Source: Tricharina praecox | Taxonomy: Eukaryota | Assembly (NCBI RefSeq): GCF_024521635.1 | Contig: NW_026250403.1 | Span: 2,480,001 to 2,544,000, forward strand | Length of the DNA stretch: 64,000 nt | Direction: 5' to 3' | Part shown: one piece after another, positions 1-64,000 of the stretch | Layout: each line of letters starts with the position of its first letter | How positions within the stretch are numbered: the stretch's first letter is position 1 | Notes under the pieces: generated by a model | Seen by the model: the letters and a program-made list of their open reading frames with translations, nothing else | What the model was told of the DNA's origin: nothing | Databases searched by the model: none | Made by a program: the position numbers and the translations under genes

Positions 1-1
1 G

Positions 2-142
2 TTCCGGCTGCTCGCCGAAGAGGAGCGGCTGATCCGTGAGCGCGTCAGGGCTACAGAGGAGCTCATCCGCCTCAAGAATGAGGAGGCGAGGATACTCGAT
101 CGAAAACGTCAGCTTGGCATCGCGTCCCCTGCGAGTAGATGA
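2..142 (+). CDS. 3' end of a gene entering from the left edge; short coiled-coil C-terminus (FRLLAEEERLIRERVRATEELIRLKNEEARILDRKRQLGIASPASR*)
   Basis: Frame is open from base 2 to TGA at 140-142 with E/R/L heptad-like composition; A-rich 3'-UTR-like sequence follows. The rest of the gene lies outside the window. Confidence 0.55.
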   Translation, partial: FRLLAEEERLIRERVRATEELIRLKNEEARILDRKRQLGIASPASR

Positions 143-1527
143 TGCAGACACTCACACACCCACCCATCCTACACGGCGACGACGGCGGCAGGGCGGAAAA
201 CCAAAGCCTATGAAAACCTCTCTCCACCGGTTGCAAGAGCGACTCCAGATGGCGAGCGGAGCCATCGCGTTGATTACCCGCGCAGGGCAGCGAGGCGCGC
301 CCACACAGTAGAGGAAATTCCAGCTGTAGTAACTACCAACAACGATGACTTCAGGTAGAGGGGGGGCTTTGGGATGTTTCCTACACAAAAAACATAAAAA
401 AGACATCCCTTTTCGTTTCTATTGTACATACTTGATCCGATTATGAGTTGAAAGAAGCACTCCAAATGCAATGCATCTACATACATACACAGATAGTTAG
501 TTACCATAGCAGTTATCATAGTAGTTATCATAGTAGTTATTTACTCGTTCCTGCCATCTGCAGCTGTTCCCTCCACTCCCGCAGTATTCCATGGGGGTCA
601 GGGGTCAGGTCAAGGTGGAGGGTGGGGAATCGCTGGTTGACCGGCGATGGACCAACAGTTGGCCGGCGGTGGAGGTGGTGGTGGCAGTGGTGGTGGTGGT
701 CATGTGTGGGGCCAAGGTTGCTGCCTGCTGCCTGGCCCTGATATATTGAGGTGGTCGGACCGGGGGGCATGGAGAATTCGAATTGCCCTTCCGGGCCTAG
801 ACCGCGCCGTCATCGGTGAAGACGCGGGTTATGATCCCACATACTCCATAGCACCAGCACATAAATATTCCTCGCCGGCCGACGTGATGGCGAACTGCGC
901 ATTCCCCCAGCCTCTTCGTGCCGGATCGCGAGCGAGAGAGAGAGAGAGAGAGAGAGAGCGAAGAACTAAGGGGCTCGTAATTGTGAAATGAGTTTTACGA
1001 GGAGAGGCGAGTGAGCGGCTGTGATTATGCGTGCGAACGATGGGAAAGTCCCCCGCGCCCCCAACCCCACACAGCCACTATCCAAGCACCCCAGCTTCCA
1101 TCGCAACATCCCCAAAGTCTCGTATGCACATTGTATATACGTATTGCATTTCAATCATATAAACCGTGTACACGAGCCGTATATGCCACATCACATCACA
1201 TCACATCACATCTCTCCTACCAAACAAAAATCAAAATACAACGATGTGTCGATGACGAGACAGAAGAAGTAAGAAGTAGAGATCTACGACATCAGAAAGC
1301 AAGTAAGGTAGGCAAGCAAACGTTTAAACAAAAGACGGGAAAGAAAGAAAAGAAAAAGAAAAAAGACACCCATAACAATTGATCCAAGTTCATAGAAGGC
1401 AATAACAAACTCCACGCCAGTCCGTTCAGTACATGAAGCCAGCAGTAAGCAAGAAGGAAACCAAAAAAGAGAAAACTGAAAAAGAAAAAAAGCGAGAAAC
1501 AAACATCCCAATATCGCATCATCGTAT

Positions 1528-4500
1528 TCACCGATGCTTGTACTTGTCCTCGCGAGCGCGCCTCCTCTCGGGCTCCATCGCATTGCCGACTCCCATCAAC
1601 GTGCGCCCAACAGCCTCACTGACGCCAATGACAGGCCTGATGACCGCCCTGGGAGCGGCTCTTGCGACCGCGGCTGCAACACCTCTCGCATCCCCCCCCT
1701 CCGCCATCTCGGCTGGCAATGTGAGGATCGCGTCTCTAGCCTCTCCGAAGTTACGTCTCAGGGACCTCGAGGCACCGCGCAATCCTAGTACAAAACGTGA
1801 GTAAATCCCCAAGTAATAGATGGGGATGGATGGACAAACCTTGCATCACACTCTCAGGCTGGTCAGCATACAGCGAGACGATACGTTCGCTGTCGGGCTC
1901 GTAGTCGTCATCCCCAACCTCAACCACAGCGTAGTTTTCGCTGCCACCAGAGAGCGCGCCTTCCGCGCTTTGCAACAACGCCTGGGTTCCAACTGCTACC
2001 TTGGCCCCTAGTCGGACTAATTCCCCAGCGGTGTTTCGAACAAAACCTCCAACACCCTTCTGCAACGAGCGAACAATACGACCGTCTTTTCTGTATTCCC
2101 GGACAGGCACAACAACCAGGTCTCTTGCGCCCTTGCCCAGGTTTACGAGAGAGCGAACGGGCGCCACCCCGGCAAGGACACCACCGAGTTGAGTAGTCTG
2201 GATATCGGGCATCCAGGTGTCGTTGAGGACTTTGCTCATTCTCGTGAACCCAGAAATTCCGTGCAGGATAACTCGGCGGAGCACCATATCGGCCTCCTCC
2301 AGGATAAAGAAATTCATGAACTCCGTCGTATGACCCGAGCGGAGGCCACCGTAATCGACATACTTAGGTTTGTAGTCCAATTTGACGCGGACAGCATTGA
2401 TTTCGACCCGCTGTAGGAAGGGCTCTTCCAGTGCCTTTCCTGGGGGTGCAGCACTGGCGGAATCGTCCTTAAATTCGAAGAAGCGAGTGAGGAAGTCGAG
2501 GGTGTCTTGGTCGACGTGGAGACGGAGTGGAAGTATGTTGGCCTTGAGAATCAGTTCGGTAGCCGCCAGGCCTGGTACTGGCTTGACGACCATGCACTCA
2601 AGACGAACCATATCGCTGTTGATTTCGCGGTCCCCACATTCCTGGCAGTAGGTGACAAACTTCCTCCAAGTGCTGGTGGGAACATTATCAAAGATCTCCA
2701 GATCCCGGATCCTAGCATCAACACTCAATTGAACCTCATCGGATGTTGGCGGGAAGAGCAAGAAATCTACATTGACGCCCTTGAGTTCGAATTGCATCTT
2801 ATGGTGTCTGCTCCGGCTGAGTTTGAGTCCGCTGCGATTCTTCCCTGACCGTGAATGGTGAAAGTCTCCGGTTACGGTCGACCGCGAACGCGCAGATAAC
2901 GGTCTACCCTCTGCGGTAGTAGTAGCGTATGATGTTTCAGACATCTGATCGTCAAAATGCCTGTTGATATCATTCGTAAGGTCTCCGGGGGCGCGGTTAG
3001 CCGGAATGCCGATGTAGATCGAATTGAACAAGAAATCATCGACAACACTCTCATCATCCTCCTCCATGTCGAATGATACTCGTCGGTTTCGTCTCTCGGC
3101 GACTTTGGATTCGACTTTTCGAACAGCCTGGGATATGGTGTCCCGCGTTCTCTGCCAGTCGTAACCATCATGGAGATTGAAGATGACATGGACGTCTCGT
3201 ACTCGGACGCGCAGAGGGAAAAACTCAGCCCTACAGCAAGTCAGTATGAGAAATGAAAAGAGCCCGAAGGAAGGGGAAAAAAGCAAAACCATACTTCTCA
3301 ACCGCAGTCTGGTTAAGGGACCGCTTTCCTCTCCGCCTCAGGGTGGTCCTTCCGAAATGATCCTCCACGATCACAATCGAGTCTAGCACCTTGACATCTT
3401 CCTTGAAGATACTATCATTCCCACTTCCCTCTCTGCTGAGATTCGGGATTCGCATCGCTAGAAGATCCTCCTCGAGCATACTGTCCGCGAGCGCCTCCGA
3501 TGGTTGCACCGGCGGGGTTTTGTGACCATAATAGCTCTCGACGAATGACAGATTGGTTGGAAGGTCTTCATCATAATGAACCAGATCCTCCTCATCGGTG
3601 TCCATGGATCCTGGCATCTTGCGCGATGGGTGCACGAACTTATCCTCCGTCAGACTGGCCAGCATATTCTCGATTGGCATAACCTCTGTACAGTATCGAA
3701 TCTCGTCGCTCTCGACAGCTGGAGGTTTGAGACCATTGAAGATAGCTAGCATGGTCTGGGTAGAGTCTGCACAGCTCTCGATGAGCAGGAGATCATCCCT
3801 GATTTCCAAGTCGACTACGTTGCCAACCACTTGCAGGGTCACCATCGCCGAAGAAATCGTAACCATTGGAACATAGCCCATCGAGACGAAGCCCGCGAGG
3901 TGTTCCGACAGCACCTCTCGTCTGCCTCGCATTTGTCCAGGTTCGGCGGCAAGAAGGCGGTCAACATCGTCAATGACCATGATGCCTGCCTTCTTGATTT
4001 CCATCCCCGCACTGACTGCTCCACCGGTCGGGAGGGCGGCCTGAAGTCGACATTCGGTAAGTATTATGAGACCACGGGATTTAAGATCCAAGGGGTTTAG
4101 CGAAAGAACGGAGTCCGTGATAACAACATCGAAGCCCAGACCACCAGCATCATCGGCTTTGCCTTTCTTCGCAGGTAGCGTGATAATGGAGTCGGCGACG
4201 TCCTGGGCAAGTTGTTCACCTGTGGTTCCGTCTGGAGATTCCATTATAGCCATCAGAGTCTGGACATTGTATTCGGCTCGGATATTCCAGAGTTTGACCC
4301 TCACAACCGGCTCTGGCTCATCACCGACCATCCGAACCATGATCATGGGCCGCTCGTGTTGCGAGCCAACAAAGATACGTCGATCTATACCTTCACCCAA
4401 GAGTTCTTCGTGATCGTTCCGCCTCACGCTGATATTGCCGATGGCCATTGCAACCAAAGACGGTGCCGAGATGTGAGTAATCCCCACCGAATCCATCTCA

Positions 4501-7500
4501 GCCTCCAATCGGCCAATGCCGCCGCCAATCTTCGCAAAAGCGTAGACAGCCTCGACATTGATAATCGTGAGAAGTCCAGGGCGTTCATCGCCGGCAACGA
4601 AGTCGGTGACCGAGAGAACCTGGATGACCTCATCTCCCAGGGCCTTGAATGCATCAAAAACGTCCATATCCAGTAGCTCCCCACGTACACCCGCGACATT
4701 TATCCTCGACACACTGCCTTGCTCTCTCTGCCGTAAAAGAGTGTCAATGAGAATGTCATCATCGTCGAATCGGTCTTTGCTTGGGGTCAAAAGCTCCAGT
4801 AGTCGACCCAAATCCTCTTGAGTCGGTCGACTAGCGAACTCCATGGTAGTACCCTCAATCACCAAGCTCACATCCTTTTTGTCAGGAACTGGTCCGGAGA
4901 TGTTGATCTTATCGACGCTCACTGAAACTCCTTTACCAGATTGGAAATCAACTTTGATCGGCGATGTTTCGAGGACGACCTTTGCACTTGTACCAACAAC
5001 GTCGAAGAACAGACCGCCGATGTCGCAGTGAACTTTGATATCAACAGCCGGAGTCTCGGCCTCGTTTTCCGGCCATGGCGGTGGTCTCCCAGCTTTTCCG
5101 ATTGTCGCGGTACTCGCAGTCGTACTAGCTAAAACACTCCCCACACCACCGAACGCGCTAAACGTCTCCTCGAGCCTCTTCAGATCTCCCCGTATCCTCA
5201 ACGGCAAAGTTTTGACATTCACCCGCATCTTCTTTGCGTTTTGTGAGAAGACTACAGTAATATCGTCTTCGTCTCCTGAACCGTTCCCGTGAAGTCGCCC
5301 AGCAGTAGTGCTTGCACTAAAGCGTTTTCTGTGATGCGAAGTTGACATCTTAGCGGACGATACCGGGGGCGGCGCAGAACGCAGAAAAGTGATAATACCC
5401 TCCTCTTCGTCCTTCAGGGCAAATTTCTTGATCGACAACTTGTTGGTAGATGCTTCGTCGTCGAGGCCCCTTCGGAATAGATTGATATCGTTCAGAAGAC
5501 ACTGCAGCTGGATGGTCGGATCTCCCACATCTTCCTCGTGGCTGTCCGTATAGAAACCGCCGAGGTGTTTGATCATCCGGACATCGACCTCTTTTGCAAC
5601 GAGCTGCACCGTCTGCTTAGGTCCTGGCTCGGGCTTTGCCTTGGGTTTCTTCTTGGGGGCCTCCGTGTCCTGTTCAGCGATGATATCCTGAACCACCTCT
5701 AAGAGATGAGCAAGCATCTTCTCAGTGTGGATATCAACGGTGCCATGGATGTTCGACGCGATTATCTCAATATCGGCAGCGCCCGTAGTCACGAAATCGC
5801 CGACAAGATTCCCGTAGGGAGCAACCACCGGTCTTGCATCCACGGAATCCACAATCTTGACCCGGGGCGGCGAACGATATGGAACAGGCGAGGACGATTT
5901 GGGCGGCGGCGGGGTCCGAGGGGCATATCTAGACGCGTACGACGAGAATGCACCTGGCATATCCTGCTGCTGGAATCCACTGACACTTGCGTGCATCTCC
6001 TCACTTCTATCGCGGGCAGGTGTCTCGTCTCGGGGAACAATTGTCACACCAGCCGACAACGAAGGATAGAATATCGTAACAAGATCGACGTCGATACACT
6101 TTTTGCGGATCCTCCTGACGTTGTCCCGAGCTTTAGGCATATCTGGACAACCACCTTCCGTGTGTGGAGGGAGCGAGGAATTTCTGGAAAAGTCAGACTC
6201 GCCATTGATGAGTCTGTCCAGACGCTGGTCCATCTCATCTGCGTCAATATCTTCTATAATGTCGTCTCGACCATCAAGCGTCGAGTGCACCCGTAGCTGC
6301 GACTGCGACCGTAGCATTCCGCTCGTGGCAGACATGTACAAACTATCGGCTTCCTCGCGGGAGAATATAGTAGACTGGCTGAGCATTCTACTGGCTTCCT
6401 GGTCCATCTCATCCTCGCTGCTCTCTATATCGCTCAGGGCTTGTGGCGGCGGTGATGGCGACGGGGACAGCGATGGATCGGCTGCCCGGATCGGTGGTTG
6501 AGGGATAGGTTGCACAAAAGGCTCGGTTTTTGGAGGGCTAGAGGAAGGCGAGGAGAATGCTGACGATCCCGCCGATATAACGGATGCCGAAGGTGAAAGT
6601 CGGAGCTGTTGAGGCATCGAAGAGGCAAACACGGCCCCCCCAACCTCGTCATCGCTATCATCATCCGCGGCATAATTGTCGAAGTAGTTTTCACGAAGGA
6701 TGTTGTTCGGCTTGTTCGACAACGTAGGCCGTGTAGAGGCTCTCATTGACGGCCTCACAAAGGCAAGCACTTCCTCATCGGAGTCTTCGAAATCGTCGAA
6801 TCTATCATCTTGGGAACTATAACTCCTCTGGAGGTCGACGCCGTCCTCATCCCCGACATCGGATGGAGACGTTCCAGTTGGCTGTGGTGAACCGACGGGT
6901 GCCACAGTGGAGGGCTGGCGTGGTACGGGCGATGCATCTCGGATTATGCTCCTAGCCATCTCCTCGTCGTCTGTCGTCTGCTTTGCATCTGCGACACCCC
7001 CTTTCTCCGTCATAGCTTCTGAGGCATCCCCGAATACAGCACTCTCCTCCGGGCTCGTCCCGAACATGGTCTCGGTAGCAGTGATGAATCCTCGAATGTT
7101 CTCCAGCGTGATGCGACGCTTCCCTTCTTTCCGCGGCTTTTCTTGTGGTATTCTCGTCGAATCTGACGGGCTGACATTCCGCGAGACGCCCTCGATGTCT
7201 ACGTCCTCCACCTCGAGTTCCAGGAACACCTTCTCGCCACCCTTCTCCTCCGGTAGTGTCGCTTCCAGCGACGCACTAACACCCCGCACTCTCACAATCA
7301 TCCTATCGGCAATGCCCTTGAACATGCTCGCCAGCATTTTGGGCAAGCCGGGCGAGGTTCCAACTCCCAGCTCCTCATCCTCGTCCTCCTCCGACGTAGT
7401 AATAGATGACATAATGCTCGCGTCCATCGGCGCCTCCGCATAGAGCGACATGAGCTGTTGCTGCTCCGCTCGCGTTTGAGACTGTAGGAACGACTGTGCA

Positions 7501-8012
7501 AGATCTTCGGCCGACACAGGAAACTCCTCCGGACTAAGCTCTGAAGCTCTGTCGCCGGGACGCGGGGTTGACGGTGGCGAGGTGCTCGACGCCTCCGAAA
7601 CATCGTCCGGTGGCGGCGGGGTCACTTTGACGGCTATCTTGACATCGCTTATAAGGATCTCGACGGCGCCCGACAAAAACGAGTTGAACGATAAGCTGAT
7701 CGAAAGCGTTCCGATCACGGCTTCCAAGAGCTCGAACCGGTGGGGGATCTTGATTAGAGTTCGTAGCCTCTACCAGAGCACGATACCACACACGATTAGA
7801 GACAGATTCCACGAAATTTCCCTTAGTGTTCTGTGCCTCACCTCCACCTTGATACCGACATCCCGCACCGTGAAGACCGAATCCCTGCCAAAAGAGCCAC
7901 CAATATTCTCGAGATCACCGAGCGTCCGTTCCTCCACCAGGTCCAAGCGATGTATGATATATCGAACGAGTCGCTTCTCCCACTGCTGTGGGAGTCTGGG
8001 GAACGAAAACAT
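1528..8012 (-). CDS. ATG2: Autophagy-related lipid-transfer protein Atg2 (about 2097 aa, 4 exons)
   Basis: Exons 8012-7842, 7769-3295, 3230-1840 and 1784-1528 join in frame (6294 nt) via GT-AG introns. Chorein-like N-terminus ([14 protein letters not shown]); Atg2 motifs [68 protein letters not shown]-type tail ([25 protein letters not shown]...EDKYK). Confidence 0.96.
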
Positions 8013-8787
8013 GTGGGGCCGTCTATCGTTCAACCAGTATGGGGGTGAGGAGCGGAGGAGGTTGGTTAGAGAGGCGGATGGGTTTGGGGTTCTTGTCCGT
8101 TCGTTGGACGTGGGCGGAGCTTAGGCCTGATTGTGGCTGCTCTGTATGTAGCTTTAGCTGCTGCGGACGCTCGACCAATGGGAGTTGTGGATATCGAGCG
8201 CTCCGGGTAGCGAAGGCGTGAGTGCTTGGATGCGGACGACGCGGTAGGTTAAGAAACGACAACAGTTGCCAGCTCCAGCATTTGGGACGAAGGTGAGGGG
8301 CAATATGGGGAAGAGGGACAGATGGTATGGAGATTTGAATTAAGCGCTCAGAAAAGTCTTTCAAAGTTAGAGCTACTCCGGCAGAGGAGTGAGTAAGAGG
8401 ATTTGAATGGCGGTGGGGGGGCAAGAGAGTTGGGGCGAAGGATCTTCGTGTAGGTTCTCTATGGAGGTACTGTAGAGTAGAGTATCGCTGTGCTATCAGC
8501 TTCTCATGTGGCCGATGCGCTCTCAAGATCATGTGCTCGCAAGGTGGTTAGTTACACAAGAAGGCGAGCAGCTGAACTCACCGAGTCCCTTCTTGAGCCG
8601 AGATATCTGGCCGGGACAATCATAGCATTCAAGATACCCGCACATCGTCAGCTCGGCCTTCCACCAACCCCGTCGATTCTTCCGTCCACCTCGACAACCT
8701 CAGCTCGTCCTCCACATCTTCTACAAACGTGCGATCTATACGTCGCAGCCTATTCGACCGACCGAACTCTATTGTACACTCGCAACC

Positions 8788-9625
8788 ATGTCCGGCCTCG
8801 AGAAAGCCCTCTTCCAGCTCAAAGTACGTCACCGTCGCCGCCACCGTCCGCGCGCGTACCGCTGCCCCGCCATCATAGGCTAACACCGCCCACAGTTCAC
8901 GGCCAAGTCGCTGAACCGACAGGCCGCGAAAGCGGGTAAAGAGGAGACAGCTGAGAAGGCCAAGATCAAGAAGGCTCGCATTTCTATCCCCTCTACCCTT
9001 CGGATCCGCGCTGATGGTGGGGTGGATGGTGTAGGCGATGCAGCAGGGAAACAACGACATTGCCAAACTCTACGCACAGAACGCGATCCGCAAACAGACC
9101 GAGCGATTGAACCTCCTCCGGCTTGCGTCGCGCATCGATGCGGTTGCGAGTAGAGTGCAGACTGCTGTTACCATGAGACAGGTCTCTGGAAGTATGGCGA
9201 ACGTGGTCAAGGGCATGGATGCGGCTATGAAGACGATGAATTTGGAGAGGGTGAGTCGCACGGCTCCGTGATGGTGGAGGTCGGATGCCGATTAATGTCG
9301 GGGGCAGATCTCGGTCGTGATGGACAAGTTCGAGCAGCAGTTCGAAGACTTGGATGTTGCTGTGGGATACTACGAGAATGCCACTAGCTCCGCCACGGCC
9401 GTCGGTACACCCCAGGAGGATGTGGATCGTCTCATGGGAAAGATAGCGGATGAAGCCGGGCTCGAGATGGAGCAGGAGATGCCTGAGGCTACCAAAAGCA
9501 AGATCGGACCTACTGAGCAGGAGGAGAATGGGTAATTTTGTCCTCGTATTCTGTGTGGGGATGGTTCACTGGGCTAACAACGGGGTCTTAGGCTCAACGA
9601 GCGACTGCGGGCTTTGAGGGGATAG
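8788..9625 (+). CDS. DID2: ESCRT-III accessory subunit Did2/Vps46 (CHMP1, Snf7 family; about 195 aa, 5 exons)
   Basis: Exons 8788-8823, 8896-8973, 9035-9250, 9308-9531 and 9592-9625 (588 nt). [66 protein letters not shown]-terminal MIM1-like [10 protein letters not shown]. Intron 2 needs a GC donor. Confidence 0.95.
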
Positions 9626-10664
9626 ATGGACTGATCGAGCCGGTTAGAATTGCACAAGAAATCAACAACTAAATACGCAGTTCCTTGTTGCGCTGAGCTA
9701 TCTCTGTAGGTAAACTGTAGAAGTCAAGCTACGTGGTTGGCACATCTTTAAATATTGAACACAGAAGGACCAGCGAGCTCTGTAGAGTAGTGGAGTGAGC
9801 TGCTATCATGATTCATGAGATAGCTATGGACCCTTACTTGGGACAGCTTGATCATCGAGCTCTTACATGAAGCCCTCTCAACTCTAACTATTCTTTAAAA
9901 GCTGGAATTTCCATCGGTATTGCTGACGCCGATGAAACAAATTCGGTCGAAAATCGGGAGGCTTATTTGTATTATCATGAAAAGGTGATGTGAAATCTAC
10001 TTATCTATGATCTATCGTCATACCTGGATTTTGGTCACCTCGCTCATCGGCCAACATACCACATGCCCCGCAGACACGCAGATGCCCACCCCACGTCACG
10101 TTTTGGGTCTGTTGACATCTTGCAGGAACCAGCAGCCGACAAAGGAAACAACCGTGCTGAGTGTGATGAGCTCAGCGGATAAAGTAACGATGAGAATTTA
10201 TTATCATACCTATTAGCCGTCTGCAGACCCTAGGTATTGACGCTCGATGGTCAGTAGCTACACGGATCGTATGGGATAAAGAAGTGGATCAACTTGTAGC
10301 GTAACTGTGGCCGCAGAGGTCAGGTTGCCTTTCAGGGCCATGGTTGTCAATTTCTTGTTACGAGAGATTGAAGAATAGTAATAGAGGCGAGTTGGCATGT
10401 ACAGTGGAGCCCTTGAAGCCCACAGAGCTTCCCGAATAATCAGCACCTAAGTAGATGAGCACGTGTTCTTCGTTGTTTGGCCTTCTCGTCCCGTAATTAC
10501 ACACTCCATTTCTTAGCAGTTGCACACAAAATCAAAGTCTCCAACGAGCACTCAGTCTTCGTAAACTTGCTTCTCCAGCTCTTTCCCGATCACGTGCGTT
10601 GTGTGTGACGCGGCTTGGCGACGACTCACACAAACACCGGCGCGTTCTTAGAAAACTATCGTCA

Positions 10665-10747
10665 ACAACTCTTCGGCTTCAAGACAACTCCTCGGCTTCA
10701 AGACAACTCTTCGACTTCAAGACAACTCTTCGACTTCAAGACAACTC
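10665..10747. repeat. 19-bp tandem repeat, about 4.4 copies (acaactcttcgRcttcaag), upstream of NUP85
   Basis: Units start at 10665, 10684, 10703, 10722 and 10741 and differ by 0-2 bases. Confidence 0.9.
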
Positions 10748-10904
10748 CACTCCACTCCACTCCTCAAACACCCCACCTCCTAAAAACTTCACACCTTCGT
10801 TCCCGCTGGACCCGTTACGACACCCCTTCCTCTCTAACCGTGATCCCCACTATCGCGACTCGCAGAACCGAAGTACCTAATTGCTACGACTCTAACGACA
10901 CGCA

Positions 10905-13873
10905 ATGGATTCAAGAATACCCCCCAAGTTTCAATTCCCAGAATCGAAACCGAAACCTACACCGTACTCTCCGCCGACAACGAGCGTATCCAGCAACGGC
11001 CTCTTCTCAGCTCAGTCGACCCCCGCAGGCGATCGCTTCCCGGACTCACCGACAAACCTCTCACTATTTGCCGGCGCAACTCCTGCAGCCGGTAAATCAC
11101 TATCTTCGAAGCTCGGAGCTGCTCGTGCAGCTAGCGGCGGCAGCGGCGGCGGTCTATTCTCGCAAACCGGAGGAAAGCCACTCTTCAGCTTGAGCCCCAG
11201 CAATGGCGACTCCAGCCAGCAACCTTTGTTCCCTCAAAACCCCTTCGGTCAATCGCCGATACGTCCTGGAGCTGCCTTGGGCAGGTATTCGAGTCCTGTT
11301 GCGGTAGACGATAGCGATGATCTGGGATACACAAACAGAAGCTCGCCAAGGGTCTTGGAGGATGACTCGCGAGAAGATGCGAGATCGCAGGAGGTTGAGG
11401 ATGACGACACTGGGGAATTTGGTGATGAGGAGGATTTCGAGGAGGACGACGATACGATGCAGGATGAGTCGGAAAGCGAGAGGATATTCGGTTACAACCA
11501 AGAGATCGGCTTGCCCGCAAAGGAGCCAGGCACTCTGATCCTCCGCACAGACGACTTTATGAGCGAATTGTCGGACGCGCTTCTTCCGCGATCGTACGAA
11601 AACGACGGCTATTACGATGAAGATGATATGGATATGAACACGGACCGACGGGAGCTTACGTTAGAAGTGCAACAAGACCAGCTTAACAGGGCTTCGAAAG
11701 CATTCTTGGGTGCCCTCCAGGAGCATTTGCCGAAATCCAGGAGGACCAAAGCAGACAGCAATCTACACAATGCATACTACCTCGCCTCTTTGGCCTTGCC
11801 GCTGAACAACTCGACTGCAACTGTGACCGAGGTGCTGCGCAAGTGGCTGTTTGCCCACCACGCAAACCCCACCCGTGCACAGTTGGCCGCCGTTCGGGGA
11901 ACATATCCCAACAGCGCGTTTGCCGTTGACTTCTGGGACATCGTATTCCGACTGGTGCTCCGTGGAGAGGTATTAGAAGCCATCGAAATCCTCCGCAGCG
12001 CCAACTGGGACCTGCGCTGTGAGGACTCTCCTACAGTGAGCAAGCCTGCCTTCGGCTCTCAGCAGATCAATGACAAGCGCTACACGCGTGCAGAGATCGA
12101 CAGCGTCGAAGATGCTGTTGCGACACTCATTACACTTCTTCTCAAGTGCCCTGCCAAGGGTAGGTCGCCATATCAACCACCGCTGAGTTTCTTCCCTCAC
12201 ATCGACCCAATCGTGGACTCCCCCGGAAGTCCCGCCGATTGGCGGATTTGGAGAGGCGAAGTTTTGAAGGCTTCGGAGGAGTTGAGGGGAATCTCTCAGG
12301 GAGACGAGTCTATCGACGATGACACAGAAGATAGCTACTACGGCTCCTTTAACCCTATGAGTCGCAGCGGCAGCTTCGGATTTGGCAACACCAAAACAAC
12401 AAAGGTCAAAGTCCCACCCGAGTTCAACCGGCAGATTCGCAAGATTTATGATGTGATGCATGGAGATAGAGATGCTATCCTCGTCGAAGCCGAAAACTGG
12501 CAAGAGTTGGTTGTTGGGCTCATGGCGTGGGCCAAAGACACATCGTCCGCCGCAGCCGATGAGGAGGAAGAGTTTGAAGACAGCATCAACGTCACGCAAA
12601 TGGGTCCAGGCGAATATTATTCAGTCTTGCTCACCCGCAGGCGGCGACAGTTGGCCCAGCTCACTGAGGTCCTTGAAATTGTTGCGGAAGAGATGCCGAT
12701 GAACCCCACGGACACCCTCGAGATTGCTGCTGGCGGAATCATGGCCAACGATCCTTCTTTTGTCCTTGAGATCGAGAAGAATTCACAGCTCGTGGCTGCC
12801 ACCGTGGTGGAGATCGGTGGATGGGCGGGATGGCTCACGCGTGAGACTACACCGAAGGACCCTTCGAGAGGTAGAGACATGGGGCTCGATGATGATGACC
12901 TTGCGCTGCTAGAAATGGGAATCGACAATGATGATATCCAGGCTAAGGAGGCAGAGGACACACTCCGTCGGTATGCTTCCAGCCTGTTCGGAACTCCATG
13001 GATCAATGAAGATGCAGAGATCGAAGGATGGGAGATCGGCTCTCGGCTATTGGACCGGGTTAGGAATGGTAGACAACTCACCGAAAAGGTATGTTCTTTT
13101 CCGTCTACTTAATGAACACATACTGACACGCGAAACAGTTGCTCGCTGACCTTCCACTGCCATCTACCCCCCGTGTCGAAAAGCTTCTCAGATACACACG
13201 AGATGCACGTCTCGATGAGGCAGCATCCACCATCTCCTACAAATGGGCGCAGCACCTGCAAGCGACGTCGCAGAGCTATGGCGACATCTTGCACTTCCTT
13301 TCGCTTGCGGCGCCGTTCAATCACAATGCACGGGCCAGCTTGCACGAAACCACCACACACCTCCTGGAGCAATCGCTGCTCTCCTCGTGTCCCTACCCGG
13401 CGGAGGAAGACCTTGACCCTCGGTTGAAGCACCTGCTCTCCTCGCCGTCCGAATGCGAGTCTGAGATCCTCCGCTTCGAGCTCTCCGGCTATGCCGCGCT
13501 CCGGGCGTTTTACGATCTCCGGAAATCGGCCCCCGAGGCAGCGGTCAAAGCGCTGACCGCCGTCATTCGCGCTGCGGGGGAACCGATCGACGGAGGCTCG
13601 TGGGATAGGGACTGGGAGAGCCCGGTTGAGCCCACGGTGTTGCCGGCTGTCCTCAGGGAGCTCCTGGGCTGCGCTGATGCGCTCGGCACTGCAGATGCGC
13701 TCGACGTATGCAAGGTGCTCACCGATTGGGAGACTTGCGGCGAGAACCTTAGAAAGGTTTCCGTTGAAGTCGGTCCCGAGGGCAGCTGGATCGACCTGGG
13801 CAGGGAGGGTGATGTGGTGAAGAGAGTCAGGGAGAAACTCTGTAAGGTGCTTGCAAGGGGATGGGTTAACTAG
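10905..13873 (+). CDS. NUP85: Nucleoporin Nup85 (Y-complex; about 972 aa, 2 exons)
   Basis: Exons 10905-13088 and 13139-13873; intron gtatgt...ctgac...cag. Motifs FWDIVFRLVLRGEVLEAIEIL, WRIWRG, NWQELVVGLMAW, GWEIG and LSGYAALRAFY resemble filamentous-fungal Nup85. Confidence 0.82.
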
Positions 13874-14360
13874 GGCCCTCCCTTGTGATGCCTGCGGAGT
13901 TTCTCCCTGAGTAAATCTCGGCGGGTTGGCTGGTGTAGTGTATTTTTTGCGGGGGGAAGGGGTGTATATGGGAGGCAGGGGGAATATGGGCTTTCTTTCA
14001 CTTCTTCTTTCTTTTTTTAATGCAGTAGATGCAAAAAGATTTTTTGTTACCAAAGGATATTTCATATGCGAAACGAGTGCATTACAGACTGATTTTGTTT
14101 GGTTTGATCATTGATTGCATACGATCTATCTAGATCATGGCAATATCCGCCCATACACACTCCGTACACTGCACACTGCTTTGAACAAGCCAATCGGAGA
14201 TACAATTAGACGAGTGACACATGATGAACAAATGGCATCTGCTCGCCCGCCCGCAATAGCGGAATCGTCTGAAATAAACAAAAACTTTTTTTTACCTAAG
14301 AAAAGCAATCCCAACGCCTATATGCTCCTGGGCACACATGATTTAAAGAACCACCGCTAA

Positions 14361-16013
14361 CTATTTCGCCTTCCCCTTGGCTGAAGAAATTAGACGTTTC
14401 TTGAGATGTTTTGGCATTTTCGTCTTCCGCTGTTCCCGCTTGTCTTCCTTGACTTTCATCTTGTGTTCCTGTTCGAAATATTAACATTAGTTTATACTGA
14501 GGGGTGAGGGGAAGTTGCCGACCTTCTTCTCGTTCTTGTCTTCGTGTTTCTTCCCCTTCGGTGTCTTTTCAAATCTCTTTTCTCTTTGCTCCTCGGTCTC
14601 CTCTGAATCATCCTCCTCGTCATCGTCGGAGTCATCGGTAAGCTCCACTTCTTCCTCGTCGCTACCCTCCTTCTCGGCCTTAGGGGCAAGGAGCTGGTTG
14701 TACACCAGCCCTTGGCCTTCGCCGCGCCCAACCATCTCCGCATCGCGCTCGTAATCGTAAACATCCTCGAGCGTCCGGGGGATGAAACTCTGTCTGAACA
14801 CCTCCTCTTCCTCCTCGGACTCTCCGCCTCTCGTCAGGGTTCTCAGGATCTCCAATATCGCCTCGGGGTCCTTCTGGATACTCTCTTCGATCGGGGTCTC
14901 GGTGATGAACTCGAACAGCTTCCGCATTCCTACGGGTTCCACGCCGCTGCGTCGGAAGAAATCGGTAACGTTCTTGATATCCATGCGCAGGAATTCGAAG
15001 GTTCGCGGATGGTTGAGCTCGACGGATTGCGAAACGTCGATGACCCACAGGTGGTTGCGGTGGTAGAGCACATTGTATTCGCTCAGATCGGCGTGCACGA
15101 GCTTGCACACTTGGTACATGCGCCACATGATGCTGAGCATCTCGAGGTAGCAGCGGTCCCACTCCTCTTCACCCTGGATACCGGCGTCGCGCAGGCGTGG
15201 GGCGGGCCAGCCCTTCTTGTCGCCCAGGAATTCCATCACGAGCACGTGGAGTCGCAGGTGGAGCGGCTCCGGGCACGGGAGACCCGCCATGTGCAGACGC
15301 TTCAAGTTCCGGAGCTCCTTCTCTGCCCAAAGCTTCACCATCGAGCGGTGGTTGCTCTTCGAGTATCCGTGGCGGAAACGGTGCTCGCCGGTAACATAGC
15401 GATCTCTGTCCTTGAAGACCAAAATCGCCGTCTTGTACACCTTGATCGCAATATGCCGCTCCGCTTCCGCAAGCGCATGGTACACATTCGCCTCCTTTCC
15501 AGTCGAGATAACACCATTGATGGTGGAGATATGCCCACGGTTGATCAACTGCAGCAGAATCATCCTCGTGCGCGGATCCAGCACCTGTTCGCTCGTCGCG
15601 CGATCGCTCTTATCCTTCCCACCGCCGCCTCCGCCACCGCCCGCCGCAGGACCCATATCATCCAGCCGGATGCGCCCCGCAAACTTCGACAACTGCGTCA
15701 TCTGGTCGGTCTGGCGCGCCTTCTTCTGCACGGCCGAGTTGACGCCCTTGTTGATTCCCGCGGCCGCCTCGCGCTGCCGGTTGTACCGCTTCGTGAGGTC
15801 GCCGCCTCCGCCGCCCCCGCTGACCGGCGCGTCCTCTGCGTCCGCGAATGCATCCGCGTCGTCGTCCTCCGAGAAAATGTCGTCAACGTATTCGTCGTCG
15901 TCGGCGAATTCGAGTGCGGGATCCCGGTGCTCCCCTGGCACGGTGGCGTCGACGTAGCCCTTGGTACTGTCGAAAGTGTAGGCCGGCTCAGCTGGGGCGA
16001 TTGCGGACGCCAT
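14361..16013 (-). CDS. RIO1: Atypical kinase Rio1, 40S ribosome maturation (about 532 aa, 2 exons)
   Basis: Exons 16013-14523 and 14468-14361. DKSDRATSEQVLDPRTRMIL, ISTGKEANVYHA, AIKVYKT, WAEKE, LVHADLSEYN, IDVSQSVE, FLRMDIKNV; basic tail (KMPKHLKKRL). Confidence 0.97.
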
Positions 16014-16418
16014 TCTGGTTGTGCTTGTGCTTGTCAGTGGGTTTCCTAGAGTTGTGGGGTTCTCTCTGGTTGATCGTGCGAGTAGTTGTGGTTGTGGCAG
16101 TGGTGGGGCAGGCAAGGACTGTTTAAAAGGATTGTGTCATAGTGGGGCAATTTGGGTTTGATGGTGGGGGGAACTAAAAATCGGGAATAGCCGATGAATA
16201 ATCTATCGTAGGGATGTCTCAGATGGACTCATACTCTATCATAGCTAGGGATGTCTCTGGTATGCGTCACAGCTGGGAACTCGGGCTCAGAGGTTGAAGA
16301 ATCGATCAACATTACAATTTCTTATGAGTGATAATAAAACTATAGTACACCGCCTTAGAAAATCCAAACTACTCATCTACAACCGCTTCTGTCCAAGCCT
16401 CCGATTTCCACAGGATTT

Positions 16419-18483
16419 CTAATGTTTCCTGATTTTCAACGCAATCCACGCCAGCAGCCTGAGGCCCACAATGATAGCCAGCAAGATACCAATCCACATA
16501 CCCTCCTCCCTCTTGCCATACCCCATCGCCTTCAGGACACTCTGTCCAGCAATCTTCCCCTCTCCCTGCAGGGGCGAGGCATACATGCACTGCCAGCCCT
16601 CACCACTCTCTGCACGGTCACACTGGTACTCGCGCCCATCGAACTCGTTGAACATCATTGCCTGGAAGACGTAGCGCTGGTAGTTGATCCAGTAGAAGGT
16701 GTAGTACCAAAAGTCGTTCAGCACGTTCTGGGGCACCAGGAAGCCGCCCACACTCATCCACAGGCCGTTGATAAAGGCGGTGACAGCGAGGGCGATGACG
16801 AATACCGGGATGACGGAGGAGACAAGGACTACCAGCGACTCGGCGGCGAGGAGATCGAGGAACAGCCACATAACGTACTTGAAGAAGCTCGTTGCGTCGG
16901 TGCGGAAATTGACGAGGAAGACGGTGATGATCGAGAACAGCAGGGTGTTCAGGAAGATGAATGGAATGCCGATCAGGAAGTTGGACAGCAGGAATGACGT
17001 TGGGCCGTAAAGCCCGTTGTTCCGCTCCTTGACGAACGAAGAGTAGTCCTCAATGAAGGCGGGGATGTACGCTACCGCCATGAACGACATGAATGCGCCG
17101 GAGAAGAAGATGGCATTGGTAAATACTTGGATGTTGCGTTGCTCGGAGTCGAGACGCAGCCAGACGGTGCCCATCATCAGCGCGAGACCGAGGTACATCG
17201 CCACTCTGATCCAATAGGCGAGGATGTCGCGGTAGGACTTGATCCATTGCCGGTGCAGGAGAACGAATGTCTTATGGAAGGAGCTACGGTGCGATACGCC
17301 GGACTGAGCGAGCATATCGTTAGTGCCCTTGCGAAATTCCTTCGGTTTGTTGGTATCATTCCAGGCGTCGATGAGACGGTTGAGACGGTCCACGTCGCCC
17401 GCTTCGGCGTCGAAATCGACATTGCAGACATCGAGGTAGTACTCGGCAGGGTTCGTCAGGTTGGGCACCGGGAAGCCTTGTCCGGCGAAATAGGGTACGG
17501 CTTCGTCCGTCTTGCCGGAGTAAACGACTCTTCCCCTGGATAGTAGGACCAGCTGCGAGAATAGGGCGAATGTAGCGGTCGACGGTTGGTGGATGGATAC
17601 TATGACGATCATGTTCTCAGCTTCTGCAACCTTTTTTATGCGAGACATGACTTCGAACGATGCGGTGGAATCCAATCCACTGGTCTAATGATCCTGTTAG
17701 AGACTGATGGGGGTGACAGACAAGCATAGGTAGGAACATACCGGTTCGTCCAGGAACAGGATCTTCGGCCTGGTAATCAACTGGCTAGCAACACTGACTC
17801 GCCGCTTCTGTCCACCGGAAATCCCCTTCTTGACCGGTGTTCCAATCATTGCATCTTGCTGCATCTCCAATCCGAACGCCTTGATCAAAGCAGTGACCCT
17901 CTCCTTCCGCCCGGCCCCGGTCGGCGCAAGTCTCGCGGCAAACTCGATAGTCTCGCGGACGGTCAACGAGCCTAATCACTGCAAATCAGAACCACGTCCC
18001 CCCGTCCAAACGCTCTCCCTCGGAATGGAGCCATACCGATCAATGCATCCTCCTGCTCCACGTACGTGCTGATACTCCTCAGGGTATCCGAGCCGATTTC
18101 ATTCCCATCGATCAACAACTCCCCCTCGACCGAAGCCGACGCCGCGGCCGGTCTCCTCGCCAGGACGTTAAGCAGTGTTGTTTTCCCGGAGCCACTGGGG
18201 CCCATCAATGCGACCATCTCGCCTACAATATCCACCGCATTAGCATGTCGATACGGCGCATCTGTGCGAGATCTGTGCGGGATCTGTCTCGTCCCGTCCG
18301 ATGTTACATACCTGGTCGAGCACCGCCGGTAATACCGTCGAGGATCTTGAACGGCTGTTTCGTTTTCGTGTCTTTGACGGTCACATTGACGTCCCGCCAT
18401 TCGAACAGTTTGAGGAGCGCCCGAGCGTCGCCGTTGGCCTCGAGGTCGATCATGTTGAGGGCTGTGTCCGACATCGTTGACAT
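16419..18483 (-). CDS. ABCG (White-like) half-size ABC transporter, NBD-TMD order (about 617 aa, 4 exons)
   Basis: Exons 18483-18312, 18222-18037, 17971-17742 and 17684-16419 (1854 nt). Walker A GPSGSGKT, Q-loop YVEQED, signature ISGGQKRR, Walker B/D-loop LFLDEPTSGLD, H-loop SIHQP, then an ABC2-type membrane domain. Confidence 0.96.
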
Positions 18484-20461
18484 GGGGAACGTGGGGAACG
18501 AGGTGATAATGGTATCGGCTTTCTGGATGGATGGATAAACGCTATCGACCTCACCGAACAGGAATACGGAGGATACTTATAAGTCATAACCACTACCAGA
18601 GCGGGATGCAAAGTGCTGGTTATTCTTCCCGATCGTTTGTCGGGACGTGGACGGTGGGACCGCTGTGTTGCCGTCATCCAAATACTCCGAGCTGAAGTGC
18701 ACAGCGCAATATCGCCGAGTTAAGCATGCGCAGGCTATGTACATATGTGCATACATTAAGCATACATACATCCATATCTCGGCTTATAATTTCGCTCAGG
18801 CATCCTCACTTTCTCACTTTCCTGCACGCTTCCATGCGCGCCCGCCGCCTCCGGCGAATTAGCCACCACGAGCAATGCAGCCCAGCAAGGCTGCAGATAT
18901 GTAGATGAGCCGGCGGATTAAATATAGCCACTCGGAGGCTTATCCTTCATGTACTCTACATACATGTGGTGATGTATGTATGGTACCGCTGACTGTTCGC
19001 CTAATAAAAAAAATCCTCCGCGAGAAAAACGCTGCTGACACCGAGAATCCCCCATGAGGCCGGCTGCTGGGCTGGTAATATCCTGCCATTGGTTTAGTGA
19101 TCAGTTCTCGGCTCTGATTCCTGTTCTCCCGCTACACACCTACATAGGTACCTACAGGCTACCCGCTGGTCCGGCCACCAGAGAAAAATCCCCCGATATA
19201 CATAGTACTCTAGATACCTCCCCGAAGGTAGACGACCGAAAACAGAGCTACGATAAGCCCGAGTCGCGCCGGTGATCTGTTGCCGGTTCCGGTTCCGGTG
19301 CCGTCAGCCAGCCAACCAGTCATGCTGCTGATTAGTTATCCAGCTGTGGCAACCCGCATGTGATTACTATTCTGGGTTTATTGTTCACAGGCGATCACTC
19401 GTACAGGATAGGCCGTCCCACGGGCCACAGCTTACGGGGGATTTTTTTGGGAAAATGGAACGAGTGACCGGGATGAGGCTTTCCGGTACCTAATCCGCTC
19501 CGTTCCTTCTTGGGAAAGTCACGAGTGGCGGGCCCGGTGTCCGTGTCGGTGCAGGTGCCAGACTGAACGGCCCGGACGGACGACTGCCATATCTCCCTCC
19601 TCCCCCGCCCGTGGCCACTACATAACTCGAACCCGTCTTTCCACGAGCGGATGAATTTCCGTCAACTCGCCAACCCGCCCGGCACCCGCGGTGTCGAGGA
19701 TAATCCCGCCAAATCACAGTATATCACCCGCCCGCCCCGCGCGCCCCACGGCGGATCACTCCCCTTTCATCCCTCCCTTCCCCGCTCCCCTCCTTGCTCT
19801 CCTCCCACTCCCCCTTCCTCCCACTCCTACTACCACTCCTCCCACTCCTTACTACCAAGCCATCAACACCATCCATAACCCACAAATTTACGTACACACG
19901 TACAGATCGGGGAATATACGGTACTCTGTACTACCTCGCTACTCCACACGTAGGTCATCCGACCGGTGCGGCAACGGGGGAATGATCACTTTTTTCGTTC
20001 ACTTCAGGGCTGGCTCAGGGCTGGCTCAGTGGAGCTTTGCCGTGCCACCACCGTCGCACACGCAGAGCAGAGCAGGGGGAGGGGGGAGAGGGGGGGAGAA
20101 AGCTCGGCGCGAGCAAAAAAGGAAGTATCGAGAAGAGCAGGCTGAACGGTGCGCTGTGTGCGTATGTATGTATATGGCAAGAGCAGGTAAGACAGGCGCC
20201 GTACCCCTCGGGACGTTGGCCGGTCACAGCTCGTTGCACCGGTAGGGTAGGGATACGAGCGGGGGATACGAGCGGGGTCGGGGGGAGTACACATTCAATA
20301 TCAGGATGTCAGGAAGCCAGGACTCCGGGGAGCGGGGTTATTTATCCCCCCCACATCCTCCGCACATCCCCCGCACACCTCCCCTACCCCAGCACCTCCA
20401 CCACCACCACCAGACCCCACACCCCACCACCCACCACACACCGCCCCCGCCCCCGCCGCAA

Positions 20462-20890
20462 ATGGAAGCCCTCCTAATCAGCAACATAAAGCCGCTCTCC
20501 CCCTCACTCGCAGAATACCACACGTGGACCGCACGTGTAAAAGACCTGCTCTGCTACCTGGAGCTATGGCCGATCCCGCCCTCGCCCGTGCGCTCCGGCC
20601 ACGGCCCGCACCGGTGGCCGGCAAACGTTGAGGTCCCCGCGCCCGCTGCTGTTTCAAGGGATCACGGGCTGCCAACATACTCGGCTGTGGCGGAGGCGGG
20701 GCAGGTGGGAGGTGCGGGAGGGGTTAAGGAGCAGGCGGAGAGGGCCGAGAGGAGACGCCTCAAGACCGTCGCGGTTATTAGAGCATGTCTGTCGGATTCG
20801 CTATTTTTGAGCTATGCGGTCAAGGAGTTTGATGATCCGGCAGCGCTGTGGGGGCAGTTGAAGATTACGGCGGCGGCGAGGGGGTGTTAG
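20462..20890 (+). CDS. Stand-alone Ty1/Copia Gag-like protein (N-terminal capsid region only; 142 aa, intronless)
   Basis: IKPLSPSLAEYHTWTARVKDLLCYLELW fits the Copia Gag start pattern (I..L....NY..W...mk.lL....LW); TVAVIRACLSDSLF...DDPAALWGQLK fits the following A...I...lsd......a..lW..L pattern. Start context caaATGG. No pol, LTR or PBS seen nearby. Confidence 0.65.
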   Translation: MEALLISNIKPLSPSLAEYHTWTARVKDLLCYLELWPIPPSPVRSGHGPHRWPANVEVPAPAAVSRDHGLPTYSAVAEAGQVGGAGGVKEQAERAERRRLKTVAVIRACLSDSLFLSYAVKEFDDPAALWGQLKITAAARGC

Positions 20891-22065
20891 GTGCACTGGA
20901 CGGGCTATGTGGGTGTGGGCTGTGGGTGTGGGCGGGCGGGTGGAGATGGGATTGGTGTTATACCTGGGAGGGAAGAAGTGGGCGTTCCTGGCGAATACAT
21001 ACTGGATTCTGATCTGGGTTTCACCTTTGACCTTTCACCTTGCACTGGGCACTGAGCAGAGTCGTTCATTGGAGGAGGAGGAGCAGAGTGTTTGCCATCC
21101 ATCTCCGTCCCATCCCATCCCATCCCAATACATTCACACATCCAAGTGACCGCCCGCCTGCTTCGAAAAGATCCCCATTCACAGGTCAAGTCTGGTAGGT
21201 AATAGGTAATATACTGTACAATCCCACAAACTTACCCCAACAAATCTGCATCGTAATGAGTAGGTAAGTTTTAAGTGCGGCGGGTAAGAAGTAATGGACA
21301 AGAAGTGTGGACAAGAAGTGCAAGCAAGTAAGTGGTTGAAGAAGAACATCGATACCGTACCCGGGCAGCCCCAGCCCCATCTCCAGAGCTTGAGGGCCAA
21401 AACAGAAAGAAAAGGAACCCCGAAGGGAATAAAGGTTATGAGATGGTCGTCGTAAGGAATACATAATACTTAGTAAGAAAGTAGAAAAATTATAAAGGAA
21501 AAGAAGGTAGAGAAGAAGAAAGAAGAAGGAAAAAAAGGTAGAAGATAGAAGATAGTAGAAGAAGAAAAAAAGTAGGGTCATAGGCCGCCGAGCAAGGTGA
21601 ACAAAAATCACAAAAAAAAACTCCAAAGGCACACCCGGCGCCAAAAAACCATCAGCCAAAAAGGACTGGACAAACATTGCGCACAACCAACCGACCCAAC
21701 CCAATCCAAACCCAACCCAGCCTGGCCAAAATTCCACAAAGAGAGCAATAGAGTCCAAGCAGAAACACCAGTTTCCCTAACAAGCCGAACGAAATGAAAG
21801 CAAAGACAATCATCAAAACAAAAAGCGAGGAAAAGCAGACAAGCCACACCACGCCGTTCCGGTAAGAAGTAGCAGAAAGAAGAAGAAAAGGAAGAAGAAG
21901 ACGAAGAAGAAGAGGAGGAGGAAGAATAAGAGGAAGAAAATGAGGAAACCAGAATCCCAGATCTAGAAATACAAGCACCGCCTACTGCAGATCAAAAACA
22001 GGTTAACGGCAAAACCCTGCAGACAAATGTTTACTCTACGCCTACGCCCAGGGGTTTCTTGCTCT

Positions 22066-24558
22066 CTATGCCTTGGAATCTCCCTTGGCATCCTCGCAGA
22101 TGATGGTCTTCATCAAACCCGCCAACTTCGGCCACCCCTCCTCCATTCTCCCCAGCGCATCCAGCAGGATTTCCACCTGGTTCCGCACGGTTCCGTTCCC
22201 GTTCCCGCCTTCACCTCCCTGGGACACGAATCGGTAACACAGTATGCGTGCTGCCATGAACAACGTAGGTGCCAAAAGCGGGTTCCCAAGGACCCTATCG
22301 TCATCGGGATCCAGCGTGCTCGACACATTACGGATCAGCGTGAGAATGTTTTCCACCGCGTTGACGCTGCGCTGCTCGCCGTCTTGTTCGTCCCGTCCGT
22401 GTAGGAATATGGTACACGCGTGAGTGGTGCAGCCCAGTAGTAAGACGGTGGGCATCTCCTTGGGAGATACACCGATCATGGAGCGGTATGGTTTCGGTAT
22501 GTTCAAAAGGAAGCGCGTCAAGGCGAGATCAAGGGCCATGGACTCGGTCGAGGAGCGCTGCGGGCGCGGATGGTGGAGGATGCGGCCGAGGAGGACAGCG
22601 AGCTTGCAGAGATGCTGGTAAGCATCGCGCTGTGGACTCTGACTGTTACCCATCATCGTTGAGGGAACGAGCCCGTCCAAGCTGTTGGGAAAGGGATCGA
22701 TGACCATGTGTTCGACACTCTACAATACGAGTCAGCATCGGAGGGGCGGGCCAAAAGCTGTGATCGGAATATAAATACCTCCAGTGATCCACTCTGAAAG
22801 ACGTCTTCCGATACTGGAAAGTTCACGTTGAACTGCGAATCATCGATACACACGGGCCAGGGCACGGAGGTGGTCGAGAGGCGGTCCAAAATGAAAATCG
22901 CCCACACAGTCCTCCTGCGCTCTTCGATCTCCAGTTCGTTACGCGGGTCCGGAAGGAATCCTCGGAATGCCGAGTTGGAGTCGATCCTGTCGAGACCGAG
23001 CGGCGAACACATGCGCCATACCGAGCCGAGGAATATCCACATCTGCGACATCTGCGACAGCCCGAACATCCGCAGACACAGGTAGATCCCGCCCTGTACT
23101 GCATGCATCGTGAACTGGCCCTCACTAACTGCGCGATCAAAACACGCCTTGCCGAGCGTAGCCCAGTAAGAAGAAGCCGCTTTCACTCCGGCGTCAGGGT
23201 GAAGGTAGCCCGAGAGGGCGAGAATCGCAAAAGTCAGCGTGTTCGGCCGGGTTAGGGGTCCTTTAGACGCGATATCCTCCATGACGCGCTTCTTGTACAG
23301 AAACGGGAGAATCGTATGCCATTTCTCAAAGAAAAGGTTGAATAGTACTTTCATCAACTCCGGCGAAGGGAGCCCATCATCTGACAGCTCTGGCATCTCA
23401 TCCGTGACCGCGTCGTCGCCAGCCAGCAAATGAGAGGTATCGATCTGCGCGAGGCCAACGAACGGCGACGCCTGCAGGAACTGCGTCGCAAACTGCGTCG
23501 CATCGCATTCCACGTGCGTTGTATGGCTCGGGGGATTAATCGCGCGCGCGCTGACATCGGGCGACGAGTCGAGGGATGAGAAGGAGCGTTTGCGCGGGTT
23601 GAAAGTCGTACTCCCGTTAGTGAGGTTCGGCGAGAGTCGCGACGACGCGAAAGTTGGCGATACGCGTGCGCCCGTAGCATCCGCGTTGACAGGTGTGAAG
23701 CCACCTCCTCCGCCGGTACCGGAAGTCGAGCTGGGCGTCGGGCGATGGACCGTGGGGACCGTGAGGCTAGGCGTCATGGAAGTCCCGCGCATCGCAATCG
23801 GCGGATCATGCGCGGCGGGCGTCTTGGAGCCTCGGGTGGTCGAAAGCGACGATTGCTCAGCTGGGGCGCGATCAGCGGGTTGGTCCGACGATCAATAGTG
23901 GGGGAGGGGGGGCATTCAACTCACCTCGATAATGGGCACTCGAATGAATTTTAGTGACCGCATTATTCGTATAAACACAAGGCCGATCGAGTCGCTCGCA
24001 AGCTCCACAGCTTGGCTTACATCCCTATGTCGTGAGAGTTGGAATTAGCGACGATTCGGAGGTAGTGATAACGTGATGTTTTATTTTTATTTTGAGTTTT
24101 TTTTTTTAATCGCGGACGCGTTGCGACAGCGGGGGAGGGGGACGTACGTCGCACTTGCGCTTTCGTTGGCGACAACCCAGACACGCCTGGTTCCTTTCCA
24201 GCACCTTCTTTGTCGGCGGTGTATCCCGAGTGTTATTCTGGTGCGCGAGTGACGGCGGGGCAGGTGTGGTGCTCATCGCGACGGCATTGGTCGAGGCCGA
24301 GGGAGCTGCGTTAGTTGCGGGAGGGGAGGTGGGAACGGACATCGAGCGGGAACCAACAGCGGGGGGCGACAGCGCTCGGTGGGCCGAGTGAGTCGGAGAT
24401 GTGGGCGAGTTGGAGGGCGACAGCATCTCGTGAGCGAGCACCAGCGACGGACTCGAAGGCGCGGCGGCAGTCAGAGGAGTAGACGCCGGCGACGGTGACC
24501 GGATCGAGGGAGGGCGGGCGGACGGAGGAGGAGGAGGAGGCGGAGGGGTGGCGGCCAT
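22066..24558 (-). CDS. Zn(II)2Cys6 transcription factor with fungal-specific TF domain (about 748 aa, 4 exons)
   Basis: Exons 24558-24148, 24024-23925, 23860-22779 and 22719-22066 (2247 nt). The zinc cluster ACLGCRQRKRKCD|GCKPSCGACERLDRPCVY is split by intron 1; middle-homology motifs LFFEKWHTILPFL, LGLDRID, EERRRTVWAIFILDR. Confidence 0.94.
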
Positions 24559-27500
24559 GGTAACGACGGAGTAGGTTGAAGGGGAGCGGCGAGAAGCGAA
24601 GGTTGGGGCGGCAGCGCAACGATGACGACTTCCTTCTGGGGGCTAGCAGGCGACGCAAAAGTGGCCCGCTTCCTCTCCTCCTTTTCCAAGTCTCCGCGCA
24701 GAGCGCTTTCGCCTCCGGCCTTTCTCTCTCTCAGCAGAGACTCTTCCGTCCGACTCCTGCCTCCTACTTTTTATTTTCGTATTTTTATTTTTATTTTTTA
24801 TTTTTTATTTCTTTCTGATATCCTTCTCGAAGCCGCAAAGATGTTCTGCGCCGACAGCTTCTTGTGGGCGATGTTGTAGTTGGATGGATAATCACTTGCG
24901 CGCTGCACCTGTGGTCGAAATCGGAATATATTATTGTCGAGTGAGAAACAGGCTACGCTGCACTGCCCGCCTGACGATAAATAGATAGTAGATGGATGGG
25001 CAAGATGCGATAATGGAATGCGCGACACTGCGGAGGTGGGTGGGGGGAGATGGGCGGGGTGGCCGATGGGCGGGGTGGCCGATGGGCGACGGGTGGTGGT
25101 GATGGAGGGTGTAAACACGGAGCAGCGCGATCACCAACGAGAGGGGGAAAAGAGGAGGAGGAGAGGGGTGAGATGGTGGAGCGAGTAGAAGGCCAGGGCG
25201 AGGGCGAGGACGATTCAAGGCGAAATGACGCGCGCAAAAGAGCCTGATAGCGGAGAAGCGGAGCTGGGGAGGGGGCGCGAAGTGATAGGCTGTAGGCGAG
25301 GCGCGCGTATTGACAGGGCGGGAAACATACACGAGGTCTAGAAGCAGAGGGGACGATGCGATGGAAGGGAAGGGAAGAGATGCTCGACAAAGGATCGGGA
25401 TCGAGTATGAGTTCGAGGTCGAGTGCGAGTCGAGTCCAAGTTCGAGTAGATGCAGAGATGCAGAAGCGGAGAGAAATAGAAGGAAAGGGAAAGGAAGGGA
25501 AACGAGCGAGCGGAGAGGGAGAGAGGGGGGGGGGTCGCAAGTGGGAGGAAGACACACCAGGAAAGGGAAGGAAGGAAGGGAAGGAGGAGGAGGAGGGCGC
25601 AAGCAAACGAATGGAGCTTCCGTCGGGGAACGCATTCTTGCTCCGTCCAGTGGCCGACCGAACTGCTGCTTGCTGCGGAGGGGGTGGGCAGGCGACAGTA
25701 GTAGAGCGCCAGCCAGCTTCCTTCCTTCCGACTCTTCCCACTCTCCTCCACTCCACTTTCCTGGCCTGCGCTGGGGGGACTTGACTACTCCTCGTCGGCT
25801 ACTTACAACCCCTCCCCCTCCCTCCTCGCTCTTCTCTCCTCGCTCCCTCCTCCTCCTCTAGCCGCACTACAGCTTACTTACTGTCGCCTTCCCAAACACG
25901 AAGGGTCACCCACTCACTCCCACAGCGCCCATTCCCTCAGCACCCACCGAGGTGGCGGCCCTCCGCACGCGTGCGCGCCCTCTTCTTCTTCTTCTTCCTT
26001 TCTTGCCGGTGGTGTCTTCGATCGAAATAAATAACAGCTGCCCACCCCCCTCTCGTTCTGGTCGTATTGCTCTTGTCCCCATGATATGATGGCAGTCTGC
26101 CAGTCTGCCATGGCCCATCACTCCTCTCCCCCCCTCGCCCGTCGCGCAGCCGACGTGACCTCCCTTAAGCCTGTTTCTGATTTTCCGCGCCCGCCGCATC
26201 CCCCCTCCCCTCCCATCCCCTCCCCATCCCCTCTCCCCCCACCCCACCCACCCCCTCGCCCCTAACAGAACCCACGCAGAAACGTGCCTAAGTAGGTACC
26301 AGTACTCTGCCTACATATCTCATTTCCCGGCGAGACGGTGCGGGCAGTCCACAAGCAACCAACTCGCATTTCGTGCGACGGGCTTTACTGCTGCACGGCT
26401 ACTCCCGCAGGCAGGCTGGCCTATGTAGGTAAGTCATAGGGTAGCAGGCATGTATGATATGTATGTGTGTATGTAGGGGGAGAAGAGACGGGTTTCATTC
26501 TCCCCCGCCATCATCATGCGCCCATCCTCGACCCCCCCTCCCCCCCTCTCAGCACCACCACCACCACCACCACCACCACTACCACACACCCACAGAGAGA
26601 GATAAAGATAAAGCGTGTGTGCGTGAGCGAGCCATGTTCCCCACCCCCTCCCCCCAAATCTTGCAAGTACATACCCAAGATGACGGGCCTGTCCGCTCCC
26701 GACGACTACGGTATGTATGTATGATAGTCACCCGCCGACCTTGCCGCGGTATGTAACCAAGTTTCGCGCCGTGCGGCGACGACCTGGCCTGGATAGGGCA
26801 CGAGTGGGGGAAAGCAGAAGAAGGGGGGGAGGGTGGAGGGAGGGGAGTGGGGAAGGAAGAAGAAGAAGAAGAAGGGGAGGCCCGTAAGATTCGGCAATTC
26901 TTGCCTGGATGGATAGGCGCGTATACTAGAGTACTCTACTCTACCTACCTACTGCGACTGCGGTGCCTAACCTTGTGGGGGTGAAGTGGGTGGGGTGGGG
27001 TGGATGGGGATGCGGCTTGTCGGATCGGCTTCGAACGAAGAGGGCGAGGGCGGGCGGCTAGGTTAATGGGAAGGAAGCTGGTGTTTGGTCTCCTCTTTGC
27101 TCGCCCTTCTTCTCTTCTCTTCTCTTCTGCGTGGCACGGCGCGGTGGAGAGAGGATAGAGTGGGAAACGTAAAACCGAGGGGGGGCGGGAGGGGGGGGGA
27201 CGCATACCGTACCGTATTCTTTCGGCCGGCCTTGCGCTACGCCCGCTGCTTCCTGTTCCTGTTCCTGCTTCCTGCTTCCTGTTCCTCGCACTCGCACTCG
27301 CACCGTATCGCGGCGACCCGACGGAAGGATGCATCCAGCATCCATCCAGCATCCATCCAGCATCCATCTAGTCCGATGATGCATCGCGCGCGCGCGGCGG
27401 GGGGGCGGGGGGAGGGGGGAGGGGGGAGGGGTGGCTAACTGAGTGGGTGGGTGGAAGGGTGGACAACTCATCCACCGTCACTCGCGTCTCGCGTCTCGAG

Positions 27501-29852
27501 TCTCGGTCATTCCGATTCCGCCTTGATGAAACAGTTCTTTTTAGTTAAAGTGGAAGTTGGTGGTCGCCATAGTCTACCGTACTCTAGTAAGGCCGCATGC
27601 CGCATGCGACAATAACTAAATTGATGTTCTCTCTCACAGTTCTTTTTAGTCGATTTCAATCCGTACCTAAATACATCATACCGGTACTTGTAGGTGGGCG
27701 GTGAGTGAGCGGCGCGGCGACGGCATGACTATCGCAAATGAGGAATGAATACCTAGAATCCTAGATCGCTCTCGCCGAAAATATACTCCATGCAAATAGG
27801 TATTTCATGCATGTGCATGTCGATTCGAGCGGCGCGGTGCGGTGCGGTGCGGGCGACACGCGGTCGACATGCGGGCGGGTGGGGCGGATGGGGTGAGTGG
27901 GGTGGAGTGAGTGGGGGGGAGGGGAGAGGGTGGGGTGAGGATAAGTTACTATACTCTAGTGACCGGCGGAGCGGGTGTTGCCCGCCGCCCCCGCCGCCGC
28001 CGCGCCCACTCATTTCCACCGAAGCGAAGCGAGATAATCGATAGGGGTGGATTGAGCGGAGTCGGCCACGCGTATCATGTCTATCCATCCATCCACGGTT
28101 CCACGGTTCCACGCCGCATGCTGGGCCCTGGCGCATTACTTGTTTATCCAACTAGAGTATGTATGGCCAACCACTGAGCTGAGCCCAGCCCGCGAGTGAT
28201 TGGTAATTTGTCGAGGAATGGGGATGGGGAAACTTACGGTTACTAGATATACTGTGGCGCATGGCGTGCATAGATAAGTCTGCATAAGTGAGATGTACTT
28301 ATGCTGAGTAGCGATAAGTAGTGAGGGAGTGAGGGAGTGAGTGATGACCCTAACCCTCTGCTCCAAACGGGTATGATACCTTTTTCGCTATACCGTATTC
28401 CTTCCAGCTTTTGCTCTGAAGCAAAGCAAAGAGGTTTTGTGAGTGGGATTCGTTTTTTCTCTGATCAGGGGGCGGGTGGCGGGGCGAATATATAGATAGT
28501 AACGCCGCCTTGAGTAAGAGACTGTAAGACCATCGCCGCGGCGTGGGCAGCACACATTATAGTAAAGTGAATGGATGGATGAATGATGGCTGGTGAACAC
28601 TACCTTTTATACCGAATGTACAATGTACATACGATGGCATATCTCGCGATATGTGTCCCTGGTACAGTAGATACGGTACGTATCGGCCGAAACCTCTCTT
28701 CCTCGAGTACCCAGCAGTTACCCAGTACTATTAGGTAGAGTAGTTAGCCAGTGATCCGTTCTACCTGTATTCTAGAGTTCGGGGACGATGGCGGCGATGC
28801 CGGGACTCGGGACTCGGTCAGCCTCCTCTCCGGTGGCCGGTCTTCTTCACAACTGGTCACCCTGCTTGTACAAGAAGCTCGCGCACTTCTTGGTAACCAA
28901 GTAGGCGGGAAAGAAAAAACTGCTTAGGCACTACTCCCGCAGCCCGCAGCCCGCTTAAACTACGTAAGTTCTCGTAGGTTAGCTATGTACCTATAGCAAT
29001 TAGTTATGCATAGTGCAATCGCGTGGAGTGCGTATATACCTCATACTTCAACTGCGCTCAACAAAAATACGATGTTGTATCATGTATCTATGATATTTTG
29101 CACAGCGACGAACTTGAACCTGAGCTCGACGGGAGATGCTCTGTCGAGCTGAGAACATTCAATAGTCGAGCTCATCGGGCTCATCGGGCTCATCGGACAC
29201 TGTGCTTGTATGCGGCCATGATGGTGGGCGGGCGCGCAGCTCCACCATCAGATGTGAATATCGATTCCCTAGTAGTAGAGGTCAGCTGTAATTCACCAGA
29301 TTCAGAGATTGTATGGTATGTAGGAGAAGGAGAAGGAGAGGGAGAAGGAGTGGCTATACTAAGTTACCAGTAACCTTCTTTCCGATCCCTCACGATCCCT
29401 CACGTAGACATAGGAAGTATGAAGAGTGAAAGGGGGCGGCAGATTAGACCTATGTATGTGTGATAGGAGTATATGATAGGAGCATATACATAGTAGTGTA
29501 GTAGTGTAGGCGGCTTCGCTAGATCTGCCGCCTAGTTATCTAGTATGCATGTATGTATTCGCTGGATAGCTGGATAGTATCAACAACAGATAACCAAACA
29601 GCTGAAACTGTCCTCCACGATCGAAATCGAATGCCCAGTGGCATCGGGGAACAGCAAACGGCGGAGTGAACAGTGATGGCTGAGTCCTAACCGTGGCATA
29701 TCCCCTCCCTCTCGGTTCCCCAACAAGTGGACGGCTCGCACCCCGCGGTTGGCCCCCGAAGCCTAGAATATCTCACGAGCTCGGCGGCGGTGAGGGGGCG
29801 GTGGGGGGAAAAGATGTATCCAGCTGTTCTAATTTGACGACGCCGTTGGTAC

Positions 29853-30094
29853 GGCGGTAGTTAGGTGGAGATAGTATGTACAGTAGGAGCCTAGGAAAGC
29901 AATGTATCGACTGCCTTCAGGAGCTCCTGAGAGCTCGCTTGTGTTTTTTGTTTTGATTTGCCGGCGCTATTGAGGCGGTGATAGGTAGGTTGTGGAGGTA
30001 TGTACGGTACGAGTCTAGGAAAGTGATATATCGACTCCCCTCAGGCTTCAGGAGCTCCTGGGCGCTCACTTGAGTTTTTTTGTTTTTTATTTGC
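29853..30094. repeat. Imperfect tandem duplication of about 124 bp containing a palindrome and T-tracts
   Basis: gtatgtac.gta.gag.ctaggaaag...tatcgact...ttcaggagctcctg...T-tract...atttgc occurs from 29874 and again from 29998. Confidence 0.85.
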
Positions 30095-31982
30095 GCAAAT
30101 TTTTTGCTGGTGGCCGCTCACCGCTGATGGTGGCCGCTATTTCTTTCTCTCGGTGAGTATCATAGAAGTAGTTAGAAGGGGCATTGAGGACGGGACACCT
30201 GCCTGGGTAGCCTGTTTCCGCAAAAGATGCTCAGTCAGTCATTCCGAAGTTCGCTGTTTGCTGTTTGCTGTTTCAACGTTTCAACTTTCGACCTATGAAT
30301 CATCATGATAGATACCATGGAGCGGTGAAGCGGGGGGAGCGGGGGGAGCGGTGAGCTCAAGGCCGTCATTGGTTCGATGACTGGCTTGCTTGCTAAGCTA
30401 GTACATACTATGTATGCCCCAGAGCTCAAGAGCTCATAGGTAGGGTAGGGTCGGTTCGACTTGCGACTCCTCTTGAGCCCCGAGTCCCGAGTCCGGAGTC
30501 GATGTCGATCCCACTACGAAAGTCTTCAGTCTTCACCGCCGCGCCGGTGGTACCGTTGTAGGTAAATGACGGATGTGAAAAGTGAGTGACGACGAGCGAG
30601 CGAGCGAGCGAGCGAGCGCACGCGTTTGCAAGCTAGTTACATCATTATTTTACCGGAAAGAACTGGAGCAATCCCCAACCTATGATCTACATGAAGGAAT
30701 GAAGCTGAAGTGCTTTCCTCCACCTCCTCCACCTCCGCCGGAAACGGATGCACTACTAGTAGCTATCCCCACTGCGGCTGAAACTGTGTGGGGATGCCGT
30801 TCGGAGCATGTATGTATCATGTATGGATGGTGGAGTGGGTATATGTACGTTATCTGACAGTGGAGTGGCTAGGTAGGGAATATTGTGGAGCAGTAGTTAT
30901 ATCCACTCGTTGGGTGGAATCTGGACCCCCAAACGAAAAATCGCCGGAACATCGATCTACTGTATGTAGAGTCATCCACGCATAAGTACAGTTGAGCGCA
31001 GCTCTCTCTTTCTTTCTCTCCCCCACCGTGCAGTGCATGCCCACCTCGAAACAAAAAAAGAAAGAAAAAGAAAAGAAAAAACCCCAGCTGCGGAATTAAT
31101 TGGTCGTGAACGAATTGGATTGGATTGGATTGGATTGAATTCAATTGAATCGAAAAGCAAAACCAGAGTGCAGAAAGCAGAAAGGTAGACTGCGTTGCGG
31201 TGTGGCTAAGTAGGGCTGTATGCACAACATCCCGCATCTTCAGGAAAGCAAGAAATGGCGGTGGTGGTGGTGGTGGTGGTGGTGGTACATATGTAGTGGT
31301 GGAGGTGGTGGTCTCAATAGACCGCTGGGACTAAATGCTGACACAGCTGTGAGATTGCCCATGTCGCTCGCGCGAGCACTGCCTTCAATAAGGGAGGGAG
31401 ACACACGAGAGAGAGAGAGAGAGTCCCACTCTCCCCGCCCTAATGCGTCATAACCCATGAGCGAGAGAGGAGAAAGAGAATAACAAGAAACGGTTTGCAG
31501 CGGCAGACCGGCGGCGGTGTGTGGGAAAACTCAATTGGAAAGACGAATGAACCCCCGAACCGCCAGAACCCTGTCATCATCGGGTATCACTCGGTCAGGA
31601 GGCCGAAATGCTCACCGGAGAGGGAGAGAGAGAGAGAGAGAGAATGCGCCTTCCAAGTACCTACCGGTATCCATCCGATCGATTATTTTTGCCCATGTGC
31701 CCATGCAATATGGAAGAGGTGCAAATCTCAGTAACTGAGTAAGTTCGGAGGTGGAGGACTCGATGGGAAAGAGATAGGTTCTACCTATGGTAGCGTGTCG
31801 TTCTGGGCCCGATCACCTGGCGGGCGAACCAACTACCTAGAGGAATCTAGAATTCGGGTTGATTGGGCGGTCTGCCTCGAGTAACTAGAGTATGCATGAT
31901 AGGTATCTCCATCGAGAATCAGCACATGTGTACCTGGTGGTTAATTGCAAGTGCTCCACACGGTACCGGTACACTACGACTC

Positions 31983-32089
31983 TAGTAGAGTCGAGAATAG
32001 TCAGTTGCTCTAGTAGAGTAGAGTAGAGAATACTCTATTAGTAGTGTAGAGTAGAGAATACTCTATTAGTAGTGTAGAGTAGAGTAGAG
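31983..32089. repeat. 28-bp tandem repeat (tagtagWgtagagtagagaatactctat): 2 full, 1 partial and 1 degenerate copy
   Basis: Units at 32011, 32039 and 32067, with a degenerate unit at 31983; full units carry a small tagag-aata-ctcta hairpin. Confidence 0.8.
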
Positions 32090-34102
32090 CATCGCATCAC
32101 AGCTGTGATTATGCGCCGAGCCATCTGGGTATCGGGTACCGGACGTTGGAGGCATTGCGATTGAGTCCCGCCTCGTCTATTCTTACTCATGCCCTCTTGG
32201 TAATCTGTCGCCCACTGATGCGATGCGCAGACGAGAGCTGATGCATCTGAATTGTGGCTGAACGGCGACGTCGAACCGAAGGACGAGCCAGCCCAGCCCA
32301 TCACAATACAGCACAACGCAGCGCAGCACAGCACAGTAGTTACAGCACAGCGCAGCACACAGCGGCACATTCGGCATTGGAGCGACCGGAGGCGGAAGCG
32401 CTGAGAGACAGGGGCTGGGCTGGGCTGGCTGTGGCTGGTTGGCTGGTTGGCTGGCTGGCTGGCTGGGTGGGTGGGGTGGGTCCTGCGATTGAGGTGGTGC
32501 AGCGTGCTCGACCGCCGGCCCAGCCCTAATGTGTCATGTCGCGAACGCCCACGACGAAACCATCGTGCCGGCTGAAGTGCCTGCCTGCCGGCAAGGACGC
32601 TGCAGTCGCTTGTGCCTGCAGCTGCATGACGGACCAACCATACGCGCAGACATGCGGATGCGGCTCCCTCCTGGTCTACAGCATGCCACCCCCACACTGC
32701 ACTGCACGCGGCATACCGACTTTCGTCGACGGGTTGTATGTATGTGGGTGGTGGTGCTGGTGGTGGTGGTGGGCAGCTTGCTTGTACCTATCATATGAAG
32801 TCACTTCGCCTGCCTTGGCACTCTGGAGAAGTCGCGATCGTTGGTGTTTCTACAGATATTCGAGCGAGCAAGTGCAGAGTGGTATTAGAGTTAAAACAAC
32901 TCTCCGATCGTGATTCGTGACTTGCGGGTTGTACTTCGCGAGACACAACTCTTTTTTAGATCGGGGGTCTGGACTCAGGCAACCGGAGCGCATACTAACG
33001 ATACTCTACAATAGCTCTACGTCAGGCTGACCTTTCGCATCCGCAAAGGCGTCCGAGCAACTGTCTAACTACCGGCTGCGAGGCTCCAATTGATGAGCCG
33101 AGTACTTATGAGAGAGTGAGAGAGAGAGAGAAAGAGAAAGAGAGCCCTAGTTAGCCGCACGCAGCCCACATCAGAACAAGCGTCGGCGATAGGGCAGTGC
33201 AGTCATGCAGTGCATGAGTAGTATAGAGTACCGTACTTACCTAGCTACCGATGTAGTAGATGAACTGACCGCCGGGTGCTGGGAGGAAACTCTGTCCGCA
33301 TGTCCCCACAATCGGAAATAGAGGGGAAAGGAGAGCGCGGAAAGCCAGACGTTACCCAGCGGACCATCTGCCGCAAAAACAAGTCAACACTTGCTTGCTT
33401 GCGAGGAGGGGTCGACGTTGGGGCGGCTCGGTTTAGGGTAAGGCATCGTCAACGATGAAAAACGACGGGACACTTCGGTTAGTCGTTTGGTCTGATGGGT
33501 GACGAGAGTTTTGCTGCATTGCGCACGACACACGAGCATGTGGACTCACGCGAGAAGGCAACGCGACTCATATCAGATTCACGCAATTGGACGCTTTTCG
33601 ATTGGATTTCTTGGTTTTTGGCGATATGTTTTCTCTCACCGGTGGAACCGGACCACGCTTCTCGTGACGGTGACGGTGATAATGTCGGTGACGGTGTCGG
33701 TGTCGGTACGGACTGGTCATGCTGCCGGGGGACGGACATTCCACGGCCGCAGCCAACCGACGATCCGGTGTCTGCGGCTTCAATGACCTCATGAAACACG
33801 ATCGTTCGTAGGGATAATCACAGATGTTACCAGGCAGGCGGGTCGTCGGTTGACACCGGTGTGAAACACAGTATTGCTCTGCTTCACCGAGTTCGAGGGG
33901 GAGGGGGGTGGAAGGGGTGGGAGGGGGTGGGGAGATGCCCGGCTCCATCTGTCGCAGGCATTATTCTCCGAACCGTGCTTTGCGGGGGGTGGGAAGGAAT
34001 GTACACAACCGAACGCAGTAACAGTCAAGCATCGACTACTGTTGAGTCAGGACCGGAGCGGCGATGTGGATGTACTCTACATCATGTATGTAGGAGGGAT
34101 CT

Positions 34103-34155
34103 AGCATGAGCATGAGCATGAGCATGAGCATGAGCATGAGCATGAGCATGAGCAT
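34103..34155. repeat. (AGCATG)8 microsatellite
   Basis: Perfect hexamer run read directly from the sequence. Confidence 0.95.
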
Positions 34156-35913
34156 ACATACCGCAGTTAGCATGTATGGAACGGATCTTAGCGGTAGATC
34201 AACGGCCGTGCCCGGGGCTTCCCTTCCTTCACAACTGTAAGCCCTATGGACGGTGCATGTTCCCTAAGACCCAAGTGGGTAGGTACCTAGTCTTCGTTTC
34301 TTAGCCTGCATCCAGGGACAGCCCGCCATTCAGCTACGAAATGGCCCATAATTTAACCGAATTAGGTGATGCCCGTCTTTGCGCTGCAAACGTCTGCCTT
34401 CTCAGGCGTTCTCGACGGTCCCCTGTGGCTTGCACCTAAATCACCCAAATATGGCGATTAGCTGACATCGGCTCCGACTGTGAATCGACGCAACTCTACG
34501 ACTGGTTCCTCTGGCTGTCAGATTGGGAGACCACCCCACCAGTGGCTGTGAAATAGCCTTGTGACAGCAGCAACAGCATTCGCCCACCGCGAAAGAGAGG
34601 AAAGAAAGAAAGTGAAGGAAAAAAAGAGGTCGAGATGGAGCCCCGGCGAGAAAGAGAAAAAAACGTGTGTCGGCAGAGTTGGGGAATCGAGTGTCTTTCC
34701 TTGACGGAAAGATAGAGATGGCCCGAGACGCATCAATGCAGGACGCACTGGGTTATGCAGGTACCGTTCTCGATCCGAGTGTCGTCGGCCTACGACACTC
34801 CCCGCCCCACACCCCCTCCCCGCGCGCGCGCCCGGAACATCCACAGCTCCGCATGGCGGGTGCAGCCGCCGATTCCTGTCGGTATAAGCAAGGCTCATGC
34901 TCGTGCTGCTTCGCGGCGGGCAACTGGACGGATCCTTAGGAAGTCGATGCACGTTCCCTGAGGATGAAGTGAGCCGCCGTGCATGAGGCTTAGAGGTGGA
35001 GTACATCCCATAATACATACATACATCATACATACATCCAGTCTGCAACAGCGACCACGCGATTGCAGTGTTTACTACCCCTCGAGAAACGTCCGTCCCA
35101 GGTACCAGATGCAATGCCCTGACTAGTCCGAACCGTCGGGTCATGGCGTGCCTGTGTTCTGACTGGTAAGCGTGTCCGAGCAGGTAGTAGCGGTGCAACT
35201 CTCACCTGGCCCCACGCAGCGACAGGGCATGCCCAAAGGGTGGGTACGGTCCAGCTGAACTGTAGTCAATTTTGGAAAGCCACAACTTCGCGGTAAGTCG
35301 GGGCGTTCGTCTCGCTACTAGCGTGTGTGTATGTGAGCGAGAGAGACCGAGAGACAGAGGATAACATCGATTGCGGACGGGCAAGAGCATCAGAGCATCC
35401 AACGTAACACACCGAGGGCAACTAGCCTCTACCGCTTCGACATCCAGATCCATGACTGGGCCCAATGCCCTCCCCGACGGATGACTGGCTGTGCGGCCTC
35501 CGTGCGCGCATCAAAGGCCATCCTGTTTTAGTGCCCGCTTATAGTTCACCGTTCACCGATCACCGATCACCGTCCTCCGCATTGCGAGTTGGTATATATT
35601 CCCGCCGCTCTCCCGCTCTACAGGGCTCCTCCATATCAGCATCATCAGCATCATCACCTTGGGAACCCAGCACAGTTCGACATCTGCACCTTCAATCCAT
35701 CATTGCATATAAGCACTTCTGTTCCTTTACCTACCTCCCTCCCTCCCTCCCTCCAAACACATATATACACATCCTCCCCTCCCTCCTCCTCAACCTTCAT
35801 CCCCACAACACTCACAACAACGATCCACACCCTCAACTAATCCTCAACTCGCCCTCAGCTCAACCTCGACTCACCCTCGACTCACCCAAACTCACCCTCA
35901 ACAACCAACAATC

Positions 35914-36186
35914 ATGTGTCTCCGCGTAGTAGAGAGATACGCCGTCTGCGGGTGTATCTACTTCACTCACGGAGTTGATCGGTGCGGAGCGTACGGCCAG
36001 CACCAGGTCCAGGATCGTGTAGTCCTCGTCGGACACACGTGCCCCCTCCACGCCGCCTCCTACAACCTCCACACCTCCCCCTCCTCCCACCCCTCACCAT
36101 CCCACTGTCCCTCAATGGGGGTGCTCCCGGACTCCTACGGGTCGGGACCGAAGTACTACGACGACTACTACGGCTCGCCCCGCTGA
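35914..36186 (+). CDS. Small Cys/His-rich protein (90 aa), putative zinc-binding, function unknown
   Basis: MCLRVVERYAVCGCIYFTHGVDRCGAYGQHQVQDRVVLVGHTCPLH plus a P/S/Y tail. CA-rich leader with caatcATG, strongly C/G-ending codons, TATA-like tatat/tataa boxes at about 35593 and 35708. Resembles small hypothetical proteins I recall from Pezizomycotina. Confidence 0.8.
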   Translation: MCLRVVERYAVCGCIYFTHGVDRCGAYGQHQVQDRVVLVGHTCPLHAASYNLHTSPSSHPSPSHCPSMGVLPDSYGSGPKYYDDYYGSPR

Positions 36187-37792
36187 ACCAGTTTTTTTCC
36201 TTCCTTGGATACGGTTCGATCAAAATCAAAATCCCCTCATCTTTCGGCCTCGTCTTCCTTCTTCAGCGACCCGCGATATCATCTACCTATCATATCATAT
36301 CAACTCTCGGTTTGATCTCAGTCCGTAGGAGCACACCCCCGGAATGCACTCTCGTGGATTGGAAAGCACTATCCGGAAAACTTGCAACAACATCCTCCTT
36401 CTACTCCTCCTCCTCTCAGCGAGGAGGGGGAGAGAGAGCTGGCAAGAAGTACACTGGGACAGTAGCATGAAACTACCACGGGGGACAAGTGGGTGGAGAG
36501 TTTTACGAAAATCACGGAGAACAAATGGGTCGGTGGGCATGTTTTCTGATGGGATGGGGGGAACGGCGTTTTTTGCTATTACCATTGTTTCTTCTTTTGT
36601 TCTACTGGCTATTAGTCTTTCCTGTACTTTTGTTTAGTTTATGGCGATTTTTCTCCTATGATTCATCCTTCTTCAATTCACGTTTCGTTTTATTCAATGC
36701 TTTCAAAAAGTCTCCATTATTATTTGTTCTCGCAAGTTGCGAGGGTTTACGCACTGAAGTTCAAGTAGTACCAGCATAGAGTACCAGATCGGAACCTCGA
36801 GCATTGGAGCTTGGGGTAAAATAAAAAAGCCGTTTTTGGAAATTTCAATGATAGATCTGCAATTATGAGTTATGTGGAATATGATATGTATGATGTAGAT
36901 ACTATTTGTTGCTTCCCAGCGCCAGCGCCAGTGCTCCCGCGTGGCTGTGCCCTGCGTACAGGCCCGCCGCCGCTAAACTGGTTTTACTCAAAGTGCGCAC
37001 CCGCACCCGCCGTGAGCATGAATTATTCCCTATGACTGACTGACTGGACTGAATGACTGAGGAAAGGCGTGCCCGCCGACGCAGTAGTTATCGGTTTGAA
37101 AGTTCATCTCCCCACCGTCGCTGTCATGACCCGCGCGCATTAGTTACTCCGACGCCGTCTGGATGCACTTTCTTTCTTGCTTTTCCATCCCGTCAGGCGT
37201 AGGAAAGCAGCCTTGCCTTCCTTACCTTGCCATGCGTGTAGGACAGGACAGGACAGTACCTACATGACAGCCTGAGGTTCGGAGTAATACGCATGATACC
37301 CACCTATCATCTATGTATGTACATACCAGCTACCTAGAATCTAGATACCTACTAGCTACCTGCTAGCTAAGTACCTACTCTCACCTACCGCGTTTCAAAT
37401 TTTCGCGACGGGAGTATGTACCTATGGAGTAGGTACGATCGACTTGTTTATCCAGCCTTCGCCTCCGCCTTCCTTCGCCTTCGCCTGAAGCCCACGCCCC
37501 GGCCTCGTCGGACGGTCGGACGTCCCTCCTATGCGTACCTCCCTCGTCGGAGACTCGGAGTGGGTGATCTATTAATACCACCCACCCGGCCAGGTATATT
37601 TGCCGCAGATACGCGAGTCTCAGGGTCTGGTCGAGGCGGGTTCACCAGCCACGATCCGGGGCGAGGGGCGAGGGGGCGAGGCGGCTTACGTGTGGCTAAG
37701 CAAAGAACAAGCACAAGTAGATAGAGTGCCGGTACCGGTACCGGTCTGTAGCGGTGCCGGTCAACTGACTAGTGCATAAAGTACGGTATGTA

Positions 37793-38257
37793 AAGTGCCC
37801 TGACAAAAGGGATTGGACAAAGCCCGTTTTACACCAAAAATGCCCATTTTCATGCAACCCAAACATACCCTCCACCTGGTCGAAAAAAATCGTCTCTTTC
37901 ATAGAAGCGTTAGAATCACAAGATTCTTCATCAATAAAAACTTTGACCACTTTCATCACATATTGGGGCTGTACGAGGTTGTATTGTGCAGGAGTTAAAA
38001 AGTGACATTCCATTTTGTATGGGGCTCCCATACAAAAAGCTACTTAGCAACCATTAACTTTTCCCCCGTATGGTATTGCTCCACAACAACAATTCAGAAC
38101 TCCGTGAGGAGCTTCTATATCGTTCTCGGTGTAGTTATAGAGGCCTCCCGATGGTCTCAGATTTTCTTCGATATGTTGTGGTTGTTGTATCGGTGGTTGA
38201 AAATGGCCATTTTTGGTGTAAAACGGGCACTGTCCAATCCTTTTTGTCCTAGTACTA
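37793..38257. mobile_element. Non-autonomous Tc1/mariner-type element (MITE), about 465 bp, with roughly 60-bp terminal inverted repeats and TA flanks
   Basis: 37802-37852 gacaaaagggattggacaaagcccgttttacaccaaaaatgcccattttca is the reverse complement of 38198-38248 at 47 of 51 positions. Outer ends read TA|aagtgccct.. and TA|tagtactag.., a decayed form of TA|CAGTG. AT-rich interior with no transposase. Confidence 0.85.
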
Positions 38258-39877
38258 TAGCATAGAGTACCACAGTATCATGCTGGGAGCGGGAAGCGTC
38301 TGGGAGTAGAGCAAGGCGTGTATGTAATGATACAGTGGCGGAATGAAGCGGATCAACCTTGAAGGTGGGATCGCGTGGTATGCCTCCCCAAAGCTCCACT
38401 CCGCACGGCGCACCCCCGGGTTTAGCGGGTGCGCTCGGGGCCGGCTCCAGGAACAGCTCCCCCCCAGGCTCCAAGGTGGGTGTCGTTTCGTTTCGTTCGG
38501 CTGCGCCAGCGCGCCTCAAGCTACTACCTTGTACTATGTAGTACGGTACTCTACATAGACTCTAGACTCTGGAGTCTAGGGAAAAGGTCGAATATAGAAT
38601 CATAGATGATGGAGCTCAATGCCTAAAGCCCAAGCCCAAGCCTAAAGGCCCAAAGGCGGTGAAGATCAAGCCTAAAGGCTCAAGGCCGGTGGTGGAGCAT
38701 GAAAAAGCGGCGAGGGCTAGGCAACAGTAAACATAGTAGACTTGGTGAATCGCTTGTTTTCTTTCGGGCGGGTGTCTTTGGTTAGTTACTGGGGCTTTGA
38801 GCTACCGGTACGTACTAGGTATCTACTCTACAAACGGGCTGTTTGGAAAAGCGAAATATACCGTACCGTAGAGTACCAGGAGCTGCCAATAAGTGGTGCC
38901 TCACCACCATTACGAATTATCTGCACTAGTCTATATTAGGAGCACACTAATCCAGATACAATGAAATGAGTGAGTGGTTGTGACTAAGTTGTATGGGGTA
39001 AAAACTGGTGAGGCAGCACTTACCCTTACACCCGAGTACAGTACCGTGCTCTACCGGTACATACCGACCGACAATCATCTCGCGAGCATGGAAGAGCCCC
39101 CTTGTAATCGCTCCGAGAAGAAAAGAAAAGAAAAGACAAGAAAATAAAGAAAGAACAAGTATAGTTCGAGCCCCTCCCCCGGAGCTACCATACGCGGCGC
39201 AGAGGCGGTGAAGATGGTAGATTTCGCTGCCGTCAGGCAACAAGCAACAGGCAACAGTGTCGCCCCGCACCGGAGTCTTCTCGCCTCGGAGCCTGGAGGA
39301 GTGGTTTATACATAGCACAGTGTGTTTAGTTTGTGTTCATGATCGGCGCGGTGTTTTGAGAAGCGAGCTGGAGGTGTAACAACCATTCCTATGCATATCC
39401 TTCGCACGTGGAGACGAAGAGGCGGGGTATGTTTGTATTCTACTCATGTAGGGAGGATTATAATTTATACTAGCTATCGTGACGCTTCGATTGGCCGAGG
39501 ACTTGGACGGGCGTTTGTCAAAAAAAATGTTTCAGCTCGGACTAACTACGGACTAGGAGTTTAGCTCTCGGCTTCAGTATCCATTCGCTCTGCCGCGTTT
39601 GATTCGCTGCGCGGGATATGTATTACGAATTTACGACGAGTTCCGAGACAGGAATACATCAGTTATGTAGGTACGTACGTCTTGCTTTACGGGATGGAAT
39701 GGTTAGTATGTAGATATTTTCGTCTGTTATGTTTGCGCGAACGGGTACTACCTACACGGTACTACACGACACGGTACAGCACGGCCACACGAGTCACAAG
39801 ATATCACCATGCGTCCCTTCTCTTTGCTAGGAGCCAGGTCCCAGACTACGGGTATCATACTACCCCACCCCCATCCA

Positions 39878-40606
39878 CTATAATGCCACCCCCTCCCCCT
39901 CCCCCTCTCCCTCCGCGGCCTTCACCTCATCCCTCCTCCCCTCCAAAAACCTCAGTAGATTCCTCGCCTCAGCGACTTTAGCGCCGTCCCAAACGCCATC
40001 AACGATCTCGCCGGCATCATGCACCAGCTCCTCAGCGCGCCGCAGGGTCTGCTCTAGCACGTCCAGGTCCCTACTGTTCCCGCCCGGCAGGAGGAACCAC
40101 ATCCTTACTGCCGCGGAGCGCTTCCATTCCAGGTCGTACCGATGCGCGGGTGAGAGCGCGTGAGTTGCGACGGCGAGAGAGAGTGGGTCGTACACGCTGT
40201 GGATGGGGGAGGCGGGGAAGAGTAGTCGTGGGATTTGTGTGAGCAGAATGGTCAGTGCTAGTGCGCGGCGCGGAGTCGTGGCGAGGGTGGCGATCGTGCT
40301 GGGTGTGAAGGTCGTGGAGAGGAGGGTTAGCAGCGGTGTGAAGATCCTGTGTGTGGGATGGCGTTTAGTCAGGGCACACGAGCCGGAGGGGGGAGGATGG
40401 GGGGGGGAACACTACCCGCAGGACCGGGCGAACTCCGGGGTCCGCAGGAACCAGCGGCGGACTAGGCTCGGATCTGCTGGGGCGCCAGAGGAGAGGTCGT
40501 AGCCGTCGAACCAGAAGCTCAGGAGGGCGTCGACATCGGTGGTGGTGAAATTCGGGTTGTCGCCCGCTGTGGAAGTCAGCATCGGCGTCGGCGTGGGGCT
40601 GGTCAT
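39878..40606 (-). CDS. Divergent DUF924-like protein (about 219 aa, 2 exons)
   Basis: Exons 40606-40416 and 40346-39878 join in frame (660 nt); the donor gtagtg is weak, branch ctgactaa and acceptor cag are good. LLSFWF...RRWF, LALTILLTQIPRLLF, YDPLSLAVA and RMWFLLP parallel the DUF924 motifs FWF..WF, LA.IILLDQ.PR, D..AL and R.F.YLP. Confidence 0.7.
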
Positions 40607-41039
40607 GGCTGCGTGCGCACGGGATGTCCGCCTGCCTGGAGCCTTGTTTAGCTGCGCGAGGTAAGGTGAAAACGGAGGGTGGCCGGCGGTGCGCACGGCT
40701 AAGGGTAAGGGTACTATTGAATTGCTCAGCGCCACTTGGATTCATCAATCGTCATGCCACTGCTCGTCACCATAAAAGTTGAATTGTAAGTAAACGTTTC
40801 AATCACAGTTGGAAAACTTTGGAAAGTCGCGAGTTCAAAACTTCTCCATTGTGCACAATAAAAACTACTCGTACATGATACACCAAAAACCACTCCCAAT
40901 CCCCCATCGCTAAAGCTCATTCAAACATTATCCAAGAAGTCAAACCAGACATGCATCCATAAATCATTAAAATCTCGTCCTCTCCTCCTTCCTTCCCTCC
41001 CATGTGTCCTTACTTTCTCTCATGCAAAACTCATCCCCT

Positions 41040-41564
41040 TTACACGACGGTTCCCCTAGAGCGGCGGGTGCGGTTCGAGTCGGACCTCGTGGCGGCCAAG
41101 ATTCCGAGCACAGTAGTGGCGAAGAACAAGAAGAGCTGAATGATGACGCCGGCGACGAGGAGCTTGACGAGCCCGGACATCAAGTCGGGGTGGTCGCCCT
41201 CGAGCTGGGCGCGGCGCACATCCATCAGGGACCACCAGAGAGGGTTGCGGCGGCGGTCGCCGTGGTAGTTGTGGCGGAGGAGGATGGCCGAGGCCAGGTA
41301 GAGGACGAAGACGACGAAGTCGAGGAACGCAGCCACCAATTGGAGGGTGTGGTTCAGGAAGAAGATGGCGGCCATCGAGAGCATGGTGAGGATCAGTGCG
41401 ATGACCGAGGCGGCCAGAGGCAGAGACACTTCGCGCAGGACTCGGAAGCCGCCATCACGGTATTGGTCGACCATGTAGGACGTGATGCCCATCAGGATGA
41501 CGGCGAAGAAGAACTGGAGGAGGCGGATGATCCATGTCGCAATCTTTGCAGCGCCGGATACCAT
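41040..41564 (-). CDS. MARVEL-type four-TM membrane protein (174 aa, intronless)
   Basis: Four hydrophobic segments; IRLLQFFFAVILMGITSY and AAFLDFVVFVLYLASAILL are typical of fungal MARVEL proteins; start context aaaaATGG; GC3-rich codons. Confidence 0.85.
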   Translation of the reverse strand: MVSGAAKIATWIIRLLQFFFAVILMGITSYMVDQYRDGGFRVLREVSLPLAASVIALILTMLSMAAIFFLNHTLQLVAAFLDFVVFVLYLASAILLRHNYHGDRRRNPLWWSLMDVRRAQLEGDHPDLMSGLVKLLVAGVIIQLFLFFATTVLGILAATRSDSNRTRRSRGTVV

Positions 41565-44500
41565 TTTTGCGGTTGTTTGGAGGAGGTAGTTGAGAGGATG
41601 GCTTTACTGTGGCTTGAGCGTCGATGGATGAGACCCTGTGAGGCTTCTCCGGAGTAGTGTATGTTTTTGGGGCTGGACGAGGAGGTTACTGCTCGAGTTG
41701 CTGTGAATGCTGTGGATGCTGACTTTGATATGGATGTTCTCGGGAGTGGCCCACTTTTATAACAGACATCCATTATCATCGTTAGAATGGGGTGGTCCGT
41801 CTGGAGAATAGAATACGGCCTACGTCATGGGGCCAACGAAACACCGACTCAGTGACAGCAGCAACAACAGTGACCGCTCTGGATGCCGCCCTTCAATCGT
41901 TCGCCTACCTTGTTCTTTGTCATTTGAACAGTGCCGATCAATGCCTGGGATCGGAAAATCTTGTAGCAACGTCTGGGTTTGGGTTTGGGTATTGAAGAGG
42001 GGGGGGATGACAAGGAATGCTGCAATCACATTGTTGACTGGGGGTCAAAATCTTGATTTGGTGGTGTCGGACGGGGGCACGAGGCCCAACCGCATTTTCA
42101 TCAAGGCCATCGTCGGCGTCGAATTTCGGCTTGGGGAGTCCTTGGATTACAGTGCCGAGTGCTGGCAGCAAGGTGGTTGTGTCAAGGTATGGGTACTCTA
42201 CCGCGGCGCTCTGCCCCGGCCCTGGTACTTTTGCAACACAGCACTAACCATACCACGCGTGGCCAAACGGCACGTACGAGCAGGTACCTCGTCATCCGAC
42301 AGACTCTACGTCGCATGTACCGGCGCCGACTCGAAGGCGCGATCGGGGGGGCGATGGATGGAAGGCCTCTCCGGTTGGCTGTGGGCAAACACACGTTGTT
42401 CCCGGATCCCAGTCTCCGTGAAACTTTTGGTTGCACGAGCAACTGTGACGTTGCGGTGCAGGCCAGTCAGCGGCTGCAGGCCGGGGACTGGGAAGAAGCA
42501 GCAGCAGCAGCTCCAGCTCCAGCTCCAGCCACTGCCGACCCCGACAGCGACAGAACCAAAAATCACGAGCAGAGATCTCTGATATCGGCGCGCATCTCTC
42601 CTCCATTGAGCAACGAAAGCGGAGTGGCTGTCATCGGTCGAGGATGCATGAGTGCTCCGAAGTGTGTCTATTGTTCGACGGTCGGCGGTGGTCTGATACG
42701 AGCACTGACGTCATCCTTCGCGAAGTCCACAACGGCGCGACATTCCTTCGATGGCCATCGATGCAGAGACCTGTCCGGTGCTCTACCTAACTCGCCAACC
42801 CTCCTGCCGACATCCGCGGAGAAGTTTCGAGAGGGTTCTCTCTCGCATCAAGTCTCCTCGCTGCGGAGAATGGGCAGACTCGCGGTCATCGTGGGTAGTT
42901 ACTGTAATCGACTGCAGGCAGAGGTCGAGGCCAGAAGAAGAGGAAAAGGAAGAAGATGAAGATGAAAGTGGAGATGAAGAAGTCGCTAGCCTTGTCTTCC
43001 ATACCTCTCACGATCTTTGCAATTCCCCTATGGGCCGTTTCCGGCCGTCCTGCCCTGTACCGGACGGATCAAGCAGCCGTCGATTCTAGGTATGATACAT
43101 ACGGTACTCTACTGTGCGGAAGGGAGCCTGCCGCTTTCGAAGATAGTGGGAAGGACCTCCGGGCCAGCCAGTGGTGTAGACATGGTAGGATGAGAAATCA
43201 AGCCACCCTTGAGTCCTCAACACAATATCTGCTCGCAAATTCGGCGAATAGGCGACGCGTTTTCTCAACCACTATCATGTGCAATCCGGACAAGTGTGGC
43301 GCAGCGTTGAGGCGAGTTGTCGCAATTCCGATTGACCCATGATTTTCGATGATAGCTTCGACGATAGCTACGTTCACAGCCTGGGCACCGCACGCCGGCC
43401 ACCGCGAATGCCTTCTCGATGCGGGTTCTCATGGAACATCATTTAGAGTAGGCTTGCGATCAACCGCTGGATCATAAGCGAGCTGGCCACCCCGGACCTT
43501 ATGTGGTTAACTTGATTTTCGTTTCTCTCGGTTGACACAACGCACGCACGACGGGACACTACGTAGAGTACCATAGCTTCCGTCTGGCGGCATATGCATA
43601 AACAACGTTTCTGGGGATTCACCATGGCCGCTGTGCCAGGAGAACTCCCGTCGGACAGAACATCATGCAGCATTCAAATTAGGCAGTACTATTCCATAAC
43701 GGCAGTACATATAGCACATCTTTAACGTTTTGGCCGAACACTTGTCTAAGCGACATCCACAGTTATGCATAGATATCTACACAAACAACACCGAGGCGCC
43801 GAATTGAAAGGGGAGGCTGGTTGGCAGCGGCGAGGATTCGCCATTGGCGGTAGAGCGCCGTTGACGTCGTCGCCGCCTTTTCAGTGTAATCTAATCCGAT
43901 TTTGTGGGCCCGCTCGGTGGGCAATTCCGGATGTCCATCAATCGTCGTCCAATTGCCTGGCTAGTACTGTTTCATGATGCTTCGCTGAGCAGTGGAGCGC
44001 GCGCTCGTACAGATCTGTTATGTACCGAGCGGGTCGTGCATATATCACGAAAAATAAGGGCGTTTTTTGGTTTATGAAAGTCCTCACCTTTGACTCCTGT
44101 CTCCGTGCAATCATCTTGAACTCTAGAGACACCTTAAATGTAAGCCTTCTTTTCGCTCGGACAAAAAAAAAATCCTTCTCACGATGGAGTTCACTGGCGA
44201 TTTCCACGTCCAGAAGAACCTCACAGTACGCCAGTACCGCCAGGAGTGTCGAAAACTGCAGGTTAATATCTGGAAACAAGTCCCGATCCCAGGTACTTTT
44301 TTGAAATTCCCCGTACCTCTCATTCCTCCGTCATAGGCTCCCTCATAGGCTCCTTCATCATGCCAATGCTCGCCGCGCCTTCTCGCTGCCGCCGTCAAAC
44401 CCCTGATACGGTACCTACCGTGGCATTGGGGAATTTTCGTTCGAATTTTGAGACAGATAACCTTGAACTTATCGAAGTCTATGCAACTCCAATCACGAGC

Positions 44501-45077
44501 CCGGAGCCAGATAGATTGTGAGATGGCCCATGGGAATGTCCAGTGTAGCATAGTATACACCCTACATACAACGCTGGAGGTACCGGGCGATTCCGGAAGA
44601 AGCTCAGCACAGTAGGTTCCAAAATGTGCAGCACACTTTGCGCCTATCTCTTTACGAACGGTGCATAGCTGATTCATGATTCATCCTCACATCTTTAGAG
44701 CCTCCTCGGAGTCTGTATCAGTGATCACTAATTGCGAAACCTCAGTCCTCGATAAGGTAGTTAACCTGATTTCCTTCTGGTGTTGAGTCTGTCGGAATAG
44801 TGAAGGTGCACAAACTCATTTTGCAGCAAGCTGCCTCAAGCAGTATGTCCACGAACTGTTCTCATCAACTAGGCCAGGCCTGATCAACGAGTACATACAG
44901 CCCGCGGGACTCGGCGGGGAAAAGTATCGTTTAAAGCTTTTACCTCACTCATGAATATTTCGTATGTAGAGTACCTACACAGGCAGCAAGACCACCCATC
45001 CCGCTCCCCGCAGTACCTTGGCTCGAAGTGCATCACCTCTATCATTCATGTCACAACCCTTACTGCCAACAATCATC

Positions 45078-45196
45078 AGCTACGGTCATAGAACCATGAA
45101 CACACGGCTTCCCGTCCGCTCAGCCCTAGTTAAGCATGGTATCGCCAGGTTAGTACTGCAGTGGGTGACCATGCGGGAATCCCTGGTACCGTAGTT
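45078..45196 (+). rRNA. Dispersed 5S rRNA gene (119 nt)
   Basis: Helix I agctacggt/accgtagtt; helix II gaaccatg/catggt(a)tc with the bulged A; conserved ggcttcccgtccgctcagcc, ttaag, ggttagta and gtgggtgacca..gaatccc; helix V gccagg/cctggt; T-runs immediately downstream. Confidence 0.95.
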
Positions 45197-45209
45197 TTTG
45201 TTTTATTTT
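45195..45209 (+). terminator. RNA polymerase III T-run terminator of the 5S gene
   Basis: tttttgttttatttt at and directly after the 3' end of the 5S sequence. Confidence 0.8.
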
Positions 45210-47668
45210 ACTCCCGACATGTGTCCACTGTCCATTGGATGTAAAAGCTTCGAGGCCTAACGCGCGAAGAATTTTCGAAGACCCTTTTTCGGCTTCGAGT
45301 TCTCGCAGCGCGAAGGGTCTTCTCTTAATCCGATTCGACTCCAAGTACTCTGTTGACTCGGATTTTCCAAAACGTCGGTGAACCGCCCTGCTCTCCGGCG
45401 CCCAGCATCCATCTCTTTGATATCTAATTATGGATCCAGAAGGGGTAGAAAGGTTTTGAGTTGGCCCGTCACCTGCTTCTACACTTATGGCTTGGAATCC
45501 TGCATAGTCAGTCACTCGACCTTACGGAGTGATAATCTATGCACGTACAACAAAAACCGAGATGAGATTAGGACTTTGGACCTACGCGCGTCAAGAGACA
45601 TATGTAGCCCATGTCTATTGAGCTCTAGTCTTGTATCGGTTGGTTTAACCCGCTGGGCGTGAGTCATCATCCTTCGCACGGTAGATAAGATAAGATGCGA
45701 TTGGACAGCCGCACGAGCAGTGGTTGCAGGCTTATTCTTGTAGCCGCGTAGCCTTGCTTCTCGTCCTAGACAAAGACGATGAACACTCCTACTGATTCTT
45801 TCTTCTTACCTCTCTGCAATAATCGGCAGCAGCACGCTTTGGTCGAGACTCTCTGAGGCGGAATATTACATCTGGGCAGGGAAAGCACTAGATGCGTTGA
45901 CAACAATCTCAGGATACCACGATCTTCTTATTGAGAGGGATATATACAGCGCACCACTTTTTAGATAGACGGTCAAGGGCACCGGCTCCTGACGTGCTTC
46001 AAGCGGACCATTAAAGTGCCATGGATTGTCAAGATGGCAGGATGCCAGGGACATTTAGACAGGCCCGGATCACTCGTGTCTAGACTCTACTGACTACAGT
46101 TATAATACATATAGGTTTATGGGTGTTTGATTTGTGCGCTATATATACCAAGCAGCTCATATGACATAGGTACTAGAGCAAAGGTCTATAACCGGCAGCA
46201 GACGTCTTGCGCGTGCCATGTGGATACCTTAAATACCTATCGCTTCAACAGTATCTGTGCAAGTACATACATTACCAAGATCATTCTCGCCTGGGAATCC
46301 CTGGCTTACGTCTCCAGCCGCTAGGTAGTACCGTACCTCGTCAAACAGACGCCTCTCGATCGGATAGCGCGGCTTCCTTCATTTCACTTTGTGTGGCGCC
46401 GTGATCGATGTGCACACTGCATAGAGAGAGGAGGCGTTCTGTTCTTCCCGATGAAAGGGCGATTTGGTGCCCGCCTCGGCTCGTGACTCGCAAGTCGTCT
46501 GCCGTTCCGTGGGAGGCTCTGCTCGGGAATCGGGATGTTTGCAGTACTCTAACTAGGTAATTCGTGTCAGGTTGTCAGCCACTCGCCAAACGTGGTTTCA
46601 CATAGAGTGTAACTTACCGTGTAAATTGCAATATAAACCTTCCAGGGCTAGGGGCCTGGGGCGGCCATGGAAGTTTGTGAAGTCGGCTGTATGTATTGTA
46701 CGCGTGTCGGAACGCACATATCTAGAGTATCTGAGCGGCATTCGCCATCCGCCGGTAAACAACTACCCAGCTATTTTTAGATATCGGTCGGGACTCGGTG
46801 ACTCGGCCGTGCACGGGGCCACTGGCATGCACGGCCACATAGATAGCCGAGCGGTCTTCAGCCCCGCCACGCAGAGGCGCAGTCAGTGAATCGACAGAAC
46901 CGCTCGCGTTACACGCACGTACGGACGGATCGCGAGAGGGGAAACTCGGAAACTGTGCAGCTCGGAAACAGGTTTGCATGCTGACAGTGCGTCAGGTTTT
47001 GGATTCATCATCATAAGTTCATAACCGCCATGCTTCTATGCATAGGTACTCTAGGTGGGTGGGTGCGCAAATACGGTTCGTCCACTCTCTTGATCGCCTC
47101 GGCGACGGCGTGCTCATCGTTTTTTTCGTCTGGGAAAACCGATAGGTTGGTTATTCCGTAGACAGGTATCATACGTAGGTACAGGTATGTAGGCAGGGCG
47201 AGGGTCTGCCACGGCCCACCGCCAGTGGTTCCGAATGCTGCGATAATCCTTCCGCCAGTCATCGCATACCTTCTTTCCTCCCACTGAATATCATTGGGGT
47301 AACGTATCTGCACGCAGCAGGTAGAATCCCCTGCGGTCGATCCTGATGCCGTGGCTGCTCTTTGCTGGTACCGCAGATCCGGGTACATACCACCGCAGAG
47401 CGGATTTTGAAGTACTCATACAGTACAGTAGAGTAATCACGAATACGCATCATCAGGCCCACTAAGCAGCGTGAATAGATAAGTACACACCCCGCCCGCA
47501 CCTCATAATCACAGAAAAAGAAGACGTGTCACGCTTACGGAAGATCCTTTGCCACACGTCAGGTCGGCAGCAGAGGGTATAAGATGGCCGCAAATTCTCC
47601 CACGCGGTGCGAGGGCAGGGCACTTTCATGGGCTTTCCGGACAACACCAACATCAGCATAATACCATC

Positions 47669-48503
47669 ATGTACCAAGGAGTTCATCGATCCTCGTCGGA
47701 TTTCACACAGCCCCAGGGTTTGGTGGCGAGTGATCTCGTATGTTTATCTCTTCTCGCCGGTGGTGGTTTTGAATCCTGACATGTACTAAAGAAAAATAGC
47801 AACTCAAAGGGTGGATACGCATATTGAAATTCTTTGCCCGTGTGCTCAGTCTTATCTGCAGGTGCGTGCTTCATCCAGTCTCCGCTCCGCATCCGCAAAG
47901 GAGGGGAGAGGGAAGGAGGAGGGAGGGACTAACCCTTGCCATCACAGTGCGGTCGTAATCGGGCTCTCGATCGCTACGTTCAAGATATTTCTCGCTACGA
48001 AAGACCTCCCGGCGCGTAACACGTTTCTGCCATGGGCGCGGCCGACGGTGCTCTGGCCACAGATCCTGACGCTCACGATCGCGTGCATCTCGTTCCTCGC
48101 GTGCATCTACGTGATTTGGGGGTACATCCGCAACGGGCACCGCGGAGGCGAAGCGGCATCTCCGCTGGCCACGACGGCGACGGTGATCGGCTTCATCGCA
48201 TGGATAGTTATCTGGGCGGCCGCCGGGACGTCCATGCAGACCGTCCGTGCATCCCAGGAGGGAAAGGATATGTGGGGATGGGCTTGCAATAAAGACGCCG
48301 GCCCGAGGAGACAGGCCTTTGCTAATAAGATCGACTATGACCTCGTCTGCACCATGCAGGATTGGAACTTCATTTGCACCATGATTCACGTGGCTACGGT
48401 GGTGCTTTCGGCGGCGGTGTGGGTCGCTGCTGTGTGGAGGTTGAGGGTTCAGTCGAGGATTCATAAGGGGTGTGAGAAGGGCGGTTCGCAGGGGCAGGCG
48501 TGA
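47669..48503 (+). CDS. HAM-8-like (hyphal anastomosis) four-TM membrane protein, short form (about 228 aa, 3 exons)
   Basis: Exons 47669-47737, 47800-47861 and 47948-48503 (687 nt); introns gtatgt..actaa..tag and gtgcgt..ctaac..cag. IFLATKDLPARN..PWA....WPQ, Y.R.GHR..E, KDMWGWAC and DYDLVC..QDW match the membrane domain I recall for Neurospora HAM-8 homologues. Exon 1 is the least certain part. Confidence 0.75.
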
Positions 48504-48700
48504 GGTTTCTTAATTCTATTAATCCTGTCATGAAATCGTTTTTGGGACTTCTTTACTGTTTTTATGGGGTTTGGGGCGTTTTGTATATCATCGAGGCCGA
48601 GAATTGTTACACCAGTGTCATTAGAACGCATCAAGTTAAATTCGTGAACAATTATCTTCCGAAGCTACCTCGTCCTCATCACGTCTACTACGATTATAGT

Positions 48701-49778
48701 TTACAGCTTCGCTGGTACATCCACCTTGAAACCCGCCTCCTTCTGGAAAATTTCGATCGTCTCGTTCCACAGCCTCTCCCTAATCCCTTTACCCTCGTCG
48801 TTAAACAGCAACGGATTGAACCTGTAAATTCCGCCATCAGTATCCGAACGCCACTACGGAGATGAGTGAAACTTACGGCAGAGTCACACCGATCCCGGTC
48901 GTCAAGGACCCGTGCCCATCCCTTCCTTTGACCACACCGGACGTGAGAACCCTCGCACAGGCCTCAGCACTCCACGTGATCCACCTGAAGTAGATGAGCT
49001 TCGCAAAGCCCATAAGCCAGCGCGGATACTCCCTGAACAGGTTCGTATCCGCCATAGCCGGGCAAACCGCATTTACGACGACATCGGCGCCGCTGACGCG
49101 CTCGGCGAGTGCCTGCACCCAAAACAGGTTGAGGAGCTTGCTGTTGTGGTAGTTTGCGTACACGTCGAAGCCCTTGCTTGCCGGATCGCCCATCCAGTGA
49201 ATCATTTTCGGGTGGTGCTTGGCAGGCAGAGTCGTCCAGGTGTTTGTGCCGCCGGCGACGACGGTGAGGTTTGCGGGCTTGCGCGGACACGCCTCGAGGA
49301 GCGGTAGGAGCAGGAGCGACATCAGCGATGTCGAGACGTGGTTTATCTGGATTGTCCTCTCGCGCCCATACGGAGACTTCTCGATCTTGGGGGTATTGAT
49401 GGCCGCATTCAGGAGGGCAATATCGAGGTAGGCCGTGCTCTCCTTCAGTTTTTCAACAAATGCGGAGATGTATTCGTGGCGCTCCTGGTCGAGCTCGTAT
49501 ACATCGACCTTTGCGTTCGGGTTCACCCGCTGAGTGGTTTTATCGGCGAGTAGCAGCTTTCGGGCGGCTTCGGCGCGGGAGAGCGAGCGAGACGTAATAA
49601 TTAGATATGATAGCTTGAGGCGTAATAGCTGACGACCACATTCGAAGCCGAGACCAGCATTCCCTCCGGTGATGAGCGCCGTCTTACCGGAAAGGTCGTT
49701 GCCCTCATATGGAACCGGCTTTGGAGTGGCGCGAAGTTGGTAGTAGATGAAGGAGGGTCTGAAGTTGTCGAGACTCAT
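48701..49778 (-). CDS. Short-chain dehydrogenase/reductase, retinol-dehydrogenase-like (about 340 aa, 2 exons)
   Basis: Exons 49778-48877 and 48821-48701 (1023 nt). TGGNAGLG Rossmann motif, LDIALLNA, catalytic YHNSK, VNAVCP; last exon RERLWNET. Confidence 0.93.
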
Positions 49779-50042
49779 TGCGGCGGCGGTGTTCCACGCA
49801 ATGTATTATTGACGGCTTTAACTTGTCGTTGTGAGGTGAAGTTTGCGTGTTCAGCTTGTCTATCGAGTTTGTATATGCTCGGAGAAATATAGAAGCTCCG
49901 TGAGGAGGTACACAGGTGGTTTAAGTACATGTAACCACATAGATGTCGGTCACTTAGAATATAGTCAGAATATGCTTGTCCATTATCTGCATGGACCGCC
50001 TCCGCAATAGCACTTCTCCCTCGATGTACGAGTAGATTGAGA

Positions 50043-50219
50043 CATACACTTCGGAGACTTCATTCGAAGCACTTCGCCGGTAACATCTCTGTGACTTTGG
50101 ATGTCACGGAATGTACGAGAACTTTGATTGCCATACGCAAAATACCAAAAGATACACTGCGAAGACTTGATTCTAGGCAACTTTCCGGTAACATCTCGGC
50201 GACTTTGACTGTTACGGAA
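50043..50219. repeat. Imperfect direct repeat: 69-bp core at 108-bp spacing
   Basis: 50043-50111 and 50151-50219 align without gaps at 54 of 69 positions by my count. Confidence 0.8.
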
Positions 50220-53200
50220 TTCCGGGTGCTTTTTGGTGTTTCACGGGCCGGCATCGTACACGGCAATAAAAAGCGAAAGCAGACAATGTTGGACAGTACA
50301 CGGTATATATTTCCTCCGTGTTGCATGTCAGAATCTTCCAAAAGATTCGACAATACGTTTACACTATCATTATTCGTTAGTCGCCGAAATGTGTGCGAGA
50401 AGACACGGATGTCCGGTGCTACCAGAGTTGTCTGACGCAGTATCGATCTTTACTGTCGGCGGCAGACCATCCAGCGCTTATCTCGTTACACTGGGCGGAG
50501 ACAACGAACTGGTTCAGTTGGCGGGTAGATTGTAGGCGTTTCAGTTGGGTTGCCGCCGGCTGTCGGATTTGCAAATTGCAGCTGTTGCGGTTCGCTCATG
50601 ATTTTTGGCCCAGTTGAACGGCCAAACTGTTTGCACTGGCAGTTTGAATGAAACTTTTTTTCAACACCTTTCACAGCCTAGAAATCACTAATAACCGCAA
50701 AATAAAACCCCCTTACATACTCATATGCATCCGACATAACAGCTTACTTAGTACAGCTTCGCAGCGGCAGACATGATTACTCCACCGCATTACTACCAAT
50801 TCGATAGCAGTTTCACAGTCTGGAGGAGTTCAATCGGAACTATTGATTACATGCGACCTATCTAATTATGGCAATAAAGACTCCGCTTCTTCATCAAGGA
50901 ATTTCATGAAAGAGTATATGGGGATGCAGCTTGCAAGATGCAACAAGTGCGGCGAGGTTTCACTCTACATCACTCGCATGCCCGACTTGGCGCGTGTTGG
51001 AAATGGTGATTGAACAGTGAATTGTATAAGAACTTTGTATCTTATTCAGATAACAGAGGTTATAGTCTCAGAGAAGGTTAAAGGCTCGTGATTTCCACCA
51101 TGAGTATGCCATCGAGTGGTATATTATCAGCGCGCAGTGTTCGCAACAGAGTTAAGCCTGCCCATATAATGCACTGCTCGGAACCCGCAAGCCCAAGATC
51201 ACCCTCGATTCAAACGATTGGTCGAGGTGAGAGAAGAAGTAAGACAGCGGAGCTAGCTGATGAAAGTTGCCCTTGGTCAACATCTTTGCATGCCGTTGCG
51301 AGGATTATCACTCGTTTAAAACTCAGGGCTGAGTTTTTGGCGGCAAGTTGCAACTGACACCATTGAATGGAAGGAATCAGTCCAGCCCAGCCCATAAAGT
51401 GAAGGGTCATGCTTAGACGGTCCGTCAAACACTTTCCGAAATTTTGAGGCGATGCCGCACTGGGAGGCACTGGAATGTCTCGACATCTGGCAACGGGATG
51501 GACTTGCACATAGCTGCTACAAAGGACGATTGCAAGGAGATGGGGCGATGCGTATTGTACTCTTTGAGGAGGAGGATTTACAAATTACAATAGCTTTATA
51601 AAAACTTCGTCAATAATGTCCAACAGGAACTGAAACTGGAAAAGCAAGTGCGAGTGCTGGAGTATGATGGTACTATGCTCCAGTGAGGACGAATTGCTGT
51701 CCAAGTTTATTACTCTAACGGGCTGCAGCCGTGAGGATAGGCTACACGATCACCTGTTATAGATACTTAGGTGACTGTAACTGATTTATGGTTTGTAATG
51801 GACACTTTATGTCGGCTGTTGAAGACACGAGCAATCACACATCAAAACGATATCTCCGCCGGTCTTCGATCCCTCCAATACTCCAGGCCTAGTGATTCAT
51901 CTGCCACATCCACCAAAGCCGATGTAGGCGCCTAATGGGGAAGCCACATGGTCGGTGGCCAGAGGGAAGCTAAGTCACTACTCACACGGCCGGAAATTTT
52001 GGCCGTGTGAGTAGTCAGTTACATAGAGTACATAGCAGCGACCTTGCAGCGGGACGTTCCGCTGCGGACCCCAGTCCACACCGAGAGTCAAGACAGGTTG
52101 AACGGCGAACATGTGGATCAAGCCGATACTTTACGGAAATCAGCCTCGCCGTGGCTTCACTTCACCACGCTTGTGTTTCCACATTTTCGTTTCTCGGCTA
52201 CTCCCCCTAATCGGGCTGGGGCTCGCCACTCTGCGACCTCTCTCGAGAAACATCGTACGGTACATACCCCTACTTACCTTGCCATTGGGATTCCCGCCAG
52301 CCTTCAAATTACCTCCAGGAACAGGTCACAGAGTACATTGCCAACAAGCGACTCATGAGATCCGGATCTCGTGAAGGAAAAGAAGAAAAAAACCAGGAAA
52401 AAAAACATATCATGTTGAACTCCGGACCCCATCTTCCTAGAGTATATCTAGGGTATATCACCCAATATCCGTCCCCTCCCTAGTTATCCGGGCGGGCGGA
52501 ACACGATTGCCAGCGACCTATTTTCGGGGCCCGGAGCCACCGTTCAATCGCTCTACATCAGACAGCCGTCCGACCAGAGGTCCAACACGCACAAACAAAA
52601 TATAGGTCACATAACTGTAGATACAGTACATACAAAGTATCTACATACAACTTCGGCGACACTCCCGGATCGGATCGAATCGCTATACCTAGTATATTCG
52701 CCCGCGTTAATGTTCCAGGATTAGGCAATTACAATCCGATATTCAGATTTAGGTGGCCAATGATGACGCCAGGTCCAGGTGATACCGATACCTACCGAGG
52801 TAGATCTATCCACACCACACGGACCGAGCGAACCTCCTGACCTTCCATGCGCAGGCTCGGCGTCGGCGACGTCGGCGCTTCAGGCTTCAGGCACTGGGCT
52901 CTGGGCCTTTCAGTGGCCGGGGGGGGAGCGTGTTGCAAGTTACAAGTTGCGAACCAACGACTCTCGTCAGGGGGGTACCGCAGTCGGAAGCGCCTGTAAG
53001 GAGAAGAAGAAGGAGAAGAAAAAAAGAAGCAGGCAATTATCACGATCAGCCGTTACACGGATCGCCGATCAATCCGTGGCTCGCACGGTCGCACCCAAGT
53101 AAGTAGGTGCATATGTAAGTAGTTACCGCGCCCGTTTATCTGGCGGCAAAAAAAAGGAGCAACAGTAGGCGGGAAGCGTCTAAGTCAACCGCGCACTGCA

Positions 53201-56200
53201 TACTGCATCACGTCTGATAGAGTAGAGCGATCGCTTCATGGTGTGTTACATCGAGACGTGCATAGTTCAGACGCGGCCCGCGCTCCGATGGATTACCTAC
53301 GGTATCTGTACTCTAGTAAGATATTCGAGAAATTTCGCTGTATGTACTGGTAGCAGAATAATAAAACGGCAGAGGAAATTCGGGCCAAACCGGTGACTGG
53401 TGGGTCAGCACCTTGGTAGGTACCTATCGGGGTGAGGATTTTTTGAAAACGTTGATCTCCGAAGCATCGTATCATGTGTACCAGTACATGCCTGAATTCC
53501 AACAGTGGATCAGGTGCAATCTCAAGTTTCGACCCTAGACTGTCTCTCCGGTATTCGGCCGGAAGTCTCCAGCCTACACGATGGCTAACTAACTGGGATG
53601 TGGATTCGCCAACACCGATTCGATTAAGGTTCGAAACCGGCGTGTGGATGGCCAGTTGCGCGCGAGACACCGGAAGACGGCCATGTGTAGGAGTGTAGGT
53701 TGTCGCCAGGGTGGCATATACTAGCAGTTAATTATTAGTTAGTTACTCTCTACCTATCGAACAATAGCCGTCCGCTTGAAATACCTAGGTAGGCAATCAA
53801 TTCTCCTAGTCCATCCCCCGTCAAAGCTCGTGTTTGGGCCGTCTATGCGCGTTTCTGTGGGATTGACTTTGAGCGCGGGGAGGGGTGGGGTTCCTGTTCC
53901 TGCAGGTCCAGTCACGTCCGTATGATCCGAGGTTGCATGATGCTCGCGAATGAACGTGCGTGGGGGAAACGTATGTACATGCTTACATGCATACGTGGGC
54001 ATAGTTACCAGCGCCGAAGCATACATAGGACAAGCTCATTTCGGAACGACGCTTGTCTGGACAGTGGATTCTGCGCAGGCGACGTGACGTCGCGGAGTTC
54101 TAAGACCTCAGCTCTCCGAGTCAGGAGGTAATCTTTTCTAACGGCCACAACGCTAAGCTTAAAAAAGGTGTGTGGCTGTGGCAAGGAGTCACGTGCTTGC
54201 AGCAAAGAAAGGTTTTCACCCCTGAGTTCCGTGTCTGTACCATAACCACCAACCATTCCTACTACCACCATCACCATATCCAAATAACTTCAACCAAATG
54301 TCTTCCGGTATGACTTCCCTCCCACACTAGGTATGCGTTGTATTGAAAGAAGCAGCTCTTTCAGTTAGATAAATCCGCTGATTTACCTGTGGATCAGTTC
54401 AGCGAAGTTGGGCCGTTGGTGGGCAGTGTCTACGCGTTTCGAAATAGGAGTATACAGCAGAACAAAGCAGTATCCAACCACGAGTCGATGACAATCCGAT
54501 CCAACACAGAATCAGCAGCGTCCGTGATACCGATCAGTGTCCGGTTACTGTCAAGTTGACGCGTCAACTCGTCGGACTGCATCCCACCGTTATTCTCGAA
54601 CGCGAAACCAAACATTACCACAGTTACCATTTTGAAACCAGTTGCACGGCGAAAAAGTCAGCTGATCGCGACAGAAGTCGAGAAGAACTACCTATTCCGC
54701 TGCTCATATTTTATTTTTACTTGGAAACCGAAACGAAGGATTTAACCTGATGTCTAGCAACGGTATATTCATATGTTTGATGAGCTTGAAACAGCTGTGT
54801 ACGTGACGACTGGAGTGGTAGTGTTAGTGGAATGAGTTGATGGGGGAAACCAAATGCGAGGCCGTCGCCAGCAGAAAGTCTCGGACTTGGATGGACCAGT
54901 TTAGAGAAGCTGTTGCACCGCCGGAGGAAATTTTCGAAAGGCAAAGGCCATGGGAGTTGTATATATTTTCTTTTAGAATAATTTTACTATGAGACGAGTA
55001 ATCGCTGCAAAAATCTGAATTTCTTGTGACAGTTATAATTTTCGATGGGATTATTTGAAGGGCATGAGTCGGTATGCCGCGGAATCTGCTATGGTTGTGC
55101 TGTGCTGACGACGGTGTTGGTATGTATGTAGGCCCTAGGGGCGACTCTTCGACAGGCGACAGCCACACCCACATCTGTTGTGCCACACGCTAAACTTTAG
55201 CGTTGCGGCCGCTAGAAAAGATTCCGTCAGGAGCCAGCGGGCGTGCGTCATCACATGCGCAGCCAGCGGCCACGGCGCGACTTCGTGATCTTTTTTTCTT
55301 CTCTTTCTTTCTTTTTTATCCTTTCGTCGGTGGGATGACATCTAGCGATGGGGGTCGCATGCCGTCCGCACGCTGTCTAGTATCCGCACAGGCTGAAGAT
55401 TCGACTGTCAAAAGAAAAACAAAAAACAAAAAACAAAAAACCGGTTGGCCGGTTGGGATCGAAACATGGCAACATGGAAATTCCGGCTCTTCAGCAGGTA
55501 TCATCCATCCATCCATCTATGTACCCATCCATACTTGGTACATACCCTCGCATCCCAGCGTATCGACGGACCACTGGAGCTTCACGTTGTGAGAGGTGCT
55601 ATGGAATTGAGTTCTGCCAGCTAGCCAGCTATGTGAACCGGCGCCGGTAGAGTACTACCTATATCAAGTGTGCTCCCGCAACGGATTGCCGGAAACAATC
55701 GATGGGCCTTCCAAACATCGCCCGTCCAATAAACACGTACCTTGCAGGCCTGTTTGCGATATCTACTCTACTCTACTCTACGTGTATTCGACGTATGCAG
55801 GTACATAGCTTGTACTCTATGTACTCTAAGCCTAGCGGGGGCCGGCGTGGTACTGAGCAATGAGCATCTCAACGCATTTTTCCTGTTCGGCTCCGAGTGC
55901 CCCCCTCGCCGTGCGCTGTAACTAGGCTGGAGCCGAGTGGTATGCAGCGGATATAGGGCAAAAGCCTGAAACTTTTCGGCTATGATGGGTGGACAATATA
56001 TGTCTGTTTCAACTTTCCTCTGCCACTTTGCTCCCTATGGTGTCCTATCCCCAACGCAGGCAAGCGGCTGGATCGGCGGTCCGAAACAGTCGACCGTTGC
56101 CAAGCTCAGCGGATGAAGTAGACCACCCTGGCGTGCGATCGATATTGGCCATGGGTTTGTTTTTTCTGCTTCTTCTCTGCTTCTCTGCTTCTTCTTTTTC

Positions 56201-59200
56201 CGGGCCCCTGGGTGTGCCGATGCGCCCGTTACACATCCCATCACTCACGTCTGCAGCACAGCACATAGCACAGAACCCATACGCCCTATCCACTCTACCG
56301 TACTCCGTTCTATCCACCTCATCCACAAGTTTCGTCCGTCGTATATCGGGCTGGGGTGGTGGGGGGGGGGGGGGGGGGGGGGAGGGCCTGGGTTTAAATG
56401 ACGGGGCTAGCCATACGAGTGCCCGCCCCACCAAGGTTCTCGCCGACCCACTCCACTTCGTTTCACCCCACCAGCATAGCATCATCACCGCACCGCCGGT
56501 GCGTATGTATGCACCGCCCAGTACCCACCGCCCACCGCGGCCCGCATCGGCTTGGTGGGGCTTATCCGGCTATTTGGTACGCACATATGTAGGTAGAGTA
56601 CGTACCGCGAGATTCCTCTGACCACCACCCGACCCGATGCACTGCACCCGATGCTTCCGATGCATCCACAGCAGAGCGTTAGAGACATAGGTACGGTATC
56701 CACACACTCTCGGAATGTGCGTGCGTGCGTGTGCAATTGAACATGTATGTAGCCCGGAAGTGTGCAGTGCTTGGCTATAGCACCGTACATAGCAGCCAGG
56801 ACTGAGGAAACAAGGCTTGCAAGTGGCCGAGGGCGTAAGCAGGCCAGCAAATAGTGTTTACTAGTATGTAGCCTCCAATGAAACCCCGACCCGACGAACA
56901 CATCCATAGGTATGTAGGTATAGTAGAGCATGTAACCCCCGGCGGCCAAGCATTCGCTGGAGCATTGAGCAGAACAGATATTCGCTCGTATGTAAATATG
57001 TGCGGTGTATGTAGGTGCGGGCGTTTCGGAGAAATCGGAGGTGCAGAGATGCAGAGATGCGGAGTTGCGGATCTGGGAATTGCCTGACCTCAGCAGTTTT
57101 TTTCGCTCGCTCACGGCTCCCGAAACACACCATACCGCAGTTCGCAGTCCACACCGCAGTCAGCAGCAGCAGTCCCGACCGGCGCCGGCGGCCGGGCACC
57201 TGTCCGTCAGCGAACTCAGCGAACTCAGCCCTCGTCTTCCCGCTCCCCACACCCCCGCACCCGGTCTGTATGTACTTGCATACGGTACAGGAACGCGGAA
57301 GAAAACGATGAGGAAAAGAAAAAGAAAAAGAAAACAAACAAATAATAAATAAATAAACAAATGATTAAAGTTTCGATACGAGGGACGGCCCGGGGTTATT
57401 GGGATGACCAAGTTGACGGGGAGAGGAGCATCCGATCACCGCAGAACCGCAGAACCGCAGAACCGCACCAACCGCTCTAACTATCAGTCTACTCTATAGT
57501 AGTAAGTATTTACGCACGCAAGCACATACTTGGGTTGTTAACCAGCGCGGCCAACGCTTTTAGCCACAGCCTACAGGTAGCGACTAGTATACTCACATTC
57601 CGTGTACTTATATACGGGAGAGGCGAGCTATGTAGACGGGCCCGGCTGTGTCTGTGTGTGTGTGTGTGGGCACGCTACGATAACTACTATACACGAGCAA
57701 TTCACATGTGGGTGGGGGGGTCTATATCGCCCATTTTTTTATCGATATCAGCCCATGGGTAAAGCCGCACACACAAAAAACCTTAGTGCGGGATGTAAGT
57801 ACTATACGAGGCAGGTACACGCTCCAGTTTGGCAGCGGTATGATGAGGTATGAGGTATGTATGTAGTGCATATGCACAGATGCATTGGATACTTACTCTA
57901 CCTATATATGATAGATATAAATTAAAGCCGGCCGGTGCGGGGCAAGCATATGGATTGTAACGATACGAGAATTGTATGTATGATGGATGGATGTAGGTAG
58001 GAATTGTACAACACATGAGTACCGGTACCTTCCTACACGCCCAAATTCACTCATGAGTGGAAACCCCCGCCCCCGCCTTGCTTTCTTTTTTTCGGGTTCT
58101 TTTTTGTTTCCTTTTATCTTTTTTGGAATTGATTTTTTCAATTGCCCTGAGTGACTCAATTCCGACAAGTCCACCACCCGTCATCTGCGTAGAGCTCTTC
58201 GTACGCTGCTGACAGGAAAGTACTTGTATGTATGATAGGTGGTGAGAAAGTGAATGAGCCGCCCAAACACCACCTCGTAGATACCTCGCACCGTACCGTG
58301 ATAGTGCGACACACCCGACTGAATTTCAAGGCGCAACGACCAACGACTCATGGGACAAACGCGCCTAAAAACCGCACAAGATGCGCGTCCGCATCTGAAA
58401 TCGAACGCTGACGATTCTCGCCGCTTTGCAGCCACGGGGTACGTCCGTAAGTGCCCGAGGAGCATATGATAGTGGAGTACTCACTGCAGTACTCGGGCCG
58501 GAAATGTGGGTTTAATCGGGTGCATGGTGCCCACTGATGGGAACAGCAATCCACCTTCACATCGGATGAGTTCCGTCTGCACCAGAGCGGGGCACAGTGA
58601 GCGGGAAAGAGTACAATTCACGCCGTCTACTGTAGTCCCCAGACAATTGACTCCACTTATGATACCGGAAGAAACTCATTTTCTATTGAACGAACACGCA
58701 GCACGCAACCCGAGTAACCCAAGAAGAAATCCAAATCCAAAACCAAAAATCCAATTTCCTGACCGAAATCCCATACCAGCCGTGATTCCCGAAAGAACGA
58801 AAACGAAAAAAGGGAAACAACCCGACAAACAAAAACAAAAAACACCACGCACCGTCTATGTAAATAGTATGTATCCTGACCAACCAGCCCTAAAAAAGTA
58901 ACAAAAAAAACAGTAGCACGTAACATACATATACTCCCCATCCGTGTCTATATTCCGATCCCTTCCTCCCTCCCTCTCGTTCTCTCCCCTTTTTCTTGCC
59001 CCGATCCCCCCGATCCCTCGATCCCGTAAACCTGTCAGTGTAGCCGTTTTTCCCGCGCATAGTACAATGTGAAGTGCGGCGACAAGCCCCGCAATAAAAA
59101 TGATCAGCCCAGACAGACTCCCCAGCCGAAAAAAAAAAACCGAACCCGGAAAAGAAAAGGATAAATAAAGGGAATCAAAAATACACGGTCCCACACGATC

Positions 59201-59230
59201 GATGACGAAGAAGGGGAAGAAGAGGGAAAA

Positions 59231-59266
59231 GAAGAAGAAGAAGAAGAAGAAGAAGAAGAAGAAGAA
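59231..59266. repeat. (GAA)12 microsatellite downstream of the 55-aa gene
   Basis: Perfect trinucleotide run. Confidence 0.95.
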
Positions 59267-59697
59267 AAAAAGAATCCGGAACAGACAGCGGGGAGGTGCA
59301 ATAACGACAATACGAAACGGTATCATCAATTAATCGCTGTTGAGTGCGGACTGTGTTGAATGGCAGGGATGGCCCAGACCGCTTTGACGCGGTGAGTGGG
59401 GCTGTTGCCCACATCCTTCCATCCAGTGTTCCATGCGCTTCTCCGATCGTTGTTCGTTTCGTTCGCTCGTTCGAATTCGTTCCGACGCCCTTTATGTTGC
59501 AACCACTGACCGCTTCGTACCCGGAATCCCCTCTCTGAACACGTGCCCGCGAAGTGGGCGATGTCTTCTTTTTTTTTTTTGCTTCTCTTCGTCTCTCGGT
59601 CTCGGTCTCGGTCTCGTCTCAGGTCTTCCTCTTGGTCTTCGTCTCTCCGTCCTCTTCTTTTCCTCGTGCCCTCTCGTATCCACTCGTCCTGTCTCCT

Positions 59698-60258
59698 TTA
59701 TGTGGATTGACAAGTTCCTGCCCAACCACAGTCAGTACCTAGAGCATATGGCCGTGGCCAACACGACTGGAGGGAAGGAGACATACCGCATCTATGGTCG
59801 TTTCGATGATCTTCGCCAATAACATTTACCCCGCAGCGTACGGTACCCTGACTTTGCACATACTGCGTGCACCAGGCTCTCACGATGATTCGGAAATGTC
59901 CTTTGATCACTGTCAGCTTCCTGTCCTTTCTTTTCTGTTTGTCCATTTGTTTCCGTGTTCTTGTGTGGGTTGTGGCTTGGTGGCTGGCGCTTGCGGGTGC
60001 ATGCGTCTCCCACCACTCTCCCAACCACCATTCCCAGACCCGAAGGAGTGGAGGCGAGGGTGGCGAGAAGCGGAGGTATCGGGGAATATTTTTTGGAGGC
60101 TTGGGGAAAAGGAAAGGGGAACGTGCGGATCATGAGATCGATCCAAAGCAATAGATTGACTGTCTGGCCATCTTTCTTTTTGGTACACTGGTAGTGGTTG
60201 GCTGGCGGTGTCGATAGAACTTACCGCATCCATAGAACACCTTGGTATAATCACACAT
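59698..60258 (-). CDS. Spliced Cys/His microprotein, 55 aa: MCDYTKVFYGCGHFRIIVRAWCTQYVQSQGTVRCGVNVIGEDHRNDHRCGTCQST
   Basis: Exons 60258-60225, 59900-59787 and 59717-59698 (168 nt). Start context gccaccATG. Intron 1 gtaagt...gctgac...aag (324 nt); intron 2 gtatgt...actgac...cag (69 nt); both phase 1 in Gly codons. Resembles recalled fungal hypothetical proteins of the MCDYTQVEY.CGH.R..VRAWC..Y.....RC...V......CGDC type. Confidence 0.88.
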
Positions 60259-61374
60259 GGTGGCTTTTTCGAATGTGAAGTACGGCTTGGGACCGGCCGA
60301 GTTATTGATGCAGAGTGCGTGATGTGTGTATCAAGGCACCGCTTGGTGGTACTGGTGTTGGTGGTGTTGGTGTTGGTGGTGTTGGTGTTGGTGGTTATGC
60401 GATTGAAGCAGGCTGCGGCTAAACCAATTGGAAAGAGACAAACAAAAGCGTCCGGTGGAAACGGAAGAAGCTATTCGTACTTTGCCGATGTGCGAAAACG
60501 TTTGGATTCCGATTGAGATGGTATGGCAGGTGATGGTGTAGTAGGAGACTGTTCGTAGGCTTGAGGAAGGAATGCGGCTTGCTTGAGGGCAGGCGAGTCG
60601 TCATTTATATTCAAGAGGCTCCAGGTGCATTTGCCAGGGAAGGTCTCCCGCAGTTCTCATTCCACACAACCTCGTTATGGTCGATGTACTCCAACTCATA
60701 GGGCACCACCACCTAGAGACAGTGGACACGCCGATTCGGGAGAAAAGGAAAAAAAGAAAAGAAAAAAGAAAGAAAAAACACCTCGAGAAAGTCGTGGTGG
60801 TTACGCTAGCTTCAGGACCACGACCTGTCAAGCATCTAGATGGATAGGAGCATGGATATTGGTTATGGGATGCTCCGGGGATCCAGTGGGAGAGTGATAT
60901 ATCAAGGGAGCTTCCCTCAGAATACTCCCGCAAAGGAGCCCTATGCGGACCATCGTACGTACGCCCACGCCCACGCTGCGTAGCTGTGGTCTAAACATAG
61001 GGTTGGGGTGGTAGCATAGCTTGCTTGATCCTGACTCGACGTCGTCCCGCTGCTCTGCAGTGTCTCGATCACGTCGAGCAATTATCTAGCTGGTTACTGG
61101 GTTCGGCTGGCAGCCTGGCTCTGGGAAGTGCAGAAGCCTCATGGCCGCTGAGAATGATCGATTGGTTAGTGGGATGGTGTACCACTAGCTACAGCAATAA
61201 GATGCTCACTTGACAGCCCATAATTATTCCCATCTATTATAGCTAGCTCTCGTGGTCTGACGTCGTGTATCAAAAGGAAGCAATGAGGTCTAGTCGGTGA
61301 GGCCGAAAAGGATCTAGGTCATTCATTGCCTGTGTTCTATTTGTTACTCAGGGTTGATGGGCGTACGGCGGAGG

Positions 61375-61494
61375 ACGGTGATGGTGGTCGTGGTAGTGGT
61401 GGTGGTGGCGGTGGTGGTGGTGGTGGTGGTCGATGGTAGGTGGTCGATGGTAGGTAGTGGTGGTGGTGGTGGTGGTGGTGGTGGTGGTGGTGGT
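61375..61494. repeat. Interrupted (GGT)n microsatellite
   Basis: About 120 bp of GGT/GTG units with occasional substitutions. Confidence 0.9.
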
Positions 61495-62951
61495 AATGAC
61501 AGTTTGTTGTATGTGGTGGCCGTCCCTCGCGTTATTGTTGGTGGTGGGACTACTGGAAGCAACGGTAAAGGTCAATCGATGGTCGACAACAACAATCCAT
61601 GACCACCACGAGCGTTAGGTTTGCGGCTGGCCAAAAACGATAGCATCTATTCGTTTGTCCGAGTACGCCGACCACACCGAACGAAAAGAGAAAAAAAGAA
61701 AAATAATAACCTCGAATTATTCTCTCCTCTGAACATGAATCGAGTGTTTCAGCTCGAGTAAGTTAACTACTGGTGCGCAGAAACCCAGCCAAAGGAATAA
61801 TGGGGTCAGGGTTGTTCTCGTAAGAAATCAGGCCCTTGGCTTCTGCTGAGCCGCGTGCTGCTCACAGATCCGAATCGCGATGCGTAGATCTGAGGAGTCT
61901 CGAATTTAACGACTACCAGCTCTCCCTTGCTGCGATGGCTTGCGGCCCGCCGCCGACAGCCTTTCCTTTCCCAATCCCTTTGCTTCAGGTGCGGTATCTG
62001 CGAGGGATAATGCTTCTTTGTTCCCGCTTGATCCTGGACGATGGCTGGCCAGTGGGTGAGTATGGCTGGCTGTGGTGGCTGATTCGAGGAGCTAGTGGCG
62101 ATGATGGTGCGTGAATGATGATGATGATGCTGGTTGTCGGGGATGCACGCAGCGTTTACGCCGTTTGAGGCCTGCGCTAACCAGTTGGTGGCCTGCTCCG
62201 TCAACCTCCTTCTCCTCCTCCTCCTCCTCTCCGCCTTCTACGTCCTCCCTCGGCCACCTCTCCAGTCCAAGGCCAGCAGAATGACATTCCCTCTTTCTGG
62301 CCACTTTTCTCGATAGCTGTGGACAATTCACTGGATGTGTGCATCTGTCTCAAATCTCTCCCCACCCCCCTCCCTCTCTCCCTCTCGGAGAAAACCAGAC
62401 GAATGACCACCCCCATCCCCATAGCAGAACCGCACAACCCACGCACCTCGCACCACCCGATCATGTCGCAACGGGGACGAATCGGTACAGACATGTATGG
62501 AAGTACACAGATGCAAATCAAGTGAGTGAGCGGGGCCCGCCCGGCCCAAAGTAACGCTCGCGAGGGCTTACCTCCAGTCGCCAGCAGTCGGCATGCGCTT
62601 CTTTATGCACGCCATGCTGGTTTCCGTTACATACAGTACAAATGTTGTGTCTGGTTCACGGTATACCATACATATGCTACGTCGATAGAAATCGATCGGA
62701 TCGATGCATCATGACGGGTATCTGTGTAGGTGAACGGAGATACAGACGAGCCCCGTCCAAATGCCGGTGTGCGTGCACCGAGAAGGGGGGGGGGGGGGGG
62801 GGGGGGGGGGTCGGCGAGCCAATCATCGCCCGTCCAGGCCCACACACATCGAGAGCCGAAGGAAAAGAAACAAAGCGGTGGGCTCGACCCATGATTATGA
62901 CACGCAGCACATCGTACACCGCGAATCCGCGGGTATCCACTTTTGCGAGTT

Positions 62952-63171
62952 CAGATCTATTGATGTGGAATATCTGTGTGTGCTTGTTCGGATCCGTTGA
63001 TGTGGAATATGCGTGTGCTTCTTCAGAGATCTATTGATGCGGAATATGCATGCGCTTCTTCAGACCTATGGATGCGGAATATGAGTGTAATTCTTCAGAT
63101 CTATCGATGCAGAATACGAGTGCTCTTCTACAGATCTATTGATGTGGAATAGTAATGTGTGTGTGCTTCTT
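62952..63171. repeat. 35-37-bp minisatellite, 6 copies (cagatctattgatgYggaatatgcgtgtgcttctt)
   Basis: Units start at 62952, 62989, 63024, 63061, 63096 and 63131. Confidence 0.9.
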
Positions 63172-64000
63172 TCCTTCCCGCTAGCGTAAGTGTATTTGTT
63201 TATGGTTGCACCCGGTTCTATGCATGCAGTGCAGACGTACTCTACTCTAGATGATGGGGAGGGAGACGAGATAATGCGGCGATCCTGCGCAGTTTCGCTT
63301 CACACCACCACCACCACCTTTATTGGGCTTGACTCCCCCCTTCAATCCTCTGGGCCTGTGTGCGGGTTACTGTCCCCGGATCGAATGTACACGTGAATCG
63401 ACCGGCCGAGGGAAGGAGGGAGGGCTGTTTGACTCTGGCCGGCTAGGTAGTCGAGCTGGGATATCGTCGTGGCAATTGGCCATGCGAAACGGAAAACGGT
63501 GGCGCGATTCGACGGATAACCGCAGATTGGTGGGTGTGTGCGGCACACAATATATACGACTGTGGGTTTATACGACTGTGGGTTGCAAGTTTGGAGCAAT
63601 ACGACGCCCCGCCGGGACCTCAGCATGATGCCGATAAGTTAGTCAGTGGATGATTTGTGAATAGCCAAGATATATGCAGCAAGGCTCTGATGAAAAGATA
63701 CGTTCCATCCGTTCCGAAATCGAGGGAGGGGAGGGGGAGGGAACTGCTGTGCTATGCATGTCCATCAGGAGGTTGGTATCTGGATATTAGGGAGATGGAG
63801 GGGGAGGGGCCGCTGAGCTGGGTAGCGGGTAGTAGGGACGGCTTGAGATGATATCGCAGCGGTATATTGGGTACTGGCAAAACGTCACGGAAGACAAGGG
63901 AAGAGAGCCAACCGAATTAGCGGGAGCAAGCAGGAAGCGGAGGTTGTGTGGGTTGTGTGGGTTGTGGTTGCGAGGGGGGTTGTGAGGGTTGTGAGGATTG

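Follow-up and report, generated by a model that had tools for sequence, protein, structure and literature searches.

A conserved single-copy gene of Pezizales fungi resembling the capsid N-terminal domain of Copia Gag and probably retained as a host gene

Results

The open reading frame and its surroundings

The window, i.e., the whole 64-kb stretch of Tricharina praecox DNA subjected to analysis, carries genes for ATG2, Nup85, RIO1, an ABCG transporter and a Fungal_trans factor, as assigned by Pfam from the window frames, and between the last two lies an intact ATG-to-TAG open reading frame (ORF) of 142 codons, further referred to as P0001 (Table 1). Its N-terminal part reads MEALL...YHTW..RVKDLLCYLELW and passes into a Pro/Gly/Ala-rich stretch with LPTY, behind which a second conserved motif, VIRACLSDS...FDDPAALWGQLK, is located, the stop codon being placed 9 codons beyond it. 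The layout deduced in the earlier note, namely an intact GC-rich ORF of 142 aa with two N-terminal Copia Gag motifs around a Pro/Gly/Ala insert with LPTY and a stop just past the second of them, is thereby confirmed, and the ORF belongs to a conserved family (see below). The composition of the ORF (GC 0.63, GC3 0.71) resembles that of the neighbouring genes, its RIP indices are not RIP-like and the leader upstream of position 20462 is CA-rich; both the absence of RIP-like decay and the leader had been correctly perceived beforehand.

The open frame extends upstream to an ATG at position 20306, from which the deposited protein P0002 (194 aa) begins. This start was rejected: relatives have no in-frame ATG matching 20306 in the unconserved upstream extension, and in a near-identical contig from run X2 a 23-nt deletion at 20401 brings ATG 20306 out of frame. 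On these grounds, the ATG at 20462, with the context caaATGG, is likely the true start. Two other gene models were also discarded. A spliced gene running beyond 20890 disagrees with the seven tails of the family, which differ from one another and each end within about 17 residues past LWxQ[LI], and the downstream frames have no match resembling a Gag CTD; an antisense gene disagrees with the lack of any Pfam family match in the minus-strand frames among the 51 frames of 18.3–22.4 kb. Contigs of runs X1 and X2, the type of which is guessed, cover parts of the region, one 819-nt contig of X2 corresponding to 20102–20910, while two soil metatranscriptomes do not cover the ORF.

Table 1. Features of the P0001 locus with their positions in the window
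Feature	Position	Strand	Evidence
Coding sequence of the 142-aa Gag-NTD-like P0001 (stop included)	20462..20890	+	ORF; family conservation; dN/dS 0.24
N-terminal conserved block, residues 1-37 (…EYxxWxxRVKDLLCYLELWP), DUF4219-like	20462..20572	+	Alignment; model helix 16-32
Pro/Gly/Ala-rich disordered linker, residues 38-96	20573..20749	+	Alignment; low pLDDT
LPTY, residues 70-73, [LP]PxY (PY) motif	20669..20680	+	Invariant in family
C-terminal conserved block, residues 97-134 (RRRLKxxAVIRxxLxDxL..Y...FDDPxxLWxQL)	20750..20863	+	Gag alignment; three model helices
In-frame upstream extension of P0002, probably noncoding 5' leader	20306..20461	+	Unconserved ATG; X2 deletion
Upstream neighbour, ABCG-type transporter host gene, divergent	16419..18541	-	ABC2_membrane, ABC_tran
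Downstream neighbour, fungal-specific transcription factor host gene, convergent	22066..23891	-	Fungal_trans; syntenic in L004, dN/dS 0.04-0.10

As had been claimed, the ORF stands outside any element context. Direct repeats of at least 80 nt are absent from the 64-kb window, and no retroelement Pfam families were encountered in its 19 large frames or in 51 stop-to-stop frames of at least 50 aa between 18.3 and 22.4 kb, so that the window frames scanned hold no Pfam family of CA-CTD, zinc knuckle, protease, integrase or RT/RNase H. With the window as target and 42 ORF pieces of natural Copia loci as queries, tblastn gave a best E of 0.047 and nothing near the ORF. The domains and LTRs of a complete Ty1/Copia element, which were sought in the window, are not present at the locus.

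A small family at a shared chromosomal site

Standard searches gathered a seven-member family of proteins of 112–142 aa, including one from Sphaerosporella brunnea of the Pyronemataceae (P0005, KAA8910264.1); the homologues are 37–61% identical to P0001 (BLASTP), and the protein collection contains no further family protein above 61% identity to it. In the seven-member alignment, the invariant residues of the N-terminal block are Y19, W22, R25, K27, D28-C31 and L33-P37, and in the linker P0001 exceeds the short members by about 30 aa. No second copy of the gene was found either in the window or in four related loci (L001–L004), and within this scope the gene, for which the earlier note had advised a copy-number check, is single-copy.

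Three of these loci (L001–L003) are syntenic with the window, having Nup85 and RIO1 upstream in common, and L004 shares the downstream transcription factor. For the pair of the window and L001, the one intact pair used, dN/dS amounts to 0.24–0.27 with a bootstrap 95% interval of 0.11–0.37, and none of 300 replicates reached a value of 1 or above. In L004, the copy is a multiply disabled pseudogene without ATG, with TAA at the Y19 codon and with deletions of 2, 11 and 1 nt; the gene is thus dispensable in at least one relative. In a group of Pezizales fungi, the gene has been passed on vertically at a single chromosomal site, where purifying selection retains it. Shared synteny and selection, which along with expression serve as criteria for co-opted gag genes (Wang and Han, 2021), are both observed here, and the absence of element context together with synteny in relatives and purifying selection substantiates the host retention claimed before.

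These data bear directly on the supposition that P0001 is a still-open fragment of an old Copia insertion, functionless and slowly decaying. In its favour are the thoroughly disabled copy in L004, the evolution of the protein at 3–4 times the rate of its neighbours (dN 0.30–0.34 for the ORF vs 0.09 in neighbouring genes), its shortness and lack of a Pfam match, and the absence of RNA records containing the ORF among the listed holders. However, all seven members, at 37–61% identity, keep the start, the frame and a near-identical stop despite dS above 1; the upper bound of dN/dS, 0.37, is well below the value of 1.1 obtained as a control in a wrong (noncoding) frame nearby; every other trace of an element is gone, and GC3 is host-like. 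We therefore regard the decaying relic as improbable, and the gene is probably a functional one of the host.

Relation to Copia Gag in sequence

For comparison with Gag, natural Copia loci were collected from genome contigs via an RT motif pattern, and 42 ORF pieces of at least 100 aa from 22 natural Retrotran_gag_2 loci composed the test set. In viral contigs, the loci retrieved by the zinc-knuckle pattern were unrelated and included gag of the retrovirus and Ty3 types but no Copia, the RNase H motif pattern gave 0 matches, and the RT motif pattern gave 2 loci, both without Retrotran_gag_2. The HMM built from the seven members scored 23.5 bits with L270 (E 8.7e-8), 17.8 with L263 (5e-6), 16.0 with L260 (1.9e-5), 10.6 with L251 (9e-4) and 6.1 with L265 (0.02), all five scoring Gag ORFs originating from a single assembly (G004) and L263 and L260 being close copies; the 8 Gag ORFs of the remaining three assemblies and 6 more from G004 gave no score. 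Control maxima, obtained with about 5,400 sequences in total, were 9.0 bits for 4,200 shuffled sequences, 2.3 for reversed ones and 10.5 for 1,224 natural ORFs. In the four best targets, Retrotran_gag_2 exceeds the Pfam cut-off. The alignments run colinearly from HMM position 7 to 104, i.e., over residues 7–134 of P0001, and the conserved blocks of the family are spaced similarly to those of Gag: the N-terminal block aligns to L270, L263 and L260, and the C-terminal one to residues 108–156 of L270 and 7–37 of L251, which correspond to about positions 22–75 of 172 in Retrotran_gag_2; the family as a whole spans only approximately positions 1–75 of this model. In reciprocal phmmer searches, family members were the top match for all five Gag N-termini, and when the family was compared with 19 Gag ORFs by hhalign, the probability was 87.6% (E 3.5e-6, 85 columns).

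In the Pfam search against DUF4219 and Retrotran_gag_2/UBN2 advised in the earlier note, the curated models stay below their thresholds, unlike the targeted profiles described above, which do match Gag. DUF4219 (PF13961) is the sole Pfam match in P0006, P0007 and P0008, lying at the expected place with 12.6–14.4 bits (E 0.03–0.12) against a curated cut-off of 27 bits, so that three of the four short members scanned matched below the cut-off; P0001, P0003, P0004 and P0005 have no DUF4219 match. Retrotran_gag_2, Retrotran_gag_3 and UBN2 were found in none of the seven members, whether whole or as C-block alone, at E <=10; Pfam scans of the C-block alone gave only noise for all seven (TraK_C, Roughex, Myo1_CA), and P0001 and P0002 gave no family at E <=10. 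The profile search through 1.84 billion representative proteins returned the family only (P0003, P0002 and P0005) and no Gag, and Gag scores of 16–23 bits would lack significance in a search of this size. Longer proteins were sought by a word-index search, which yielded none at E <=0.01; sequence searches of the PDB gave two noise rows for the family profile at E <=10 and nothing but noise from ribosomal L1 for one natural Gag ORF.

Relation to Copia capsids in predicted structure

The AF2 model of P0001 (mean pLDDT 54) contains helices at residues 16–32, 88–109, 112–121 and 126–140, and residues 38–87 have pLDDT below 50 and no secondary structure. For P0005 of S. brunnea, a model was built from the family alignment alone, without Gag sequences, also with pLDDT 54. 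Compared with 48,161 PDB chains, it ranked the Copia capsid 8vvw_A first (Z 8.7, rmsd 2.9, 83 residues aligned, chain 11–95), a Z value within the range that helical models can reach through a common arrangement, and the Copia capsid 8s41_A second (Z 7.3, chain 12–96); identity to 8vvw and 8s41 is 17–18% and the same helices are aligned. Lower ranks were occupied by the Ty3 NTD, Arc, PNMA2 and RSV CA, and the capsid domains of PEG10 and MOAP1 also appeared. The Copia capsid NTD comprises residues 1–90 (PMC11835246). In Atlas, the top feature match of P0005 is the DUF4219 cluster (0.91), all ten of its family-bearing matches fall into the gag clan, and TM to Gag clusters is 0.68–0.77. Foldseek against the PDB gave a best E of 3.1 for the P0005 model and 6.3 for that of P0001, and the wide VIA-align search with the P0001 model reached Z 4.1 at best, with unrelated rows. 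Thus, in the comparison with Gag CA-NTD advised in the earlier note, the Copia CA-NTD fold is found in the P0005 model, itself at pLDDT 54, for which Copia capsids are the best match, and not in the model of P0001, which has no match.

One might argue that the family is not derived from Gag at all and represents a lineage-restricted orphan whose short amphipathic helices merely look like a Gag N-terminus. This would agree with the failure of every curated Gag model to reach its threshold, with the Gag-free outcome of the exhaustive 1.84-billion-protein search, and with low-confidence models for which Foldseek against the PDB remained blank. It is nevertheless very improbable, given Gag HMM scores exceeding those of the controls, the reciprocal phmmer and hhalign results, blocks colinear and similarly spaced with Gag, the gag-clan matches in Atlas and two Copia capsids heading the ranking of a model built without Gag. 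The Copia Gag origin put forward earlier is thus sustained by profile matches above controls, hhalign, structural ranks 1–2 and Atlas, and, judged from sequence profiles and predicted folds, derivation of P0001 from a Gag NTD appears highly probable. P0001 encodes the capsid NTD only: its first helix is DUF4219-like, a disordered loop comes next, and the helices behind it are the initial ones of the Retrotran_gag_2 region. Of the Ty1/Copia element, the CA-CTD, zinc knuckle, pol and LTRs have been lost. Since all other traces of the element are gone, the insertion must be old. The outcomes which the earlier note had set against its own proposal (no Gag match in profile or structure, multiple element-associated copies, absence from the syntenic site, neutral evolution) were not those observed.

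An invariant PY motif in the variable linker

Within a linker that is otherwise variable, none of the seven members departs from P71 and Y73, the motif being LPTY in three members and PPAY in four, whereas composition-matched shuffled linkers contain [LP]PxY in 0.8–3.4% of cases. None of 19 Gag ORFs has [LP]PxY at the matching place. Because the motif is invariant in the family and absent there from the sampled Gags, it looks to have been acquired after co-option. A conserved [LP]PxY in a segment predicted to be disordered (pLDDT <50) has the sequence character of a Rsp5/Nedd4 ligand, and the Nedd4-family ligase Rsp5, through its WW domains, is a probable binding partner of the motif.

Discussion

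The best overall explanation of these data, to which we assign a probability of roughly 0.5, is that the host co-opted P0001 from the 5' end of a Ty1/Copia gag, with an assembly-decoy and ligase-recruiting mechanism proposed for it. In Copia capsids, pentamers and hexamers alike have NTDs at their centre (PMC11835246), and truncated Gag stops assembly (PMC8458377; PMC10951436). Since Copia NTDs form capsomer centres, a free NTD could join the Gag capsomers of resident Copia elements and, being devoid of the CTD contacts that link capsomers, would poison particle assembly, comparably to the CTD fragments Ty1 p22/p18 and DRT2; binding of the PY motif to Rsp5 would couple the protein, or its partner, to ubiquitination. 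This mechanism, like the restriction or adaptor role put forward in the earlier note, is drawn from the invariant PY motif and by analogy with Ty1 p22/p18 and DRT2; it is possible and is offered tentatively. Its sharper version, in which a host-encoded capsid-targeting restriction factor of Pyronemataceae would sense Gag rings by its NTD and recruit Rsp5 for their destruction by the acquired PY motif, is rather unlikely; if true, fungi would have a minimal equivalent of the capsid sensors Fv1 or TRIM5, and a Gag decoy would for the first time be based on the NTD, not the CTD.

A functional gene derived from a Gag NTD may alternatively have nothing in common with transposon control, acting as an adaptor or regulated substrate of Rsp5/Nedd4 in a host pathway of trafficking or turnover. 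Invariance of a PY motif that is missing from the sampled Gags at that place, location among host genes with an adjoining ABCG transporter, and the fact that an anti-transposon role is not shown for most of the co-opted gag genes which Wang and Han (2021, PMC8321522) list are consistent with such a function. On the other hand, the P0001 sequence displays neither a membrane anchor nor another targeting feature, the gene is lost in L004, and the syntenic interval of L001–L003 is devoid of the ABCG transporter though the gene is intact, because of which the two genes are not functionally tied. We consider the adaptor role doubtful; under it, the capsid fold would serve as a mere protein-binding module, as in Arc and PNMA. 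The natural pseudogene of L004, a close relative, is a ready-made loss-of-function comparison. Should P0001 prove to bind Copia Gag or Rsp5, its very small size would make it a tractable system for following how a piece of capsid turns into a host tool.

Retroelement capsid domains serving as host genes are exemplified in animals by Arc, PNMA, RTL/PEG10 and Fv1, which trace back to endogenous retroviruses or to Ty3/Gypsy elements, far exceed P0001 in size and as a rule contain both capsid lobes. P0001 is likewise a host gene built of a capsid domain and differs in being Copia-derived, small and restricted to the NTD. Past helix 1, the disordered loop of the family is longer than that of the Copia capsid NTD. 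Drosophila Copia Gag belongs to an active element and runs on into CA-CTD and NC, both of which P0001 lacks (PMC11835246). With the fungal Rsp5 PY-motif adaptors and substrates, such as Sna3 and arrestin-related adaptors (PMC2171029, PMC9105457), the family has in common that a small protein bears a conserved [LP]PxY where it is disordered; it is not homologous to them, and P0001 shows neither a membrane span nor an arrestin fold.

Closer parallels are fungal. DRT2 of Saccharomyces cerevisiae is a domesticated chromosomal gag gene (Hannon-Hatfield et al., 2024, PMC10951436), and together with Ty1 p22/p18 it resembles P0001 as a truncated Gag of the Ty1/Copia superfamily for which an assembly block by incomplete subunits is proposed. 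The known Ty1-family Gag-derived restriction factors act through the CTD, not the NTD (PMC8458377; PMC10951436): DRT2 and p22/p18 are capsid CTDs, while P0001 is an NTD with a PY motif; DRT2 resides within a recognisable Ty1' relic, while the P0001 locus has no element remnant; and restriction is demonstrated for DRT2 and p22/p18, while for P0001 it is putative and suggested by analogy. A systematic screen lists three co-opted gag genes in fungi (Wang and Han, 2021, PMC8321522), to which DRT2 adds a further case; Crtg12 and Crtg13 of this screen were co-opted from Ty1/Copia gag in Dothideomycetes. Like these, P0001 is a single-copy fungal host gene from Copia gag, syntenic and under selection; it differs by keeping the NTD only and by its Pezizales/Pyronemataceae lineage, which probably reflects an independent event. 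No co-opted gag gene of Pezizomycetes and none consisting of the NTD alone was met in the literature searched, and P0001 is a new fungal case of co-opted gag represented by the capsid NTD alone. It lies below the reach of that screen, having only DUF4219 at E <=0.1, which was excluded there (PMC8321522); such genes can thus escape Pfam-threshold screens and yet come to the surface by targeted profile and fold comparison.

Gene Model and Protein Family

The intact frame and both motifs quoted for it in the earlier note are present in the window (the 142-aa product is designated P0001). The frame stays open upstream as far as another ATG, at which the deposited 194-aa version of the protein (P0002) begins. 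This start is probably mis-annotated and the extension probably non-coding, since both the relatives and an indel argue against it. In homologous frames of relatives, no ATG precedes MEALL in frame, each of the seven family members begins at the Met of MEALL or 5 residues downstream, and an 819-nt contig from the public sequencing run X2, otherwise identical across 20102-20910, lacks 23 nt at 20401, which brings the upstream ATG out of frame. The context of the downstream start is caaATGG. Low-complexity G-rich and GT-rich runs are located on either side of the transcription unit; public-run contigs end there and thus say little on transcript ends.

Features of the window
Feature	Position	Strand	Remark
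ATG2	1751-7769	-	host gene
Nup85	10896-13112	+	host gene
Open frame opposite 3′ part of Nup85 region	13109-14107	-	332 codons
RIO1 kinase	14487-16136	-	host gene
ABCG transporter	16419-18541	-	host gene
Low-complexity run	20060-20101		
Extension from ATG 20306	20306-20461	+	probably non-coding
ORF from ATG 20462 (P0001)	20462-20890	+	142 codons
Low-complexity run	20905-20945		
Purine-rich block	21373-21525		non-coding
Fungal_trans factor	22066-23891	-	host gene

A word-index search yielded two 139-aa proteins (61% identity). A three-sequence profile run exhaustively with HMMER on 1.84 billion representatives returned only P0003, P0002 and P0005, a 112-aa hypothetical protein of Sphaerosporella brunnea (KAA8910264.1; Pezizales, Pyronemataceae). 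P0006-P0008 were added by a four-sequence profile, and the remaining relatives are JGI/IMG proteins. The family comprises seven distinct members of 112-142 aa, in which a variable linker separates two conserved blocks; the subgroup of the window protein has about 30 aa more in this linker. P71 and Y73 of the linker are invariant, the motif being LPTY in all three members with the long linker and PPAY in the other four; [LP]PxY appears by chance in 0.8-3.4% of composition-matched shuffles of each linker. None of 19 natural Gag ORFs has it at the matching place, and two carry LPTY within the helix corresponding to the C-terminal conserved block (P0001 residues 97-134). Such motifs are known to bind WW domains of Nedd4-family ligases, the fungal one being Rsp5 (PMC2171029), and the family protein may bind Rsp5 WW domains in this way.

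Relationship to Copia Gag Proteins

In the Pfam check against DUF4219 and Retrotran_gag_2/UBN2 proposed earlier, no Gag family reaches its cut-off. P0001 and P0002 match no Pfam family. DUF4219 is the sole match (E up to 10) of P0006, P0007 and P0008, residues 18-38 aligning with profile positions 5-25 at E 0.11, 0.032 and 0.12 (12.6-14.4 bits, below the cut-off of 27); at this limit, nothing from Gag families matched the remaining four members, and the C-terminal block scanned alone matched a Gag family in 0 of 7. Gag proteins are likewise missing among matches of the word-index and profile searches, in the exhaustive one because matches of 16-23 bits are insignificant among a billion proteins.

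Natural Gag sequences came from genome contigs, where a Copia RT motif matched many small contigs of prokaryote assemblies. Retrotran_gag_2 search of five such assemblies gave 22 matches above cut-off, the 22 Gag loci L249-L270, in four (G003, G004, G005 and G007), which are recorded as a Sideroxydans MAG, Labilibacter sediminis CG51, Puteibacter caeruleilacunae JC036 and Streptomyces clavifer JCM 5059. These small contigs encode eukaryotic Copia Gag or Gag-Pol and presumably represent eukaryotic contamination. The family HMM with all filters off was compared with 42 ORF pieces (at least 100 aa) of these loci; all five scoring Gag ORFs belong to the single assembly G004, L263 and L260 being near-copies. 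None of the Gag ORFs from the other three scored, and other pieces had E >0.1.

Scores of the family HMM against natural Gag ORFs and controls
Target	n	Bits	E
L270		23.5	8.7e-8
L263		17.8	5e-6
L260		16.0	1.9e-5
L251		10.6	9e-4
L265		6.1	0.02
Shuffled Gag-locus ORFs	4,200	top 9.0	
Reversed sequences	42	top 2.3	
Natural ORFs, window and other loci	1,224	top 10.5	

Alignments are colinear, HMM positions 7-104 (P0001 residues 7-134) covering L263 Gag residues 19-120, and both motifs regarded in the earlier note as Copia Gag-like are aligned with natural Gag ORFs, e.g., EEYFSWCLRIKDFI and RTLRIIRSALPNNIY...LWTQL in L270. Retrotran_gag_2 exceeds its cut-off in L263, L270, L260 and L251, and the C-terminal block ends at about position 75 of its 172. 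Reciprocal phmmer with five Gag N-termini against the seven members and 1,224 controls placed family members on top in 5 of 5 cases (for L270, P0004 at 1.1e-5 and P0001 at 1.8e-3), and comparison of the family with 19 aligned Gag ORFs by hhalign gave a probability of 87.6% (E 3.5e-6, 85 columns, query 16-105).

P0001 yielded a poor AF2 model (pLDDT 54; helices 3-9, 16-32, 88-109, 112-121 and 126-140, residues 33-87 disordered) with no PDB match by Foldseek or VIA-align. For P0005, the model used no sequences other than the seven of the family; its confidence is similarly low (pLDDT 54), and Foldseek gave no match. VIA-align of this model against 48,161 PDB representatives ranks Drosophila Copia capsid first and second, consistent with the proposed likeness to a Gag capsid N-terminal domain (NTD). 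Model residues 14-112 superimpose on 11-95 of 8vvw_A (Z 8.7, rmsd 2.9 Å, 83 aligned, 18% identity), followed by 8s41_A (Z 7.3, chain 12-96), and lower ranks include Ty3 capsid NTD (5.8), Arc (5.8), PNMA2 (5.4), RSV CA and dArc1; clearly unrelated proteins score at most 5.6. In Atlas, the top feature match of P0005 is a DUF4219 cluster (0.91), the gag clan occurs in 10 of 10 family-bearing matches, and TM-by-query to nine clusters, six with Retrotran_gag_2, ranges from 0.68 to 0.77 with 88-100 of 112 residues covered; signals for P0002 are weaker (0.83-0.85; TM 0.33-0.44). Drosophila Copia Gag is described as consisting of NTD (residues 1-90), CTD (91-186) and NC (186-270), with NTDs forming the capsomer center (PMC11835246). 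We conclude that the family represents the Copia capsid NTD and little else; its exact boundary would follow from the Drosophila numbering.

Genomic Neighborhood and Selection

The reported lack of retrotransposon context agrees with searches of the window: direct repeats of at least 80 nt are absent from its 64 kb, retroelement families from the 51 frames (at least 50 aa) at 18.3-22.4 kb, and tblastn with the 42 Copia ORF pieces gave no match (best E 0.047, away from the ORF). GC3 of the ORF is 0.71 (neighboring genes, 0.59-0.76). Its RIP indices, 0.85 and 1.13, are not RIP-like by thresholds we take to apply, in line with the absence of decay noticed before.

In L001-L003, metagenome loci of one sequence type encoding P0004, the gene follows Nup85 and RIO1, an order also seen in the window; in L004, the homologous stretch lies upstream of the same transcription factor. 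Flanking genes are shared in both cases, which bears out the synteny sought in the earlier note. Comparison of the window with L001 gave dN 0.30-0.34, dS 1.2-1.3 and omega 0.24-0.27 (bootstrap 95% 0.11-0.37; none of 300 replicates reached 1), with omega 0.12 and dN 0.09 for RIO1 and Nup85. Given this omega and a dN above that of the neighbors, the gene is constrained yet fast-evolving, and the dN/dS check proposed earlier indicates purifying selection for this one intact pair. The L004 orthologue (225-640; omega 0.41 against the window) is a pseudogene without ATG, having a premature TAA at the Y19 codon and frameshifting deletions of 2, 11 and 1 nt, next to a transcription factor of 90-96% protein identity; the gene is therefore dispensable in at least one lineage. 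No second copy occurs in the window or in L001-L004. Taken with the Gag NTD origin and the lack of element remnants in the window, synteny and constraint support the earlier proposal of a domesticated capsid-domain gene.

Loci L001-L003 lack the ABCG-type transporter gene in the syntenic interval (L001 8152-9956), where only a 16-residue remnant persists and the RIO1-to-ORF distance is about 1.8 kb vs about 4.4 kb in the window, so this gene differs in presence among close relatives. The purine-rich block that separates the ORF from the transcription factor gene has conserved counterparts in both relatives (L003 10865-11017; L004 1020-1083; 71-79% identity) and may be a common 3′ UTR/terminator region of the convergent genes. 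The antisense frame of the Nup85 region, used as wrong-frame control, has no Pfam family and an omega of 1.1 against L001, and is therefore very likely not a gene.

Possible Function and Comparison with Known Systems

The analysis shows the gene's origin and truncation, its synteny and constraint, and the conservation of its motif; function can be approached by analogy. A free NTD may enter Gag NTD rings while being unable to link capsomers; capsid assembly would then be blocked, as by CTD fragments, and the PY motif would additionally recruit a ligase. We regard this combined mechanism as tentative, with a probability of roughly 0.3, and a host role bearing no relation to transposons appears about equally likely. 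The fragments described as blocking assembly, p22/p18 (PMC8458377) and DRT2 (PMC10951436), derive from the capsid CTD, whereas the window family is NTD.

Wang and Han describe 14 deep gag co-options, three of them fungal: Copia-derived Crtg12 and Crtg13 in Dothideomycetes and Bel-Pao-derived Crtg14 in Tremellomycetes (PMC8321522). As described there, their screen relied on Pfam gag-clan models at E ≤0.1, left DUF4219 out and accepted only events above the rank of family (PMC8321522), and for these three reasons the window family would escape it. Our literature searches yielded neither a Pezizomycete co-opted gag nor an NTD-only case. Judged by its sequence, the ORF is a co-opted Copia gag gene, unusual in consisting of the NTD only and in having a conserved PY motif.

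Follow-up and report, generated by a model that had tools for sequence, protein, structure and literature searches.

The window, the 64,000-nucleotide stretch of DNA analysed here, carries two small genes whose products both begin with Met-Cys. Gene 1 (35914-36187, + strand) is a single exon encoding 90 aa (P0001), a short member of a family with a Met-Cys/CxC N-terminal domain. Its translation reads exactly MC-x9-CxC-x9-C-x5-H-x12-CxxH, so the start position, strand and ligand layout given in the earlier note stand. When the window was block-shuffled 200 times, the unspliced pattern MC-x7-10-C-x-[CH]-x7-10-C occurred a mean of 0.04 times per shuffle. The exact gene 1 protein, encoded on a 3.2-Mb contig, is present in the protein collection, as are three close relatives, including one of Ascobolus immersus. 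The conserved domain (35914-36063, + strand; approximately residues 1-50) contains the candidate ligands C2, C12, C14, H19, C24, H30, C43, and H46 and is followed by a short Tyr/Ser/Pro-rich tail. Directly 5′ of the ATG lies a CT-rich tandem array of an 11-nt unit (35828-35902, + strand; TRF period 11, 6.9 copies), a probable leader or core promoter.

Out of 1.84 billion cluster representatives, a profile search seeded with gene 1 recovered 459 at E ≤ 1e-3; when the threshold was E ≤ 1e-10, the number was 239. MC-x9-CxC was present in 149 of the 151 family sequences examined. Among these 149 domains, H19 was conserved in 147, C24 in 149, H30 in 149, C43 in 146, and H46 in 144; the conservation of C2, C12, and C14 is partly fixed by the pattern with which the domains were selected. 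The candidate ligands of gene 1 correspond to invariant or near-invariant columns, both in an alignment of 79 sequences and in the 149 domains, and gene 1, which also seeded the family profile, scored 83.8 bits against an HMM built from the family's domains. The domain spans ∼48 residues from Met1-Cys2 onward, with eight invariant or near-invariant Cys/His positions. It begins at residue 1 in 78/78 hits of the family alignment, and MC opens the match in longer ORF calls, too. For gene 1, AF2 returned a pLDDT of 90-97 over residues 1-50 of the full-length model and of 90.3 for the domain alone, predicting strands at residues 3-9, 15-22, and 33-39, followed by a helix at 44-50. No Pfam model covered the domain in the 79 members examined, among which two carried SH3, one an aspartyl protease domain, and one LsmAD. 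No PDB match was found for the domain model, with PerR and Zur chains among the weak Foldseek rows. Family members range from the bare domain (54-150 aa) up to 865 aa, gene 1 being among the shortest, and their tails are mostly domain-free. Named examples are Ascobolus immersus BJ508DRAFT_322592, Wilcoxina mikolae KAF8254128.1, Hypoxylon sp. OTB04211.1, and Fusarium keratoplasticum KAI8683390.1; we take the named species to belong to Pezizomycetes, Dothideomycetes, Leotiomycetes, and Sordariomycetes. All source names inspected were "hypothetical" or "uncharacterized," and a literature search aimed at fungal zinc microproteins found no paper on the family. Gene 1 is a minimal member of a large, unnamed, Pezizomycotina-wide family.

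Gene 2 (60258-59698, − strand) points toward gene 1, as had been stated, and encodes 55 aa in three exons. The spliced product has the layout previously given, MC-x8-CxH-x8-C-x11-C-x14-CxxC, with seven conserved ligand candidates (C2, C11, H13, C22, C34, C49, and C52); only the end of the stop codon had to be corrected, to 59698 from 59697. The coding part of exon 1 (60258-60225, −) runs from Met1, in an ACC-ATG context, to the first base of Gly12. Intron 1 (59901-60224, −; 324 nt, phase 1, GTAAGT...CTGAC...AG) is followed by exon 2 (59787-59900, −), whose 38 codons include the invariant core AWCTQYVQSQGT, then by intron 2 (59718-59786, −; 69 nt, in frame, no stop), and by the coding part of exon 3 (59698-59717, −), comprising the last six codons, including CxxC, and the TAA stop. 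Public run X2 yielded one contig of 1295 nt (depth 60) that aligned to 59279-59716, 59786-59899, and 60224-60930. At its two joints, stretches of 69 and 324 nt bounded by CT..AC are left out, which on the minus strand reads GT..AG. Since these joints equal both predicted introns exactly, gene 2 is spliced as predicted. The spliced contig (59279-60930, −) provides a 672-nt leader and a ∼420-nt trailer, and the mRNA thus measures at least 1.3 kb. A (GAA)n array (59207-59274; TRF) lies 3′ of the contig; as it breaks contigs, the trailer may extend to ∼58.7 kb. Run X1 contained an unspliced contig (59279-60118). Given the six upstream ATGs in the leader of the X2 contig, gene 2 may be subject to limited or controlled translation, or two transcripts may have been merged in the contig. 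The start codon is preceded by an ATG-free zone of 346 nt in the window, 322 nt in relative L001, and 274 nt in L005. Consistent with the expectation that spliced genes of fewer than 100 aa are often missed by annotation, gene 2 was absent from the protein collections searched, where no long relatives of its product were found either.

Homologues of gene 2 were found at seven metagenome loci, which represent three distinct fungal relatives that retain both intron positions; positions and phases are common to the window, L001, L004, and L005. All four orthologues (the window included) start with MCD. The 11 residues of exon 1 are identical in L001 despite differences in 6/11 codons, all six synonymous. 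Over the first 42 codons, synonymous and residue-changing differences amounted to 19 and 4 for the closest relative, and to 17 and 8 and 17 and 11 for the others; in each of four pairs, 0/5000 simulations gave as few residue changes. While 38/42 residues were kept, only 23/42 third codon positions were identical, which is near saturation. Unlike the exons, the read-through peptide of intron 2 was not conserved. Purifying selection on gene 2 is strong. Conservation extends to the non-coding DNA: alignment revealed conserved blocks in intron 1 in two relatives, and 5′ of the gene the segment 60931-63568 is collinear with L001-L003 (blastn blocks of 67-77% identity). Identity there was 60-75% per 100 columns, compared with the third-position value above, so that at least 3 kb of 5′ non-coding DNA is conserved above the synonymous-site level. 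Long ORF-poor flanks, for which the earlier note had proposed to look, are kept in both relatives with long contigs, in which the nearest genes encode an FGGY kinase and a phosphoribosyltransferase. The conserved 5′ DNA and the long flanks fit a tightly regulated gene.

A codon-usage scan found no coding-scoring ORF in the tracts 24.6-35.9, 49.8-59.3, or 60.9-64 kb, and the longest ORFs there had no Pfam hit; the scan is blind to microgenes, as shown by its scores for gene 1 (0.6) and for exon 2 of gene 2 (−9.7). Microsatellite arrays are numerous in the long gene-poor tracts. To this extent, the gene-free tracts described earlier were recovered. However, their contrast with the block between the two genes was overstated, because the block is itself gene-poor: in the same scan, its segments 36.2-39.9 and 41.7-47.7 kb were likewise devoid of coding-like ORFs. 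Nor are the tracts empty, as spliced contigs map to 41.9-43.6 kb and scattered contigs to 50-59 kb. The block contains a 5S rRNA gene (45078-45197, +; Rfam RF00001, 101.7 bits) with very deep soil metatranscriptome cover, and a gene for a MARVEL-like four-helix membrane protein (41043-41603, −), for which contig depth was very high (1203 and 3600). The MARVEL assignment is only partly borne out: the score against Pfam PF01284, 32.5 bits, falls just under the cut-off of 32.8. A third gene (47738-48595, +; spliced, joints 47737/47800 and 47858/47945) encodes a multi-pass (4-TM) membrane protein of ∼240 aa without any Pfam hit. Its Atlas matches were unnamed Ascomycota clusters (0.90-0.93) and MARVEL clusters (0.80-0.81). 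This is presumably the gene that had been called "HAM-8-like," a label for which the analysis gave no support.

The earlier note had taken genes 1 and 2 for ancient paralogues. As such, they would share one zinc-binding fold beyond sequence recognition and act as joint regulators, possibly of the intervening membrane genes. The two proteins do have in common the Met-Cys start, the Tyr before CxC/CxH (Tyr9 in both), and a rough ligand order, with Cx[CH] at residues 11-14, a Cys 8-9 residues later, and Cxx[CH] near residues 45-50. Read by eye, gene 2 has hydrophobic-alternating stretches at the places of the predicted strands of gene 1, which would give a parallel order of elements (Cys2, strand, Cx[CH] turn, strand, Cys, loop, strand, Cxx[CH]), and the genes are convergent at a distance of 23.5 kb. 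Against this stand H19 and H30 of the gene 1 family, which have no counterpart in gene 2, and the turn motif, which is CxC in 149/149 family domains and CxH in none. The profile-to-profile comparison that had been proposed aligned only "MC" (hhalign probability 0.26%). Gene 2 scored 0.1 bits against the gene 1 family HMM, with 436/2000 shuffles scoring at least as high; in global-mode profile alignment, 172/200 column shuffles did so; and the reverse search with the gene 2 profile reached 3.5 bits at best in the gene 1 family versus 6.3 for reversed controls. Such tests are weak on 50-residue Cys-rich domains, and the gene 2 profile comprised only four sequences. At this level of comparison, the two proteins showed no detectable similarity. 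In each of the two relatives that have long contigs, gene 2 also has neighbors other than those in the window. Taken together (INDEPENDENCE), four of four profile tests were negative, and neither a gene 1 family domain nor any block gene was found within ±10 kb of the gene 2 relatives. Common descent is therefore unlikely, and a system including the membrane genes received no support.

A non-coding nature of the gene 2 transcript, with the 55-codon ORF being incidental, is hardly credible. In its favor are the length of the RNA compared with the ORF, the upstream ATGs of the leader, the conserved intron and flanks, the negative codon-usage score, and the absence of the ORF from protein collections; but the simulations, the excess of kept residues over third positions, the conserved intron positions and phases, and the ATG-free zone in three species all speak against it. 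A more specific question concerns the Met-Cys start, which might be a processing signal instead of, or besides, a metal ligand, with the N-terminal Cys oxidized, arginylated, or acylated after Met removal. The proteins would then be conditionally unstable or membrane-bound sensors. The occurrence of C2 in 149/149 domains (partly owing to the selection pattern), the domain start at residue 1 throughout the family alignment, and MCD in all gene 2 orthologues agree with this idea. We nevertheless consider it improbable: in the AF2 models a confident strand inside the fold begins at residues 2-3, where a structural ligand would fit better, and PMC10092093 reports N-terminal Cys oxidases, among fungi, only from chytrids, which leaves other fungi without them. 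More improbable still are metallothionein-like metal buffers in place of structured modules. The small size, cytosolic nature, and Cys richness of both products would suit such buffers, as would the CxC motif of gene 1, but their Cys content (7/55 residues in gene 2, 6/90 in gene 1) is modest beside that of fungal Cu-thioneins, and conserved aromatic and β-branched residues, His ligands, and the confident fold model of gene 1 are at odds with a mere buffer.

The explanation we favor, as the probable one, is that the two microprotein genes of the window are independent, with products that probably bind zinc, and do not form a system. Both are real and conserved, as the earlier note had it, and lack a signal peptide, their N-termini being non-hydrophobic when read by eye. 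Their products would be small cytosolic Cys/His-rich proteins, each probably folding around zinc. With its eight ligands, the gene 1 family domain could coordinate zinc tetrahedrally at two sites; the CxC turn may form one of them with the CxxH that opens the helix, while C2, H19, C24, and H30 may form the second. Heading long, mostly domain-free tails in other members, the domain looks like a metal-stabilized N-terminal module with a role in binding or regulation; gene 1 would be little more than this module plus a short tail. Gene 2 is a lone microgene in a long, partly conserved non-coding landscape, possibly regulated via its conserved flanks, a setting that suggests tight transcriptional control. 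That gene 1, gene 2, and the membrane genes lie near one another is most likely a coincidence. For both proteins, zinc binding is probable and any function putative.

Among known systems, HAM-8 of Neurospora crassa (NCU02811) is described as a cell-fusion membrane protein of 597 aa with 4 TM (PMC4184795). It is a multi-pass membrane protein like the product of 47738-48595, which differs from it in size (∼240 aa) and matched, in the Atlas, only unnamed Ascomycota clusters and weak MARVEL look-alikes. [quoted passage not shown] Plant and animal microProteins are described as small single-domain proteins that titrate larger multi-domain relatives (PMC6003976). The gene 1 family appears to be built likewise, with bare-domain and long members sharing the same N-terminal domain, whereas no long relatives of gene 2 are known. 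The closest relatives of gene 1 are in the unnamed Pezizomycotina MC-x9-CxC family, of which it has all eight ligand positions and to which gene 2 has no match. In size (∼50 residues), its domain is like the small structural zinc modules (zinc ribbons, treble clefs, and the Zn(Cys)4 domain of Fur/PerR/Zur regulators), and its model likewise combines strands and a helix, with putative ligands at a hairpin turn and at the helix start.

The window resembles DNA of a filamentous ascomycete. The gene at 35914-36187 (+; gene 1) is a 90-codon ORF without interruption, and its translation has the ligand layout MC-x9-CxC-x9-C-x5-H-x12-CxxH that the earlier note had described; when searched unspliced, a loosened form of this pattern gave a mean of 0.04 matches per block-shuffled window. 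The exact 90-aa protein is present in the protein collection, on a 3.2-Mb contig, as are three close relatives, among them an Ascobolus immersus protein described as hypothetical. A profile of these four sequences was used to seed a family search against 1.84 billion representatives, which returned 459 proteins (clusters at 50% identity) at E≤1e-3, of which 239 reached E≤1e-10 and 3 reached E≤1e-30. The pattern MC-x9-CxC was present in 149 of the 151 stored family sequences; of the two exceptions, one was truncated at its start and the other had its match further in. Conservation was read from an alignment of gene 1 with the 78 listed matches that start at residue 1 and span the domain (the 72 omitted sequences are mostly ORF calls on unannotated contigs, with the ‘MC’ opening the match at residue 3-184, and in three of them the domain is cut short). 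In this alignment, M1, C2, E7, C12, C14, C24, H30, G40, and C43 were invariant, and Y16, H19, D22, V39, and H46 were conserved in at least 90% of the sequences. Among the 149 domains, H19 was retained in 147, C24 and H30 in all, C43 in 146, and H46 in 144, conservation of C2, C12, and C14 being built into the pattern by which these domains were selected. Gene 1 itself carries all eight ligands (C2, C12, C14, H19, C24, H30, C43, and H46), and its domain begins at residue 1; when tested with an HMM of the 149 domains, its own included, it scored 83.8 bits (E 1.6e-24).

Members of this family range from 54 to 865 aa in length. When 79 of them were scanned, the N-terminal domain was covered by no Pfam family, and two carried SH3 domains, one an aspartyl protease, and one LsmAD. 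All source names among those retrieved were ‘hypothetical’ or ‘uncharacterized’. The named sources are Wilcoxina, Kalaharituber, Ascobolus, Cryomyces, Sphaceloma, Phyllosticta, Acephala, Hypoxylon, and Fusarium. Among them are cup fungi, truffle-like fungi, plant pathogens, and a black fungus that inhabits rock, and they presumably fall in four classes. Sequence searches of the PDB with the profiles of both the gene 1 family and gene 2 (see below) yielded only low-complexity tail matches or none, and the structure searches found neither a solved nor a similar structure for the gene 1 domain. The predicted fold of this domain consists of three strands and a helix, with pLDDT above 90 in the strand stretches. 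The conserved ligands and the confident fold model would suit zinc binding with tetrahedral Cys/His coordination, and the eight (near-)invariant ligands on the three-strand-plus-helix scaffold would fit two zinc sites. Because it is strictly N-terminal, ahead of variable tails, the domain looks like a module, and it might serve in binding or regulation. In the otherwise divergent tails of gene 1 (residues 67-90) and its nearest relatives (P0002 and P0004), a common short Gly-Val-Leu-Pro-Asp-like motif followed by Tyr-rich residues was observed, which may be a short linear motif. Gene 1 thus leads to a domain that is widespread in filamentous ascomycetes, lacks a Pfam model, and has neither a structure found nor a function assigned; with a confident model and eight (near-)invariant ligands, it is a ready target for structure determination and metal analysis.

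The second Met-Cys gene (gene 2) begins at 60258 on the minus strand. Its product has the claimed layout, MC-x8-CxH-x8-C-x11-C-x14-CxxC, in 55 residues, for which two introns are needed; the stop codon reaches to 59698, one base short of the end first proposed. Two public runs (X1 and X2) contain the region, and their contigs were placed on 41001-61000. An X2 contig of 1295 nt (depth 60) covers 59279-59716, 59786-59899, and 60224-60930. The sequences left out at its two joints, 69 and 324 nt long, are bounded by CT..AC (GT..AG on the minus strand) and correspond base-exactly to both predicted introns. Contigs of the two runs also cross GT..AG gaps in two nearby genes (42184/42282 and 42661/42726; 47737/47800 and 47858/47945) and cover 19 (X1) and 18 (X2) of 30 bins. 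As the contigs join GT..AG gaps in three genes and cover the bins patchily, we infer that X1 and X2 are transcript assemblies, the RNA label of the runs being a guess; stretches of 41-61 kb without contig cover are not proof of silence. An X1 contig (59279-60118) is unspliced and retains most of intron 1, and intron retention or pre-mRNA therefore appears to be present at gene 2 as well. A (GAA)23 microsatellite (59207-59274), at which the contigs are broken, lies just past the gene 2 contig on its 3′ side. Since another X2 contig lies directly past this array (58701-15) and similarity to the metagenome locus L001 extends to 58760, the gene 2 trailer may be ∼1 kb long.

Relatives of gene 2 were sought in metagenome contigs with its exon-2 read-through peptide as the query. 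Seven loci were found, which fall into three sequence types (L001=L002=L003; L004; L005=L006=L007), all types encoding the same or nearly the same 11 residues in exon 1. Both intron positions are common to the window, L001, L004, and L005 (phase 1 within the Gly codon of C-G-H, and phase 1 before the terminal Cys pair), at intron lengths of 284/66 (L001), 301/60 (L004), and 197/104 nt (L005). The core AWCTQYVQSQGT is invariant in all four sequences, and seven ligands are conserved (C2, C11, H13, C22, C34, C49, and C52), the third exon of L005 being the least certain model (Cx3C in place of CxxC); conservation of His43 and His47 does not extend to L005. When the first 42 codons of the window were compared with those of L001, L004, and L005, 19, 17, and 17 codons differed only synonymously and 4, 8, and 11 changed the residue, respectively. 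When equal numbers of substitutions were placed at random, so few residue changes occurred in none of 5000 trials for each of four pairs (simulated means, 16-24). Reading through intron 2 yields a peptide that, unlike the two exon parts, is not conserved. The window, L001, and L004 have ACC immediately before the start ATG, and the start codon is preceded by an ATG-free stretch of 346 nt in the window, 322 nt in L001, and 274 nt in L005. By these sequence criteria, gene 2 is a protein-coding gene under purifying selection, given the introns in X2, the shared intron positions, the few residue changes, the conservation of exons only, and the ATG-free zone. Nothing similar was found in the protein collection, neither among candidates of 36-116 aa (none with words in common with gene 2) nor among 871 longer ones (none scoring against it); Atlas, queried with exon 2, gave only weak bacterial rows (≤0.80), and the read-through peptide had no Pfam match at E≤1. 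Gene 2 is a clear case of a conserved, spliced gene of less than 60 codons that is not found in the protein collections searched, and it shows that such microgenes can be proved by combining comparative data with transcript contigs.

The long flanks ascribed to gene 2 recur in its relatives: in L001 and L005-L007, ∼6-8 kb on each side contain no ORF that matches Pfam or scores as coding with a codon model that was trained on the window and misses microgenes (gene 1 scores 0.6 and gene 2 exon 2 −9.7). L001-L003 are collinear with 58760-63563 of the window at 66-77% identity, and downstream of window position 58760 no alignment with them was found. Blocks upstream of gene 2 are 60-75% identical per 100 columns, whereas only 23 of 42 third codon positions of gene 2 are identical (the same third base in 19 of 38 residue-keeping codons); the non-coding DNA is thus more conserved than synonymous sites. 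Beyond the upstream end of the gene 2 contig, ∼2.6 kb (60931-63568) are collinear with L001 6879-9680 at 67-77% identity, which is unlike a missed protein gene because the matches occur in several frames and on both strands. Within intron 1 (59901-60224; 324 nt), the window, L001, and L004 share three conserved blocks of ∼20 nt; one block surrounds the motif CCTTCGGG. An Rfam search of 59.2-61.0 kb gave only a sub-threshold snoRNA row (E 0.34), and tRNA scans found none. For a fungal gene, it is unusual to be surrounded by conserved non-coding DNA, which suggests that regulation is complex. Elsewhere in the gene-poor DNA, X1 and X2 contigs (depth up to ∼415) match 54267-54968 only at ∼88-92% identity with small gaps, and this stretch is probably a diverged copy of a sequence highly expressed elsewhere in the genome. 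The 11-kb tract on the other side, next to gene 1, adjoins a gene for a Zn2Cys6-type transcription factor (22069-24642, −; Fungal_trans E 2.7e-16, weak Zn_clus at the 5′ end), and the tract is therefore a divergent intergenic region between this gene and gene 1.

The earlier note had taken the two proteins for ancient paralogs. They have in common the Met-Cys start, Tyr9, and the order of a Cx[CH] turn, a Cys, and a late Cxx[CH], but gene 2 has CxH instead of CxC, lacks counterparts of H19 and H30, and differs in its spacings. Against the HMM of the 149 domains, gene 2 scored 0.1 bits, which was reached or exceeded by 436 of 2000 composition-preserving shuffles that kept ‘MC’. When its four-sequence alignment was compared with the family alignment by hhalign, only ‘MC’ was aligned (probability 0.26%), and in global mode the score of 0.28 was reached by 172 of 200 column shuffles. 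In the reverse search, the gene 2 HMM scored at most 3.5 bits on the family domains versus 6.3 on reversed controls. Similarity between the two proteins was thus not detectable at the sequence level in four tests. A common fold keeps a low but appreciable probability.

Nor did the membrane genes between them bear out the proposed system. The block contains a DUF924 gene (39881-40741, −), a MARVEL-like gene (41043-41603, −), a membrane protein gene (47.7-48.6 kb), and a short-chain dehydrogenase gene (48876-49805, −). The match of the MARVEL-like gene to PF01284 (E 1e-7; profile positions 3-101 of 135) scores just below the gathering cut-off (32.5 versus 32.8 bits). Next to this gene, X1 and X2 contigs define a spliced transcript (41935-43615, +; joints 42184/42282 and 42661/42726), beneath which the ORFs have low coding scores and no Pfam match; it may represent either a gene missed by annotation or a non-coding RNA that is spliced. 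A complete 5S rRNA gene (45078-45197, +; Rfam, 101.7 bits) stands alone in the gene-poor DNA that separates the two membrane genes, with very deep soil metatranscriptome cover. The gene at 47.7-48.6 kb (joints 47737/47800 and 47858/47945), which had been called HAM-8-like, encodes ∼240 aa without a Pfam match, and Atlas returned only unnamed Ascomycota look-alikes and named no HAM-8 cluster. It is set apart by length from HAM-8 of N. crassa (NCU02811), for which PMC4184795 gives 597 aa and four TM helices. Within ±10 kb of the gene 2 relatives, a span shorter than the 23.5 kb between gene 1 and gene 2 in the window, neither genes of the block nor the gene 1 domain were found. Downstream, the nearest gene of L001 encodes an FGGY kinase and that of L006 a phosphoribosyltransferase; hence, the downstream neighborhood of gene 2 is not conserved. 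The apparent system arose because two features, a common Met-Cys start and membrane genes close by, were interpreted as one functional unit. The data do not support this, and the negative result is also of value.

Gene 1 and gene 2 probably encode two independent metal-stabilized small proteins of putative function. In a joint reading, which we consider unlikely, gene 1's Met-Cys domain would represent a zinc fold not yet described, bound to the N-terminus because Cys2 (perhaps with the amino group freed by removal of Met) ligates the metal. Gene 2 would belong to this superfamily as a minimal member that has diverged extremely. Members consisting of the bare domain, such as gene 1 and gene 2, would then be dominant regulators that pair with, or compete against, long members, and several kilobases of conserved non-coding DNA would set gene 2 expression, as in a developmental switch gene. 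The Met-Cys start, present in both proteins, would also suit Cys/Arg N-degron substrates, for which the organism would need an N-terminal Cys oxidase as well. This explanation is weakened by the position of Cys2 within the confident predicted fold of gene 1 and by the absence of N-terminal Cys oxidases from non-chytrid fungi reported in PMC10092093.

A literature search on fungal zinc microproteins yielded nothing relevant. Two known protein classes were weighed as alternatives. Twin Cx9C (CHCH) proteins form a helical hairpin whose two helices bear two Cx9C motifs. Gene 1 contains C2-x9-C12 and C14-x9-C24, yet beta strands are predicted in these stretches with pLDDT above 90, and it had no match in Pfam. 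Metallothioneins have a very high content of Cys in CxC/CxxC clusters and hardly any aromatic residues, if any at all. Only 6 of the 90 residues of gene 1 and 7 of the 55 of gene 2 are Cys; Tyr and His are conserved in the former and Tyr, Phe, and Trp in the latter, which sets both apart from this class.

What the first reader, a model, noticed from the sequence alone, without database searches (positions are those of the whole stretch)
59698..60258. Hidden three-exon gene for a 55-aa Cys-rich microprotein, invisible as a single ORF
Seen: gccaccATG start, textbook donors (gtaagt, gtatgt), branch points (gctgac, actgac) and phase-consistent joins yield MCDYTKVFYGCGHFRIIVRAWCTQYVQSQGTVRCGVNVIGEDHRNDHRCGTCQST. 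Both introns split the Gly right after a Cys (C-G|H and C-G|TC). Intron 1 (324 nt) is far longer than any other intron here (about 50-125 nt). Intron 2 is 69 nt, in frame and stop-free, so retention would insert 23 aa into the terminal CxxC. It is the only credible gene in the last 14 kb. Inference: a conserved, under-annotated zinc-binding regulator with a possible splice-controlled on/off isoform.
Basis: partly seen in the sequence, partly recalled or inferred. Interest (0 to 1): 0.8.

Follow-up and report, generated by a model that had tools for sequence, protein, structure and literature searches.

The report
Conserved fungal cysteine-rich microprotein gene
The predicted three-exon gene for a 55-residue cysteine-rich protein is real, is spliced exactly as predicted and belongs to an uncharacterised protein family found across filamentous ascomycete fungi, but its function is still unknown.

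Summary
On the minus strand, exon 1 (60258-60225), exon 2 (59900-59787) and exon 3 (59717-59698) have canonical GT..AG introns of 324 and 69 nt. One contig of public run X2 joins the exons at exactly these junctions.

The peptide is conserved. Exon 2 alone finds 9 relatives among 1.84 billion proteins. A family profile finds 94 proteins, all named hypothetical or uncharacterised and none with a Pfam domain, from five classes of Pezizomycotina. It also finds 52 metagenome loci. In 33 of these loci the first 26 to 51 residues are read without a break, which validates the exon 1-exon 2 join. Against the closest locus, L004, synonymous sites are near saturation and replacement sites are almost unchanged (pS 0.71, pN 0.07).

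Six Cys and one His are 90% or more conserved. This suggests a small metal-binding domain, probably zinc, but that is inference. No sequence or fold relative was found.

The terminal intron inside the C-G|x-C motif is modelled at the same place in every genomic locus. Its being in frame and stop-free is no more frequent than chance, so the proposed splice switch is not supported.

This is a real, conserved and poorly annotated gene of unknown function, of moderate interest.

The parts
60259..60930 (-). 5' leader as far as the spliced X2 contig reaches. It contains 4 upstream ATGs (uORFs of 5, 7, 32 and 61 codons) and a CAACAC-type microsatellite at about 60344-60402.
   Evidence: The uORFs are poorly conserved against L004 (0.00-0.54 identity). 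The true transcription start is unknown because contigs are unstranded and may merge transcripts.
60225..60258 (-). Exon 1, coding part: the start codon plus 10 codons and the first base of Gly12 (peptide MCDYTKVFYGC, then G).
   Evidence: L004 encodes the same peptide with only synonymous differences. The same N-terminus is found in P0005, P0009 and P0012.
59901..60224 (-). Intron 1: 324 nt, phase 1, GTAAGT..AAG, branch-point-like gctgac.
   Evidence: It is removed exactly in the X2 contig. An intron at the same codon was modelled in L001, L004, L010 and L011. It is absent from 33 loci that read residues 1-26 up to 1-51 without a break.
59975..60080 (-). Conserved core inside intron 1, function unknown.
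   Evidence: Identity to L004 is 0.84 over 106 nt, as high as the exons. There is a sub-threshold Rfam H/ACA match at 60006-60077 (20.8 bits against a gathering score of 40, E = 0.34). Folding energy is unremarkable (z = 0.14).
59787..59900 (-). Exon 2: residues 12-50, the conserved core with the motifs G-H-x-R, W-C, R-C and the Cys49 codon.
59718..59786 (-). Intron 2: 69 nt, phase 1, GTATGT..CAG, in frame and stop-free. It splits the terminal C-G|x-C motif.
   Evidence: It is removed exactly in the X2 contig and kept in a colinear X1 contig. A GT..AG intron at the homologous place was modelled in 49 of 49 genomic loci.
59698..59717 (-). Exon 3, coding part: it completes Gly50, adds T-C-Q-S-T and ends in TAA.
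   Evidence: L004 ends G-T-C-Q-stop.
59279..59697 (-). 3' untranslated region as far as the X2 contig was laid. It probably continues past a masked repeat at 59216-59278.
   Evidence: record 6; record 5 of the same run lies on 59000-59215. No other frame is conserved as coding against L004.

Best explanation
This is a genuine protein-coding gene of a filamentous ascomycete, probably a Pezizomycete judging by its closest relatives.

Shown:
- A pre-mRNA on the minus strand loses a 324-nt and a 69-nt intron.
- The joined 165-nt ORF encodes a 55-residue protein that is essentially one small domain running from Met1 to the last Cys.
- The protein belongs to an uncharacterised family present in at least five classes of Pezizomycotina. 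Members are recorded in databases only as hypothetical proteins.
- The family hallmarks are an invariant start M-C-D-(Y/F)-T, then C11-x-H13, R15, V18, W21-C22, Y25, R33-C34, N37 and a terminal C49-(G/S)-x(1-2)-C.

Inferred:
- There is no signal peptide-like or membrane segment, so the protein is intracellular.
- The six Cys and one His fold the roughly 53 residues around one or two metal ions, most likely zinc. AlphaFold predicts a three-stranded sheet with two short helices.
- The protein probably acts as a small binding module or adaptor, not as an enzyme.

My odds: about 0.95 that the gene and the family are real, about 0.5 that it binds zinc. The cellular role is unknown.
For: Splicing:
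- One X2 contig of 1295 nt joins the three exons, skipping exactly 324 and 69 nt with GT..AG ends.
- In another lineage, the intron-less contigs L007-L009 align to genomic locus L031 in three blocks. The blocks end at the predicted introns, including the terminal one.

Conservation:
- Exon 2 alone gives 9 hits at E of 1e-3 or less among 1.84 billion proteins, the best at 1.6e-8.
- P0005 (56 aa), P0009 (52 aa) and P0012 (57 aa, Pyronema domesticum) start with the peptide that the window encodes in exon 1, 324 nt upstream.
- A profile search gives 94 proteins at E of 0.01 or less out of 147 candidates.
- 52 metagenome loci were found. 33 of them read the first 26 to 51 residues without a break, so exon 1 and exon 2 are joined there in the DNA itself.

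Selection, window against L004:
- 23.0 synonymous differences over 32.5 sites, and 9.0 replacement differences over 126.5 sites (pS 0.71, pN 0.07).
- Exon 1 differs only at synonymous positions.
- Footprint: exons 0.81-0.82 identical, leader 0.47, uORFs 0.00-0.54.
- No other frame in the locus is conserved without stops.
- In the cDNA-like contigs L007-L009, the family ORF is the only ORF of 30 aa or more that keeps the same product in all three.

Metal ligands:
- In 34 aligned members, C22, C34 and C49 are invariant, and C2, C11 and H13 are 90% or more conserved.
- 94 of 96 database members have His13.
- The protein contains conserved aromatic residues (W21, Y25) and only about 11% Cys, which fits a folded domain better than a metallothionein.
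Against: - Codon usage is poor. The score is -0.28 bits per codon, which 60 of 61 control ORFs from the gene-poor flank equal or exceed and which is below all 77 coding chunks of the window's large genes. GC3 is 0.47 against 0.58-0.76.
- The X2 contig puts 672 nt and 4 upstream ATGs ahead of the start.
- The kind of run X2 is only guessed to be RNA.
- There is no direct evidence of translation.
- Nothing tested here shows metal binding. Pfam, PDB sequence and fold searches gave no zinc-finger relative.
- Seven conserved ligands fit neither one nor two classical four-ligand sites, and only one CxxC-type knuckle exists.
- The AlphaFold models are of low to middling confidence (pLDDT 56.0 with 6 sequences, 66.2 with 34).
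Confidence: 0.8

Rival explanations
1. The cysteines do something other than hold structural zinc. They could form three disulfides, as in small proteins oxidised in the mitochondrial intermembrane space or secreted unconventionally. Or they could bind another cofactor such as an iron-sulfur cluster or copper.
For: - There are six conserved Cys in about 53 residues with no classical zinc-finger spacing. The spacings are x8, x10, x11, x14 and x2-3.
- The protein is small and has no presequence, like substrates of the disulfide relay. That comparison rests on established knowledge and was not tested.
- No zinc-finger family matched.
Against: - His13, next to Cys11, is conserved in 94 of 96 members. 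This points to a metal site, not to disulfides.
- The spacings are not twin Cx9C or Cx3C, and the model is sheet-rich, not helix-turn-helix.
- There is no hydrophobic N-terminal signal; the protein begins M-C-D-Y-T-K.
Confidence: 0.25
2. One reading: retention of the in-frame, stop-free 69-nt intron 2 is a regulated switch. It would insert 23 residues into the terminal Cys pair and so turn the protein off or change it.
For: - Intron 2 is 3n and stop-free here and in L004 (66 nt).
- A contig of run X1 is colinear with the genome across intron 2.
- Six database gene models (P0014, P0026, P0029, P0037, P0065, P0076) carry an in-frame insertion at this place.
Against: - Across 23 distinct terminal introns, 10 are 3n (binomial P = 0.21). 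Five of those 10 are stop-free against 3.55 expected (P = 0.24).
- This intron is stop-free in 55% of shuffles.
- The window and L004 are close relatives and count as one event.
- The X1 contig may be genomic DNA or pre-mRNA, since the run's kind is not on record.
Confidence: 0.07
3. The locus matters at least partly as a host for a functional element in its unusually long first intron, such as a small RNA or a regulatory element. The microprotein would then be secondary.
For: - The intron-1 core 59975-60080 is 0.84 identical to L004, as high as the exons, while the rest of the intron is 0.29-0.47.
- Intron 1 is long in all four modelled relatives (197-284 nt).
- There is a weak H/ACA-type Rfam match in the core (E = 0.34).
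Against: - The Rfam score is half the gathering score.
- Folding energy is no better than shuffles (z = 0.14).
- With only two distinct sequences, just 1 of 29 predicted pairs has a two-sided change.
- The core was not found in L001 or L010.
- Most of the family lacks this intron altogether, while the peptide is conserved everywhere.
Confidence: 0.1
4. The transcript is a spliced non-coding RNA and the 55-codon ORF is fortuitous.
For: - Codon bias is poor.
- There are four upstream ATGs, and the UTRs are long relative to a 165-nt ORF.
Against: - The peptide is conserved across five fungal classes while intron positions differ.
- pN is 0.07 against pS 0.71.
- The Cys and His columns are invariant or nearly so.
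Confidence: 0.03

Closest known systems
Hypothetical protein FPQ18DRAFT_313511 of Pyronema domesticum (P0012, 57 aa), with its family of 'hypothetical/uncharacterized' proteins in Pezizomycotina (for example P0009 of Choiromyces venosus and P0016 of Ascochyta lentis)
   Same: - Same length class and same N-terminus.
- Same six Cys and one His, and the same W-C, R-C and terminal C-G-x-C motifs.
- 67% identity to exon 2.
- Same two intron positions in Pyronema-like and Tuber-like loci.
   Different: - The window's protein has CxxC at the end where Pyronema-like and Tuber-like members have CxxxC.
- The tail after the last Cys differs.
- None of the members has a described function, so membership gives a name but no mechanism.
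Small zinc-ribbon or zinc-knuckle proteins (for example zinc-binding ribosomal proteins)
   Same: - About 50 residues, sheet-rich, with Cys ligands placed at hairpin turns and at a helix start in the model.
- A terminal CxxC-type knuckle.
- The top Foldseek rows, none significant, are small ribosomal proteins.
   Different: - It has only one knuckle instead of two.
- It has seven conserved candidate ligands.
- No HMM or fold match reached significance.
Twin Cx9C (CHCH) proteins of the mitochondrial intermembrane space
   Same: Small and Cys-rich, with no presequence and no membrane segment.
   Different: The spacings are x8 and x11, not two Cx9C. The predicted structure is mainly sheet, and a conserved His sits beside Cys11.
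Met-Cys-initiating substrates of the Cys/Arg N-degron pathway (plant ERF-VII, animal RGS4/5)
   Same: The start is invariably M-C. After methionine removal this would expose an N-terminal Cys (established knowledge of methionine aminopeptidase specificity).
   Different: The passages read in PMC10092093 report that N-terminal cysteine oxidase-like sequences occur in fungi only in chytrids. The enzyme needed is therefore not known in this subphylum, and Cys2 is more simply a metal ligand.

Membership tests
Uncharacterised 'MCDYT' microprotein family of Pezizomycotina (database hypothetical proteins such as P0012) | The protein starts with M-C-D-(Y/F)-T, with a second Cys 8 residues later followed by x-His | tested here: met
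   Exon 1 plus the start of exon 2 give this motif. 86 of 96 database members have it.
Uncharacterised 'MCDYT' microprotein family of Pezizomycotina (database hypothetical proteins such as P0012) | Core columns R15, V18, W21-C22, Y25, R33-C34 and C49 invariant | tested here: met
   All are present in the window's exon 2 in alignment A5 of 34 sequences. The phmmer E-value was down to 1.6e-8 with exon 2 alone.
Uncharacterised 'MCDYT' microprotein family of Pezizomycotina (database hypothetical proteins such as P0012) | Terminal C-(G/S)-x(1-2)-C, split by a phase-1 intron after the first base of the codon that follows (or next but one follows) Cys49 | tested here: met
   Window intron 2 is spliced in X2. 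A homologous GT..AG intron was modelled in 49 of 49 genomic loci and confirmed by intron-less contigs for L031.
Classical zinc fingers and zinc ribbons (Pfam families) | Significant match to a zinc-finger profile or fold, with two paired CxxC/CxxH knuckles | tested here: inconclusive
   Pfam: no family for exon 2, P0005 or P0009; zf-RING_13 at E = 1.3 for P0012. PDB profile search: best E = 1.1. Foldseek: none at E of 1e-3 or less. VIA wide: best Z = 2.5. Only one knuckle is present.
Fungal Zn2Cys6 binuclear cluster (Gal4 type) | Spacing CX2CX6CX5-12CX2CX6-8C (recalled from general knowledge) | tested here: not met
   The observed spacing is C-x8-C-x10-C-x11-C-x14-C-x2-C. There was no Pfam match.
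Twin Cx9C / CHCH proteins | Two Cx9C motifs in a helix-turn-helix | tested here: not met
   No Cx9C pair. The model has strands at 2-8, 14-20 and 36-43.
Metallothioneins | Very high Cys content in CxC/CxxC clusters with few or no aromatic residues (recalled) | tested here: not met
   6 Cys in 55 residues, with conserved W21, Y25 and Y/F residues.
Small secreted cysteine-rich proteins (effector-like) | N-terminal signal peptide | tested here: not met
   The N-terminus M-C-D-Y-T-K is polar and is itself the conserved domain start. No dedicated signal-peptide predictor was run.
H/ACA snoRNA (for the conserved core of intron 1) | Rfam covariance-model match above gathering score; hairpin-hinge-hairpin-ACA | tested here: inconclusive
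   RF01549 scored 20.8 bits against a gathering score of 40, E = 0.34. z-score 0.14. Only two distinct sequences were available.

The most novel reading that the evidence does not exclude
The family would be an undescribed metal-binding mini-domain of about 53 residues (Cys6His), specific to filamentous ascomycetes.

- Its fold would have no relative among solved structures.
- It would start at the initiator Met-Cys itself.
- Its last Cys pair would have been split by the same phase-1 intron since before Pezizomycetes separated from the other classes.

The window's gene would then be one of the first members with both introns confirmed by a spliced contig.
Probability: 0.35. Interest if true: 0.6.

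Novelty: new member of a known kind. Interest (0 to 1): 0.5.

Why it matters
**Annotation.** Multi-exon genes for proteins under 60 residues are routinely missed or mis-modelled. Here a reader working from raw sequence predicted one correctly, and comparative data show the errors in existing models. Only 19 of 96 database relatives that carry the core have the intact C-terminal Cys pair.

**An open target.** The family is conserved across at least five classes of Pezizomycotina, including plant pathogens, truffles and dermatophytes. It has no Pfam domain, no solved relative and no paper found in four searches. It is a clean, small target for finding a new metal-binding fold and a new conserved cellular component.

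**Intron evolution.** One intron position is kept throughout the family, while another is confined to the Pezizomycete-like members.

Tried and rejected
**Resources that gave nothing**
- Whole-genome search: no genome is held for this window.
- The look-up of sequencing runs: no RNA holder listed. X1 and X2 are 'RNA?' by guess. The soil metatranscriptome runs X3 and X4 had nothing laid.
- The search for homologous proteins with exon 2 (residues 1-40 of P0001): no candidate among proteins of 36-116 aa.
- The search of earlier findings: nothing by sequence, place or words.

**Family and fold searches**
- Pfam: no hit for exon 2, P0001, P0005 or P0009; only zf-RING_13 at E = 1.3 for P0012.
- PDB by sequence: ThreeFoil at E = 0.017 over a repeat-like stretch, judged chance. 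The profile search gave myrosinase at E = 1.1.
- ESM Atlas: only small Ascomycota hypothetical clusters at 0.86-0.88, which are leads only. No named cluster.
- Fold searches on the pLDDT-66 model: Foldseek found no match at E of 1e-3 or less. VIA wide gave best Z = 2.5 (BofC; Fur/PerR C-terminal domains at rmsd 8 A), which is uninformative.
- Complex prediction, two copies with four zinc ions: no answer (score 0.00). The alignment was not used by the tool.

**Checks in the locus**
- The bacterial promoter/terminator scan is irrelevant to a fungus.
- No tRNA in 58000-62000.
- Intron-1 core as a snoRNA: sub-threshold, with no structural signal.
- A second coding frame in the transcript or flanks: tblastn of all ORFs of 20 aa or more in 57500-63000 against L004 gave matches in many frames, most with stops. 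This is nucleotide-level conservation only.

**Context and other readings**
- Conserved neighbours: an FGGY kinase lies upstream in 7 of 19 representative loci and an M41 peptidase downstream in 2. All belong to one group of related contigs, and none is near the window's gene.
- N-degron reading of the Met-Cys start: set aside, because N-terminal cysteine oxidase-like genes are reported in fungi only in chytrids (passages of PMC10092093).
- Literature: no paper holds the motif or five locus tags of family members. Searches for Pyronema/small cysteine-rich/intron, Pezizomycotina + microprotein and small ORF/filamentous fungi/cysteine-rich/zinc listed nothing on this family. I saw search listings only. 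Supplementary tables were not searched.

Full report
**1. The observation**

The minus strand of 59500-60500 shows an ATG at 60258-60256 in the context gccaccATG. After it come ten codons and one base, then GTAAGT.

Intron 1 (60224-59901, 324 nt) ends in AAG, with gctgac 13 nt upstream. Exon 2 (59900-59787) runs to TGC G followed by GTATGT. Intron 2 (59786-59718, 69 nt) contains actgac and ends in CAG. Exon 3 (59717-59698) ends in TAA.

Intron 2 is in frame and has no stop. Both introns are phase 1, in a Gly codon directly after a Cys codon.

**2. Splicing**

No whole genome is held for the window. A search for sequencing runs listed two holders of the stretch, X1 and X2. The record does not state their kind ('RNA?' is a guess).

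I laid them on 59000-61000.
- Run X2 has one contig of 1295 nt lying on 60930-60224, 59899-59786 and 59716-59279.
- Its two joints skip 324 and 69 nt. The skipped ends are CT..AC on the plus strand, which is GT..AG on the minus strand. These are exactly the predicted junctions.
- A molecule with both introns cleanly removed is most simply cDNA.
- Run X1 has a contig colinear with the genome from 60118 to 59279. That is the unspliced form, which may be DNA or pre-mRNA.
- A further X2 contig lies on 59000-59215, beyond a masked repeat, so the transcript probably continues there.

The spliced transcript, as far as the X2 contig reaches, is 1259 nt in my reconstruction. The 55-codon ORF is at 673-840, and four ATG-initiated uORFs (5, 7, 32 and 61 codons) lie ahead of it. 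Contigs are unstranded and can merge neighbouring transcripts, so the true 5' end is unknown.

**3. Is the ORF coding?**

Two results speak against it.
- Codon usage is poor. The score is -0.28 bits per codon, which 60 of 61 control ORFs equal or exceed and which is lower than all 77 coding chunks from the window's large genes. GC3 is 0.47 against 0.58-0.76.
- There are uATGs in the leader.

The comparative evidence outweighs both.

Database relatives:
- Exon 2 alone (39 residues, an unbroken window reference) was scored against 1.84 billion proteins. It gave 9 hits at E of 1e-3 or less, the best at 1.6e-8, with 46-65% identity.
- Two of them, P0005 (56 aa) and P0009 (52 aa, Choiromyces venosus), place the matched part at residues 12-50. 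They begin with the same peptide that the window encodes in exon 1, 324 nt upstream.
- A profile search added P0012, a 57-residue hypothetical protein of Pyronema domesticum. It is 67% identical to exon 2 and has 9 of 11 identical residues against exon 1.

Metagenome loci:
- A scan of metagenome contigs returned 52 loci (53 of 58 matched stretches confirmed).
- L004-L006 are the closest. L004 encodes an identical exon-1 peptide with only synonymous differences. It has introns of 284 and 66 nt at the same two codons and ends G-T-C-Q-stop.
- By Nei-Gojobori counting, window against L004 gives 23.0 synonymous differences over 32.5 sites and 9.0 replacement differences over 126.5 sites (pS 0.71, pN 0.07).
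- Along a window-L004 alignment the exons are 0.81-0.82 identical, the leader 0.47 and the uORFs 0.00-0.54.
- No other frame in 57500-63000 is conserved as coding.

The exon 1-exon 2 join:
- In 33 loci (L007-L009, L015-L044) the first 40 to 51 residues, and in L045-L047 the first 26, are read from DNA without a break.
- So the join that the window makes by splicing exists there as contiguous coding sequence.

**4. The family**

A broader profile (A4) found 94 proteins at E of 0.01 or less among 147 candidates. Every named one is 'hypothetical' or 'uncharacterized', and none has a precomputed Pfam domain.

The named species fall in five classes, by taxonomy look-ups of one species or family each:
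- Pezizomycetes (Pyronema, Choiromyces, Tuber);
- Dothideomycetes (many, for example Ascochyta lentis);
- Leotiomycetes (Botrytis, Monilinia);
- Eurotiomycetes (Nannizzia gypsea);
- Sordariomycetes (a Xylariaceae species).

Conservation in an alignment of 34 members:
- R15, V18, W21, C22, Y25, R33, C34 and C49 are invariant.
- M1, C2, D3, Y4, T5, C11, H13, A20, N37, E42 and R44 are 90% or more conserved.
- Correctly spliced members continue C49-(G/S)-x(1-2)-C and then have a short, variable, often basic tail.

Of the 99 database proteins gathered, 96 carry the core, 94 have His13, 86 have the M-C...C-x-H start and only 19 have the complete last Cys pair. Many models read into the last intron or start inside intron 1 (for example P0006 and P0007). 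The family is therefore conserved but poorly annotated.

The window's own product has no near-identical entry. No protein of 36-116 aa shares three 5-residue words with its exon 2.

**5. Introns**

A GT..AG intron at the place of the window's intron 2 can be modelled in 49 of 49 genomic loci. That place is phase 1, after the first base of the codon following Cys49, or one codon later in Pyronema-like and Tuber-like loci.
- Direct evidence exists for the window.
- Direct evidence also exists for L031. The intron-less contigs L007-L009 align to it in three blocks whose ends match the predicted introns.

Intron 1 (Gly12) was modelled in L001, L004, L010 and L011, at 197-284 nt. It is absent from the other classes' loci, which instead carry a phase-2 intron after the N-V-V-A motif.

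**6. The splice-switch idea**

Among 23 distinct terminal introns, 10 have a length divisible by three (binomial P = 0.21). Five of those 10 are stop-free, against 3.55 expected from shuffles (P = 0.24). The window's 69-nt intron is stop-free in 55% of shuffles. The window and L004 share ancestry and count as one event.

There is thus no comparative sign of selection for a translatable retained intron. The X1 colinear contig cannot distinguish retention from DNA.

**7. What the protein may do**

- Pfam gives nothing, and PDB sequence and profile searches give nothing credible.
- AlphaFold2 on P0012 gave pLDDT 56.0 with 6 sequences and 66.2 with 34. The model has strands at 2-8, 14-20 and 36-43 and short helices at 23-26 and 51-55.
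- There is no N-terminal hydrophobic segment.

Six Cys and a His are conserved, the His sits two residues after Cys11, and aromatic core residues are conserved as well. Together these argue for a folded, intracellular, metal-stabilised mini-domain, most likely zinc. This is inference, and nothing here measures metal.

Seven ligands and a single CxxC-type knuckle do not fit the classical finger, Zn2Cys6, CHCH or metallothionein patterns (see the membership table).

The invariant Met-Cys start recalls N-degron substrates. However, N-terminal cysteine oxidase-like genes are reported in fungi only in chytrids (passages of PMC10092093). Cys2 is therefore more simply a ligand.

Gene neighbourhood gives no lead. 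An FGGY kinase and an M41 peptidase flank the gene only in one group of related contigs.

**8. Verdict**

The gene is real, spliced as predicted, under purifying selection and a member of a Pezizomycotina-wide family that exists in databases only as hypothetical proteins.
- Four literature searches found nothing on it (listings only, supplements not searched).
- 'Zinc-binding' is plausible, 'regulator' has no evidence, and 'splice switch' is not supported.
- I rate it a new member of a known (recorded but uncharacterised) kind, with moderate interest (0.5). Interest would be higher if the domain proves to be a new metal-binding fold.

Noticed in passing
window 59975-60080 (inside intron 1): A 106-nt core of intron 1 is 0.84 identical to locus L004, as conserved as the exons, while the rest of the intron is 0.29-0.47 identical. 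There is a weak Rfam H/ACA snoRNA match at 60006-60077 (E = 0.34, half the gathering score). Folding energy shows no signal (z = 0.14).
   Followed up: partly
window 59279-60118: A contig of run X1 is colinear with the genome across intron 2 and 218 nt of intron 1 (unspliced form). Run X2 holds the fully spliced form. The kind of both runs is only guessed, so retention cannot be told from DNA.
   Followed up: partly
window 61020-61460: Non-coding blocks upstream of the transcript are 0.70-0.80 identical to L004. They match in several frames with stops, so they are nucleotide-level conservation of unknown meaning.
   Followed up: no
window 60344-60402, 59562-59623, 59216-59278: There are simple repeats in the leader (CAACAC-type microsatellite) and in the 3' UTR (GAGACC-type repeats and an A run). 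The read-laying tool skipped these stretches.
   Followed up: no
L016, L026, L030, L032, L046, L048, L052 (flanks); L046, L052: In one group of related metagenome contigs the microprotein gene lies about 1.5 kb downstream of an FGGY carbohydrate kinase gene. In two of them it also lies next to an M41 (FtsH-type) peptidase gene. This synteny is absent from the Pezizomycete-like loci and from the window.
   Followed up: partly
L045-L047 and L048-L052: The family shows extra intron positions. An intron appears to follow the W-C codons in L045-L047. In L048-L052 the match starts at residue 3 just after an AG, which suggests an intron right after the first two codons. Neither was verified.
   Followed up: no
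database proteins P0006, P0007, P0014, P0026, P0029, P0037, P0065, P0076: Public gene models of the family are often wrong. Some start inside intron 1, with the branch point and acceptor read as codons. Others keep the terminal intron in frame. Only 19 of 96 members carry the complete terminal Cys pair.
   Followed up: partly
window 1751-7769, 10896-13112, 14487-16136, 16419-17684, 22653-23891, 48873-49805: Large ORFs elsewhere in the window match ATG2, Nup85, RIO1 kinase, an ABC-2 transporter, a fungal-specific transcription factor domain and a short-chain dehydrogenase. This confirms a fungal nuclear genome. In contrast, 29 ORFs of 108 aa or more in 49965-63628 have no Pfam match.
   Followed up: partly
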